A DNA stretch of 64,000 nucleotides, taken from Glycera tridactyla. Its lineage: Eukaryota. Position numbers and translations under genes: made by a program. The stretch is from NCBI GenBank assembly GCA_965644265.1, contig OZ286461.1:66154001-66218000 (forward strand), in the 5' to 3' direction. The notes beneath the pieces are model-generated. The model saw only the letters and a list, made by a program, of their open reading frames with translations, had not been told where the DNA came from and did not search any database. Shown one piece after another: positions 1 through 64,000 of the stretch (positions are counted from its first letter, which is position 1; every line of letters starts with the position of its first letter).

Positions 1-1329
1 ACTCCAAATCCCCACTGCCGCCCCCACCCCCACACACATGTACACCTCAACCCCCAGGCCCCCTGAATTTGAAGAATGTAGGTGCAATATTGACTGAGTG
101 AGACTTCAAAGAAAAACTTGTACACAAAACTTTAACCAAAAAGTTTACGTTCTATGAAGTGATGACCGGACAGATGGACAGACGCAACCAAACAGACAGA
201 CCACCTGCATCATTACATAGACTCGCATTTTGCTTTGCATGCAAGCCAATAATGAAGAACTGGTACAATCATACTGGCAAAGGACATCATAATTCAATTA
301 ATCGATCAAAATCATAATTCTACCGAGAGAGAGACAATTCTGCACAACAATTACATGAAAAATAGTCGCATGATACAGGTCCGAGACAGTCTATTGATAA
401 ATAGCTTATATATTGAATTTCTGTCTCAATGTCAATGCAAATGCTATAGGTACCATAATAATTGTATCCTACAGGGGTATGAAATGTGTGATACAATTTC
501 AAAATCTGGCCTAGAATAGTTCCCTTCACAGTGGCGATATCTTGTATGAGGCTTTATGGACATTGTACAGTTTGAAATTTCTATACGTACATGCAATGAA
601 TAGCTGTTGGCTGGTTGGTATGCCTTTGATGACGAGTATCAATAAAGGCTTTAAGTAACTACCTATGGGTAGCCAATGGCTATAGAATTTACCCTCTGGG
701 TAACATAATTAAAAGGTAGTGGCCATGGCCCCTAATACTTTGAGGGGTTGTAACTTACAATGTATTAACTTAATGCCAACATTTGGCAATTACAACCAAA
801 ATATCAACTTCAGGGCCAGCTGGCTCCTAAATATCTCGGCCAATGTGGAGCTCTGTCAACCCATGGTAAAATGTAAAACCCAACATGCAATAGTCTTTAT
901 ACAGTGAACAACCTCTTCACAAAGGACACTTTTTCATACAATATATGGTGGTCTTTGTAAACAGGTCCAAATATATTCTGCATGTTCAAGATCTAGGTGG
1001 GCAGGATTATTTGTCCCCTGCAGGCATCACTCGTACACTTCTCGAACACAAGATAAGGAATGCCAACCTTTGATAACCAAAATTGGTAATGAAGCAAATT
1101 CTCAAGAGTGATGTATTTGCAATGATCAAAATAAAGATGATCAAGGATTTCTTAATTTTAGGTGTAAATTCTTTCCTTGAAAAGAGTAATCATTACTCCA
1201 AAATTGGAATGATTGGAATCACTACAAGATGATTGGTAGCCAGGATATTTGTTGAGAAGTAGCTGTGAGGTGCAACACACCTATACCTACATCTTTCATC
1301 AAAGATGGACCTACATGACACATGACATA

Positions 1330-1472
1330 CAGTCCATCCTCTCTATGAAAACCGCCTTCGGTCACATAAAAAGTGGTCTTTATAGAGAGGTCATTTCCTG
1401 TTGAAAATACTACCATGGTTGCAGCTCAGGGTGGCATTCATAGAGAGGTGATCTTTAGAGGAGGTTCGACTG
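1330..1472. mobile_element. pogo/Tigger-like MITE (TA-CAGT termini), taaagacc family
   Basis: TA|cagtc...gaggttcgactg|TA; related to 2434, 9848, 27556 and 31417 copies. Confidence 0.75.
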
Positions 1473-1701
1473 TAATTTCACTGGTTGGAAGCTGACGAAC
1501 TGAAGCCTGATATTATCACAGTTACCAGTACCTTCGAGTTAAGCTCACTGCAACCGTAATAAATCTGCACATAAGAAACTCTTCAAGTTTGCAAGAGATG
1601 TAGCACAGAAATGGGAAGCGATCCAGTAATATGCATTGGTCAATAAACTGATCGCCTTATCAGTGGATGCTTGAAATGGCCATACAATGAACACTAGAAG
1701 A

Positions 1702-1707
1702 TTTAAT
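1702..1707 (-). terminator. Possible polyadenylation signal ATTAAA for CHTF18
   Basis: About 400 nt downstream of the stop and followed by a GT-rich stretch; no AATAAA noticed nearer. Weak. Confidence 0.2.
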
Positions 1708-2110
1708 TTTCAAAATTTCATTCCTGCAATATTCAGCAGTGTATGTTTTGACAAAAGCACAGCTTGTTAACCATGATTTGACAGAGAAGGAAGACTTAAT
1801 TCTTCATGCAATGCACACACACACACACACACACATTTATCTGTAGTAAGCATAACACTGAGTACATAGTGCGTAATGACACAACTGAGGCAGTCCTAGG
1901 GGTAAGATTCAAATAACCTTCTTGTCTGCTTCAAAGCAAAAGTGCCAATGGTGGAAATACAACATTTTCTCGCAAACAATTTCACTGACATCCAGTGAAA
2001 TGAATCTGTATGAACACTAGATGCGGTATTTTGTACTGAACTAAGCCAAAATGCATATGAATATGATTCCTGTTAAATTGAAGTAGTCTCCAGGTGAGTC
2101 CCATCTTCCT

Positions 2111-2211
2111 CTATAGCAGGTCCTGGATGCGAACAGTCTTACGCACTGCATTGGTGTATCCCTCTTTGAAGCAGAACCATATATCCCCTCCAATGAGTTC
2201 TTTATTCTTTT
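2111..2211 (-). CDS. CHTF18: CHTF18 terminal coding exon (KNKELIGGDIWFCFKEGYTNAVRKTVRIQDLL*)
   Basis: Acceptor ttcttgttttgcAG, phase 1, TAG stop at 2111-2113. Peptide matches the recalled human C-terminus VWFRFNEGVSNAVRRSLYIRDLL (Dcc1/Ctf8-binding tail). The track ORF 2041-2241 is a different frame. Confidence 0.92.
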
Positions 2212-2433
2212 CTGCAAAACAAGAATATTGAAAAATTTCAAATTTGTGCATCCTTCAGTAAGCTTTCACAGAGTTCATAGAGAACATATAAATGCATGTC
2301 GAGTAACCACAGTTCATTATAGAATATCAGATGATTGTTTGTATTGACTGATCTCAGCCCATTGCAACTGTCAGAGCCTGGGGGTTCTGATCTTCCCAGT
2401 ACTGCTGTTAGCTATTTATGGGTGACAGACATA

Positions 2434-2579
2434 CAGATGAACCTCTCCATGAGGACTGCCTTTGGGCTTTTAAAGGGAGATGGTCTTTATAGAGATGTCA
2501 TTTACTGTTGAAAATAATACCACAGTCGCAGCTCAGGGTGGTGTTTATAAAGAAGTGGTCTTTAGAGGAGATTCGACTG
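2434..2579. mobile_element. pogo/Tigger-like MITE, degraded
   Basis: TA|cagatgaacc...ttcgactg|TA; same family as 1330. Confidence 0.65.
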
Positions 2580-5548
2580 TAATCTCAGCAAGGTGCAACT
2601 TTGCCTGTGATTGAATATTGTACCCTCCTCTCCTCTAGTGTCTTTAATGCAATTGCAGTGATACCGTGGCTGAAAATCCAACTTGCCGAGTATTCAGTAT
2701 CTGAGAAGATTGTCATTACTCATGAACAAATGAATTGCCACAATGAAGGGCTTTCAAGTTCAGCATATACAGTATCTGACATCATGGCAACGGTTGCACA
2801 TTGTGAGCTAGCGCCATGTCTCCTATGTACCTGATCATTCCTTTATATAAAGGAACATTTCTCATGAAAAGTTAATGGTGTAACTCTTTGAATTGTTGAT
2901 TATTTATTGCGAGATTGAAATTTTAGATCACCAAATTTCGAAAAATTGCATATTTTTGAGGATATGATGTGCAATATCATCAAGTTTATGAGGAAAAAAA
3001 AAAGTTACATGTTTCATAGGATATCTATTAAGACATCACACAGAATCAAGGGCAAATTATTCATGTGAATCTTCACAAGACATGGCACTAGTGAAATATA
3101 CTGAGTGATGGATTGTAATTTGTGGTTGTTATAGTCACCATGGCAACCATAGTGATAGTGATGGCATCAAAACATGCCTCATATGAAAGGCCATGTTCTT
3201 TCATCCATCTATACTTCCATTCATCGGGGGTCAGTGGCAAGTGTGTTTTTTCAATATTCAATATCAGGGCAGGTGTTGGATCCAATTCTGAAATCATCAT
3301 GATTTGCATCAACGACATGAGTTATGTTTTCATGTCACAGTGTTCACTCTCAGCTGCACCCCTGAGTCAAAGGACGCGATATTAGAGTGCATGACCCCTG
3401 CTCCATGACCCCTGCTCTATACATCGGTGGTCCAATACACTTTCTACTCTCTTCTCTGCATTGTTTACTTTACAAAAATGATCTTGAATGAGTAAATGTC
3501 GCTATGATATGAGTTATTATTCATGGGCATCCAAAGCCAGTGTCCCCTGTACCAATGGTGCTGTCCCCCATTTTGAAAGTACGGGTAAATGGGACAAATG
3601 TCCCCACTCAGACAAGAGTCAGAGTGAATACTGCATGATACCTATCCAATGAATGCAACTGCAGCTTTTCCACATTTGGGTCAAGTGTGAAAGACGCTGA
3701 CACCACACCATGTGGGACCAATATCTGAAAATTCGCAGTTTGCTACATTCTAGGCTGCCAATACTGAATTGAATAGACCGACCTCTTCATCACCAGTTTC
3801 TTGGACAAACAAAATTTCCTAAATCAATGAGATGAGTGGTTGAGGTCGGACATAAACTTTTGATGATTGAGAAGAGTAATATTTGGCATCTGACATTTGG
3901 AGGATAGGTCAATGAGTTTTGGGGGTGGGGGAGGGGCAAGAGTCCATCTGGTTAGTTACTATGGTTCAGTACACCTCTCTTTCCATTTCTCTTAGTTTCA
4001 GTTATTCAGCGAGAAGATAATGGAATCATATTTTCTGCATCACTTCCAGCCGACTACCTCTGGAGACTTTCTTCTGTTCCGGGCCATTAATCTCGCGTCC
4101 ACTACATTACTGATGACCAGTCGACACCGGTGGCAGCACACGTGTATCATAAACACAAGGTATTTGCACAAGACGTCCATTAATTTCATTGTGACGATGT
4201 CTGTTATCCTTGGCCCAGTAAGTCGAGCCTCCCACAAGATGCGAATCACTTTATTAGATAGTTAGCTTCAAGCCGAGTGTTGACGTAACCTTTGTTAGAA
4301 TCACACGATCCATGTGTGCCTGCACCTGACACCAGATGTCAGGTTGGGGCTAATTTCACTGATGCGGCTTGGAGCCCCCCTCCACATGGTCTCCAGACAA
4401 TCAGTGAAGTGGCAGGTGTGAGTGGGACAGGAGTCAATATTCCTTTAATCTTGGCTGGGTCGTCAGGTCTACCTTCTTGAGGGGGTTTGAAATTTGAGGT
4501 GCCCGAAACCCCTACCTGGTATTTCACTGATGACCTGCCCAACTCAGCTATGGTTGTTCATGGTTCTGCTGATGTGGTCATGTGCTGGACAGGTAAGCAG
4601 TGTTCGCTCCGACTCCTGCCTGAGCGGGGACATTTGTCTCATCAACTTCCAAAAGAAGGGACAACACCACTGGAACAGGGGACACTCACTTCGTAGCTCA
4701 CTTAAAAGCATGTATCAAAGCGACACAATGTATTGATGATTGATTTTGTGAAGAAAACAATGCAGAGAAGGTATCAGCAGGAGTAGAAGGTGTTATGAAG
4801 ACAAGGGTCAGTGCTGTAAGTACTTTACTGGGTTGTCAGAGCTCTCTTACTGAGTCAACATCCTACCAGCCTGACTGGGTGTCAAATTGGACACTGGGCG
4901 CACCAGTAGATACAAAAGGGGTCATACACTCCTAAGGATGAATGAGGCAATTTTTTGAAAATTTGCCACATCCTTGAAATTTCATATGATTATTTCTAGT
5001 GAGGTATAGATCAGATTTCCTGAAAAAAAAGTTGGGGTCACCAGGCTCGTTTTTCGGCAGTAGCTATTTATATAATTGTTGAAATATTGAGAAACTGCAA
5101 AAAATGCCAAGATACAGTTTCATCAAGAAACATTACATAAACACCATATTTGAATGAATCATCACAGCGATGGTCGCTGCTTGCTAATTCGAGGTCATCT
5201 GATTATTAGGTATTTTGACAGAAATGACTGGTCATTCGAAAGAGGTGATGACTGTCCCTCATCAGGTGGTCACTCGTGACAGGTTCGACTGTATTCCAAA
5301 AAGTCTGTTCCCATCTCTCTTTTTTTCCCTCCTTTACACAATGCCGCCCTCTCCACACTTCATTGAGTAATGAATAGATACTACATAAATTCACAATGAA
5401 TGCTTGGTTGGTAATACTACCTCTCTGCCAGGAAGTAAAAGCAGGAAAGGAGATCAATGCCACTAAGCGCCAATCCCAAGATCAGGCGTAATCTAGCACT
5501 TTCTGTCATATAAGCAGCTGCCATTTCATCACTAAGATATCCACTTAC

Positions 5549-5599
5549 TTTTTTCATTTAAGAATCCCAAACCTTCATGGTAATGAGTTGTAATTGACT
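5549..5599 (-). CDS. CHTF18: Candidate 51-nt symmetric (phase 1-1) cassette exon of CHTF18 (SITTHYHEGLGFLNEK)
   Basis: cacttcAG acceptor and perfect GTAAGT donor; stop-free in the CHTF18 frame; length divisible by 3. Weak pyrimidine tract and no homology support. Confidence 0.4.
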
Positions 5600-5615
5600 C
5601 TGAAGTGTTTTAATA

Positions 5616-5792
5616 CAGTGAAACCTGCTCGAGAGTAAACCTGCGCTAGGCAAAATCCTGTCTTAAGCACATACCCCACAATCGGCCCGGCTGTTTTTTT
5701 CTCACTATAATTGTCCTGCGCTAAGCAAAATCCTGTCTTAAGTGAAAGAAAAATTTGGTCCCGTGACTTTTCACTTAAGACAGGTTTCACTG
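5616..5792 (+). mobile_element. pogo/Tigger-like MITE (cttaag family)
   Basis: TA|cagtgaaacc...ggtttcactg|TA; reverse-complement copy at 26766-26942. Confidence 0.8.
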
Positions 5793-5961
5793 TATGACGT
5801 CAAAGCATGTCTGAACACCAATGTCCTAAAATAACCCTTTTTTCACATGTCCCGTGTAACGCCGAAATCAAGAAAGCGTCACTTAGAAGACCATATCTTC
5901 CCAGATTATTGAGATATTGTCACATAATATAATATCACATAATTGACACATAACATCAATA

Positions 5962-6138
5962 CAGTCAAACTTGTCCTAAGCAAGACTTGCACTAGGCAGG
6001 AACTTGTCTGAAGCAACAGGTTTTTGTTCTACCCGTGGAGTATATTTCACTATAATTGACCTGTCCTAATCATGAACTTGCTCTAAGCACACAGTATTCT
6101 CACTTCCCAATGCTTCATGCTTAGGACAAGTTCGACTG
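5962..6138. mobile_element. pogo/Tigger-like MITE
   Basis: TA|cagtcaaacttgtcctaagc...gcttaggacaagttcgactg|TA. Confidence 0.75.
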
Positions 6139-6944
6139 TAATATAATCTAGGTGATTGCAGAAGGATTTTCCGTATGCTGAGAATGCTGTGGATGTGGGG
6201 TACACTGATGCTCATCCCAAAAAAATGTGTCCCGTTTTTCGCCTGGAATAGTTTTATGAAATTTGGATGAAAATTCTGTAAAGTTTCAGATATTCAGAGG
6301 GCTAATTGCTTGATAATTCTCTGGTCCAGGGTCTTGGTAATGTAAATCAATTGAAGTTTGATGACTTTATCCACCAGTATGTATACAGCACGGAGAAGAA
6401 AAGTGTGACACGAAATGTGCGGTGATGAATTTTGGAGACTCATAAACTATTTCATAAAGTTCAAGTTTTTTTTCTAGCTGTTCCCTAGGTGAACAACATG
6501 CTTTTTCCTTTAAGTGAAAAGTGTGACATAGAATGTCCGGTCACACATATTCCATTATCTAATACTTGTAATAATGGCGAAAACTGCAGATAAACCAACT
6601 CTAGAACAGCAGGAAGATGTCATGGGTTGTTTGTGATGAAAATCATGGTCAGGGGTCTCAGAACATAAACATCGTGCATTGTGACGAGGTATGCTAGATT
6701 CCTGTAGTGAAAGTCTATTTTTCAGATAATATTTTCAATGAATTTCTAAAATTCATGCTTCAGTTTTTAATATTAATTGATATCTAGATGTATGGAGATA
6801 TTGTTAAGCTTCAAATCACTTTTTATTTCATGAAAATCAGAGAAGTTTCAAGGAAGATATTGCAAATTTCATGCAACAGGGTTGGTCTGGTTTGATGAAA
6901 GCAGATGTTACACTGTGTGACGCCTGATCTTGGCGTAAGGTGCT

Positions 6945-7240
6945 GTGAGTGTGGCTAATTTCGAGGCTGTAGTTGTCAATTTGTTTTTCCTTCTTTCAGT
7001 CAATAACAAAAATGTTAAAATTATACAACCATAACAGATGCTAACATTTCTATCTAACATCACATTTGGCAATCTGTTCTGCGTAGGACACGAGTGTGCT
7101 GCAAATGTGGCTAATTCAGATAATGGAGTTGTCAAGTTTTCCCCCGTATTTTCGGCATTAATAATAATGCAAAATTATACAAATATAACATAAGCTACCC
7201 TGTCTCCAACATCACATTTGGCATTCTGTCCTTTATTCAG
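6945..7240. repeat. Old ~150-bp tandem duplication
   Basis: tgtggctaatt..gttgtcaa..aaaattataca..aacatcacatttggca occurs twice. Confidence 0.6.
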
Positions 7241-7249
7241 GATTCGCCA

Positions 7250-7760
7250 CTATTATGTTCGCGGTGGTATTTCCAAGTTGATAAAATGTGGGAATAACAC
7301 TGGAAATTGCGAGCGAGGGCAATGTAGGCCATCTTGTTGCACTGTCACGGCCAATCGTGCCGGCCTACCAAGTCAGAGGTCAGCGTCAGCCACCTGCCCA
7401 CTTTTACATCCAAGGTGCACAATTTAATTTTAGCGCCGGCGTAATCTACTTGTACAAGACAATGAGCACAGCTTGAGACTTGGCTCCTCGCTAATTGAGT
7501 TAACAGACAATTAAATTAGCTCGCCGCATCGGCCCGCGCCCGCACCGCGCCAGTCACAAACAGTTGGTATTTGATGGCGAGTTGTAACCCTGGCGCTTGC
7601 GCTACGACGTTTTGATATATCTAATTTATCCCCTGCCAGACACTGATGACATTAAATAGAAGCGTTTGTGCCCTGTGCAGAGATGCGTCCCATCAAATAT
7701 TTACGCCAGTCATGATCACATTAGCGACAAGTCCATTTTCTAATTTGTACGCTCAGTGAA
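7250..7760. promoter_or_regulatory. Putative enhancer-like island
   Basis: No recognisable repeat, CpG-rich, clustered TAAT/ATTA and ACAAT sites, no ORF. Confidence 0.3.
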
Positions 7761-8005
7761 TCATTCAGGCTTCTCAATCTAGACTGACTTGTCTCTACTT
7801 GTCACTCATTCCTATGCCCAACTTGTCTCTGTTCACGTGCACCTATTTTGTTATAGTTTCAAGAGATAATTGAAAATGTATAGAAATGAAGAAATGTATA
7901 GAATGAACCTACTTTTCACTCATTCCTACGCCAAAAATCATCTCTGTTATTTAGTTATATCCACAGCAGCAAATTGAAATTGTGCTTCTATCATATACAA
8001 AACAA

Positions 8006-8910
8006 GTCATTACTTTGTGTAAGTTTGGTGCATATCCATCAGAGCTGGCTTGAGTTAGAGTGTAAAATGAGGAAATCTATAAATAGCTCCTGTGACCTTG
8101 ACCTTTGACCTAGGGTCACACGCATCGGAAGGGAGGTGGCCTACCATGAGGTCATTACTTTACGTGACTTTGATGCATATCCATTCAGGCTAACTTGAGT
8201 TAGAGTGTGAAAAAAGAAAATTTATAAATAGCTTCTGTGACCTTGACCTTTGACCTGGGGTCACATGCATTGAAAAGGAGGTGGCCTACCATTAAGTCAT
8301 TACTTTGTGTAAGTTTGGTGCATATCCATCAAAGCTCGCTTGAGTTAGAGTGTAAAATGGGGAAATCTATAAATAGCTCCTGTGACCTTGACCTTCAACC
8401 TGGGGTCACATGCATCGAAAGGGAGGTGGCCTACCATTAAGTCATTACTTTGTGTAAGTTTGGTGCATATCCATCTAAGCTCGCTTGAGTTAGAGTGTAA
8501 AATGGGAAAATCTATAGATAGCTCCTGTGACCTTGACCTTTGACCTAGGGTCACATGCATCGAAAGGGAGGTGGCCCAACATCGGGTCATTACTTTATGT
8601 AAGTTTGGTGCATATCCATTGAGGCTAACTTGAGTTAGAGTGTAAAATAAGAAAATCTATAAATAGCTCCTGTGACCTTGACCTCTGACCTTTGGGTACA
8701 AAAATCAAATTCTCGAATACGATTTTTTCATAGATCACAGTTATGAAGTTTTATGAAAATTGGACCAGCCAATTCAAAGTTATTGCATGAAATGTGAGCG
8801 GACGGACGGACGGACGGTCGTACGTACGTACGTATGTACGTACGTACGTACGTACGGACGCCGGAGGTGAAACTATTATACCCCGCTTTTTCAAAAGCGG
8901 GGTATAAAAA
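8006..8910 (+). mobile_element. Helentron/pearl-type non-autonomous element with ~4.7 x 145-bp internal satellite
   Basis: gtcattactt recurs at 8006, 8151, 8296, 8441, 8586; tgaccttgacctttgacc motif; (GGAC)n(GTAC)n; 15-bp-stem 3' hairpin 8876-8907. Confidence 0.8.
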
Positions 8911-8927
8911 TGTATAGTATGAAACTA

Positions 8928-9073
8928 CAGTGAAACCTGCAATGAGAGGCCACCTTAAATGTAACAAAAAAGCGGTCTCTCAAAAGAGGTGGTATCTCGT
9001 CAGAGGTACATTTGACTATGTCAAATACAAAAATTGCCCTGAAAATAGCGGTCTCTTGTCGAAGGTCTCACTG
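8928..9073. mobile_element. pogo/Tigger-like MITE (gagacc family)
   Basis: TA|cagtgaaacc...tctcactg|TA. Confidence 0.7.
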
Positions 9074-9747
9074 TATGTTTGAAAATACACCAATGGAATT
9101 TACAGATTACATTCTGAGATATCATTTGATTTCTTGTGGATGTTAACCTGGATCTCTAGCATGGCACCAACCGCCTATAGTGAACGAGCAAGCTGTCTTG
9201 TGTGCTGAGCTATGCAGACTGCTTTGTTGAAGCAGTTACACACTCTGCCGGGAGCACACGCCACTCCTCACACTTACCACCACAGTTGACCATCAGCTCA
9301 TACTCTTGTTCAAGCCGTTTGTGAAATGTTCTCGAGATGGGAGAAGATCAGAATGAAACCATGTTTCCAAATACACCAATGTATAGATAGTAAACTCTTC
9401 ATACATATTTCCTGCCACATACAAATTTCAATAAGGATTTAAGCATTCTAGGTTTAGTGATTTTGACTAAAGCATTTGAAAGTGTAGTATCTGTCATGCA
9501 ATAACAAAATTTGGCTTCAGAAAGTGTAATCATCACTCCGAAATCCCACCGGTTGGCATCTCTTGGTGACAATAATATATATTTGAAGTAGTGCTTGGCC
9601 TTGCTTGCAGAGAGTGATTATAGTCTCTGTATATTTGTCCCGCCTACTTTCAAAATTATGGACAGCAGCCTCGGACACGGGACACCGCATTCAGATTGCT
9701 CAAATCAGTAGATTATACCTCAGCTTCATTTTCAAAGAGAATGAATA

Positions 9748-10072
9748 CAGTGAAACCCGAGACTAGAGACCCTGTGACGAGAGACCACCACCAATGGAAG
9801 ATCGTTTTTTTCCAGAGCACCGTTCTTGTTTGACTATGTCAAACATACAGTCGAACCTCCGCTAAAGACCACCTCCCTATAAAGACTACCCTCAACTGCG
9901 ACCTTCAAAGTATTTTCAACAGTAAATGACCTCTCTATAAAGACCACCTCCCTATAAAGGCCACTTTTTTTATGCGACCGAAGGCGGTCTTTATAGGAGG
10001 TTCGACTGTAGATCTTCTGAGAGACTGCTATTTGGTGACATTTAGGACAGTCTTTCATCGCAGGTTACACTG
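9748..10072. mobile_element. Outer pogo/Tigger-like MITE interrupted by a nested MITE
   Basis: TA|cagtgaaacc...ggttacactg|TA with a second element at an internal TA. Confidence 0.75.
9848..10008 (-). mobile_element. Inner MITE (taaagacc family), reverse orientation to 27556 and 31417
   Basis: TA|cagtcgaacctc...gaggttcgactg|TA. Confidence 0.8.
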
Positions 10073-10400
10073 TAGAATGAAGATAAGTTTTGTGCTAAAA
10101 TCCATGCAGAGGAGGTCATATTTGGAATAGGAAATTCACGACTGAGGATGGGTTAATGCTATAAGCACCTTAGCCGATGGTCAGAGCTCTCATATTGAGG
10201 TCAAAGTCAACATTCTACCTGCCTGACTGGCACTGAGATTGCTGACTCCTGCTGCAGCAATCATGCAAAATGAGTCATCCACCCTAATATTGGGACATTT
10301 GGCACAGTGGCACAGCCGACAACTAACACCGTATGGGTTCATCATGGTCATGGATGGATGTATATTTTTTTTCTTTATCAATTTGAAAGAAACCACTTAC

Positions 10401-10467
10401 CAATTTTCTCTTGTTTTTTCTTCTGAACAGATTTGCTGATTGGCCGTCCGAAAAAGTCAACAACTTG
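10401..10467 (-). CDS. CHTF18: CHTF18 internal exon (67 nt; QVVDFFGRPISKSVQKKKQEKI)
   Basis: Strong acceptor ttctttttttgcttctttgattgcAG, donor G|GTAAGT; encodes the conserved Ctf18 DFFGR motif; phase 0 to phase 1. Confidence 0.92.
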
Positions 10468-10954
10468 CTGCAATCAAAGAAGCAAAAAAAGAATCAGTCA
10501 TCTTACTTTCAATCACATGTGAAGATGAACATAGCCTTCACTGAAGGCGGACCTCGCCTTGGCGAAGCCACACAACACGCCGCTTCAAGAAAGGCATTTA
10601 TATCTAAAGTTTACACAAACAAAACAGTGCTGCTTCTTTGATGGGTGCATACAGTTCCTGATTGCATAGGAAGACCCAATACATAATTATGCTTGGAAAG
10701 GTACTTTTCCTCAAAAAATCTTTTTGAAAAAGTAAATTTCTCTAAAATAACAGTACAGGGCTCTACGCTAGTGGTTGCCCTACTGGCACAGGCAGGCAGG
10801 TGATTTTATCAATCTGCCTGCCCGATGGACAGGTACCCAATCCTCATTTGGGCTATGATTATATGCAGGAAGGCAGGTGAAAATGACAGGGAGGGCAGGT
10901 AAAAATCCTACTTCATCTGCCCGAATGACAACTGAAGAAAAAAGTTAACGGAAA

Positions 10955-11590
10955 GCTATGAATTGCATCCACGCCAAGTTTTGTGTGGCTATGAACAGCC
11001 ACCATCTTCAAAAAGATCCATATCTGAAAGATCAATTTTCACCCCAAAACCAACCAGGCCCTCTGGGAGACCCCAACCATGGCTGGCATTCGTTAGGAAA
11101 TGCTATGAATTGCATCCATGCCAAGTTTGGTGTGGCTATGAACAGCCACCATCTTTAGAAAAATCCATTTCTGAAAAAAAAAAACAATTTTCACCCCAAG
11201 ACCAACCAGGCCTTTTAGGAGACCCCATCTATGGCTGGCATAACAGCCACCATCAATAGAAAAATCCATTTCTGAAAAACCAATTTTCACCCCAAAACCA
11301 ACCAGGCCTTTTGGGAGATCCCATCTATGGCTGGCATTCATCAGGGAATGCTATGAATTAAATCCACGCCAAGTATGGTGTGGCTGTACACAGCCACCAG
11401 CTTTGGAAAAATCCATTTCTGAAAAAACAATTTTCACCCCAAAACCAACCAGGCCCTTTGGGAGACCCCATCTACGGCTGGCATTCATCAGGAGATGCAA
11501 TAAAATGCATCCTTGTTGAGTTTGGTGTTCCCGGGACTCAAAAATCACTGAAATTGTCAGAGTCCAGTCATTTAAAAAAAGTGAGGTTTT
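10955..11590 (+). repeat. Satellite family J (146-bp unit plus truncated ~87-bp units); dispersed pieces at 31305-31410, 48690-49030, 59790-60420, 60660-60880 (minus)
   Basis: gctatgaattgcatcc at 10956 and 11102; recurring ttttcaccccaaaaccaaccaggcc. Confidence 0.8.
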
Positions 11591-11619
11591 ATCCCAAACT
11601 TCGATACATCAGACGACTG

Positions 11620-12206
11620 GCATGCATATGGCTGTGGTGATGGTTGGATGTCCCCCCCCTCCCCCCCGCGAATACACTGGAGCATGTGTACATCAAATCA
11701 CAATCACAACCCTGAACTGAAATACTGAAGCTGTGAAGGGTAAACATCCCCTGTAACACAATGGATATGTATGCATGAAAACTGGTGATGGTAGGGGCCA
11801 TGGTTGTGGAGCCAACAAAAACTTTGACGTGAAGTTCATATCCTCAAAAATATGCATTTTTCACCCAAAAATATGATAAAAAACTGGGATGATGCTGAAA
11901 GAATGAATGGACACCTTTCCCAATACTTGGGAGAATGTGTCTATGGAATCTGGTGGTGGTAGGGGCCTTAGTTGCTGAGCTACAGACTTCGATGAAAAAC
12001 TTTGACGTAAAACTTTGACTTAGTGCTCTCTCAATATCATTCCTGATGTATTATAGCCCATGTGCAAAAGATCTGATGATGGTAGAAGGGTTAAAAAAAA
12101 ATTTTGACATGAAATCTTGCAAAAAAAAAATTTGACGTAAAACATTTTAAGAGTGCGGACGCCGAGGACAATACCTCTCTTCAACTTCGTTGAGGCGAGG
12201 TAAAAA
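11620..12206 (+). mobile_element. Helentron-type element
   Basis: Internal repeated ggtgatggtaggggcc/actttgacg units; 3' hairpin tacctctcttcaacttcgttgaggcgaggta. Confidence 0.6.
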
Positions 12207-12787
12207 GCTGCTAGCTTGCCTCCATCCAAACAGATCAGATTTCTTACAGCCTGGTCTGTGTACACCTGTGAATACATACGATTCTGAAGAAAAAACACCA
12301 GAGGTGGTGGCACTGGCAATAATGGAAGCAATGTCACTAACTTATTGAGCAGTTGGGCCATCTGATGTGTAATTGCTTCTAAAAATGTGACCGATTGCCA
12401 ACACTACACACAGACACAAGCTTAATAGAGTCGAGAGCATCGGGCATATGTCTTTTGTTTTTGCACAGAACGTGTACCGGACGAGCCTGACTAGCAGCGT
12501 GTTAATGCAGCACTTATTGGATTCAGATGACTGTCCCATGTAATATTCATGATGGACTCCCTCAATCCCCCCGAAATTTTCTAGAAGCTGAGTATGGTTG
12601 AAAGTCAAGGAATCACTCAAGTTGGGGTAGTTTCGGTTTGTGATGGCTGTAGACATTCCAGCAACTATTGCTAAATGATTCTATTTGATTTTTGGCATAG
12701 ATTGAAGTACTGATCCCCATGAACTAGTCCCACTTACTAAGTACTGACCACCAAATGACAAAGTGAACAAATTAGATCTAGATTCTA

Positions 12788-12956
12788 CGGTGGAACCTGC
12801 TACCGCCCTAAATGTCATCAAAAAGTGGTCTCCCAAAATGCGTGGTCTCTTGTCAGAGTTATATTTGATTATGTCAAAAAGGAAATCTGCCCTGCAAAAG
12901 TGGTCTCCTGTTGGAAGTAGTCTCTCGTTGTGGGTCTCTAGTTGCAGGTTTCATTG
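12788..12956. mobile_element. pogo/Tigger-like MITE, degraded
   Basis: TA|cggtggaacctgc...gcaggtttcattg|TA. Confidence 0.6.
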
Positions 12957-15038
12957 TACATGTACTAATAATGGAAAAAATCATAGTAAAGCCTGGTCAT
13001 GATGTATTTAAAACAAACGGCTGGCATCTTTGATAGCAAACCAATGCCATTGCTGGGCCTAGCCACAAGCTTGACAGCTCCGGGTGTACTGTGATAGTTT
13101 TCATTGTTGGTCCTCCTTGTGATCGGAAGAGGCCCAAGATGGCGGGACACTCTTGATTGGTAATACCTGCTGAGTGCTTCATCACATATAAGGCAAAAAT
13201 GTCCGTTTTTTTTTTCAAGAAAAGAATCATCAGATTCGCAAGTAGGGTTGATATTTGGGTGTTTGTCACTATTTACTGACATCCAGCTGGGCCGTATTTC
13301 GACATCTTGAACCAATAAATGCCCCCCCTCCCCCTTGCAAATTAGCAAATGCTCCAGGGCGCTGAATATGGAGATTATGGTATGTCTCCTTCTGTATCCT
13401 GAATGACCTGCTCCAGCGGGAGATGAGTAGGTGTCAAAATATGCTCTTACACCACCACCAATTCACACTCTGATTACACGAGTGAATTATGTCATATATG
13501 GCCCTCTCCTCCGTGGAACTCAGCTAATGGTAAGTGAGTGGAAATCATATTCGCTCACCCGTGAGCAGCCATGCTCACTGGGGACAAACTTAAAAGCATC
13601 CACACAGCTTTGTGTGGCCAATAATCCTGATTAGCTCACACTCGTAGATGTGCTCGCCGGCTAACTCACGGTGTTTGACACATTTACTCATCTTATATAT
13701 GTTATAATTCCCTCCTGTTTCAGCCATCTAATTGCCTAACTCAATTGCGATCCAATTTGGGGGCAATAAATTGAGTTAGTCGCTATCTTACGAAGTTGGG
13801 TATCATACCAAACTAACTCCTTCCCATGGAATTAGTGAGCTGCTTCTATAAGTTAGTGTAAAATTAGACGGTGGAATCAACTAACTAAATCGATTTTGAG
13901 CACGGAACTCAAGGAGCTGATTCAGGAATTTTCCAAGTCCATTTTGCAAACTCAAAAATAATATCTTGGGGCTCCATCTATGTGTTGCAATTTGAATGTT
14001 CAATTCATGTCAAGTCATTCACGACACCCAAACATATCATGACGATCAATAAGCAGGAGCCCCGTGCATTCTTCATGGTGTGGCCTGAATTTCTCTGGAG
14101 TAACACTTTGTGTGAAATGCCAAAATTTCTGCTCAAAAAGAGTGATACATTACTCCATATAAGGGACATTATTGGCTAATAATCGAAAACCCTGAAAACG
14201 TGACAGGAGGCGATTTTCATAAATATGCTGTGGACCATGAAACTCCAACAACTGCTGGCTGATACGTAATTAATAGAACTCCATACAGACCCTGTGCTCT
14301 ATATCTACTTATTCTGCTCTGATCTTCAAGATTCAAAATTCAAATTAATCAGCATAATATGCTCTTTTCTATCTCTGATCACAATGAGATTGAGAAACTT
14401 TTATTTTTGAACACAACGGATGTACAACGGTACATACATACAGATGGTCAAGTACACCCATAGTGGGTATGGTCAAGTACCCCCGTAGTGGGTAAGATCA
14501 ATTGATTAATAACAGTCACACTTGTATATTATGGTGATCCAACACTGCATTGACAATAACATATGAAATGATAGGAAGCGGCATCCAGATGGGCAAAGTA
14601 TCCTCATGTGACTAATTCTGTACTGGTTTATTTCAGATTGTAAACTGCTTCTAATAGGAGAGAAAGATCAGCATTATGCTTTTATTTGTATTCCTTTTTG
14701 GATGTTTCAGAAGTTCAGCATTATTGTTTGATCTAGTTGAGAGAGTCTGCCAAAATAGGAGGATGGTAAATGTCCAGCTGGATATCTGCTGTACTGAGTG
14801 AAGTTCGATTGTGGATAGAACCAGATGATCCATTATACATACAGAATGAAAGAATACATATAGCAATACTATTTCTTAATGAAGAAGTGTGCAATGAGTG
14901 GAAGTTTCTGTCTCTGATTCATACAGTATATCTAAGGTTCCAATAGAAATCAGATTAATATTAACTAGGCTTAGCTCAGTTAGGCGCTGGAGCTTTAGGT
15001 CATTAGTAGAGATGCTAGATTGATAAATTCAGTTTCTC

Positions 15039-16130
15039 TCATGAATCCATTCTGTGATATGCCTTTTGAATGATTGCTTTGTGATATAGTGAGCTTCTGC
15101 CTGATTTCCGGGGAATATTGATCCTTGCTTTTTGACCTTGAAAGGCAAATGCCCTTTGCCCAAAATTTATTGTATTAGGAAGGACTAATAGCGAATCAGT
15201 GGCACCCCTAGTTTCATGCATGTGAATATCTCGTGATTGTTCAATCGGATCAGATAGATAGGGCGGTGATAATCCCTTGAGGCATCCTTGTACCTGAAGT
15301 ACCAGGTGCTGTTCCCTTCTTTCATCTAGCCTGAGTAATTCTAGTCTCTGGTGCATAATATCAGTTCCTGCCCATCTATTTTCAAGGAGAATAATCCTGC
15401 ACACTTTGTTCCATAGCAGTTGCAGGGAATGGGAATCTTTGGCCGTTATGGATGCATAGACTATGTCACAATAATCAAGTAACGGAATCGTCAGGCTATT
15501 ATACAATTGCGATGCAGTGGAAGTTGTCAGAAATTGTCTAACTCTAGATAATAGGTACAAACGCTGGCTGGCTTTTGAGATGACACAGTTGATATGGCAG
15601 GCAAAGGTCAGGCTGGGGTCCAGGATGAATCCTAGGTTCTTAAATTCAGTGGTGGAGCTAATCATTGCACTGTCCATGTGTAGATCCAGAGGAGATTTGT
15701 TGGAGAGGTTATATTTACTCACAAATAGCACTGATTTTGTTTTCCAGACATTAAGAAAAAGCTTGTTGGTTTTCAACCACCTCTCATCTCAATCTCCACT
15801 AAATCTGCCTGAAGTCTCGAAGCTATTTCATCCTTCTCTTTTCCTGAGCAGTGTAGAGCTATGTCATCTGCATATAAAATACACCTTGTGTTCGAGAGGA
15901 CCAAGTCTATATCATTAATGTAAATGATAGAGAGCAGCAGACCGATTGTGGATCCTTGGGGAACCCCATAGGTGACCTGGAGTTTGTTGCTTAGGGATCC
16001 ATCTATGTTTGTTCTCTGGGTTCTCCCTGTTAGATATGACTCACACCAGTCTAATTCAGTACCTTCAATACCATACTTCTTTAATTTTGATAGGAGCCTA
16101 ACATGATCAACAGTGTCGAAAGCCTTCGCA
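15039..16130 (-). mobile_element. 5'-truncated, frameshifted CR1/L2-group (Crack/Daphne-like) LINE ORF2 RT fragment
   Basis: Track ORFs 15773-16258 and 15039-15776 contain KAFDTVDH, GVPQGS, YADD, KTKSVLF, LGFILD, LLDYCDIVY and PPYL, typical of CR1/L2 RT and its C-terminal region; frameshift near 15775. Confidence 0.92.
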
Positions 16131-17007
16131 GTGAGATTCCCTCTGTCCGTCTGGGTGAAGATTTCATTGGTGAGATGGAGTAGCCTTACGGAACCCAGGT
16201 TGTGCCTTGTTAAAGAGAGAATGCAACCTGAAAAACGACAACCCCCGGTCGCACTCAAAAGTGGTCGTTATAAGGAGGTGGCCGTTATAGAGAGGTTCTC
16301 ATGAAAATACACTCACACACATTTGTGGCCGGTACATATCGCCAATGTGAGCAGAATGTGAGCAGAGAGCAATCATTGACGGAAGATCCCAGCCGGCCCA
16401 ATGGCGGTCGTTAGAAAGGGGTTGGCGGCCAGATGTTAGCAGCGAGGAAGTGAGTTGATCTGAGCACATATCCCGGCTCAGGTACGGACGATCCCGGCCA
16501 TGAGTGGTCGTTATAGAAAGGTTCCCTGGCCAAACATGGCTGTTGCTGGTCGGAGCGGGCAGGTGGTCGCTATACAGAGGTCAAATATAGTGAAAAATCC
16601 GTTGGTCGCGGTCAGAGGTGGTCGCTATGGAGAGGTGGTCGCTACAGCAGGTTATAAAGACTTTCCAAGTTTTCTTCGAATCAATCAAAGAAATCTATGA
16701 ATACATGGAGCACTCACATCCCTGCTCAATAATCATGATATTGGGCATCTCTACAATTGATGATGAGTTCTGTTTTGCGAGAAAAAAAAAACGAGAAAAA
16801 ACAAACATGGAAGGCAATAAAAGTTGATTCCAAAAAGGTAAAATCGAACTGTAGAATCAAACCCAATCCAATTTCTCAAGAGTATGGAGTGAATCAGCTT
16901 ACTACTAATGAGAACATACAAATTTCACACTCAATGACAAAATGTGCTTATTGCTTTTATGATTGTTTTTATTGTGATGGTGATGGATTGAAATAGCATC
17001 ATGTATA

Positions 17008-17182
17008 AGTCAAACCTGTCTACAAAGGCTACCTTCGGTAGCATAAGACATTGGCTGTTGTAGGCTGGTGGCTTTTATAGAGGTCAATAATTGTTGAAAA
17101 TCCTATTACAGTTACAACTCAGGATGGCCTCTGTAGGCAGGTGGCTTTTATTGATAGGTGGTCTCTCAAACAGATTTGACTG
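17008..17182. mobile_element. pogo/Tigger-like MITE
   Basis: agtcaaacctgtct...aaacagatttgactg|TA. Confidence 0.6.
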
Positions 17183-18824
17183 TACTCAACTGAAAAATAT
17201 TGTCATCTAATAAGCCTCCAAGCGGCAGCTCTAGATTCATTTCCATTGTATTTCATTTAATCAATCCGAGTTTCAGAACTCGGACGCATTGTAAATATCA
17301 TTTCCAGCCTTGTTTAGTGAAAAATTATATGGGTTGAACAGCGAAAAACGAGCCAATGTTCGCAATTTCACATTCATCAAACTTCAAACATGGCATCGCG
17401 TTACAAAGTAATCATCCAACAAAGAAGTAAGATGGCTAGGAATGTGACGATATACTTTGTTTCATTTTTCATTTGGAAGCACTGATTGATGTCATTAGTG
17501 GCTGAAACCCCATTACTGGCACTCATCACATATCTAACTCATCGTAATGATGCAAAAACTTTGTCACCCCTTCAAACTTCTCATATTACATGCACTTTGC
17601 TGAGATCAAGACACATTAATTTCCCAATTTCAAATATGATTTCATCTCCAAGTGAAGCCGATATCATATCTACACTGTTGTAGTGCAGAGTGCAATGACA
17701 CACTCTTATTCAGTGATGATATAAAAATCGGTTAATCAGACCGGATTGATCGATGGCTTGTGGCTTGCTGGTTGGCATGTATCAACCCATTACCCAAGTA
17801 CCAGAACTGTCTCCATGTGTCTTCTAAACATCAAGTCAAAATCAATTGTTCAATTGAAATGGATCGCAAATCAATCAATTCCCAAAATAGGTGCTGAGTC
17901 CAACTTTGATGTTTCTTTATCAGGTTTTTGAATCAGGAAAAATGACAGAGAGATGGTAAAATACAGGGAAACCCAATGAGTGTTAATAATACACTTCATC
18001 AGCTGGTTATTGAAGTGATAATTGTATAACCGTGTGAGCTGACTGAAGTTGCTTCAAAGGCCATGCAGAGTAGGCGGATGAAGCCACACAGAGCCACGCA
18101 ATCACAAATGGGATGATCGGTAAGCGGCTCCGATTGCAACCAACACCTCGTCTCTATCAAAAACGCATCCATTACGAGGACCCTTTTCTGCTCATATCGG
18201 CCCTTTGTCTCATCATACTTTGCTGCTGGTAATAAGGGGTGTGGAATGATAAGGGTTCACCAATTAGGGCTGGGACAAAACACATCAGTCACAAAACGAA
18301 ACATCTCTAGAAACACACCTCGAGAAATGAATGACAAAATGGAATGCCATGCAACCCTCCTTCAGGAATCTGGCGGGGTTCTCCCTGGTGCAAGTGACAC
18401 AAGCAAGCCACGTATTTTGATGGCCTTGCATCAAGGCCAACTACTATTGTATATAAATACATGCGGTAAAAAGTTCATCAAATCACCATCATTCAAACTC
18501 TCCACCACTATCTTTAAAAACAGGATGTATTTTCTGTATTCATTGGCATCGGTGCATACTCATCAGCCATGCTTCTTCATATTTCGAAACACTCCACCTA
18601 GTTTTGAAACAATCATTTCATTTGGAAACAATTGATATTATCGAAATTTCAGTGAATCGTCCCACCCCTACCCATACACGCCCATCACAGGAGCATGGAG
18701 ATGAAGCATGCACTGATCTGCTGTGAACTGCTGTGACGAAACCAACCAAACAAATATTTTATGTCAGCAATAGGGGTTACCAAATGTGACCTGGGCAGTA
18801 TCCAATTGATTGATTGATTGATTG

Positions 18825-19165
18825 TTTGAGGTTTAACGGCATGTATCAACCCACAGGATTATTTATGCCGTGTGTTCCTGCTTAATGAAAGCTAGATGTT
18901 CTCTCCCCTGCAGACATCACTCTCACAAACCCTGAACACAAGATGATGGGGAACCTGAGAGGTTGTCAAGTGGAAGTAGCTGACAGTTCAAACACACCTC
19001 TACCTAATCTAAACATATACAAATAAACCTAGGATGGCATATCTAACTATATACCCAAGCCTGATAGCAATGCATTTTTTTTTTCGCAAAGCGCAGGACT
19101 TGACACATAGAAAAGCATTAGGTTAGGAGAATACTCAACCAAAGTGTTCAATTACAAACTGCCAA
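18825..19165 (-). mobile_element. SINE-like / LINE-3'-end family A (other copies ~985-1075, 22870-23665, 29170-29315, 31735-32035, 35300-35362, 39150-39330 on minus; 29420-29690 on plus)
   Basis: Shared ~190-bp core (tcagctacttccac...catcttgtgttcagg...gaacatctagc) ending in a hairpin plus (CAAT/CAAA)n tail. Confidence 0.6.
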
Positions 19166-19833
19166 CTTCAAACCAGCTTTACAATAATTTCGTGTCCTAT
19201 ACTCGCAGTACGATGCCATCACACATCCTAGTAACCTAGTCATCAGCCCTAGTAACCCAGAACTGGTGTGCTTGGTACCCGCTTTTTTGCATAGTGACAA
19301 TATCTGCAACAGGCAAACCGTTAGCTACCTACACCGGAGACCATTTCGCTGAAGAAATAAGAGGGAGCTTAGAGTGATAGAAAAGAGGTGAAGAGAAAGA
19401 AACCATGGTGATAGTGTAATTTTGGTAGAAATTGCCTAAGGACAGATGACAGAAATTTGGAAGGTATGTTTTCATTCAACCCCCACACCAAAAAACTATT
19501 GAGAAAAAGAGAAGGGATGATGCTACATCTAGGCCTCATCATCCCCGATGGCAACACTTCAAAGAAAAACACCCGCGCCCATTGGTGGCTGCCTTCTGTA
19601 GAGACCCTGGACTCCCACCCTACCCACGGGCAGAATCCAAACTGAACTGTACTGGACAAATATCTGTAATGATATCTTACATGAAATTGAAAAATTAACT
19701 CCGTAGAACAGGCATTTTCTCTTCAGGTACAGTTGAACCTGTCTACAAACACCACCCTCGGTCACATGACAAAGTGGCCATCAACCAAAAATGCTAGATT
19801 TTTCAACCTGTAAGCTGTTCACTACATGCAACA

Positions 19834-20021
19834 CAGGGCTCCAGTTGGCCAAAATATTCAGGAGCCAGTTGGCTCTTAAGTTGAAACCAGTGCAAGATTC
19901 TGGTTGCCAGTCAACACATTGCCAATAACAACCTCTCCTGGCTTCTAACTTTCAAAATATGGTAGTCAGAGGGTAAATTTGGTAGCCATTGGCTACCCAA
20001 AGGTAGCAATGAAGAGCCCTG
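19834..20021. mobile_element. hAT-like MITE (cagggctc ends); relatives at 50507-50675 and ~640-850
   Basis: cagggctc...gagccctg; shared ggtagccattggctaccc palindrome. Confidence 0.65.
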
Positions 20022-20771
20022 CAACCTACACACTGACAATTCTTACAAAGAGCATCCTATATTATCAGCAATAGTTTGTTTTCTACAGGAAAGTTTGTTT
20101 TCTACAGGAATATTTACCCAGGATACATCACCAACAGACTTCCTACTAAACCTAGATGCGCAATCATTATCATGATGGGAGGTGAAGGGGCAATGAGTGA
20201 AGATCGGTACTTGATCAGGACCGACGACAATTGCAATGTGTTTGATGATGTAGCATTCGTTAATTACGCCCGTAATGGCAACCATATCTGTTAACAATAA
20301 CATCTAAAGAGCAAATCAACACCTGTAACAGACAACCAACGTCCATTTCGTCTTTTTCCGCCCCGCCGAAGATCACAGGTGCGCTTGGATGGCTTCATAA
20401 GCTGAGATGAAAGCTGCTCGAAATATGACGGAAGAAGTAAGCATGCGGGCCGTACCCATCTGCGACGGGCAGACTCACGAATCAGACATCATTAACTCCG
20501 CACAATGTCAGCGAATAAGCCTCGAAATCAGAGAGCATTACATGGAGAGACGATGAATTGATTATGCGCTACAATTACGGGCGTGTTAAGATGATTAGAG
20601 ATGGGTAATCGGCCGCTGAGAGAAGAAATGTGCACGGCAACCAGCGGGGCTTCATTCTGATAAAGCTGATTGTCAAGCCTTAACTCCTACATGCCGATGG
20701 TGGATTTCCTCTCCCGAGTGAAAGAAGATGACACAACACACAATAGCAGATGGTTAGAATGAAACTAAGTT

Positions 20772-21094
20772 TCACAATACACCATTGAAATGTACAAATT
20801 ACATTTTCAAAAATCATCCGATTCCTTGTGGATTTGAACCTGGGATCTCCAGCATGGCACCAACTGTCCATCTCCCATTGAGTGAAACTTTCACAAAACT
20901 GCTTGAGCACGAGTATGACTAGATGGTCAGCTGGGGTTTGTAGCCACTTGTGGAGTGGTCCACATGGCTCAGGGCACAAGACAGCTTGCTCCTTCACAGG
21001 CTAGGCAGTTGTTGTCATGCTGGAGATCCCAGGTTCAAATCCATGAGGACGATTTCTGAAAACGTAATTTGTACATTTCAGTGGTGTATTGTGA
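20772..21094. mobile_element. tRNA-derived (A/B-box-like) repeat with an inverted duplicated arm; related copy ~9081-9375 on minus
   Basis: tggctcag at 20965, ggttcaaatcc at 21032; arms 20772-20856 and 21016-21094 are reverse complements. Confidence 0.5.
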
Positions 21095-21280
21095 CACCAC
21101 AATCATCCAGCACTAAGACAATGCCAGCACGGCCATTAACATCCAAGGCGAAGTTGGACAAGTCATCAGTGAAATACCAGGTCCAGGTTATGGGCACTTT
21201 CAGACCCCTGATTGAGGGAGACCTTGCGACCCATTCAATATTGAAAGAATCCCTATCCCTGTCGAATTACCTCCATATTA

Positions 21281-21531
21281 CAGTAAAACCTCTTTTGGGA
21301 GACTAGGTCAAATGTCAACTACAAGCGGCCTCTCAAAAGACGTGATCTCTCTTTGAGGTATATTTGCATTCTCTCTAAAGAATTTGTTGACACTGGGCAA
21401 AGACAAAGGGCTGATACCACCAAAAACGAAGATCAATCACAGTGTCCAATCTAGAAATTTACTACGAGGGGGGAAACACCCCACTCTCTGTGGTTAGCAT
21501 TTGAAGTGGTCTCCCAAGAGGAGTTTCAGTG
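21281..21531. mobile_element. pogo/Tigger-like MITE
   Basis: TA|cagtaaaacctcttttgggagac...ctcccaagaggagtttcagtg|TA. Confidence 0.65.
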
Positions 21532-21601
21532 TAACATAATACTCAGACTTCCAAAATAGTTCTTTTCAAATCCATCACCGTTTCACAGACTGCCATACCC
21601 A

Positions 21602-22386
21602 CCGTATATCCTGGCATATAAGTCGACTTGACGTATAAGTCGACACCCCAATTTCGCCTCCAAAAGTCAGGATTTAGTCAATTTCTTGTATATGAGTCGA
21701 CCCCATAATCTTGCTCGAACATAGTGAATATCGACGAAAATACCAACGAAAAACGACACATCGACAAGTGACAGAAGCTAATTCACACCTTACCCCGGCT
21801 TTTGTCAAGTCGTTTGCACCTTTAAACATCGATAGTTCACGAGTCTAATCCATGATTAGATGCTTCCCTTCACTGAAAACACGTATTAAAGCTGAATATT
21901 CGTGTATTTCGCGATAAAAACAAAAGGCTAGCATGATTGAGAGCGATTTGGGCACCATTGTCGTGAAGTCGGGATCCCCGGATGTATACCAAAACAGGAA
22001 CCAGAATACATAATTAGCATACGGCCTTGACCTCATCACCTGCCCGAGATGGCGGAACTTTCTGGATTTGTTGTTTTCATCTAATGGTTTCATCACGTTT
22101 ATGGCTAAATCGTCGCGATTTTCTCAGAAAAGATATCAATTCTGCAAGTAGAGTCATTCTTCGTGTGTATGGCATTATTTATCAACATCTGGGTGTATTC
22201 TGGCCATTTTTGAGCGCGATCGTTCGAGAAAAACATCGTTTGTCAACAGCTGTTCAGCATGGATTCTCTCTAATTTTTGGTTCGAAAAATCTCCATTTTC
22301 CTCCATATCAGGCATAAAAGTCAACCCCCTTGTTTTTGGCTCGGATTCTGGTGTAAAAAACTAGACTTCTACGTCAGTATATACGG
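21602..22386 (+). mobile_element. About 790-bp non-autonomous Tc1/mariner-like element (CCGTATA termini)
   Basis: TIRs ccgtatat..tataag / ..tatacgg; TA flank on the right; near-identical reverse-complement copy at 34450-35235. Confidence 0.8.
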
Positions 22387-24249
22387 TACTTATCTGCTCA
22401 GTGTCCTGTAAATGCAAGTCTTCATTTTATCATCGGATGTATTGGCATCTCTAAGCTGATTCATGCATGAAATATGGAAAACCATATTTTGTGGTTCTGG
22501 TGCGATATCTAAGAGGCCACCACATCTCTCTCCCTCTCTCCATACCTGTGACGAGAGACCCCTGACAAGGGGACCACCTCCGATGCAAGACTGCTTTTCT
22601 ATATGACATTGTCAAATATACCTCCGACGAGAGACTTCATCTTCTGAGAGACCACTATTGGGTGTCATTCAGGATGGTCTACTTTCACCACACATGGACT
22701 TCCAAATGTGAAGTTTCAAAATACGTGACTGCAGGGTTATTGGAACAGAGATATTAACAAATGACTGGGTACAGGATAATTTCACAGATGAATACATACC
22801 AAAATGTTGTCCTCAGTTCTAGCAATGTACCATCTACATCCAAGTGAGTGAGGGTTGGTTTGGTTGGGTCAAGAATTAACAGCATGTATCAATCCAGAGG
22901 ATTATGTATGATGTGTGTTCCTAGTCAATTTGAGCTAGATGTTCTGCCCCCTGCATGCATCACTTACACAGTTCCTGAACACAAGATGAAGGGAAACCTG
23001 AAAGGATGTTGAGTGGAAGTAGCTGACAGTTCAGACACAGCCCTACCTACCCAAAATGAGCATACTGAACCTAACACAGTGATTTATCTACAAATTGAAC
23101 AGCATGAGTCCCGGGACTCACAAGATTCAATGACAATGAGTCCCAACCAGATCAAATGAGTCCTAACAATGAAATCAATGAGTCCCAGCATCACACGCAC
23201 AAAATCTGACAAGCATGCTTCAGGTACAGTTAGGATATATGACAGAATATAGAGATAGAACAAAGACAACAGCCACACTTATGTGTGAGCAGTGGATTGA
23301 TTGAACAGCCACACTGACAAATAAGCTTGTACTCATTGAGCATGTCTGTTCAAGAATGTGGCTGGGAGGGGTTGGAGCATGGAAGGGGGCAGGTGAGCTG
23401 ATGTAGTGGTCCGATGTGGATGCGTCCACCATCAAAATAAACACTTCCAGTGGGACACAGGTGGTTTGAGAGCCATGAGTCCAGGTAGGCTGGGATGCGT
23501 CAGAGATGCGGGACACGGTTGTAGATAAATCCCTGCTAACAATGGTATATCCAACTAAGTAACTGGCTGGAAGTTGACACTCAAGCCTAATTGCAACATT
23601 TCTCACTCTGAGCGAAGTGGAGAACTTGAAACTGAGAACAGCATTAGTTTTGTGTTCAATGAGGTTAGTTGGTTTGTTGGTTGGTTGATTGGTTGGTTGG
23701 TTGGTTGGTTGGTTGGGATGTAATAGCATGCATTCCAAGTGGGAAAGGAAATGCAACAGCACACCCACAGGTCAGAACCACACTGGGTGGCCAACCATTC
23801 ATTTCCAGAATGCGACCTCTCTACAAAGGACACTTTTGGATGGCACTGAGGTCGGTCTAGCAGACAGGTTCGACTGTAGGCACATGAAAATGAAACCCCC
23901 TATCTAGAAGTTTGACTCTCACAGCTGATATCAGGGCAAAAGTGAGAAGTGGTGGGCAGGATTGGTGGACAGTTTTCATATGATATCCTTTTTAAAGCAT
24001 CATATCTCTAGCTTTATCAGCAGAAGTGAAATTCTGTGCATGAGTCCAGGTGGAAATCAGGGGGTTAAGTAATCGCTGGCAAGAGATGGGGCGATCTCCG
24101 TCCGAATGTATGTCAGCCCTTCTCAGGAAGTGCCCTGCATCGCAATGACTGGGCAAAAACACAGCCTATCAATAAAACATAGAAAACTGGGTGGCGTGCA
24201 AATGGAAGTTCATGAATTATGCTGGATAATGCAGAGTGATTGAAAAACC

Positions 24250-25140
24250 TCTGATAAATTATGCACGTTAACCAAGTTACTAGTCAGCCAAGACTAGATT
24301 ATGCCGCGAACTGGACAATTACAATTAGTTTCTGCCATGGAATGAATTAAAAATCTTCATTAGGGCCATTCCCGGCAACAATCGAAATGGGAGGGAGGTG
24401 GCATGTCGGCATCATCTTGGAATTGCAATGACAAGCGCAATCGAATAAACACGCACAACTCAACAGTAAGATACAATTAGGTGGGTGTTGTGGCTAGCGT
24501 AACCTATTTAGCTGTTAGATACAGAAGAGCCCCTGCTTGCCAAAATACTCGAGGGAAATGGCGCGCTTCTCTTCGCTGCGAGCCTGACATATTTGCCCGG
24601 TTTATCGATACACTCGCCTCCCTCTTCACTCTTCGATACAGAGTCACTGGCGAGGCTCGACAGCAATGAATCCATAAATTTCTTATTTCCCCAATTTGGC
24701 AAGATTGCAGTAGGAACAAATTGAATTTGGAGTCTCTAAAGTCGCCCGTAGATATGTAGTGATTAATATTCTATATTCTTGATTCGGCGCGGAGGCGAGG
24801 TAGGACGCGGGCGGGCATTGTAATAATAGCAAGTAGCAGGAGCTAACTCGGTAATCTGGTCGTGCGTCGCGCACCCGCGGCCACGTCATGGATGCCTGTC
24901 TATACATACCACCAGAAAACTGGTTTGACAAAGCCTGTATGGGGAATTATAGGTGCATAATTAGATAACGGATGAAGAATCACCACCTCTTGTAGTGCGG
25001 CATGACCACGCACGCCTTGCTCCGCCCGCCTCCAGGTTGCTCGATTAGGGCGCGGAGGGCAGCTCGTGTCATGTTTGAACGTGCCCTCGAGTTGTGTACA
25101 TAATCGGCGAACATCAGCAGCATGCCCGCAGGATATCAAC
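24250..25140. promoter_or_regulatory. CpG/GC-rich island, putative enhancer or promoter
   Basis: Appears to be the most GC/CpG-rich unique stretch; GGGCGG boxes, CACGTCA, TAAT clusters. Confidence 0.35.
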
Positions 25141-25149
25141 TGCATACAT

Positions 25150-25800
25150 AGTGCATACACTCATTTGATTTAATAAACTACCATCCCAAATTGTTTCTTC
25201 CAATTTGCTAGCTCAATATCCTTTTCTTTCTATCAGAATTTTTTTTGGCAGCAAAGCCTTGGTTTTACGATTTGCATACATGGTGCATACACTCATTCAA
25301 TTTAATAAACTATCACCTCAAATTGTTTCTTCCAATTTGCTTGCTTGGTATCTAATTTTTTCTATTTGTATTCTAATGACTGAAATGCCTTGTTTCACAA
25401 TTTGCAGGATTTCATTCACTCATTGATTTGATAAACTATCGACCCGAACAGTTTCTTCCAATTTGCTAGCTCGATAACTTTTTTTTTTGGTCTGAATTCT
25501 TCCCGACAGAAAATGCATCGCTTCACAATTTGCAGGGTTGCATCGAGGATTTCATTCACACATTTGATTTAATAAATTATCATCCCAAATTATTTCTTCC
25601 AATTTGCTAGCTCCATAACTTTTTCTTTTTGTCTGAGTTTTTTCATGGCAGAAATACCTTGGTTCACAATTTGCAGGCTTGTATCCAGGATCTCATCCAG
25701 GATTGTATGAACAATCATGCCAAATTGTTTCTACCAATTTGCTAGCTCGGTATCCTTTTCACTCGGTCTGACTTTTTTCCGGCAGAAAAGGCTCGGTTTT
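25150..25800. repeat. Diverged tandem array, ~5 x 126-141 bp
   Basis: ccaatttgct recurs near 25200, 25332, 25458, 25599, 25734. Confidence 0.75.
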
Positions 25801-25894
25801 ACAATTTGGATTCGTAACACTGAGCTATGTCGTCAGTGTAGCCGTACTGAGGAGTGCAAGTCTGAAGGCCAAGCTGTTTAACCATAGCAGAGAT

Positions 25895-26215
25895 GCGGGC
25901 CAATTCACGAAAATCCAGATTCCGTAGGACCGGAAGGGAAATTAGGTTTCTCTGCTTAATTTTGTAGATTGAAGTATGAGAAACAAATTTAGACAGGGGT
26001 ACCTCTTCAAAAAGTGTCCGAAAGTGGATTTTAGACCAAAATTCAAAATGGCCACCATAAGCCAATTCATGAAAATTCAGATTCCGTATGACCGGAAAAA
26101 AATTTAGGTTTCTCTGCTTAATTTCATAGATTAATGTATAACAAACAAATTTAGATGAGGGTACCTATTTCAAAAGTAGACTTTAGGCAAAAAAACAAGA
26201 TGGCCGCCAAAATTT
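25895..26215 (+). repeat. Satellite family K (162-163-bp unit); also 37320-37650 (+) and 27950-28925 (-)
   Basis: aattca(c/t)gaaaat(c/t)cag at 25902/26064 and 37325/37488; ggggtacct..aaaaagtg..aattcaaaatggcc. Confidence 0.8.
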
Positions 26216-26765
26216 AGAATTTTTATTCAAAATTCAATCATTATTCCCGATGCATTGCAATCATGGCCCAATCAATATTACAACTGATATGCTGATATAA
26301 ACTGTACTTTATACTCACAAAAGACCTTATGCAGAGTCAAATTCACTATGGTTGCCATGGTAACCACATAAAATCAAATCAAAATGTGACTAGAATAGGA
26401 CATGATATCCAGACCTTTGTAGCTAGCAGAAAAGCCTTCTTGGCCATATGATACACAAACTGTGAGCAAATGGACATTTTACCACCTATTTGTTTTGATT
26501 GAGAAGTGTTGGATAGAAAAATATTATAACAAAACAGTCTAAAAGTGTGGCCAGACAGTATGTTATAGTCCATATTACACTATAATGCTGTTCTGCTACT
26601 CATGCAGACTGAGTTCATATACATAGGGAAGTAATAAAAGTGATACACCAAGGTGTGTATGACAAGCTAGCAACTTATATTGAAGGTCAAATAAAGAAAG
26701 CAGCCTGTAGTTTTCTGCTTATTATGTCCCAATCGCTAATCTCATGATCAGGCACAAAACAACTA

Positions 26766-26942
26766 CAGTAAAACCTGTCTTAAGTGAAAAGTCACGGAAC
26801 CAAATTTTTCTTTCACTTAAGACAGGATTTTGCTTAGCGCAGGACAATTATAGTGAGAAAAAACCATCCGGGCAGACTATGGGGTATGTGCTTAAGACAG
26901 GATTTTGCCTAGCGCAGGTTTACACTCAAGCAGGTTTCACTG
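26766..26942 (-). mobile_element. MITE, inverted copy of 5616-5792
   Basis: Near-identical reverse complement; TA flanks. Confidence 0.8.
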
Positions 26943-27555
26943 TACATGTACATCTGCTTCCATCAAACCAGACCAACCCTTTTGCACAAAGTTTCAATAT
27001 CTTCCTTGATACTCTTCTGATTTTCATGAAATAAAAAATAAATTGAGGCTTGAGAACATCTATATACATCTATTTAAAAATCTGTGTTCAAAATCCATGC
27101 ATACCTATTTAGAAATTCATGTCAGATCCTCAAATTCTGATTAATTTTAATTACCAAGACCATGGACCATTGAAAGATCAAATTATTACCCTTCCAGATT
27201 CCATGTTAGTATTGTAGAAGAATTTCTTTTAATCAAGCATCAGTTTACCCCACATCCACAGCATTCATGGCATACAATAATCCCTTCACTACCACCCAGA
27301 AAATATTACTGGCTTATACTATCTCGATGATCTTCGAAGATATGGTCTTCTGAGTAACATTTTCTTGATTTTGAGGTAACACTGGACATTTTAGAAAGAG
27401 GTGACTTTGAGAGATTTGTATTCAGTAATGCTTTGAGATCGTATTAGAACACCACTTTGGGTTTAGAAGCAATCCATAACCATGACAGTTTGGGATTCTC
27501 CAGTGGACAAGCGAAGTGGATATCTTTGATAGTAAGGAAATGGCAGTTGATTATA

Positions 27556-27732
27556 CAGTCAAACCTCTCTATAAAGACCGCCTCCGGTCGCATAAAAAAA
27601 GTGGCCTTTATAGGGAGGTGGTCTTTATAGAGGTCATTTACTGTTGAAAATACTTCCACCGTCGCAGTTCAGGGCAGTCTTTATAGGGAGGTGGTCTTTA
27701 TAGAGAGGTGGTCTTTAGAGGAGGTTTAACTG
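27556..27732 (+). mobile_element. pogo/Tigger-like MITE (taaagacc family)
   Basis: TA|cagtcaaacctctc...gaggtttaactg|TA. Confidence 0.8.
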
Positions 27733-28161
27733 TATATTGGAAAGTGCACAAATATGCCTGTTTTTTGGACTGTCACATATGATTTAATTTTGTGGTTTAA
27801 ATGTATGCATGGTGAATTTGATTCTTCAGTAGAGCTTGGGTTGGTATGATGTACGCTTTATATCAGCATACAAATTGGAACATTGATTGGACCATGATTG
27901 CAAAGCGTGAGAGATAAACCATAGATCGTCTTTTTCCCCAAAAGAATTTGGTGGCCATCTTGTTTTTTGGACTAAAATCCTCTTTTGAACACTTTGGGAA
28001 GGTACCCCTGTCTAAATATGTTTGTTATACATCAATCCATGAAAGTAAGCAGAGACCCAATTTTTTCCCCTGTCTGATGGATTCTGGATTTTTATGAATT
28101 AGCCCATGGCGGCCATTTTGAATTTTGGTCCAAAATCCACTTTCGGACCCTTTTTGAAGAG

Positions 28162-28632
28162 CATGGTTCATACAGGGTTCTCACGATAAAATTCCAGAGT
28201 TTTTCCAGAACATTTCCAGTACACCATGAAGAATTTCCAGAACACACAACCAATAGATTTATGGTATTAAAAATTAATGCCCAATAAGTAATGGTGATTT
28301 TGTGTGCAGCACCAGCATCTAGAGGTAGTATGTCCGAGTTTTCTGATATTCTCCATCATGATGCTGATCACGATTTTTCATCTGCACATCTTGATGGTCA
28401 TTTTGAGATCTATCAGAACTATCAATGCCTACAATGTGCAATGTCAATCAGCGAAAATCAGTGAAATTACCAGGTTTTCTGCTGATCTCCAGAACATAGG
28501 TGTAATTTCCAGAGTGAAAATCTTAAAATTCCAGTATTTTTCCAGAACACTGAAGTGAAAAACAAGTTTTCCAGAACATTTCCAGTATGGGTACTGATTT
28601 CCAGAACATTTCCAGAGTCAGTGCGAACCCTG
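28162..28632 (+). mobile_element. hAT-like MITE (catggttcatac/gtgcgaaccctg ends, ttccagaac motifs) inserted in a 162-bp satellite
   Basis: Inverted ends; aagag duplicated on both sides; homologous to 40243-40722 and the partial copy 62230-62380. Confidence 0.75.
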
Positions 28633-29751
28633 AAGAGGTACCCCTGTCTAAATTTGTTTCTTATATTTCAATCTATGAAATTAAGCAGAGAAACCTAAAT
28701 TCTTTTCGGGTCCTACAGAATCTGAATTTTCATGAATTGGCTCATGGCGGCCATTTTGAATTCTGGGCTGAAATCTACTTTCGGACACTTTTTGAAGAGG
28801 TACCCCTGTCTGAATTTGTTTGTTATACTTCAATCCATGAAATTAAGCAGAGAAACCTAATTTCCCTTCCGGTCCTACGAAAAGTGGTTTTTAAGCCTCT
28901 TTTGAGAATTGGCCCGCGGACTAATATTCCAATGGAAGGCTTCAACATCATCTGAATTGGTACATGGACAAAGGAGGGCAGGCATCAGCATACAGTCAAA
29001 CCTGCTCCACCCTACCTCTCTATGATGGCCACCTGCCAACAGAGGCCGCCCTGAGCTGCGACCTTGATAGTAGATTCAACAGTAAATGACCTCTCTATAA
29101 AGGCTACCTGCCTATACAAGCTACTTTCTTAAGCAACTGGGGAATAATGCTTCATTTCTTTGTTTAGAAATTACCGGCATGTATCGACCCATAGGATTAC
29201 ATATGACATGTGTTATGGTCAATGAAAGCTAGATGTTCTCTCCCCTGCAGACATCACTCTCACAAATCCTGAACACAAGATGGTGGGGGACCTGAAAGGA
29301 TGTCAAGTGGAAGTAAGAATTGCCAAGCTGGGTAGGCAGTGAGGTCAGTTTATATGAGTCGGCCACCACCGCATATGTGTCACTAGTTGAGTATCCTTCC
29401 AATCTGAAGATTTTCCTTATTTCAGGAACTGTGCTCTGCTCAAAATGAAAGCATTGCTATTAGGCTAGAGTGTCAGCTTCTTGCCAGATACATGGTTAGA
29501 TATTCCACATTTATCATGTTCATGTCAGGTAGGTACGGGTGTGTCTGAATGGTCAGCTACTTCCACTCGACAACTTCGTGAGTTCGACATCATCTTGTAT
29601 TTGTATAAGTGATGCCAGCAGCAGCCAGAACATCTTGCTTTCATTGACCAGGTCTGGTGCATGCCATTAAACCTCTGCCTAATCAAAACTATGATTGACC
29701 TGATGGATGAAATTGCACCCCTCCCAAGAAATAACAACAAAATTATAGGTA

Positions 29752-30778
29752 CCGTATATACTCACATATAAGCCTTCTCCGCGTATAAGCCAGGGGTACG
29801 ATTTCACCTCCCAAAAGTCGGGATTTCCCGAATATAAGCTGCTGATTGAACATGGCGAATTTCAGCAAGTCAACTCGAGAGGAGTGCCGTGATACACCAA
29901 TGACAACCATGTAGAGCAGCCATTTCATGCCTTACCCCTGCTATTGTTGGTTCATTCGCGCTTTCATACTTCAATGATTCACAGGTACAATCCATGTTGA
30001 AAACATGTGACAAGGCCGAAAGAGCATGTATTTCGCGATGAAAACGAAAGGCTGGCTTCACCACTAGCAATTTGAGCGCCATTGTTTGGTCATGTGATGA
30101 GGCTGGCATCCCGGATATAAAGGGAATCCCCGGAATTACGTCATATATACTTCGGATAAATCATGCAAATTAGTTTTTTCTCGTTCTTGGCCATATTTGG
30201 TCATCATTGATCATGTGATACGATGGTGGTCGAAATAGCGGAACACAATCAGATGCCTATGCAGTCCGAGTTTTCATCATGTTTATGGCGAATTTGTCGG
30301 GATTTTCTCCAAAACGATCATCTAACGTGAGATCAGTGTCGATATTCGTGCATGTGGGACTATTAATTGACACCCGACCGTATTTTTGGCGTTTCGACAG
30401 CGATCGTGAGTCAACTAAAAGATAGTTTTGACTCTGTACTCATGTTAGATTCTGTGTTGATTGATTTCGCAAGAACCACATGATAAATCGTCTGAAATGG
30501 TATGCTGAATAAAACAATATTGCTGACAATTGTAACGCATGGATACAATTTCATTTGTTGGGGAACCTTGCAAAATTTGATGAAATTTGCATGTGTTTTT
30601 ATTGGTTCTTTCAAAATCCAAGATGGCGGCTGCTGCTAGCAAGCTATTACCAGCTCAAGGCTCTTCATTTACGGTGATGTTCGGCTCTGACGAAATCTAT
30701 GCTTGCATATAAGCTGCCCCCTTCTTTTGCCCTGATTTTTGTGTGTCAAAAAATGGGCTTATATGCGAGTATATAGGG
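29752..30778. mobile_element. About 1-kb diverged CCGTATA-type Tc1/mariner-like element
   Basis: TA|ccgtatatactcacatataag ... cttatatgcgagtatataggg|TA; shares internal motifs (tcgcgat..aaaac, atccccggat) with the 790-bp family. Confidence 0.7.
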
Positions 30779-31416
30779 TAGCCCATCATCACTAGCATTT
30801 ATAAACCATTCAAATTCACAAATCTACCACCAAAAGGTGCCTGTGACAAAAGGCGAGCTAAGGGCAGGCATGTTATATTGAATGAATATTCTTAGCCCCA
30901 TCTTCACTAGTGTTGGTCTGATTTTGATGATCTGCAAACACTGATATTCAGCATACAATATACAGAGATGTGATTGAAAATCTTGAAAACCCGACTGAAG
31001 AGACTCTTCACCATGATTTTGTGAACCAAGAAACCAGAACAACTGCTAAACCAAAGGCTACTATAACTCTACATGCTCTATCTCCACTAATTCTGGTATA
31101 ATTTCTGTGATCTAAAAGCCAAAAGAATCAGCTTAGGATGTTTTTCTCTTGGTTATATGCATAGCTCACTGAATTTGTGAGTGGAAACACAACATACGTG
31201 TGGATCTGTATAATGATCACATCCCTGGGTTGGAAGCCCCATCACAAGTGCTGGCATTCATTGCATTAAGTCTAAAGTGACCAGGAACAGGCTCCAACCC
31301 AACATCCATTTCTGAAAATTCTTTTTGTCCCCAAAATCAACCAATCTGGTTGAATGACCCCGTGCATAGTTAGCATCTATTGGGAGATGCTAAGAGATGC
31401 TTCCCATCCCTGTCTA

Positions 31417-31594
31417 CAGTCGAACCTCTCTATAAAGACCGCCTTCGGTCGCTCCAAAAAGTGGTCTTTATAGGGAGGTGGTCTTTATAGAGAGGTCATT
31501 TACTGTTGAAAATACTACCACGGTCGCAGGTCAGGGTGGTCTTTATAGGGAGGTGGTCTTTATAGAGAGGTGGTCTTTAGAGGAGGTTCGACTG
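31417..31594 (+). mobile_element. pogo/Tigger-like MITE (taaagacc family)
   Basis: TA|cagtcgaacctctc...gaggttcgactg|TA. Confidence 0.8.
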
Positions 31595-32258
31595 TATTTC
31601 TATATGGTGCTAATACAGAAGTGGAGAACAAGTCAGATAGTCACAATTCAACCATCTCTTGGAATATTGATATGATTCGAAGGACCAATAGAAACAAGAA
31701 TCCGGGAAAATCATCAAAATATTTCCTAGGTGATTGTTTGTTTGAGGTTTAACAGCATGTATCAACCCTAGGGTTATGTATGCCGTGTATTACTGGTTAA
31801 TGAAAGCTATATGTTCGCTCCCCTGCAGACATCACTCTCAAAAACCCTGAACACAAGATGATGGGGGAACCTGAAAGGTTGTCAAGTGGAAGTAGCTGAC
31901 AGTTCAGGCATACCTCTACCTGCACTAACAAACCACTCAATCCTGATGGCAATGCTTTTTTTTTGCAAAGCACAGTATTTGACACAAGGAAAAGCATTAG
32001 GTTTGGTGAACACTCAACCAATGTGTTCAATGATGACCAACAGCAAAATTCAAAGAATCATCAGGTTTCCCTCCAAATTTACTCATGCCTGGAGCCAAAT
32101 ATTATAGGGATATGATTATCCTACAAGCAGAAAACCTGACTGGGGTTGCATTTCAGTAAGATTTTATGGACCAGCAGAGCAACTGCTAACTAATGGCTAC
32201 TATAAATGCATACAAGAAGCTGCCACAGACAGTGTATCCCTCGCCATGGGTGCTTTTT

Positions 32259-32452
32259 NNNNNNNNNNNNNNNNNNNNNNNNNNNNNNNNNNNNNNNNNN
32301 NNNNNNNNNNNNNNNNNNNNNNNNNNNNNNNNNNNNNNNNNNNNNNNNNNNNNNNNNNNNNNNNNNNNNNNNNNNNNNNNNNNNNNNNNNNNNNNNNNNN
32401 NNNNNNNNNNNNNNNNNNNNNNNNNNNNNNNNNNNNNNNNNNNNNNNNNNNN
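32259..32452. other. Assembly gap (194 N)
   Basis: Run of N. Confidence 1.
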
Positions 32453-32694
32453 TGTCTTTGAATAGAGGAGTCTCCAGACATAATCAACACAGGTCAATGA
32501 ATGGCTTCAGAATAGTTGTATAGGCAAAGAGCTTGTATAAGGTCCACTATAGGCTCTTTGGTATAGGTCTCGCATATCACAAACACTTTATGAATAAAAG
32601 AAGTAGTCAATTATGGAGAAGCTGACCTATTAATGAGGGCAAAGCTGAAAGAGGTGTGTTCATTCAGGGGGCTGTTTCACAATACAGACATAGT

Positions 32695-33130
32695 GAATGT
32701 GCCAAAATATGCCAAAAATGCATGTAAAATCCAAAAAAGGGCAATAACTCCTTCAAAAATGATTCGATCACAAAACCCTGACGATATGCACTGCAGAACC
32801 TTAAGATGATCATTCCGTGATAATTAGGTGAAAATTGCATGTAAAATGAAGGAGGAGTTGCGCAGCCAATAATTCACATGTAAAATTCAAAAAAGGGCTA
32901 TAACATCTCAAAAAATAATCTGATCATGAAACCCTGACAATATGCACTGCATAACCTTATGATGATCATTCTGTGAAAGTTTGGTGAAAATCGCATGTAA
33001 AATGAATGAGGAGTTGCGCAGCCAAGAAAGTGTGACAGACTGACGGACTGACGGACTGACGGACTGACAGACTGACGGACGGCCACTATTTTAATATCCC
33101 TACGCCTTTCCTTTCGGCGAGGGATAATAA
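32695..33130 (+). mobile_element. Helentron-type element with 2 x ~155-bp units
   Basis: Tandem units, (GACT/GACG)n, hairpin atccctacgcc..ggcgagggat. Confidence 0.75.
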
Positions 33131-34449
33131 TCTCTGTGCTCCATCTCCACCAATTCTGGTTAGATTTTCGTGATCTAAAATCCCGAATAATGAGCATTGA
33201 ATGTTCTTTTCTGTCATATGTATAGACTGCTGCATTTGTCATTAAAAAAACCCAGGAAATCCATGGACCTATCATATCCCTGAATAATACTCCAGATGTG
33301 TCACAAAATATGGAAACTTTTATTCATTTATAATGACTCATCACCTCATTCCATTTTCATGTTGCTCATGCAATATGGATGGAAGGGTTCAAAGGTCGGG
33401 TGTCGGAAGCAGATCATGGAAGATTGTACCCGCGACTGTCTCCCCTCAGCTCTGATTTTCCTCTGGAATATCGGCAGTATATGGAGACTTGATGTGATTA
33501 CGAGCCCCGATATGAGCACCATCTCGCATTAGTGCGATCAAGTGACCAACTCTGTACAGCGTGCAAACGTGTTCGGGTCACTGACCAGTTTGCAGGAAAG
33601 GTCATCGCCGATCATTCCGGGGGTCACATGTCAGGTGACACTTGACCCTTTAATTTCGTTAACAGTGACCACCACTTCTGACGCATTTCTAACCTCTTGG
33701 CGCATGTATCATATGCAATCGAATTATGCGATGACCAGTGCACTGGCTGGAGGCAAGGTTCAAGGTCAGTGTGAGGTCAACTGACCGTTATTACTGACGG
33801 ATATAATAGGGAGGGGAAGCTCAACCAATTATGCGCACTTAAGAGAGCGTGCATTGTCACAAGTATAAGCGCCACCTACAACCAGAATCAAATCATCCTC
33901 AGCATACAACATTGGGATTTTAACCCATTCTTGCTAACACTACATACAGAAATACAGTGAAACATGTGATGAGAGACCATCCTAAATGTCACCAAAAAGT
34001 TGTCTCTCACAAGAGTCAGATATATTTGACTGTGACAAATGAAATAGCTGTCCTGAAAAAGCGGTCTCCTGTCGGAACTGCTGGCTACTGTTGTCAAATC
34101 TTGTGGGAGAAAAATGCCGAGCATCCCAGGGCAGGAGTTCTCACTATATATTCAACCTACTAGATAACTATCCATTCATACTTCAAGGATGTTTCCATGA
34201 GTCTTAGACACATTAGCTACACTGATGGATCATAATTAACAAGGAAATACCTCCAACTGGTGCTCCTTTCTGAGATTCATTTGAAATCTTTTGGAGATCC
34301 TCCTTGAAATCATAAACTGAATCCCAAGGCAAAGACCGCTTCAAGATACATTGATATAAAATCTCCACATATGATGCTGATGATGGTATCCCCACGATGC
34401 AAAACAAATGTTTAATTTCTTTACAAATTCACATATCTCTCTGGTAGTA

Positions 34450-35235
34450 CCGTATATACTGGCGTATAAGTCAAGTTTTTTACACCAAAATCCGAGCCAA
34501 AAACAAGGGGGTCGACTCATATGCCCGATATGGAGGAAACTGGAGATTTTTTGAACAAAAAATGAGAGGGAATCCATGCTGACAGCTGTTGACAAACGAT
34601 ATTTTTCTCGAACGATCGCGCTCGAAAATGGCCAGAATACACCCGGATGTTGATAAATAATGCCATACACACGAATAATGACTCTACTTGCGAAATTGAT
34701 GATCGTTTCTGAGAAAATCGCGACGATTTCGCCATAAACGTGATGAAAACATTAGATGAAAACAACAAATCCAGAGAGTTCTGCCATCTCGGGCAGGTGA
34801 TGAGGTCAAGGCCGTATGCTAATTACGTATTCTGGTTCCTGTTTTGGTATACATCCGGGGATCCCGACTTCACGACAATGGCGCCCAAATCGCTCTCAAT
34901 CATGCCAGCCTCTTGTTTTTATCGCGAAATACACGAATATTCAGCTTTAATACGCGTTTTCAGTGAAGGGAATCATCTAATCATGGATTAGACTCGTGAA
35001 CTATCGATGTATGAAAGGTGCGAACAACTTGACAAAAGCCGGGGTAAGGTGTGAATTGGCTTCTGTCACTTGTCGATGTGTCGTTTCTCGTTGGTATTTT
35101 CGTCGATATTCACTATGTTCGAGCAAGATTATGGGGTCGACTTATATACAAGAAATTGACTAAATCCTGACTTTTGGAGGCGAAATTGGGGGGTCCACTT
35201 ATACGTCAAGTCAACTTATATGCCAGGATATACGG
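34450..35235 (-). mobile_element. Inverted copy of the about 790-bp CCGTATA element
   Basis: TA|ccgtatatactggcgtataag ... cttatatgccaggatatacgg|TA; co-linear with 21602-22386 on the opposite strand. Confidence 0.8.
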
Positions 35236-36589
35236 TATGTGAAGATTCATCTTTATCTGCATGCAGTTTAGCTTGACTGCTTCAAATGTATACTTGTTTG
35301 TTTGGGGTTCAATGGCATGTATCAACCCAGAGGATTATGTATGCCGTGTGTTCCTGGTCAACATATTTGAGAAATTGCCTAAAGAGAATCAAACAATCAT
35401 TTATCATGGGCATACAAGTTTAATGACAGTGAATCACAGAGAAATATGAGTTTTTCAAACGGAGATGAAGTTTGTCGAGTCTGACAGGACATTTATATCA
35501 GCGAGGTGCCTGTAAGCATAACAAAAAAACACGAGCCGTGACTTTACAGCTGACCTAGGTGTAGCGAGTGCGTGGCCTGCAAAATGTCCCCCACAAACAT
35601 CTGCTAAGCAGGGCACCACCAACATCAGCAAACAGCTTCCGCCATCATTCCTGGCCTCGCAAAATCAAATTATATCTGATTCTGGGCTTGCATAAAGTGC
35701 CTGCAGTGCTTGTGGTCTTCATCAAAGTATCGCCTCGTGCCAATATTCTAACCTCGGTTACGGCAATGCGCGCTCCGTGTATAAATTTTAATTTATCACC
35801 AATTATCCTCCATGGGGGCACTTGTTCTGTAGCACGGCACTCGTTATTATTAGGCAATGGACCTCAGGCAATAGATACAATTAAGTTTACATGTGTCAGA
35901 GAGACGTGAGCTGTTAGGGATGGGCGGATGCGACTCGGCGCTGATAAATTATATTTGTGGCCTGTCAGATTGTATGACTGTTGTCTGAGATTGTGTGTGT
36001 GTGTGTGTGGGATGGGGGGGGGGGGGGGGGGGGCACATGGGCATGCACTGGATAATCCATGTTGAGGAAAAACTACAGTTATGTTCACAATATCGCAGCA
36101 TTCCAAAGCCTTTAGATCACCAGTCTTCAAATTCAGCCATTGTTGGATGTTAATGGCAATTAATTTTCGGTTGAATGATAATCAAGTCAGGACTGGCATG
36201 ACACGGTTCAAACAGAAATTCTGCAATCAGATTTAAGCGCTTCAAAAGGAATATTCAAGTCCTCTGCCCATGTCAAAAAAATAGTATTAGTGTGCTACCG
36301 TTCAATAACAACAGCAATAACAACAACATTATATGAAACTGCGTTTCACAACAACAACACAGACGTCATATGTTAGCGGGTTATAACTCAACAACAAGAC
36401 CATTCATTCACGACAACACAGACCGAAAATGAGGACTTCCTGGGCAGTAGAGCAGGATATCCTGTGATAATAAACATGTGACCTGGGAAGAGACACACTT
36501 CATGTGCAACAAAACTTGTTTTGTAGGAGTTCATAGATACAAATAACAAGGCATAAATGCACGAAAGGCTCGCATGCATGCCGCTTGTT

Positions 36590-37036
36590 GAAGGGGGACA
36601 CATCTATGTGTGTGTGTGTGTGTATGTGTGTGCATGCACATATATACACACTCATAACCCCACCCAAACACACACCTGAACAAATCCAACCCCCACACCT
36701 ACACCTTGGCCCTGGCCCTACCACTAGCCCCACTCCCTATCCCCGCACCCCAACACCATACACACACATGTACACACCAAAACTTCTCCAACCCCCAATA
36801 CCCATCCCCTACCCCCCCCCCCCACCCTCAACCACCTACCCATGCCCCCCAACCCTGCCCACCACACAGATGCAAACACACCTGAGCTCCTCAGCCATCA
36901 CCCCCACCCCATCAACCCCCCACCCCTCCCCCCCCCCCGGCCTCCACCTCTCAAACACACACACATACACCTGAACTCCTCCATCCCCCTCCCCCCCCCC
37001 CCCGCCACATCCCTTCATTCTATGAAGTGATGACCG

Positions 37037-37071
<35 letters not shown>

Positions 37072-37139
37072 GCAACCAACGGACAGACCACCTGCATCAT
37101 CAGATAGACTCGCATTTTGCTTCGCATGCGAGCCAAAAA
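36590..37139 (+). mobile_element. Helentron-type element with C-rich low-complexity core; related copy at 1-250
   Basis: (GACA)n, then hairpin gactcgcat..atgcgagcc; the 3' ~120 bp match 145-250. Confidence 0.6.
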
Positions 37140-38412
37140 TGAGGGAATGAAATTCAGATATCCCTGAAGAGTTTCATCAGGTCGGAATCTTAACGATTAT
37201 GTACAACGTTCTCGCTGCATAACCGAAGTAATCATCAATCCGGTTGTTGACATTTCCGCTGCCATTGGCCGCCGTTTTCCGGACTAATGACCATTAGGTG
37301 GTTTGTTCGTTTAGTCTGTGGGCCAATTCCTGAAAATCCAGATTCCGTAGGACCGGGAGGGAAATTAGGTTTCCCTGCATGATTTTGTAGATTAAAGTAT
37401 AACAAACAAATTTAGACAGGGGTACCTCGTCAAAAAGTGTCCGTTAGTGAATTTTATACCAAAATCCAAAATGGCCACCATAAGTCAATTCATGAAAATT
37501 CAGATTCCGTAGGACCTGAAGGGAAATTAAATTTCTCTGCTCAATTTCATAGATTAAAGTATAACAAACAAATGTAGTAAGGGGTACCTCTCCAAAAAGG
37601 GTAAGAAAGTGGATTTCAGACCAAAATTCAAAATGGCCGCCATGAAAAGGGTAATTCCCCCCCCCCCCAATTAGAGCTATAGAAAAAAATTGTAGAGGAA
37701 ATGTAGCCATAATCATGATTGACTAGAAATATTTTTTCTGGTGGTGATAAAATGGCCCACAAAAAACTCAGGATGGCCAAATGAAAACATAATTTCCACA
37801 AATTAGTGAGACAAACTGCATTAATTAATCATCATATGTAGCGGGTCTGTTCATCTGCGATCGGTAACAGTTGTCAGTCGCCGTGACAGCGTGCTGTAGC
37901 AGGCGTGTTTTCGTAATCACACAATCATCATCTGTAACTTGTAATTACAAGGCTAATCTCGCATCTGAAGTACATCTACCACCACAACTGGGATGTGACA
38001 GGTTCTGAAACAGAAAATACTGCACAATGCCAAGATTTGGACTTTTTTCAACAATCTGTTTGTGGACCATATAATTTCACTTCAGGTGGGACACCCCTCT
38101 CTCTGAAAATAGGGGTGTTTACAGGCGATGCTATGATGTTTCAAATCAATGGAAGAAATGAGCTTGGAAAGTGGCCATGTGAAAACTACTACCCAGGAAA
38201 CAGAATAGACAATTGTCATTCAAATGCATCAATTAGGCCTCCTGATGGGGAGAAATGCGCCCTGCCATCCAGAATCATGGGGCGTCCTGTCAGGCATGTG
38301 GGGCCATCCGCCAACGCCCCCCCCCCCCCCCCCTCTGGATCAGACACTGATTATCATACGAGACGACCATGATGGCAGATTTTGGAGGTCTTTCGTCATA
38401 GGTTTCACTATA

Positions 38413-38590
38413 CAGTGAAACCTGTCTTGGGAGACCCCTCTTTTGGGAGACCACCCTCTAATGGGAGACCGCTCTTCATTGACTCTTCTCTATTTGACAT
38501 AGTCAAATATACCTCCAATGAGAGACCACCTGTCTTGAGAGACTACTTTTTGTTGGCATTTGGGGCGGTGTCCCAAGACAGGTTTTACTG
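38413..38590. mobile_element. pogo/Tigger-like MITE
   Basis: TA|cagtgaaacctgtcttgggaga...tcccaagacaggttttactg|TA. Confidence 0.8.
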
Positions 38591-38897
38591 TACTACAATT
38601 GAACTTGTCCATAAAGACCACCAATCTCACACTAGAAAGTGGATCTTGTGAACAAGTGCACTATCAAAGTCACGGCTGTGTGGCTTTTGTAGGCAGGTGG
38701 TATTGGTATAGAGGCGGTCTCTCATTCAGCTTCCAATGTATTAGTTCCTGATGTAAGCCCAAATCTTCCAGTATTCTCTACCATGGATGGTTTCCCTAAT
38801 TACGTCACAATGGTCGCAAGATCATGCGACCGAAGTGTGCACTCATTATGACGTCTTTCATGGTGTATGGGGCGAATGGCATTATGGGATCCAGATA

Positions 38898-39046
38898 TGG
38901 TAAAACCTGTGATGATAGACTGCCCTAAATGTCACGAAAAAGAGGTCTCTCAGAATAGGTGGTCCATCATAGAAGGTATATTTAGAAACACTCTCCGGCA
39001 GAAGTAGTTATCTGTTGGAGGTGGACTCTGGTCACAGGTTTCACTG
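38898..39046. mobile_element. pogo/Tigger-like MITE, degraded
   Basis: gtaaaacctgtga...tcacaggtttcactg|TA. Confidence 0.6.
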
Positions 39047-40242
39047 TATATGATAGTCAAGGCGTGCAATACTGCCATGCATACAAGACATGTCCAGCTC
39101 CAGTTAGATTGTCATTTACGATACACCAATTGATATTTTGTTCATTCATTTGAGGTACAACGGCATGTATCAAGCTATGTGATTATGTATGCCATATTCC
39201 TGCATGTGTTCCTGGTCAATGGCAGTTGGATGTTCTCTCCCCTGCAGACATCACTTTCACAAATCCTGAACACAAGATGGTGCGAACCTGATGGGTTGAC
39301 GAGTGGGAGGAGTTGACAGTTAATACATACCAAATGATACAATATCAAATGTGTATATGATGCCTGGTGGACAACAATATTCATGAGTCAGAATATGATA
39401 TGCAGTCACGTTCATTTATTGTCAAAGACAGTGAAACCAGCAATGAGGCGGCAAGAGAATTTCTTCAGCTCAATCCACAATAATGGAATATAATCAAACC
39501 TGCTCAAAACCACTTCTATACAGAAGTCACCCCTCTACAAAGAGCGTTTTTCAATGCTACTGAGGGTTCCCTTCGTAGACAGGGTTGATTGTCTATTCTA
39601 CTGATTCTGACAGAGAAAAAAAGCGTCGAGTGATTAGGAATAAATGTGAAATTAAAAGGGTCAAAATAAAGGAGTACACAATTAGTAGCGAGCCAAATTG
39701 CGCGGATGCGTCCCTGGAGAGAAGGGGTTATCGTGGCAATCAGAGACTAAATGGCCATGTCTGGCATGTGTTTAATTCTTCATTGTTCACGCTTGGTGCA
39801 TATTAAATTTTAATTGAGATTTACACTTGTATTAATCAGTTCATAAACACTGCACGTTATCATGATTTATATCATTTCTGAGTTAATAATGAGTGCGAAT
39901 TATTAATACCGCGAAGTGTATCATTCAAATGAAGCATCTGCACTTTTTCATCGCAGCATCACTGACACCAATACTTAGCATGTTTAGCATCTCAAAATGA
40001 CACAAACCCATATTTAGTGCATTCAGAATTCAATCTGTTTTATTGATGAGTTAGTGGATACAGATTCGTATTTTTCATTCAAGAAAGGTGTGAACGCCTT
40101 TACTTTAAATACAAAAAATGTTGAGCCAAGTCAATGCAGGATTAATCAGTCACTTGTAAAGCGCAATAAAACTTGTGATCCCTCTCTTTCCTTCAAATCA
40201 ACAACCACTCCTCCCGATGACAAATATTTTGCCATCAAATTT

Positions 40243-40722
40243 CATGGTTCATACAAGGTTCTTATGAAGAAATTCCAGAGTTTTTCCAGAACATTTACAG
40301 TACACCATGAAGAATTTCAAGAACACACACAACCAGAAATTCATGTTTTCTAAATGAATGCATCATAATGAATGGTGATTTCATATGCGCAGCATCAGCG
40401 ACTAGAGGTAGTATGTCTGAACCATTGAGTTTTCTGAAATTCTCCAACATGATGGTGGTCACGATTTCTCATGTGCACATCTTGGTGGTCATTTTGAGAT
40501 CTATCAGAACTATTGATGTCTACACTGTTCACTGTCAATCAGCAAAAATGAGTGAAATTACCAGGTTTTTGCTAATCTTCAGAACATAGGTATGAGTTCC
40601 AGAGTGCAAATCTCAAAATTCCAGTATATTTCCAGAACATTAAAGTGAAAAACATGTTTTCCAGAACATTTCCAGTATAGATAATGATTTCCAGAACATT
40701 TCCAGAGTCTGTGCGAACCCTG
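40243..40722 (+). mobile_element. hAT-like MITE, same family as 28162
   Basis: Same ends; flanked by aaattt/aaattt. Confidence 0.75.
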
Positions 40723-43019
40723 AAATTTGTTCCCTCTCGACCCAAGCTGATTTTTTTTTTACATTTGATCGAGTTGTTAGTTTCGTATCAGACATTAACA
40801 TCAATTCAATGAGGTGCCTACTGGTTAGAGTGACACCTAGTGGCAACTATTGGAAATGACTGTTCCTCTCCTTTTGCTAGATGACTGGTACAAAAAATTT
40901 ATTCAAGATCTATGATAGCCAAAGACATAGACTTTCACACTGGTAGAATTTTGTTTTGTTTTGAGGCATCATGCTGGCAATTGATAAGCCATGAGAATGA
41001 TATCTCAGTGAATCAGAGGAGTGAATAGCTGATCATACACTGACTGCAGTTCAAGCACATGAGGTGCACAATGAAATTTTTGTACTTTATTAGACACAGA
41101 ATGACTTATCAAGTTAGATATATATCATATTGATTGTAGAAAAGCAATTGGAAATTATATTCCATATTTACTAAGAATTTGATGGTAGTGAAAGTCAGCT
41201 CTGTGCAAGTGCCACCTTGCGTCAATATAGTGAATTCCCTGGCGGGAATTTCAGGAACTGAATGTTATCCTCTTTCGTGAGAGATGAGTAGGTAGTCATT
41301 CTGAAAGTTTTACGATTTATAAAACTGTATTCTCCCTGATTTGCACCCTGGCACTTGCTAATTTGCAAGGGGGGGGGGGGGGACGCTTGTTTTTTTTCAC
41401 CGATGGGCAATAATAGGGTATTTTGGCGAACAAACCAGTGTCAAAGTAACATTTGATTAATGGGATGCTTCATCCATGTGCACCGCCAAGTTGACTTGAC
41501 AGTTAATTCCAAGAAATATCTGATGTACTGGACAGTGCGGCAAACTCGATCTGACCAAATTTCCTGAAAACGCACACGCAGTGAAGTCAGTGCGAGTCTT
41601 CACATGGTGGACGATGATTGTTTCAAGAATGTACTTTGCACATTCCACATGTGCTTTCAAAGCACTCTTCAAGAAACCCCCCCCCCCCCCCTGTGTCGTG
41701 ATAGAGAGAGTGCTTATTCTTGAGAAATATTTCCTTCTTGGCTTCTGCTCTTGTTTATTTGTTTCGGCCAGTCTTGGTCACACATGCATCCAAGATATAC
41801 ATCCGCCAAATGCAATCAAAAGTAGGTGATTTCCAGAATTCCGGATATTTTCTGAGGATTGGCAACACTGTATACCAGAGACGCTAATGAGATGAGGCCA
41901 AATTTCAGCAATATGAATGAATTTCCCCCCCCCCCCCCAAAAAAAGAAAACATCTCAAAAATATTCCAAAGTATCTGTTTTGAAACCCCCAGCCAGATTG
42001 CAGCAATTTCTCAATTTGAATTTTTCATTCAATTTTCGGGAATCCTGAAAAGTTTACGAAAACTCTACATCCCTGTATGATAATCTATCCGAAGAAGGAA
42101 GTTACGGCTCACTACCAATCAAAGACTTTCCCTACCGATTTGAAAACAGCCCGATCCAGTCTCAATCAGAAACACAGGTCCCCAAGGAACGGAATCGAAT
42201 TGCATTCTTCTCGGCGCAAGACCCCCTACTGAAGCATTGATCATTATGTCAGCCTGCATGCACGTGGCAACCCAGAAATTAGACGGGCCGTGATTGGTTA
42301 TCGGTTAATTGGACTCGAAGCTGATTGGCTGCTGTCTAATTGGAATCAAAGCAGCAGCCGAATGTGGGAATTATAAGGACACACGAATGTAATTGTCAGG
42401 AGTGATGATTAGCAGAATCAGATTAATTTTTCCTGAATAGAACACTAACGCAATCATTTTCATAATCTCGCGCACAAAAAGAAATCAGCCGTCGTCATCA
42501 TTGAGGCAACGAGCATGGATAATTGGGTTATTCAACACGCCGACTTATACAAATGATAAATGCAAATTGGGGATAATGCTAAGTGGAGTGTGAAAATATG
42601 ATGAATTGTTCAAAAAATCGTGCATTATTATGTGTTCTCCTCTTGCATGTGTTTACAATCAGGCAAACATTGTGTAACAAAGTGCTCGTCACAATGTCAA
42701 TAATGAGAGGGTGCGAGTCGGGCACGCATAGAACCTCGCTGAAACACGACCAACCGCCCACGACAAAATGTCATCGCCGAGTCAAATAACCATCGAAAAG
42801 ATTACAGGACAATGCACCATTGAGAAATCTCGACATCTCCACTCAAAATCTGGGGATTTTTTAACCACTTCAAATATTTCTCATGTCACTTTGGTAGTTC
42901 AGCAAAGAAAAATTATACAATAAATAGATAATAGCTATGAATGACTTGTCTTTTGCTCCTATTTTGCCACAAGAATAAAACTGGTCTCGAGGGAAGTCCT
43001 TGAAGTGTCACTGCTCAAA

Positions 43020-43192
43020 CAGTAAAACCTGCGACAAAAGACTTCCCAAATGCCACCAGAGAGTGGTCTTTCAAAACTGGTGGTCTCTTGTCAGAAGTAT
43101 ATTTGACCATGGCAGATATAAAGGATGTCCTGAAAAGTGGTCTCTTGTCGAAGGTGGTCTCTCATTGGGGTCTCTCATTGCATTTTTCACGG
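43020..43192. mobile_element. pogo/Tigger-like MITE, degraded (further fragments near 5200-5291, 16215-16655, 22545-22690, 28990-29130, 33955-34090, 39490-39590, 43410-43550, 56125-56220, 62037-62100, 63912-64000)
   Basis: cagtaaaacctgcga...tttcacgg|TA; shared gagacc/ggtctc and gaggtggtc motifs. Confidence 0.55.
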
Positions 43193-43779
43193 TATTGGCA
43201 AGACTTACAATAGGATCGCACACGCAGTTTGGGAGGAACAAAGTGAGACTGGTGGTATTCATCAGTTTTGAGTACAAGTAGATTACACAAGGTGGCGCTC
43301 TATTGAAAATGACAGAGAATGAAGTCACACATCAATTAATCAAGGCCTAACACAGAGGTGACTGAAATACCTCCACCGCCACTTTGATACTTAGAATGTA
43401 TGCAATATGGCCAAGGTACAGCTGACCTGGCTATAAGGCCACCTCCTGTCACACCATAAGTGGCCTTTTTAGACAGGTGGTTTTAATACAGGTCATTTAC
43501 TGGCGAAGGGTGACATTTATAGGCAGGTGGGCTATCAAGCAGGTTTGACTATGAGAATGTATGCATATGTGTGTTTGTGTGTTGAGGGTGTGTTATGTAA
43601 TTGTGGAGAGAGTGAAGAAATGGACAAGTCATGGTGGAGAAACAGTAGCATGTCTACTACCAGAGAATCTAATGAAAGAAAAGCCAAGGGGATTGTGAGA
43701 GGCCTTACACCATACAGACAATTTAATGAGCCTCGTCAATTCCGCTGTCTCAATGAATTCCAAACTCACAGATACAACC

Positions 43780-44032
43780 AAATACACAGATACACATTTT
43801 TTTTTTCTTGAATAACTCTGGAATGGATGGATCAACCTGCATGAAAATTGTGTCTTGCACATCTACACTTTGTGGTGATGACATAACCCAAGTCTCAATC
43901 CAATAGCTTAAGAAATGTGAGAGTAGTTCGCGGGACAAACTTTTGCGGACAGACCAACCGACCGACCGACCAACCAACAGAGTGACTCCAGTATGCCCCC
44001 TTCCAAACTTCGTTTGGGCGTGTGTATAAAAA
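43780..44032 (+). mobile_element. Helentron-type element (3' part); another fragment at ~44520-44945
   Basis: (CCGA/CCAA)n followed by ccaaacttcgtttgg hairpin and tataaaaa. Confidence 0.6.
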
Positions 44033-46249
44033 TTAGCAGTGTTCATGAGCATAGTCCAATCATGTTAAGATTACATGAATAGCTCAGATATGACGGTACG
44101 CATTCGCTTCTTGGTTTGGTGAGGGCTTGGAAAAATCCATTTAGAAACTTGGCATGTTCCACATTTTTTCATCTATTAGTTTACTTCATTGAGCTCTTAA
44201 ATGGACTGGGAAAAATAACAGGGATGGCTCAACTGTGTCTCCAATTGTGTGCTGAAAAGCACATGAATCGCTAATATGTACGTCATATTCAGCAGTACGC
44301 CTCACAACTATCACATATCTTTCAGTTTTCACTAGCTTCACATGCAGCTGACTGGGTTTATCAAGGCCGGCCATGAGTTGAAATGATCCATCTTGTAAGT
44401 TCACAATTAGTAGAGGAAGTTTCGTGGGCAGAAGAGCTCTCTTCTTCAGCTGACAGCCCTGTCTTCCATTTGAAAAAAAAATCACAAAGAGGAAGAAAAG
44501 AGTTGCCATGTGATACATGAATAATATATTTCTTTACAGTTCAGAATTGAACTAGTTCTTTAGATTAGCACTGTATGTCCACCTGTAAAGTTTCAATTGG
44601 ATAGCTGCATTCATTTCGGAATTATTGCCAGGAAACTGACTGGCATGAACATATGACCTTCTTGAACTCCATGTAGCGAAGCCAAATCAAACCAGTTCAG
44701 TACGGTACCACTGCTAGGTCACCTGCCAAGTTTCATTTGTATGGTTTGATCCATACTAGAATTACTGATTGGAAACCACATAAGACCTGTTCGCACTCAG
44801 GTGACCTTGATATCCTATGTAACTGACACAAAATCTGTATTCTGCCAAGTTTCAAATGGCTAGCTGCATTCATTGCAGAGATATTTCCCGGAAATCACAT
44901 CTAAACATGGTGGCCCACACAGTGGCTGAGGCGGGGCACAAAAATCTGCCAACATATCAATGATATCAACATTAACAGCAATTCAGTGCAGTGCCTCCTG
45001 ATTAGAGTGTGTAGAATATCATAGAGAAAATCCATACTCTTCTGAATGTCTGTCTAAAGAATTCTGTTGACCAAAATAAGGAAGCGGCATGTGAATTCTA
45101 ATATGATGAGCTAACCTCCTGCTTGTATGTTTTTCATATGCAGGGTTGTTGGTTACCATGTGTGATAAAATTGATGACAACAATGCAATTTTGCCATAAG
45201 AGCACAATGAACATGGGGATATTTGAGAATATTATTCCTTAGTTCCTGATAGGTGAAAATTTGTTAAATTCATATGGAGGTTAAAAAAAGATTTGAAAAT
45301 CCAGTATGTTCTTTGGATTAGCTTAAGAGTTCCCTATATGGTATACAGTATGAAATGGAATGGTCAAATCCTCATGGGCCAATGTGGAGAATGATCATGC
45401 AGGGATGGGATCTTTTGATGAGCAAAAAAAGTGATGATATAATTTTTTTGGGGGTTTCACAAGACACATCTTTTCACCTTTCTTGGGCACTATCAGACTG
45501 AAAGCTGAAAATGCTGAAGAGAAGAGGCACCGCTGCTGGGGGCAATCCCCTACTTTTTGGGGAGGACAGCAGTGGTTCTTTTACAGGCATACAGGAGTAG
45601 ACCCCCATACCTATGGCCGACCTATGATATCCCAGTCAGCATGCACTGGATTATTCTTTTGAGTGATGATGGCAGTATTTGCGAGGATCAAATGAGGAGA
45701 CTTGTAATTTCTTTGAGTATTGATGTACAAAAATGCCAACATTTCAGCCCAAAAAGGGTGATCATCACTCAAAAATCGTAATGGTTGGCATCTCTGGATT
45801 GTGAAAAAGCAGCGATAAAATCCATGATGGCCGCTTCCAGACAGGTTATTCCTCACATCGCCATCGCTGGTGGGATAATGTAATCTACGGATTAGTGAGA
45901 TGGATTGAGGAATAACGCGCATCACATACAAGCACGGGGCCACATCTGGCATTTTAGAGATATTAGAAATATACACGCTCATCCAATCATCTCCAATTTG
46001 GCTTCAAACTAAATGAAATATGACCGCTGCATTGGCTTCTGGGATCCTCCTGAATCAGATTAGGAGGGTGAAATCAAATATACAATGGTTCTGAGTATAA
46101 CAAACACTCGCTAGAATAAGATGCGCGCCTAAAAACTGACGTCCATGAGTGAAATCAGAGGCCACCAGGAAATGAGATAAGCTGCAGGATTGTCCACTGG
46201 CTGGGGTAAAATTGTATGAAGAGAAGTTCATAAATTGTACAATCAAGTC

Positions 46250-46950
46250 CCCGAAGTTGATTCAATATAGCCTCTACCCGAGCATGGATTCATGCCGGAA
46301 ACCGAGTTAGTGAGTTTCGATATTGTACAGAAGTCGGTAGTTGATTCCCTCTCCGCGTGCCACTGAGTCGCATCAATGGTCAGATTTATTTATGGCCATG
46401 TTTGGCTATCGTAAATTATGCTGCGCAAACTTCATAACGTTGGCAGCACAGATACGTTATCTCCGAAATATGACAAATTATGTAAATGCACGCAGTCTAT
46501 ATCCAATTTCGCTGGCCATTAGAACTCGCTCATGGATGGTTACCCATGATGCAATTGTATGCACTTATCGAATCAGGCCAAGTGCGCTATATGTAAATAC
46601 CATTACGAGGGACACACAATCAGTTGGCAGATTGAATTAGCGAATGAAAGCTGGTGCTCGCTTGTATCCGAGAGTTGGGCATGAAATCAGTGGCGCACTT
46701 GTTAGCGGAATTGTGTTTTATTTCGATTGCAGTGGACACAAGGAGTCGGGCATTACGTGTATTACACCCGCCTTTCAGTCACGCAGATCAAAGCGAGATT
46801 GGCGCAGTAATAAAGACGATCGCCACTTACATGGCAGATTAATCACAATTGAGCAAATCACACGACAAAACTGCCATTTGATTCGCCCGCCGACTAACTA
46901 CGCGGGGCCAATATTGGTCGCGGCCACCATGTGTCACGCGTTATAGAGCA
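46250..46950. promoter_or_regulatory. Putative enhancer-like island (similar: 13480-13930, 20330-20680, 33400-33880, 35520-35950, 39620-39960, 42100-42800, 49380-49680, 61140-61900, 63200-63800)
   Basis: TE-free, CpG-retaining, homeodomain/Sox/E-box-like words, non-coding. Confidence 0.3.
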
Positions 46951-47094
46951 CGGATTAGTAATCCCCAACAACCTCACTTGATATGGAAATCGGCAATGTC
47001 CACCCTGACTATAAGGGCGAACTTATCATGCCCTCGTTTCATCTCCATAGCAACACATATGACAGAGAGGCGCATCACTCTCGCATCACCATTG

Positions 47095-48665
47095 TCAATA
47101 TCGGGGCAATATCCCTCACCCTGGCAGTAAACCACAAATATCGGGGCAATAACCCCCACCTCGGCAGTGAACTACAAATACCAGGGCAATAACATCACCT
47201 CTGCAGTGAACTACACATATCAGGGCAATAACACCACCTCTGCAGCAAACTACAAATATCAGGGCAATAACCCCGACCTCTGCAGTGAACTACACATATC
47301 AGGGCAATAACACCACCTCTGCAGCAAACTAAAACAAGGCATCAGTGATGCGGGGTCCCCCGCCAATGTGGGACTATGACAGTGAGCACCTCTGCTTCCT
47401 GAACTGTGCAGAAAAAATGTGTTGGTTTTCTTCATATGGGGTCGACAATGTGCATGCCATTATGGAGTGTTTCAAGTATGCCCATGGGCAGCCTAGCACT
47501 TGCCCAAGCTCAGAATGAATGTGCCAGTGCACATATGAACAATGAGAAAGATCAATAAGATATGATTTGGTATGAAGCAGTGCATTTGTTTTGAATACAT
47601 GGGTTCTGCACAGCGCATACCATCCTTTAGTGTTTGAAGCTCTTCAAGATGATGCTTCCAGAAAGGTTGATTCAGTGTGGATTGGTGCAGCAGTCCACAC
47701 TACATGGGTTCCTGTAACGACCATTTTAAATGTCAATGGGCAGCCTATGCTACCCATCATTTGCCCAAACCCATGATAAAGATGTCAGTGCACAGCTACA
47801 CATCAAGACACTTCAGGGAAAGTTCATTCGATGTGGATCGGTGAAACTGTTTTTGAGAGATGAGTTCCACTAAGTTCAAATAAGAGTGCATGCCATATTG
47901 AAGTCCTTCAGATATTTCAACTGCCCATGTGCAGCCCATTGCATGTACAAATCTGTAATAAATCTGCCAGTGCACACCTACACATCAGGACGCTTCAGGA
48001 AGACTTTATTTTGTGTGAATCGGTGGAGCGGTTATGGAGATATGAGTTCTGCAAAGTGTGGATGGGAGTGCCTAGCATTCCAACATTTCACCTGCCCATG
48101 GGCAGCCCATCACATGGCAGAAGCCAGAATAAATGGGCCAGTGCACACCTACACATCACGGCACTTGTATGAAACTTGATTTGGTGTGAATTGGTGCAGC
48201 CATAGTGGAGATATGAGTTCCGCAAAATCGTGATGACATCCTGAAGTTTTTCACATTTCACCTGCCCTGTGGGCAGGCAATCACATGCCCAATTCCAGAA
48301 GAAACATGCCAGTGCACACCTACACATCAAGACGCTTCCAGGAAACTTGATTTGGTGTGAATCGGTGAAGCGGTTCCAGAGATACAGGTTCCGCAAAGTT
48401 GGCGTGCGCGGACGGACACCGGACGGACGGACGGACGGACGGACGGACAGACGCCCACTATTTTATAGTCCCCCTTCCGGTGCTCCGGCGGGGGACAAAT
48501 ATCAGGGCAATAACCCCGACCTCTGCAGTGAACTACAAATATCAGGGCAATAACACCACCTCTGCAGCAGACTACAAATATCAGGGCAATAAACCCCAAC
48601 TTACCAGTGAACTACAATATCAAGGCAATAACCCCCACCTCTGCAGTGAACTACAAATATCACGA
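47095..48665. repeat. 39-40-bp minisatellite split into 47095-47331 and 48498-48665
   Basis: Unit aaatatcagggcaataacaccacctctgcagtgaactac. Confidence 0.85.
47332..48497 (+). mobile_element. Helentron-type element inserted into a 39-40-bp minisatellite
   Basis: aacaag start, repeated gtgcacacctacacatca units, (GGAC)n, 3' hairpin gtcccccttccgg..ccggcggggac. Confidence 0.7.
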
Positions 48666-49761
48666 TACCATACCTAGCTGAGAAATATTTGGGGGAAGCT
48701 ATGAAATGCATCTGTGTTAAGTCTGGTATGGCTAGAGACAGCCACCATCTATAGAAAAAACATTTATGAAACACAGTTTTGTCCCAAAAACCAATCAGGC
48801 TTGTTGGGAGGCCCTATCCATAGCTGATACTCATTAAGAAATCCTACAGAATGCATCTGTGTCAGGTTTGGTGTGGCTTGGGAAAGCCACAGTTTTTATA
48901 AAAAAAAATCTATTTCTGAAAAAACAATTTTGTCCTAAAAATCCATCAACCCTTTTGGGAGATCCCATCCATGGCTCTCATTCCATAGGAAATCCTATGG
49001 AATGCATCTGTGCCAAGTTTGGTGTGGCTCAGATAGCCAATATGTTTAGGAAGAAAAGTGTGAGAAGCTATTACAGTCAAGGTGGCAGTATTTGGGATGT
49101 TTTCCAGCACTAATAGGCCAGAGATGTTTAACAGTTCCGTCAAAGATGCGTAATCATTACTCGAAATTGCTGATGGTTGCCAGCTCTGTAATTTGCAAAG
49201 ACATAGACATCAACCAATATTTGTCCAGGAATATACCCAGGTGAGAATTCACATGGAAAATTCCGGTCATCATCAACACAAACTTGGGTGACCAATGATG
49301 ACTCTCCTGATGGACGTGAAGAAACTCATCTCCGAGTGGACTAAGTAAGTTGCTGTTCTCGTGTCCGCTTCAGTGCACTTCTATGACACCATTCATCAAA
49401 TGGTTTGTAGGAGGCGCGACGATGCAATTATGGCCATAACCAAGCGCTAATGAGTCAACTTAATAGAAACGCGGCGATTCGCTCCGGCCAAGATGGATCT
49501 GCGTGGCATTACACCTTTCTGCTCGCTTGTCAACGGGCGACATCGCTCATTCTATACAAGTCGCTCATTCGATAATTACTAATTACACGTGGGGAACGAG
49601 GACGAGATGAAAGCGCCTGGATCACCATCATGGTGGTCACACATAATGCACGCTCCGTACAAACTTTGTAAATAGTCTATCTGCTCAGCTACCCTTTCGT
49701 CTCTGTGTTTACAGTCCCTGGCATCATTCCAACAATGCTGAATTCATGTGCGCTTCACAAT

Positions 49762-49949
49762 CATAGATGCCAACCTCTGATGGTCAAAAATAGTAGCAGT
49801 GCCAATTTCAAAGAGTAGCAGTGCCAGTATTTGCAATGGAATAATAAGAAAAATCTTGATTTCCCAGAGTAGCATCACCTGTAAAATGCATGAATTTTGG
49901 TATAAAAAGAGTAGCTGCTACTCCAAAATCGTAGCAGTTGGCATCTCTG
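49762..49949. mobile_element. hAT-like MITE (ca(g/t)agatgccaac ends); relatives at 62889-63076, ~1060-1215, ~45720-45797
   Basis: catagatgccaac...gttggcatctctg; flanked by cacaat/cacaat. Confidence 0.7.
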
Positions 49950-52900
49950 CACAATTGATACATCTGATGTCAGAAAATGGAAGTAAAATGATGTGTCATG
50001 GTATGAATTTCCAAGTTATGATAATATGATAAAACGGCAAAATCCGGCAATGGGAGATTTGTTCTCCTTTCATGGATCTCTTGATTTTCATTTTGTCATA
50101 GTTTTCTGCTGAACATCCAGATGTTGTTTGAAAAGGCTTATTTCTTGTACATGGTGATAAATAGATTCAGAAACATTCCTCAAGTGAACATTTGTTGCTC
50201 AATTTAAAGCACCATTGAGAAATGATACCAGTGTCTACAAATCACCTGAAACCAATCTGAATCATTGGGAGTTCAATCATTAGAGCATTCAATGATATCC
50301 TTGTCTATTAATCCATGAAGAAACCTTAATATCTATTGGATTCTCATGGAAACTAAGCTATCCTTAAAGAGAACATACTACCATATCCAAAATCTTCCTT
50401 TTCAGATTGACAGACAGCTGCCTCACCAAAATTATGGATGTCCAGTTAATTTGAGGTGGACATAGGGAGAGAGTGGGGGTAATCACCCACAAATGAGGAA
50501 TTCAACCAGGGCTCTACTTTGCTCAAAATATTTCGAACCCAGTTGAAATTTGTGGGCGGCCAGTGAAAAGTTTTGGTAGCCAGTCAATCCATTGCCGATG
50601 ACAACCTCTCAAATTTTCAGGGGCGGCTGGTGGCCAGAGCCATTGGCTACCCATAGGTAGCAACGTAGGACCCTGTGGACCAAGCACATGTAATAAACAT
50701 AATGAAAAATAGCATTGAAAACTTATCAACATAAATATATAAGTGCATCCCCATTTTAAATACACCTTAATGAATACTGGCCACAAGCATGATACATAAA
50801 TATATATATATGTATAAAGCATGCCAGCAAATATACTAAGCACCCTGCAGCATAGATGGAGCAAGAGTAAATATACATTCAGTCTTGATGAATGTTGAAC
50901 TTCTTATCACATGGATATACATTCTCACCTTCAGTGAAGCATCAGGAATTGAGTATTGCATGTGAAACTTCACAGCTGGGTGGGAACTATTTTTTGATGA
51001 TTTCTCCCCTTATCCATGTGATAAAAGCAAGACTATACGACCGTGAGATAAAGATGCAATACCAAACTCTTTGTGAATTTCTCCAGCCTCATGACATCCG
51101 GTGAAATTCAGACCTTGTTTGGTATTGCGTTTTTACTTCACGGCCATATTGTCTTGCTATATCACTAGAGCTTGTAGAATCTTATCTAGCCACATTAAGG
51201 AGGACAGAATGGGTGGCTGGAGCCCAATATGATGTGCCAAGAAATTCTGGAACATGCAGAACTCTAGCCTCAGCAACAGCGCAAGTCTCGATGATACACA
51301 GAAAATCATTCTGCTTCACCTCCTGGAAGCCTTGGGGCCACCTTGCTGACCACATCAGAATTCCTAGGTGCTTGACTCACAATTTTGGCATAATGGTTGA
51401 ATGGGCACCAGTGAAACTTCCTCCTAATAGTCAACGCAAGGGTAGGAAAAATAGCAAACATCGAGGAGCTAGTATTTGCTCTTAAGCTGGAAGCACAAGT
51501 CATGATACCAAGAATACATAAGGCAGTTGACTTGACCTAATTGCTCCCTATAGACATTACCTTGATACGCACGCCCTGTTGAATGAAATGACCATTGTCC
51601 ACATGAAAAAAACGAGTCAAGATAAAACATAGCAGTATCATTGTCTCGAAGGTCCTTGATCTGTGCTGACACTGAAGAAATTAACAGCCATCCACTGAGT
51701 ATTGGTTAGAGTGACACATAGAGGAAACTGATGGAAATAATTGATCTCCCTCATTCGCTAGATGACTGATACAAAAAATCAATTCATGGCATAGAGATAG
51801 GCAAAGCCTTCCATAGAGGTGGATTCATTTGTACTGAAACATAATTCTGATGATTGATAATGATTTCTCAGTAAATCAGAAGAGTTGTCGGCTGATTCTA
51901 TACTACTTGCACTTTGTTAGACCAATATGACAATAAGGATGACTTGGATTCACATCTCACATTCAGAGCTATTATCATGGTACTGAAAGGAACAGGAAGT
52001 CAAAGTCAGCACCCTGCAAGCACCACCTTGTGGCAATGCACTCAAATACACTGATGGAAACTTTTGGAACGAAATTCTGTTACCTCATATAACATCAGCA
52101 GAGGGGTCAACATCCAATCGAGTGACTGTGAATACCCCGTACCAAAGGCTATACCATCAGTACTGGGGAGATAAGTGCCTTCTCGGCTCTTTTGACAGTC
52201 TCACAGAGGTAGAACACAATCTGTTAGTACAGATATCCAAAACAAACCGTGTCCAGTTTGGTCCACCAACAACGTTTTGCCAATCAAAATTATGTCAGTG
52301 CAATTAGTGGCTTTGAGCACAGACTCTAAGAACGATGTCAGGACAAGCCTCATGGGAATGGAACTAGACCAAATATGCAATCTGGATGAAAGCTATCAGC
52401 AGATAAAATAGAAGGCTAGAGTGCATACCAAAATTACAGAATTGGGGCGAATACCCCCGGAAGTTCCTGAAATGGGGTATTCCTTTCAGAATGACTGAAT
52501 TTGGAGTAGGCGCAATCCTCCCACTGGTTTGTTCCAGGAATATTAGGTAATTACGGTCCGATTTTCATGATCTATAAACCAGGATGATCGACTAGAAATG
52601 CTATCTGTCACATGCATAGATTGCTGCAATTGCATGGAAATCCATGGAACCCCACCACTGACAAAAGGCCACATATCAGAAAGCAACAGGATTTCCGAGA
52701 TTGGGGGCATTTACAACCTCCTTGGTAATTTGGGGGCCATTGCAGCCATCACTTGCATTGAAGAGAGGCCCACACTTGAGAAAGTATGTGAAATGCCCCT
52801 TTGACACCCTATGAATGCAACTCTAAGAATCTCAAGGCAGACTATCTACTGGGTTATTTCGTGACTCATGTAATCAAGCCTCATTACTTTCTCTGGGCTT

Positions 52901-52969
52901 GAAATTCTGAATTCATGCCAGAGTTTGCTAGGAACCTGCTTTAATGCAGTATAATTTAATTTCACTCAC

Positions 52970-53165
52970 CTTGTCCACATCTCCGATGTTGAGGGCCTTC
53001 GGCGTCAGTGTTTGTCGGAGATGGTTGGGCAGTGGCGAGGGGGCATCACTATTTGTACCATCATTCTCGTTGTTCTTCTGATTCTTTGGCGTCGCATCTC
53101 CAGCTGCGCTGCTGTCCTTCTTCCTCCCTTTTGGTGTAGCAAGAACTGAGATCGGCATTGAAGCT
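52970..53165 (-). CDS. CHTF18: CHTF18 internal exon (196 nt; ASMPISVLATPKGRKKD...PNHLRQTLTPKALNIGDVDK)
   Basis: ttttttgcattgtAG acceptor, AAG|GTGAGT donor; lies within track ORF 52928-53398; 1+65 codons; ends in phase 0, matching the 10401-10467 exon; the PNHL..L.PK segment resembles the Ctf18 region before DFFGR. Confidence 0.88.
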
Positions 53166-54294
53166 CTACAATGCAAAAAATCCTGAATGCAGGGATACCA
53201 ATCTTCTTTTATCGTTAGCGCAGGTAATTTGATCAGTCTACCTGCCTGATAGGCAGGTACATCACCTTGATCATATACCAGAGTGCAGGAGGGCTGGGAC
53301 GAACCGGGATCTCCCTGGCCGGATTTCTGTTTGGGCCAAAGGCCCATTAGTACCCAAAACAGTGAGCCTTTTCTGAGAAGAGTTGGCCCTTTGTTCAAAC
53401 ACGTGGGCCCTTTAAGGGCCTATGAAGAATAATGTAATTCCATATGATTGTAATGTTATTTTGAAATATAGGTGGCGGAGCCGATTTGTCAATTTCCCTC
53501 CACGCAATGTTTGCGACGTTTTGCAAAGTTTTTCATGCTTTTACAATCGTTTACACACAAATATCTGCGCGGCAAACGGACCCGATCGGGATTACGAGTC
53601 TGTGGTATTATTCGATTTTTCGCGGAATCTCCGCAAATCTGTGTGCCAAAGAGATCCCTGGACGAAACAAGATAGTCACGAAACGAAACATTTCTAGAAA
53701 CACTCCTCACGAAACGGTTAACGAAACGAAACACGATTCGTCCCTCCTTAGGAATCTGGCGCCGCAATCCTCCTCTATGCGAACCGCCTGTGGCTTTGTA
53801 TTATGGCCACCGCTAATATCGAGAATCAACGCGCCCGCTAAAAGTTTGTCAAATCACCCTTATTAGAGCTGTCTACCACAATTCATACGTTTCTTTCATG
53901 AAACAATGTATTCTCGCATCATATTAATGGCCAATCTGCAGTCACTATTTGGCCATTAGAGATACAATCGCGTGAAACCGGGGGTATAAGAAATGAAGAG
54001 GACGCTTTTGTATCATGGGGTATGACTGTCAAATCGCTGACAGTAATGATATACCAATATGCCAAGTATAATAGCCATTGGATATTCACAGGTAGCAACA
54101 AGGAGCACTCACAAACAGGGAAGTTAATTAAGTTTGGGCTTTTGTTTGAGGAGAGAGGGAAGATGAAATCAATGACAAGTCATCAGAGCAGGACAAAAGA
54201 GCATTGTCAGAGACCAAAGAATCTTACATAACATGAATGGAGAGGCATGAGAAATGCGTTCATTTCTGAGAGGTCACGATACAGACTGAGTTTG

Positions 54295-54800
54295 ATTAGG
54301 GTACCTTTTTGGTGAAATTTCAGTGAAATATTTGCCCCTGGTGATCTTGAAAATCATGTCACATGGACCAAAATCTAATCAGTTAATTGGACCCTCCCAA
54401 GGGGTATGCCTGCCAAATTTCATCAAATTCGGATGAGTAGTTTTACTGCAATCGTGCTCACAAGGTTTTGTGACAGACAGACAGACAGACAGACAGACTG
54501 ACAGATGATCCAGGGTTGCATCCAGGTTTTTCTGAAATGGGGGCATTGGGCCCCTCAAATTGGAGAAAAGGGGGCATTTCTCCACAGAATGTCCCAAAAT
54601 GGGTTCACTAAACATGACATAGTGCAAACTTTTTGTTGATTTAGGGGGCATCAGGGCCCATGATTGCCTCGAAAAGGGGCCCACACTGGAAAAATGTGTG
54701 AAATGCCCCCATGCCCCCCTCTGGATGCAACCCTGCAGATGTGCAGACGGACAGACGGACAATACAAATTCTATATGTCTCCCCCATCGGGGGAGACATA
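54295..54800 (+). mobile_element. Helentron-type element (3' part) carrying a nested hAT MITE
   Basis: gccaaatttcatcaaa motif, (GACA)n, hairpin tatgtctccccc/gggggagacata. Confidence 0.7.
54511..54735. mobile_element. hAT-like MITE nested in a Helentron-type element
   Basis: Perfect 15-bp TIR cagggttgcatccag/ctggatgcaaccctg. Confidence 0.8.
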
Positions 54801-57451
54801 ATCAGGATCGAGATTACAGCGAGGCTTCGTCTCCGACTGCCGCTGGGCGATATTAGAGGAATGATGGAATAGCCACAAATGGCGATCTTCCATCTGTTTA
54901 TCCATGCTAAATACCAATAATACAGGTTCCATGACTTTTCCATGACTTTTGGTCAAATTACAAAGTTCCATGACTCTTCAAAAATAATTTTTTTCCAGGT
55001 TTTCCAGACCCTATGGGAACCCTGCTTTAGGGAACCTGACTGAAATTTATGATGGTGCACATCTATAAGTCAATGATAGTCGAACAATCGACAGACCTAC
55101 TATATTATCCATCTAGTTGGTACAGTGTATCCTTGATGCACATGGTACATACAGCCAGAGCATCTCTACTTCTTCCAGGACCTTTCAAGGCCCTAGGTAT
55201 CATTTTCAAGGCCCAAACAATGATGCATGAAATTATCAAAATATGACTTGACTGTTACGATAAAGTAATGCTGCATGAATCAATCAATCAATGGAGTATG
55301 ACTTTTGTCTGTAACCTCTTGGCTCATTAAATGTGTTACCAGAGAGACAAAGCATTCAGTCCACTTGTGTACTAGCTCAACCCTTTTCTGCCACAATTGT
55401 TATGGTAGCCTTCACAAAAAACTAGTTCAGCCACTCTTCCATTAGGTCCTGAAAATAAATTCATTCTCCCAAATTTATCCAGAAAGTGCAAGGAAAACAA
55501 GCTCAAACTGGGCCATCTTGAAAGCAAGCTATTTGTGTGAGCAAATGCCTTATCATGACGTGAATTCCAACTCATCCGTCATGTGAGAGACTATCCTGCT
55601 TGATCTACCACCAAGACAATCATTCATTTCAAGGCCTTTCCAGCCCTGATGGTAAGCCTCAGGGTCAGTTTCAAGGACTGTTAAAGTCCTGTGTGAACCC
55701 TGATACATAGCCCTTTTCTTGCCTGCCTGGTTTGTATTTTACAGAAACTATCACACTTAATTCAGCAATACAAATATGCCTCTACCATCGCAGTTTCATG
55801 AAGAATGCTCTAATTGATTTTGCTCTAATCAATGCCATCTATTAGATTAATTTTCTTATTAAACAATTAGCGAGCCTAGATTTGATTAATACCACATAAT
55901 GATAATAATGCTCTCTGCTCATTAAAATTATATTCATCACAAATCAAGTGTAATTATTCAAGTACAGTATATTTGACATCTAGCAAGCAATATCAATGTC
56001 CTCATTTGCAATCAAGAAGGGACACAAAACAATGTATGGAAGAAACGATGGCATCTGAGTCTTCGACCACAAAACATTTTGAGATCAAAAAATGTTGAGC
56101 TGGTCCCCTTGCTGGATATTGGTACAGTTGAACCTACTCGAGAGACCACCTCTACACAAAGACCACCTGTCTATGGAGGCAACTCTGAACTGCGACCTTG
56201 ATAGTACTTTCAACAGGGTATAACCTTTAATTTTATATATCAGCTACAATATGGTTCAGTACAAACTGATGATAATGATGCTAATGATAATTCTCGCGAA
56301 GGACTGATGTGAGTATGTTTTTACAGTTAAATTTGCTCATGACACCACAAAGGTCACCGATGTATTCAGACTCAGTGGAAGGCCAGCACCAGCACCAGCA
56401 CCAGCGCCAACATCAATGTGTAAATTGTAGAATCTTGCATTGCTCTGATTGGACACTTATTCATAGTGGAGTTCTTTTATTACTGCTCATCATTCAGATT
56501 GATAAGCAAGTATCAGACAGTTGAGGCTGCAGTCTTTGAATTTAGCCACTCTCCCGAATCCCGGGGAGTGTGAATTTGGTTTTGAGAGAGTAAATATTTT
56601 TCCTTCGATCAGAAAGTGATGAATTTATTGTGAAGATAGTACTCCACAGTTTCGGTCCCACCAACCAAAAAACCTATCCACTATGAGATGACTTTGTACA
56701 TACTTGGACATGTACAATGCTGAAGAATAAACATCAGCAAAACATAGATTAGTGGTGCTCCAGTGGTCACTCACATGACAGATGAGTTGAAATCTTGATT
56801 AGACATTTACTCACTAAAATGTCTTGCTCTCAAAATAATATAGTTTGAGCTTGTTTCCCTTTCTAAATATACACAGATTTGGGAGAGTGAATTCATTTTT
56901 GGGAGCGTGATTCCTCTGGACTGAAAGCGTATTTTGTTTTGGCATGATGATAATGTCAGCCTGGCTGCCACGCCCGCCTGCAGCCTGTATGAATATCAGT
57001 ATCGAAATGTGTCTTACCCATGAGATGGACGTTTACAATGACAGATTGTTCTGGGGTGCTTGCTCATTTGGCATCATGCAATAGGTGAAATATAATAAGA
57101 AAAACATTTTTGGTGGCTAAAAGCAGTCATTCAGGAGAGTTGCTTGCTCATTGGAGGGCCACTCATATACACCATGTTAAACCGCGCAAAAGTCATAACA
57201 CGAAGAAACACGAGGTGTCGCTTCTCGCAGGAGCGGCCGCGTGCAACAGTACTTCCGCTCTCTCTTGATAATAGCTGTGTTAGCACTCTTTCCCAGTACA
57301 GCTGAACCAGTAGATAAATGGTAGTGGTGGTGGTGGTGGTGGTGGTGGCGGTGCTAGTGGTGTTGGTGGTGAAAAACAGCCTTCCTCGGCCATAGAGGGG
57401 TAAGTGAGAAAATGTCTCAAGAAGCACTCAACCAGAAGTGGCGTTGATCGG

Positions 57452-57720
57452 TGAGTTCACAGGTCAACTGTTAGAAGGTGTGGAAGCCATGGCTCAAAGC
57501 TCGACGGCCCCTTTGAATTCACAGGAAAACTGTGAAGGTGTAGAAGCCACGGCTCAGAGCCCGACAGCCCCCTTTGAGTTCACAGGTCAACTCTGAAGGT
57601 GTAGAAGCCACGGCTCAGAGTTCGATGACCCCGTCTGACTTCACAGGCAAACTGTGAAGGCGTGAAAGTCACACCTCAAAGCTCGACAACTGCCTTTGGC
57701 TTCACAGGTAAGCTGTGATA
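57452..57720. repeat. 61-bp minisatellite, ~4.5 copies, palindromic unit
   Basis: ttcacagg at 57456, 57518, 57579, 57640, 57701. Confidence 0.85.
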
Positions 57721-57762
57721 GTGTCGATGCTATGACTGTGTGTTTGTTTGTTTGCGTGTGTG

Positions 57763-57764
<2 letters not shown>

Positions 57765-57824
<60 letters not shown>
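57765..57824. repeat. (TA)n(TG)n microsatellite; others: (CA)n 1814-1835, (ATTG)n 18805-18825, (GGTT)n 23668-23716, (TG)n+polyG 35993-36033, (CAGCAC)n 56382-56408, (GGT)n 57325-57350
   Basis: Directly visible. Confidence 0.9.
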
Positions 57825-57826
<2 letters not shown>

Positions 57827-57889
57827 GAGTAGGTCTGAACCGGAAGTGGTGGTGCACGAGCAGTACGGCTCAATAATGCCCCGACTATT

Positions 57890-57904
57890 CCACCAGATGG
57901 CGCT
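57890..57904 (+). promoter_or_regulatory. CTCF-like motif CCACCAGATGGCGCT
   Basis: Close match to the CTCF core CCASYAGRKGGCRS; non-repeat context. Confidence 0.4.
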
Positions 57905-58250
57905 TTTCGGTGCCCATGAAATCGGCAACCTCGTGGTATATAGGAAGTTTTACTGTAGTCAATTGATGATTGACTTAGTTCCAAACAATCATTGATTCAG
58001 AATACCTCACTGATTGGTGACACTACACAATTATTCTACACTAATCTACTCTGCTGATGCATGTTCAGTCTTTGCAAAAATATTTTCAGCCATTCATCCA
58101 TCAGGAGAGCAGATTGAAAGAATCATTCTCCCAAAAATGAATTCACTCTTCAATGATGAAAGCAAGTGAACTTATGCTATCTTGTGGGTAAGTTACTTGT
58201 GTGAATGAATGCCCAATCTAGTTATGCCTCCAACTTATCCATGTCATGTA

Positions 58251-59091
58251 CAGGGTTCGTAGTGGTTGGGTGAAATGGTTTTTCAGGACATTTTCAGGAC
58301 ATATCCAGGTTTTTCTGGACACATGCCATGGTCACGAATTTCACAGATTATGCCTCATAAATCGACATCATACACTGTGTTCTCACAACATTTACAATCA
58401 CTAATCGCCACGGTGCCATTCTTGGGGTTTCGTCGCATGAGCTTTGAAGTTCCATTTTTGTTTCCGTCGCAATCGGATAGATGCTGCAAAATTATTTGCG
58501 ACATTGAAATAACGTGAAACTGCCATCTCTCACATTTTATCTGAACTGCACTCGTAGCTCAAGCGCCCGGGCCACATCATCGCCTGACTTTCGTTCCATT
58601 TTTATCCGTCGCAATCCGAGTGGCACTTATCAATCATTCACACATTGTTCAACATGGAACTGCCATTTCTCGCATTTTATCCAAATTGCATTCGAAGAAC
58701 ACATGATAGCCTGACTTTCGTTTCATTTTTATCCGCCACAATCCGAGTGGCGCTGATCGAAAATTCGCAAATTGACTAACATGAAACCGCCATCTCTCGC
58801 ATTTCATCTGAACTGCATCTTGGTTCTTCCTGTATATACATGCGACTACCACCCTGTGGACTGGCGCCACAAATAAACAAACGTAATTAGCGATGGGTTA
58901 GTGTGTCAGATTTCGCCTTTGTCTTCTTGAAAAACCGTTGAGGATTAGATTTAACCCCCATCACGCTTGATTTTCAGGACAAACACGCATTATTCAGGAT
59001 ATTGGCGGCGTTTTCAGGACAAGTTCAGGACATTTATTTTTAAGGACAAATTACCATTTTTCGGGACATTTTCAGGACGCTGCAAACCCTA
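58251..59091. mobile_element. hAT-like non-autonomous element with three internal ~130-140-bp repeats
   Basis: cagggttcg...tgcaaacccta ends, subterminal ttcaggaca repeats, flanks atgta/acgta. Confidence 0.65.
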
Positions 59092-59829
59092 ACGTAAGTG
59101 ACTGCCAACCTACCAACCTAGTTTTCCCTAAGGTTTGTTCTTCAGAACAATACATGTGCAGGCATATGCAGCTCCAGCCATCTTTCAGGGAATAGGAACT
59201 GCTGTCGCTGCAGGCAAAATTTGATCCAGTACTTTCCAATCATATGAAAACTTCACAATCTCCTATCAGGAGAGTGGGTTTGGCCTTTTTACTCTCCCAA
59301 AAAGCAATTCACTCTCCCATGAGATTCGGGAGAGTGGCTAAATTCAAAGACTGTACACAGGGAAAGATGAGGCACTAACCATCTACTCGCAGTCTTGCCC
59401 ACCATGGCTAGACTAGATCTAATAACCACTTCATTATTTCTTAGATGCCCATCAACAGCCAGTGCTGAATAATGAAGGACTCTCCAAATTTTAATTGATG
59501 TAAATCAATTAAATGCAAATTACAGACAATTATGTTGCAAAATGAAAGAAGGCACATGGCAATTAGTGCGCAAACCTAATAAGCAGTCTCACTACCGGCA
59601 AGATGCAATGGCGAAAATCCTGACGTCAAAGCAAGCACAAACTATGAGATCCTTCAGTATTACTTTCAAGTGAAGTCATGTTCAGGACATCCTTGCTGTT
59701 TTACAATGGTCATGATCATCAGATGCATGAAGAATCTCATACATGTTTGACGCCCATCAGGGGATACTATGCTATGAAAGGCTTCTACATTATGTCTGCC
59801 AGAAAAATCCATCTCCGAAAAATAAATCC

Positions 59830-60270
59830 ATTCACTCACAGAGAGCCAAGGCAAAAACATAATACCCCAATTCACCCGCAGAAAAACAAGGCCAAAACAT
59901 TCTACCCTAATTCACCCACAGTGAGCCAAGGCAGAAACATTCTACCCTAATTCACCCACAGTGAGCCAAGGCAAAAACATACTACCCCAATTCACCCACA
60001 GAGAGCCAAGGCAACAACATACTACCCTGATTCACCCGCAGTCAAGGCAAAAACATATGACAGTACTCCTATTCACGCACAGAGAGCCAAGGCAACAACA
60101 TACTATCTCGATTCACCCAGAGAGCCAAGGCAAAACATATTATAGTACTTCAATTCACCAGAAGAGTGCCAAAGGAAAAAATATTCTACCCCGATTCACC
60201 CGCAGAGAGTCAAGGCAAAACATGCTACCCCGATTCACCCACAGAAAGTCAAGGCAAAAACATACTGCTC
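59830..60270. repeat. 40-bp minisatellite, ~11 copies
   Basis: Unit attcacccacagtgagccaaggcagaaacattctacccta. Confidence 0.85.
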
Positions 60271-63200
60271 TTTCAGTGTGAATACCAGTGGGGCACAAAA
60301 CGCATATTTGTCCCCAAAATCAATCAGGCTAATTTGAAGACCTCATACATAACTGCTATTCATTAGGGGATGCCGTGAGATATGACTAAACTCTACATCT
60401 TGTGTGGCTGGGTACTGAAAACTCAACAGACATGTCAAGAGTCCATAGCCTTCACCAAAGCTGCCCTCTCTCAACAAAGCCAGCTCAAACCCCTCAAATA
60501 TATGCAACACACTGGGACAAGCTGTGAATCTCAACTTAGCTGATGCCTGGTAGAGGACTTCATACGCGGCTCATATTCCTCCGAGGGTGGCTAAGGACAG
60601 CCACCTTCCCAGGAATAATCAGTCTGACCAGATTTGACTTAATATATCTAATATACTTCATAGTATTCACTAATGCATGCTGGCCATGGATGGATTCTCC
60701 CAACAAGCCTGATTGATTTTAAGGACAAAAATGCATTTCATGACTCACTTTCGAAGAAACAGGATATCACAGTTACATCATGAAATGGATTTTTCTGGGA
60801 TGTTGTCTTTCCCTAGCCACGCCAGACTTGACACAGATGCATTTCATAGTGTTCCCCAATGAATGCCGGCCATGGGTGAGGTCTTCTGACCATTCTGATT
60901 TTCAGTTTTGTTGACGCAGTTCATGCCGATACAAAACCCCCCCTAAATTTCACCTGAACTTGATCAGTTCCCAGAGTGAATAACAAGTTTCCCTCATTTT
61001 CTAGGGATAAAATAAATCCAATATCAAGGGCTTTTTTATGGCCAAAAGTGCACTTTCAAATTTGATGACTTTTGCAGATTTCCAGGGCTTGTGGAAAACC
61101 TGCTTCATGCAGAAGAATGTGTGTTACAGGCGACTGCTACCATTAATTATACAAAGCAGCCGTATATGAAACCTGCTTAATACGTGGCGGGTAGTAGACC
61201 CTTACACAAGATGATGCAGTGTGATGCAAACAACAAAGAACGCCAGGAGTGTGCTAACTTTATTAATAAAGCATCCCCGCAGGAAGAATAATATGATCTA
61301 TGATGTTATTACGGCTAATTTGGTATTACTTATATATTTACTGGTAATCAAATTCGCCACGCCTGTAATGACACAATTTGTCTTGGGAGAAGATAACATA
61401 ACTTGTAATAATCAAATCAGCCGATGGTGCTAAAGCATTTTGCAAAAGTTGTTACTCAAAATTACCGTTGGCAGGTGTTCTCGCCCATCATATTTTACCT
61501 GCCATCAGTCTTAATTTGCGACAGGTGCACCAATTTTAATATTACGGACGGAGCTGGTGATCCGATCAGAGACATCCCCGGCGGTGGTGCTGGTATGTGT
61601 GGCCATACATCACATGGTGTCAGAGTGTGACACGATGGATAGTGATGACGTGTCGCCATGAGCGACGACGCATCATCTTTGTGCACCCTCCAGAGGTTCG
61701 CTCGCCGTGTTGCCTCCCCCGTACATTCCATCAACGCACGGATCTGCCACCCCATGATGCAATTTCTGCACCGATTATGAGTCGGGGTTGGACTGGCGAG
61801 GCAAAAGTTTAATAATTTACCAGAAAGCTAATTAACTTCGCTGATCCGAAGATCATCATTCTTACAGCTTCCGTCGACACGAGCTACGGCAATATTAGGA
61901 AGATATAATGTAATTAAAAATGCTGACCAAGCACAATTTCTATCCATCAAGAAGCGGTGACCTCATATCTCCATTCCTTGTGATGTCAATAAGATATGGC
62001 AACATTTTTAAAGATACAGTAAAACCTGTGACAAGAGAGTGTGATAAATACCACTCAAATGCAGTCTCCCAAAATAGGTGGTCTCTCCAAAAAGAGCTGG
62101 TTTCGGTATATACAATAAATATTCTTGAAATATCTCCATATAAAGTCTAAATTATCATCCGCACATCTTTGTTGTCTTTTGACAATCTTTTAGACCTACT
62201 GATGCCTAGAGTGTGCCCCATCAATCAGCAAAAATAAGTGAAAACGACAGGTTTTTGCTGATCTCCGGAACATGGATGTGCTTTCCGGAAAAGGAATCTC
62301 ACAATTCCAGTATTTTCCAAGAACACTAGAGGAGAATACATGATTTCCAGAAATTTCCGGAAGAGTCTGTGCAAACCCTGTGAATATGTTCAAATAAAAA
62401 ATCATCAGGTGGTACCATTTTGGGGTTAGTCAATACAAGATAAAGACTGAAGTTTATAAGTTATAGCTTGTGAAAAACTACTGCAAGAACTAAATAGCAT
62501 GATTAGTGTAAGCAGAAAAGAAAAAGCTGAGCCAATTTGGGTCACACCCACAAGCCCCGCTATTTGCTCAACCATTAGGATGGCTCGCTAATTATCTTGC
62601 ATGACGCCTTCATCCAAATTAGCCATTAATTCCATCACACTCAACCTCACACTCCATAAATCCTCTCCCATGGTGGCTGCCATCGTAACTCCGGTCGGTC
62701 ACTTCTCAAACACCGTCATCCACCATCATTACAACAGCTCAAAATCACTTCATTACTCCAAAATGCATTAATCACAGAAACACAACAACACTCAGCATCA
62801 TTAAAAAGTAAAGCCGGAGAAAATGTGACCTATTTTATCCAGTTCAGTAATTTGTGATGAATGATGCTCTATATGAGCATCACAATTACAGGGATGCCAA
62901 ATTTTGATGGTCGAAAATAGTAATTTTGCCAATTATCAAGAGTAATCATACCAATATTCGTAATGATCAAATATGAAAATTCCAAATTTCTTTATGGTAA
63001 TGTTATGCATGAAATGCTCCAATTTTTGCTTAAAAGAGTAATAATTACTCCACAATCATAATGGTTGGCAACTTTGTAATCATTGCTCAGGTATATCATG
63101 GAATACGTGAGGTGAAAAATAGATGGAACTTCAAAATGAGCCACTTATTCAAGAAAATGTGTCAAATCAATGAGAGAGATAACATGGACTAAGGGTTGTC

Positions 63201-63328
63201 CTGACTTGATTAGTTCCACTATTTTTGGCCGTGTGATATGCAACGAATCAATGATGCGATTTTACGACACTTAACACAGACATGGTTAACAGAGGTGAGA
63301 GCATTAGACATGCCGATCTAACATTCCA

Positions 63329-63343
63329 CCACAAGAGGGCAGT
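63329..63343 (+). promoter_or_regulatory. CTCF-like motif CCACAAGAGGGCAGT
   Basis: Near-consensus core 60 bp from a CHTF18 exon. Confidence 0.35.
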
Positions 63344-63402
63344 TAGGCTGTGGATCTAGTTGCTACGGCAACGGTAATATAAACATCGCATCGCCTACTT
63401 AC

Positions 63403-63455
63403 GTCTCAAATGTCCCCTGGGCCGTCTCTCGACGTCTCATCTTTTCAAGATCAAT
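63403..63455 (-). CDS. CHTF18: CHTF18 internal exon (53 nt; IDLEKMRRRETAQGTFE)
   Basis: ctttcAG acceptor and GTAAGT donor on minus strand; phase 0 to phase 2 joins in frame to the 52970-53165 exon; peptide matches the recalled Ctf18 motif EIE(V/L)EKMRR. Too short for the ORF track. Confidence 0.85.
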
Positions 63456-64000
63456 CTGAAAGATTTTCATTAAAGCGATTACCATCAAAACCACCTTTCA
63501 TCAGAGCTCAGCATGTACGGCTCCCCTGGTATTGGCTAATGAAATAACTACGCCCGTAAATTCTCCGTGCCCACATAATTATTGAATAAGGTGTCACAAG
63601 TGATACTATCCGAAATTGACACAATTTGCTGGTGACGGCAGATGTTAGTCACAGAGCCGCAAGAACAGGATAACCCCCAAGGAAAGATAATTGTGAAATA
63701 TCATCGTCACGTGACCATGTGCATTATGGATGATGATGTCACTTCTTGCAAGCTGCGATAATTTTAACCTTTCGATTGCAGCAACAAGAGAGCTTTGAAT
63801 GGATACTCCCGACTGGGTTTTTGTGAGAGTTTATCATCACATTCACAAATGTCCTATTTGTATGAGTCATCCTAGATTAAAATATCCCACTGGTCCTAAT
63901 GAAGGATCGATACAGTGAAACCTGTGACAAAAAGTAACCAAAAAAAAAGGTCTCTCGTGGGAGGTATATTTGGCAATGTTAAATAGAAAAGCTGCCCTGC

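What the first reader, a model, noticed from the sequence alone, without database searches (positions are those of the whole stretch)
2111..63455. Housekeeping clamp-loader gene CHTF18 with giant introns full of enhancer-like islands: probable bystander of a regulatory block
Seen: about 140-155 codons of the CHTF18 C-terminus occupy 61 kb, with introns of 42.5 and 10.2 kb. Between the TEs lie about 12 repeat-free, CpG-retaining, TAAT/Sox/E-box-rich islands of 0.3-0.9 kb. Known: human CHTF18 is compact (about 10 kb, recalled), and giant introns in housekeeping genes beside developmental regulators typify genomic regulatory blocks (e.g. ELP4/PAX6, LMBR1/SHH). Inference: these introns hold long-range enhancers for a neighbouring developmental gene. 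No target gene is inside the window. Human CHTF18 lies on 16p13.3 near LMF1/SOX8 (recalled), so SoxE is one candidate to test.
Basis: partly seen in the sequence, partly recalled or inferred. Interest (0 to 1): 0.7.

Follow-up and report, generated by a model that had tools for sequence, protein, structure and literature searches.

The report
CHTF18 tail introns beside a homeobox gene
The last four exons of a DNA-replication gene (CHTF18) are spread over 61 kb next to a nerve-cell-type homeobox gene, and since this neighbourhood and its one oversized intron recur in a brachiopod and a ribbon worm, the introns probably hold that gene's control switches, though no switch activity was shown.

Summary
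On the minus strand, four CHTF18 exons (63403-63455, 52970-53165, 10401-10467, 2111-2211) give 138 open codons. All have AG/GT splice sites. The introns are 10,237, 42,502 and 8,189 nt, and the N gap lies deep inside the 42.5-kb intron. A spliced contig from a public run matches exon 52970-53165 exactly.

The window holds 13 non-repeat islands that keep their CpG. They are rich in TAAT, but not in Sox or E-box motifs.

There is no HMG/Sox gene within 21 Mb. A paired-like homeobox gene (Homeodomain + OAR, Drgx-like) lies convergent, about 45 kb beyond the CHTF18 stop codon. The same convergent pair occurs in Lingula and Tubulanus. In both, the homologous intron just before the DFFGR exon is the largest in the gene.

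In this genome, 46 introns of CCT and MCM housekeeping genes have a median near 0.9 kb and a maximum of 13.6 kb.

This is most likely a genomic regulatory block with CHTF18 as bystander, a new member of a known kind. Enhancer activity and sequence conservation among close relatives could not be tested.

The parts
63403..63455 (-). CHTF18 exon EA (IDLEKMRRRETAQGTFE..), 53 nt
   Evidence: AG acceptor and GTAAGT donor, in frame with the upstream exon at 72.3 kb. Carries the EKMRR motif of the orthologs.
53166..63402 (-). Intron, 10,237 nt
   Evidence: Lies between EA and EB.
52970..53165 (-). CHTF18 exon EB, 196 nt, a poorly conserved linker ending in ..SPLPNHLRQTLTPK..
   Evidence: AG/GT sites and frame. 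Ortholog motif VP.NH..KL.PK. A spliced contig of run X1 covers exactly 52970-53165 (table 8, record 1).
10468..52969 (-). Intron, 42,502 nt as assembled. Holds the N gap 32259-32452. It is the positional homologue of the largest CHTF18 intron in Lingula and Tubulanus.
10401..10467 (-). CHTF18 exon EC (QVVDFFGRPISKSVQKKKQEKI), 67 nt
   Evidence: AG/GT sites and frame. DFFGR motif shared with orthologs.
2212..10400 (-). Intron, 8,189 nt
2111..2211 (-). CHTF18 last coding exon (..IWFCFKEGYTNAVRKTVRIQDLL) with stop at 2111-2113
   Evidence: PDB match to human CHTF18 951-975, ending at the stop. tblastn with orthologs.
7151..7900 (.). Non-repeat island: CpG o/e 0.94, TAAT 21 per kb
   Evidence: 7233-8003 is single copy in the genome.
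20101..20850 (.). Non-repeat island: CpG o/e 0.93, TAAT 15 per kb
   Evidence: 20007-20765 is single copy.
24251..25250 (.). Non-repeat island: CpG o/e 1.0, TAAT 18 per kb
   Evidence: 23651-25153 is unique apart from a 65-bp piece.
39551..40100 (.). Non-repeat island: CpG o/e 0.86, TAAT 24 per kb
   Evidence: Not searched in the whole genome.
42101..43000 (.). Non-repeat island: CpG o/e 0.93, TAAT 20 per kb
   Evidence: Only 41530-41875, beside it, is an old repeat.
46101..47200 (.). Non-repeat island: CpG o/e 0.99 (57 CpG), TAAT 11 per kb
   Evidence: 45801-47096 is single copy.
49151..49850 (.). Non-repeat island: CpG o/e 0.87, TAAT 19 per kb
53251..54100 (.). Island just upstream of exon EB: CpG o/e 1.08, TAAT 17 per kb
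58201..59150 (.). Island: CpG o/e 1.01, TAAT 8 per kb
61151..62050 (.). Non-repeat island: CpG o/e 0.94, TAAT 27 per kb. Holds a TAATnnnATTA site at 61906.
   Evidence: 60885-62023 is nearly single copy.
63201..63750 (.). Island around exon EA: CpG o/e 0.90, TAAT 18 per kb
16401..16800 (.). Small island: CpG o/e 0.94, TAAT-poor (2.5 per kb), next to a LINE fragment
29751..30700 (.). Island: CpG o/e 1.06, one third repeat-covered, TAAT 5 per kb
15776..16267 (-). Reverse-transcriptase fragment (retroelement) inside the 42.5-kb intron
   Evidence: Pfam RVT_1, E = 3.9e-15.
2432..2582 (.). Short interspersed repeat of about 150 bp, thousands of copies at 80-93% identity
   Evidence: 4991 first-look candidates.

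Best explanation
The window holds the 3' quarter of a CHTF18 orthologue. CHTF18 is the large subunit of the CTF18-RFC clamp loader, a replication and cohesion housekeeping gene.

The whole gene spans about 114 kb on the minus strand. Its AAA+ part has introns of 0.2-1.2 kb. Its last six introns measure 3.9, 11.4, 8.9, 10.2, 42.5 and 8.2 kb.

About 45 kb beyond the stop codon, pointing toward it, lies a paired-like homeobox gene with an OAR motif. From my recollection of the vertebrate DRGX homeodomain I take it to be a Drgx orthologue, but I did not test this.

I propose that the two genes form a genomic regulatory block. In this model, cis-regulatory elements of the homeobox gene lie downstream of it, in the intergenic DNA and in the 3' introns of CHTF18. 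CHTF18 is then a bystander that cannot be separated from its neighbour.

Shown here: the gene structure; the neighbour; the conserved convergent pair in two other phyla; the same enlarged intron in all three species; the contrast with housekeeping introns in this genome; and single-copy, CpG-retaining, TAAT-rich patches.

Inferred: that the patches are hypomethylated in the germline because regulators bind them, and that they act on the homeobox promoter.
For: (1) CHTF18 identity and structure. The Walker A, Walker B, CICN and sensor-2 exons were found, and tblastn chains with named orthologues run from about 116.5 kb to 2.1 kb.

(2) The neighbour. Homeodomain exons lie at window -48.6, -47.9 and -45.9 kb and an OAR exon at -43.4 kb, all on the + strand. 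Pfam Homeodomain E = 2.4e-11 and OAR E = 2.1e-6, both above cut-off. The best PDB match is Aristaless, 31 of 35 residues. It is the only scored homeobox within 7 Mb.

(3) Conserved microsynteny. In Tubulanus polymorphus and Lingula anatina, CHTF18 is followed 4.5-4.6 kb downstream by a convergent Homeodomain+OAR gene. Their homeodomains are near-identical to this one (23/25 and 34/36 in the middle homeobox exon), and Lingula shows the same exon breaks.

(4) The same intron is enlarged. The intron just before the DFFGR exon is 17,282 nt in Tubulanus (others at most 1.9 kb), 7,888 nt in Lingula (others at most 2.9 kb) and 42,502 nt here. It is not the largest in seven species that show no homeobox within 10 kb. 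The big introns of Tubulanus and Lingula hold no long ORFs and little detectable repeat.

(5) Housekeeping controls in this genome. Forty-six introns of CCT and MCM genes have a median near 0.9 kb and a maximum of 13.6 kb.

(6) Landscape. The homeobox side is repeat-poor with CpG o/e 0.6-0.83. The compact CHTF18 part has CpG o/e 0.36-0.40. The window is intermediate, with 13 discrete islands. Tested islands are single copy and TAAT-enriched.
Against: No enhancer mark, chromatin contact or reporter assay is available.

No non-coding match between this locus and the Lingula or Tubulanus loci exceeds a reversed-sequence control.

At least 37% of the window is interspersed repeat, even when judged against only 264 kb of the genome. 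Much of the intron length is therefore TE insertion.

CpG-rich patches occur at a similar density on both flanks.

TAAT enrichment rests on 13 islands, with p of about 0.01-0.02 and no correction for multiple tests. TAAT is not enriched in the big introns of Lingula or Tubulanus relative to their other introns.

Linkage was not seen within 10 kb in three molluscs, three deuterostomes or a coral. The three linked species are all lophotrochozoans, so they are not fully independent.

Branchiostoma CHTF18 is 98 kb with no homeobox neighbour, so this gene can grow large for other reasons.
Confidence: 0.55

Rival explanations
1. Neutral bloat. The 3' introns are long only because transposable elements accumulated in a gene-poor stretch of a 2-Gb genome. 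The unique patches are old, decayed sequence without function, and the linkage to the homeobox gene is retained by chance in slowly rearranging lophotrochozoan genomes.
For: At least 37% of the window has another copy within 264 kb. There are reverse-transcriptase fragments and a SINE-like family with thousands of copies. An old repeat of about 340 bp sits in one 'unique' stretch. No cross-phylum non-coding conservation was found. CpG-rich patches are common on both flanks. Earlier notes of this scan report 60-133-kb introns elsewhere in this genome.
Against: CCT and MCM genes of the same genome keep introns near 1 kb, with a maximum of 13.6 kb, as does the AAA+ part of CHTF18 itself. The same intron is the largest in Lingula and Tubulanus, where it holds no long ORFs and little detectable repeat. 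About 33 kb of the window has no second copy in the 264 kb, an upper bound on non-repeat DNA, and the tested islands are single copy genome-wide. TAAT enrichment is specific to the window's islands.
Confidence: 0.3
2. The enlarged intron is conserved because it hosts something other than enhancers of the neighbour. Candidates are an unannotated nested gene, a non-coding RNA, alternative CHTF18 3' exons, or regulatory elements of CHTF18 itself.
For: Branchiostoma CHTF18 holds a nested GPCR gene in a giant intron. Islands with CpG o/e near 1 could be promoters. Only 4 kb of the window was laid against transcript contigs.
Against: There is no Rfam family or tRNA in the window. Ten of the longest window ORFs gave only a reverse transcriptase and a low-complexity repeat in Pfam. 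No genes are called inside the Lingula or Tubulanus introns, and they hold no long ORFs. In 51000-55000 the listed long contig pieces of X1 other than exon EB lie over repeat-like stretches and carry many mismatches.
Confidence: 0.1
3. One reading: the introns hold enhancers of a SoxE gene.
Against: All 120 HMG-box candidates of the genome were scored. The nearest on contig C7 lie at 21.5 and 44.8 Mb, more than 21 Mb from the window. No Sox motif turned up in the six-frame scan of 264 kb. Sox binding motifs are at chance in the islands.
Confidence: 0.02

Closest known systems
Genomic regulatory blocks with bystander genes, such as Isl-Scaper and Otx1-Ehbp1 (Irimia et al. 2012, PMC3514665). PAX6-ELP4 and SHH-LMBR1 are recalled, not checked here.
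   Same: A developmental transcription factor sits next to an unrelated housekeeping-type gene. The housekeeping gene has several introns above 10 kb, and the linkage is kept across phyla. The paper states four predictions. The first two are met here, and microsynteny is conserved.
   Different: Conserved non-coding elements and enhancer activity, which define the classic cases, are not shown. The pair is convergent (3' to 3'). Linkage is documented only in three lophotrochozoan lineages. Much of the intron length here is TE.
CHTF18 / Ctf18 of human and other animals (PDB 8umt and relatives; named orthologues from Lingula, Pecten, Tubulanus, Branchiostoma)
   Same: Walker A and B, sensor 2, the DFFGR motif and the C-terminal ..W..F.EG.(S/T)NAVR....IQDLL tail all end at the same stop. 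Identity to lophotrochozoan orthologues over matched exons is 44-55%.
   Different: The gene span is about 114 kb, against 15-29 kb in eight other invertebrates examined and 98 kb in Branchiostoma, where the giant introns lie elsewhere, in the AAA+ region.
Drgx (dorsal root ganglia homeobox, Prrxl1) and other aristaless-related paired-like homeobox genes
   Same: It has a Q50 paired-like homeodomain with an intron at position 46/47 and a C-terminal OAR motif. The best solved-structure match is Aristaless. The N-terminal flank and the homeodomain agree best with my memory of vertebrate DRGX.
   Different: Assignment to Drgx rather than Alx or Arx was not tested with a tree. The protein search returned no named relatives.

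Membership tests
CHTF18 (CTF18-RFC large subunit) | AAA+ module with Walker A GPPGxGKT, Walker B DEIDG, and a sensor-2 region | tested here: met
   Minus-strand exons at 95.4, 94.6, 93.5 and 92.3 kb in the flank. Best matches are named CHTF18 proteins.
CHTF18 (CTF18-RFC large subunit) | C-terminal tail that binds Dcc1-Ctf8 / Pol epsilon, ending in ..NAVR....IQDLL | tested here: met
   Window 2114-2215(-) aligns to human CHTF18 951-975 and to yeast Ctf18 C-terminal peptides in PDB. Alignment of nine orthologues.
Genomic regulatory block (trans-dev gene plus bystander) | A developmental transcription factor adjacent to a functionally unrelated gene | tested here: met
   A Homeodomain+OAR gene lies at window -48.6 to -43.2 kb, convergent with CHTF18.
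Genomic regulatory block (trans-dev gene plus bystander) | [quoted passage not shown] | tested here: met
   Five introns of 8-42 kb in the 3' third, against a median near 0.9 kb and a maximum of 13.6 kb in 46 CCT and MCM introns.
Genomic regulatory block (trans-dev gene plus bystander) | Linkage conserved over long evolutionary distance | tested here: met
   The same convergent pair occurs in Lingula anatina and Tubulanus polymorphus. It was not seen within 10 kb in Lottia, Pecten, Elysia, Acanthaster, Ptychodera, Branchiostoma or Pocillopora.
Genomic regulatory block (trans-dev gene plus bystander) | Clusters of conserved non-coding elements in bystander introns | tested here: inconclusive
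   Only exons match between phyla. Non-coding hits do not exceed a reversed control. No close relative's genome could be reached, so the informative comparison was not possible.
Genomic regulatory block (trans-dev gene plus bystander) | Intronic elements act as enhancers on, and contact, the trans-dev promoter | not testable with these tools
   Needs ATAC-seq or ChIP, Hi-C or 4C, and reporter assays.
Drgx homeobox family | Paired-like Q50 homeodomain plus OAR motif | tested here: met
   Pfam Homeodomain and OAR are above cut-off. VWFQNRRAKWRK is present, with Q at position 50.
Drgx homeobox family | Groups with Drgx rather than Alx, Arx or Rax in a tree of paired-class homeodomains | not tested
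   No reference set could be fetched. The assignment rests on my recollection of the vertebrate DRGX sequence.

The most novel reading that the evidence does not exclude
An ancient lophotrochozoan regulatory block. On this reading, the intron just before the DFFGR exon of CHTF18 has harboured downstream enhancers of a Drgx-like sensory-neuron homeobox gene since before brachiopods, nemerteans and this animal's lineage split. The intron stays the largest in the gene (7.9, 17.3 and 42.5 kb) although its sequence has turned over completely. In this genome the elements would be visible as single-copy, germline-hypomethylated, TAAT-rich islands in an otherwise CpG-depleted gene body.
Probability: 0.4. 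Interest if true: 0.6.

Novelty: new member of a known kind. Interest (0 to 1): 0.45.

Why it matters
If it holds, this adds a clean, testable invertebrate example of a bystander gene locked to a developmental regulator.

- The candidate enhancer territory is small and sharply bounded: one homologous intron in three phyla.
- About a dozen named islands are ready for reporter assays.
- It would give access to the cis-regulation of a conserved sensory-neuron homeobox gene outside vertebrates.
- It would give a case in which intron position and size, rather than sequence, carry the signal of conserved regulation.

For genome annotation, it also explains why a housekeeping gene is eight times longer here than its peers.

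Tried and rejected
- **SoxE as target:** rejected, because no HMG box lies within 21 Mb.
- **PDB search with exon EC:** gave only a spurious RecA hit. The exon was accepted on the DFFGR motif, frame and splice sites instead.
- **Walker-A exon as search query:** considered and dropped, because I expected it to draw bacterial RuvB. A 70-aa CHTF18-specific exon was used instead.
- **Cross-phylum non-coding matches:** none above control.
- **Paired-type TAATnnnATTA sites:** only two in the window, so there is no case for them.
- **Sox and E-box motifs:** at chance.
- **TAAT excess in the Lingula and Tubulanus big introns:** absent.
- **Recursive-splice motifs (YAG|GTRAGT) on the gene's strand:** none in the window.
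- **Rfam and tRNA scans:** empty.
- **Naming the homeobox gene by protein search:** two unnamed hits only.
- **Paper searches** for a CHTF18-Drgx link, or for the homeodomain peptide: nothing. The supplement of Irimia et al. is not held.
- **Owenia locus:** withheld. Two ortholog look-ups found no record.
- **Ground rules kept:** the N gap was not filled, no human sequence was fetched or searched, and recalled human sequences served only as leads and were sent to no tool.
- **Joined exons:** the four exons were joined only inside a script, to count stops.
Full report
**Where the window lies.** The window is G000:C7:66154001-66218000 in a 2.04-Gb assembly. GC is 0.416 and CpG o/e is 0.52. By CHTF18 similarity the animal is a lophotrochozoan with no close relative in the databases. 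The best matches are Lingula, bivalves and an annelid, at 50-55% identity over matched exons.

**The gene.** CHTF18 runs on the minus strand. The last coding exon (2111-2211) matches human CHTF18 951-975 right up to the stop, and also matches yeast Ctf18 C-terminal peptides. I fetched 100 kb on each side. There I found the Walker A exon at window coordinate 95.4 kb, Walker B at 94.6 kb, the CICN exon at 93.5 kb and the sensor-2 exon at 92.3 kb. Further exons lie down to 72.3 kb.

A 70-aa exon searched against the protein representatives returned full-length proteins. Their sources name them CHTF18 in Acanthaster, Branchiostoma, Ptychodera, Tubulanus and Pocillopora. tblastn with these proteins chains exons from about 116.5 kb to 2.1 kb, so the gene spans about 114 kb.

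**The exon chain in the window.** Ortholog alignment shows a variable linker with three landmarks: EKMRR, VP.NH..KL.PK and DFFGR. All three are present on the minus strand with AG/GT borders and one continuous frame:
- EA 63403-63455
- EB 52970-53165
- EC 10401-10467
- ED 2111-2211

Together they give 138 codons plus the stop. The introns are 10,237, 42,502 and 8,189 nt.

The only public run that held part of the gene (X1, coded) contains a 272-nt contig that lies on exactly 52970-53165. It has 3 mismatches and continues 22 and 54 letters beyond the exon ends. This is what a spliced mRNA gives. The exon least supported by homology is therefore confirmed, borders included.

The N gap at 32259-32452 is more than 20 kb from either exon bordering its intron. 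It makes the 42.5-kb figure an estimate and has no bearing on the frame. I did not try to fill it. I joined the exons only inside a script, to count stops, and searched no joined model.

**Is such an intron ordinary here?** Earlier notes of this scan report 60-133-kb introns in Meis, MAGI and receptor genes of this genome. Those are developmental or neuronal genes. For housekeeping genes I mapped the Cpn60_TCP1 and MCM domains exon by exon. Forty-six introns between exons with contiguous model positions have a median near 0.9 kb. Three exceed 5 kb, and the largest is 13.6 kb. The AAA+ part of CHTF18 itself has introns of 0.2-1.2 kb, apart from the 12.5-kb intron just upstream of the Walker A exon. 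The run of 3.9, 11.4, 8.9, 10.2, 42.5 and 8.2 kb at the 3' end is therefore exceptional.

**The neighbour.** A six-frame motif scan of the 264 kb found one homeobox signature and no Sox, Fox, T-box, Pax, nuclear-receptor, Ets, GATA, Wnt, Runt or hedgehog signature. The gene lies on the + strand. Its homeodomain is split over exons at -48.6, -47.9 and -45.9 kb, with an intron at homeodomain position 46/47. An OAR exon lies at -43.4 kb. Pfam Homeodomain and OAR are both above cut-off. The best solved relative is Drosophila Aristaless.

The gene points toward CHTF18, and the two 3' ends are about 45 kb apart. Between them I found a DIRS-like retroelement and reverse-transcriptase fragments, but no other evident gene. 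From memory, the homeodomain and its N-terminal flank fit vertebrate DRGX best. I could not test this.

The genome-wide HMG-box search scored all 120 candidates and places the nearest one more than 21 Mb away. SoxE is therefore out. Among scored homeoboxes, the next on this contig is 7.5 Mb away.

**Synteny.** In Tubulanus polymorphus (nemertean), CHTF18 spans 29 kb and is followed 4.6 kb downstream by a convergent Homeodomain+OAR gene. In Lingula anatina (brachiopod), CHTF18 spans 20 kb and the same arrangement lies 4.5 kb downstream. Their homeodomains are near-identical to the one here (23/25 and 34/36 in the middle homeobox exon). Lingula shows the same exon breaks, and Tubulanus shares the WRKSERF extension.

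No homeobox was found within 10 kb downstream in Lottia, Pecten, Elysia, Acanthaster, Ptychodera, Branchiostoma or Pocillopora. The 10-kb limit means linkage at greater distance is not excluded.

**The same intron.** I mapped each orthologue onto its own locus.
- In Tubulanus one intron of 17,282 nt makes up 60% of the gene, and all others are at most 1.9 kb.
- In Lingula one intron of 7,888 nt stands out, and the others are at most 2.9 kb.
- Both lie two or three codons before DFFGR, the position of the 42.5-kb intron here.
- In the seven species without a detected homeobox neighbour, that intron is not the largest.
- Branchiostoma CHTF18 is 98 kb, but its giant introns (61.8 and 17.4 kb) lie in the AAA+ region, and one holds a GPCR gene.
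- The Tubulanus and Lingula introns have no long ORFs and little detectable repeat.

This correlation is, to my mind, the strongest evidence that the intron carries something the neighbour needs.

**The islands.** Self-comparison of the 264 kb shows that at least 37% of the window is repeat. Forty-two stretches of at least 300 bp, 33 kb in total, have no second copy there.

Sliding CpG o/e gives 17 patches in the window, 13 of them with little repeat cover, each 0.4-1.1 kb. In whole-genome searches, 45801-47096, 7233-8003 and 20007-20765 are single copy. 60885-62023 and 23651-25153 are nearly so. 41269-43018 holds one old repeat of about 340 bp.

At 4-kb scale the homeobox side has CpG o/e of 0.6-0.83 and few repeats. 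The compact CHTF18 part has 0.36-0.40, and the window is mixed. I read this as follows, as an inference. The gene body is methylated, as is usual for housekeeping genes in invertebrates with mosaic methylation. The islands escape methylation in the germline.

TAAT cores are enriched in the 13 islands: z = 4.05 against shuffles, 15.8 per kb against 12.1 in other unique DNA and 7.9 in repeats. Island by island, the median is 18 per kb, against 9.2 beyond 64 kb (p = 0.008) and 8.45 on the left flank (p = 0.02). Sox and E-box motifs are at chance. Paired-type palindromes are rare.

**What is missing.** No non-coding similarity to the Lingula or Tubulanus loci exceeds a reversed-sequence control. 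That is expected at this distance and decides nothing. No close relative, chromatin data or contact data could be reached. CpG-rich patches are about as frequent on both flanks. The TAAT signal rests on few islands, and it is absent from the homologous introns of the other two species. The window holds no Rfam family, no tRNA and no recursive-splice motif on the gene's strand.

**Comparison with the known.** Irimia et al. 2012 (PMC3514665) list four predictions for a regulatory block with a bystander:
1. a trans-dev gene next to a non-developmental gene;
2. extensive bystander introns;
3. conserved intronic elements;
4. enhancers in those introns.

The first two are met here, and microsynteny is conserved. 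The third is inconclusive and the fourth is untestable with these tools. I found no paper in the held library that links CHTF18 and Drgx.

**Verdict.** I put the regulatory-block reading at about 0.55, neutral TE bloat at about 0.3, and other intron cargo at about 0.1. It is a new member of a known kind, of moderate interest.

Noticed in passing
Flank, window coordinates 148000-164000 (L011-L012; L012:3-9334): A satellite array with a 31-bp unit (ATACCATGGAAGATATCACAGGGCTGGTATT), about 300 copies in L012 alone. It is 71-78% self-similar, has CpG o/e of 0.11-0.2, and runs at least 16 kb to the end of the fetched flank.
   Followed up: partly
L015:3856-7449 (window -26.1 to -22.5 kb), minus strand: A DIRS-like retroelement between the homeobox gene and CHTF18. 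It has open frames of 182, 155, 198, 499 and 128 aa, with weak reverse-transcriptase and tyrosine-recombinase (Phage_integrase) matches, and no second copy within the 264 kb.
   Followed up: partly
L022:5111-8099 (window -94.9 to -91.9 kb), minus strand: A Penelope-like element: a 467-aa frame with reverse transcriptase plus a GIY-YIG nuclease domain, preceded by a 551-aa frame with no family match.
   Followed up: partly
L024 (Branchiostoma floridae CHTF18 locus): Amphioxus CHTF18 spans 98.5 kb, with introns of 61.8 and 17.4 kb in the AAA+ region. An opposite-strand 7TM receptor gene is nested in one of them. The gene can therefore become giant without a homeobox neighbour.
   Followed up: partly
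L024, L025, L027: In Branchiostoma, Ptychodera and Acanthaster, the upstream head-to-head neighbour of CHTF18 is a PseudoU_synth_2 (RPUSD-like) gene. This is a second, deuterostome-side conserved pair.
   Followed up: no
window 2432-2582: A short interspersed repeat of about 150 bp with thousands of genomic copies at 80-93% identity (4991 first-look candidates).
   Followed up: no
window 51000-51270 and 54480-54750: Very high summed contig depth in run X1 over repeat copies, with many mismatches. These repeat families look abundantly represented in that (probably RNA) run.
   Followed up: no
window 23223-23771 and several flank sites: Long frames coding PTNQ-, HPSI- and WMDG-type repeats. These are translated microsatellites or minisatellites, not genes.
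   Followed up: no
Owenia fusiformis CHTF18 look-up: The record was returned as withheld, without DNA, so annelid synteny could not be examined.
   Followed up: no
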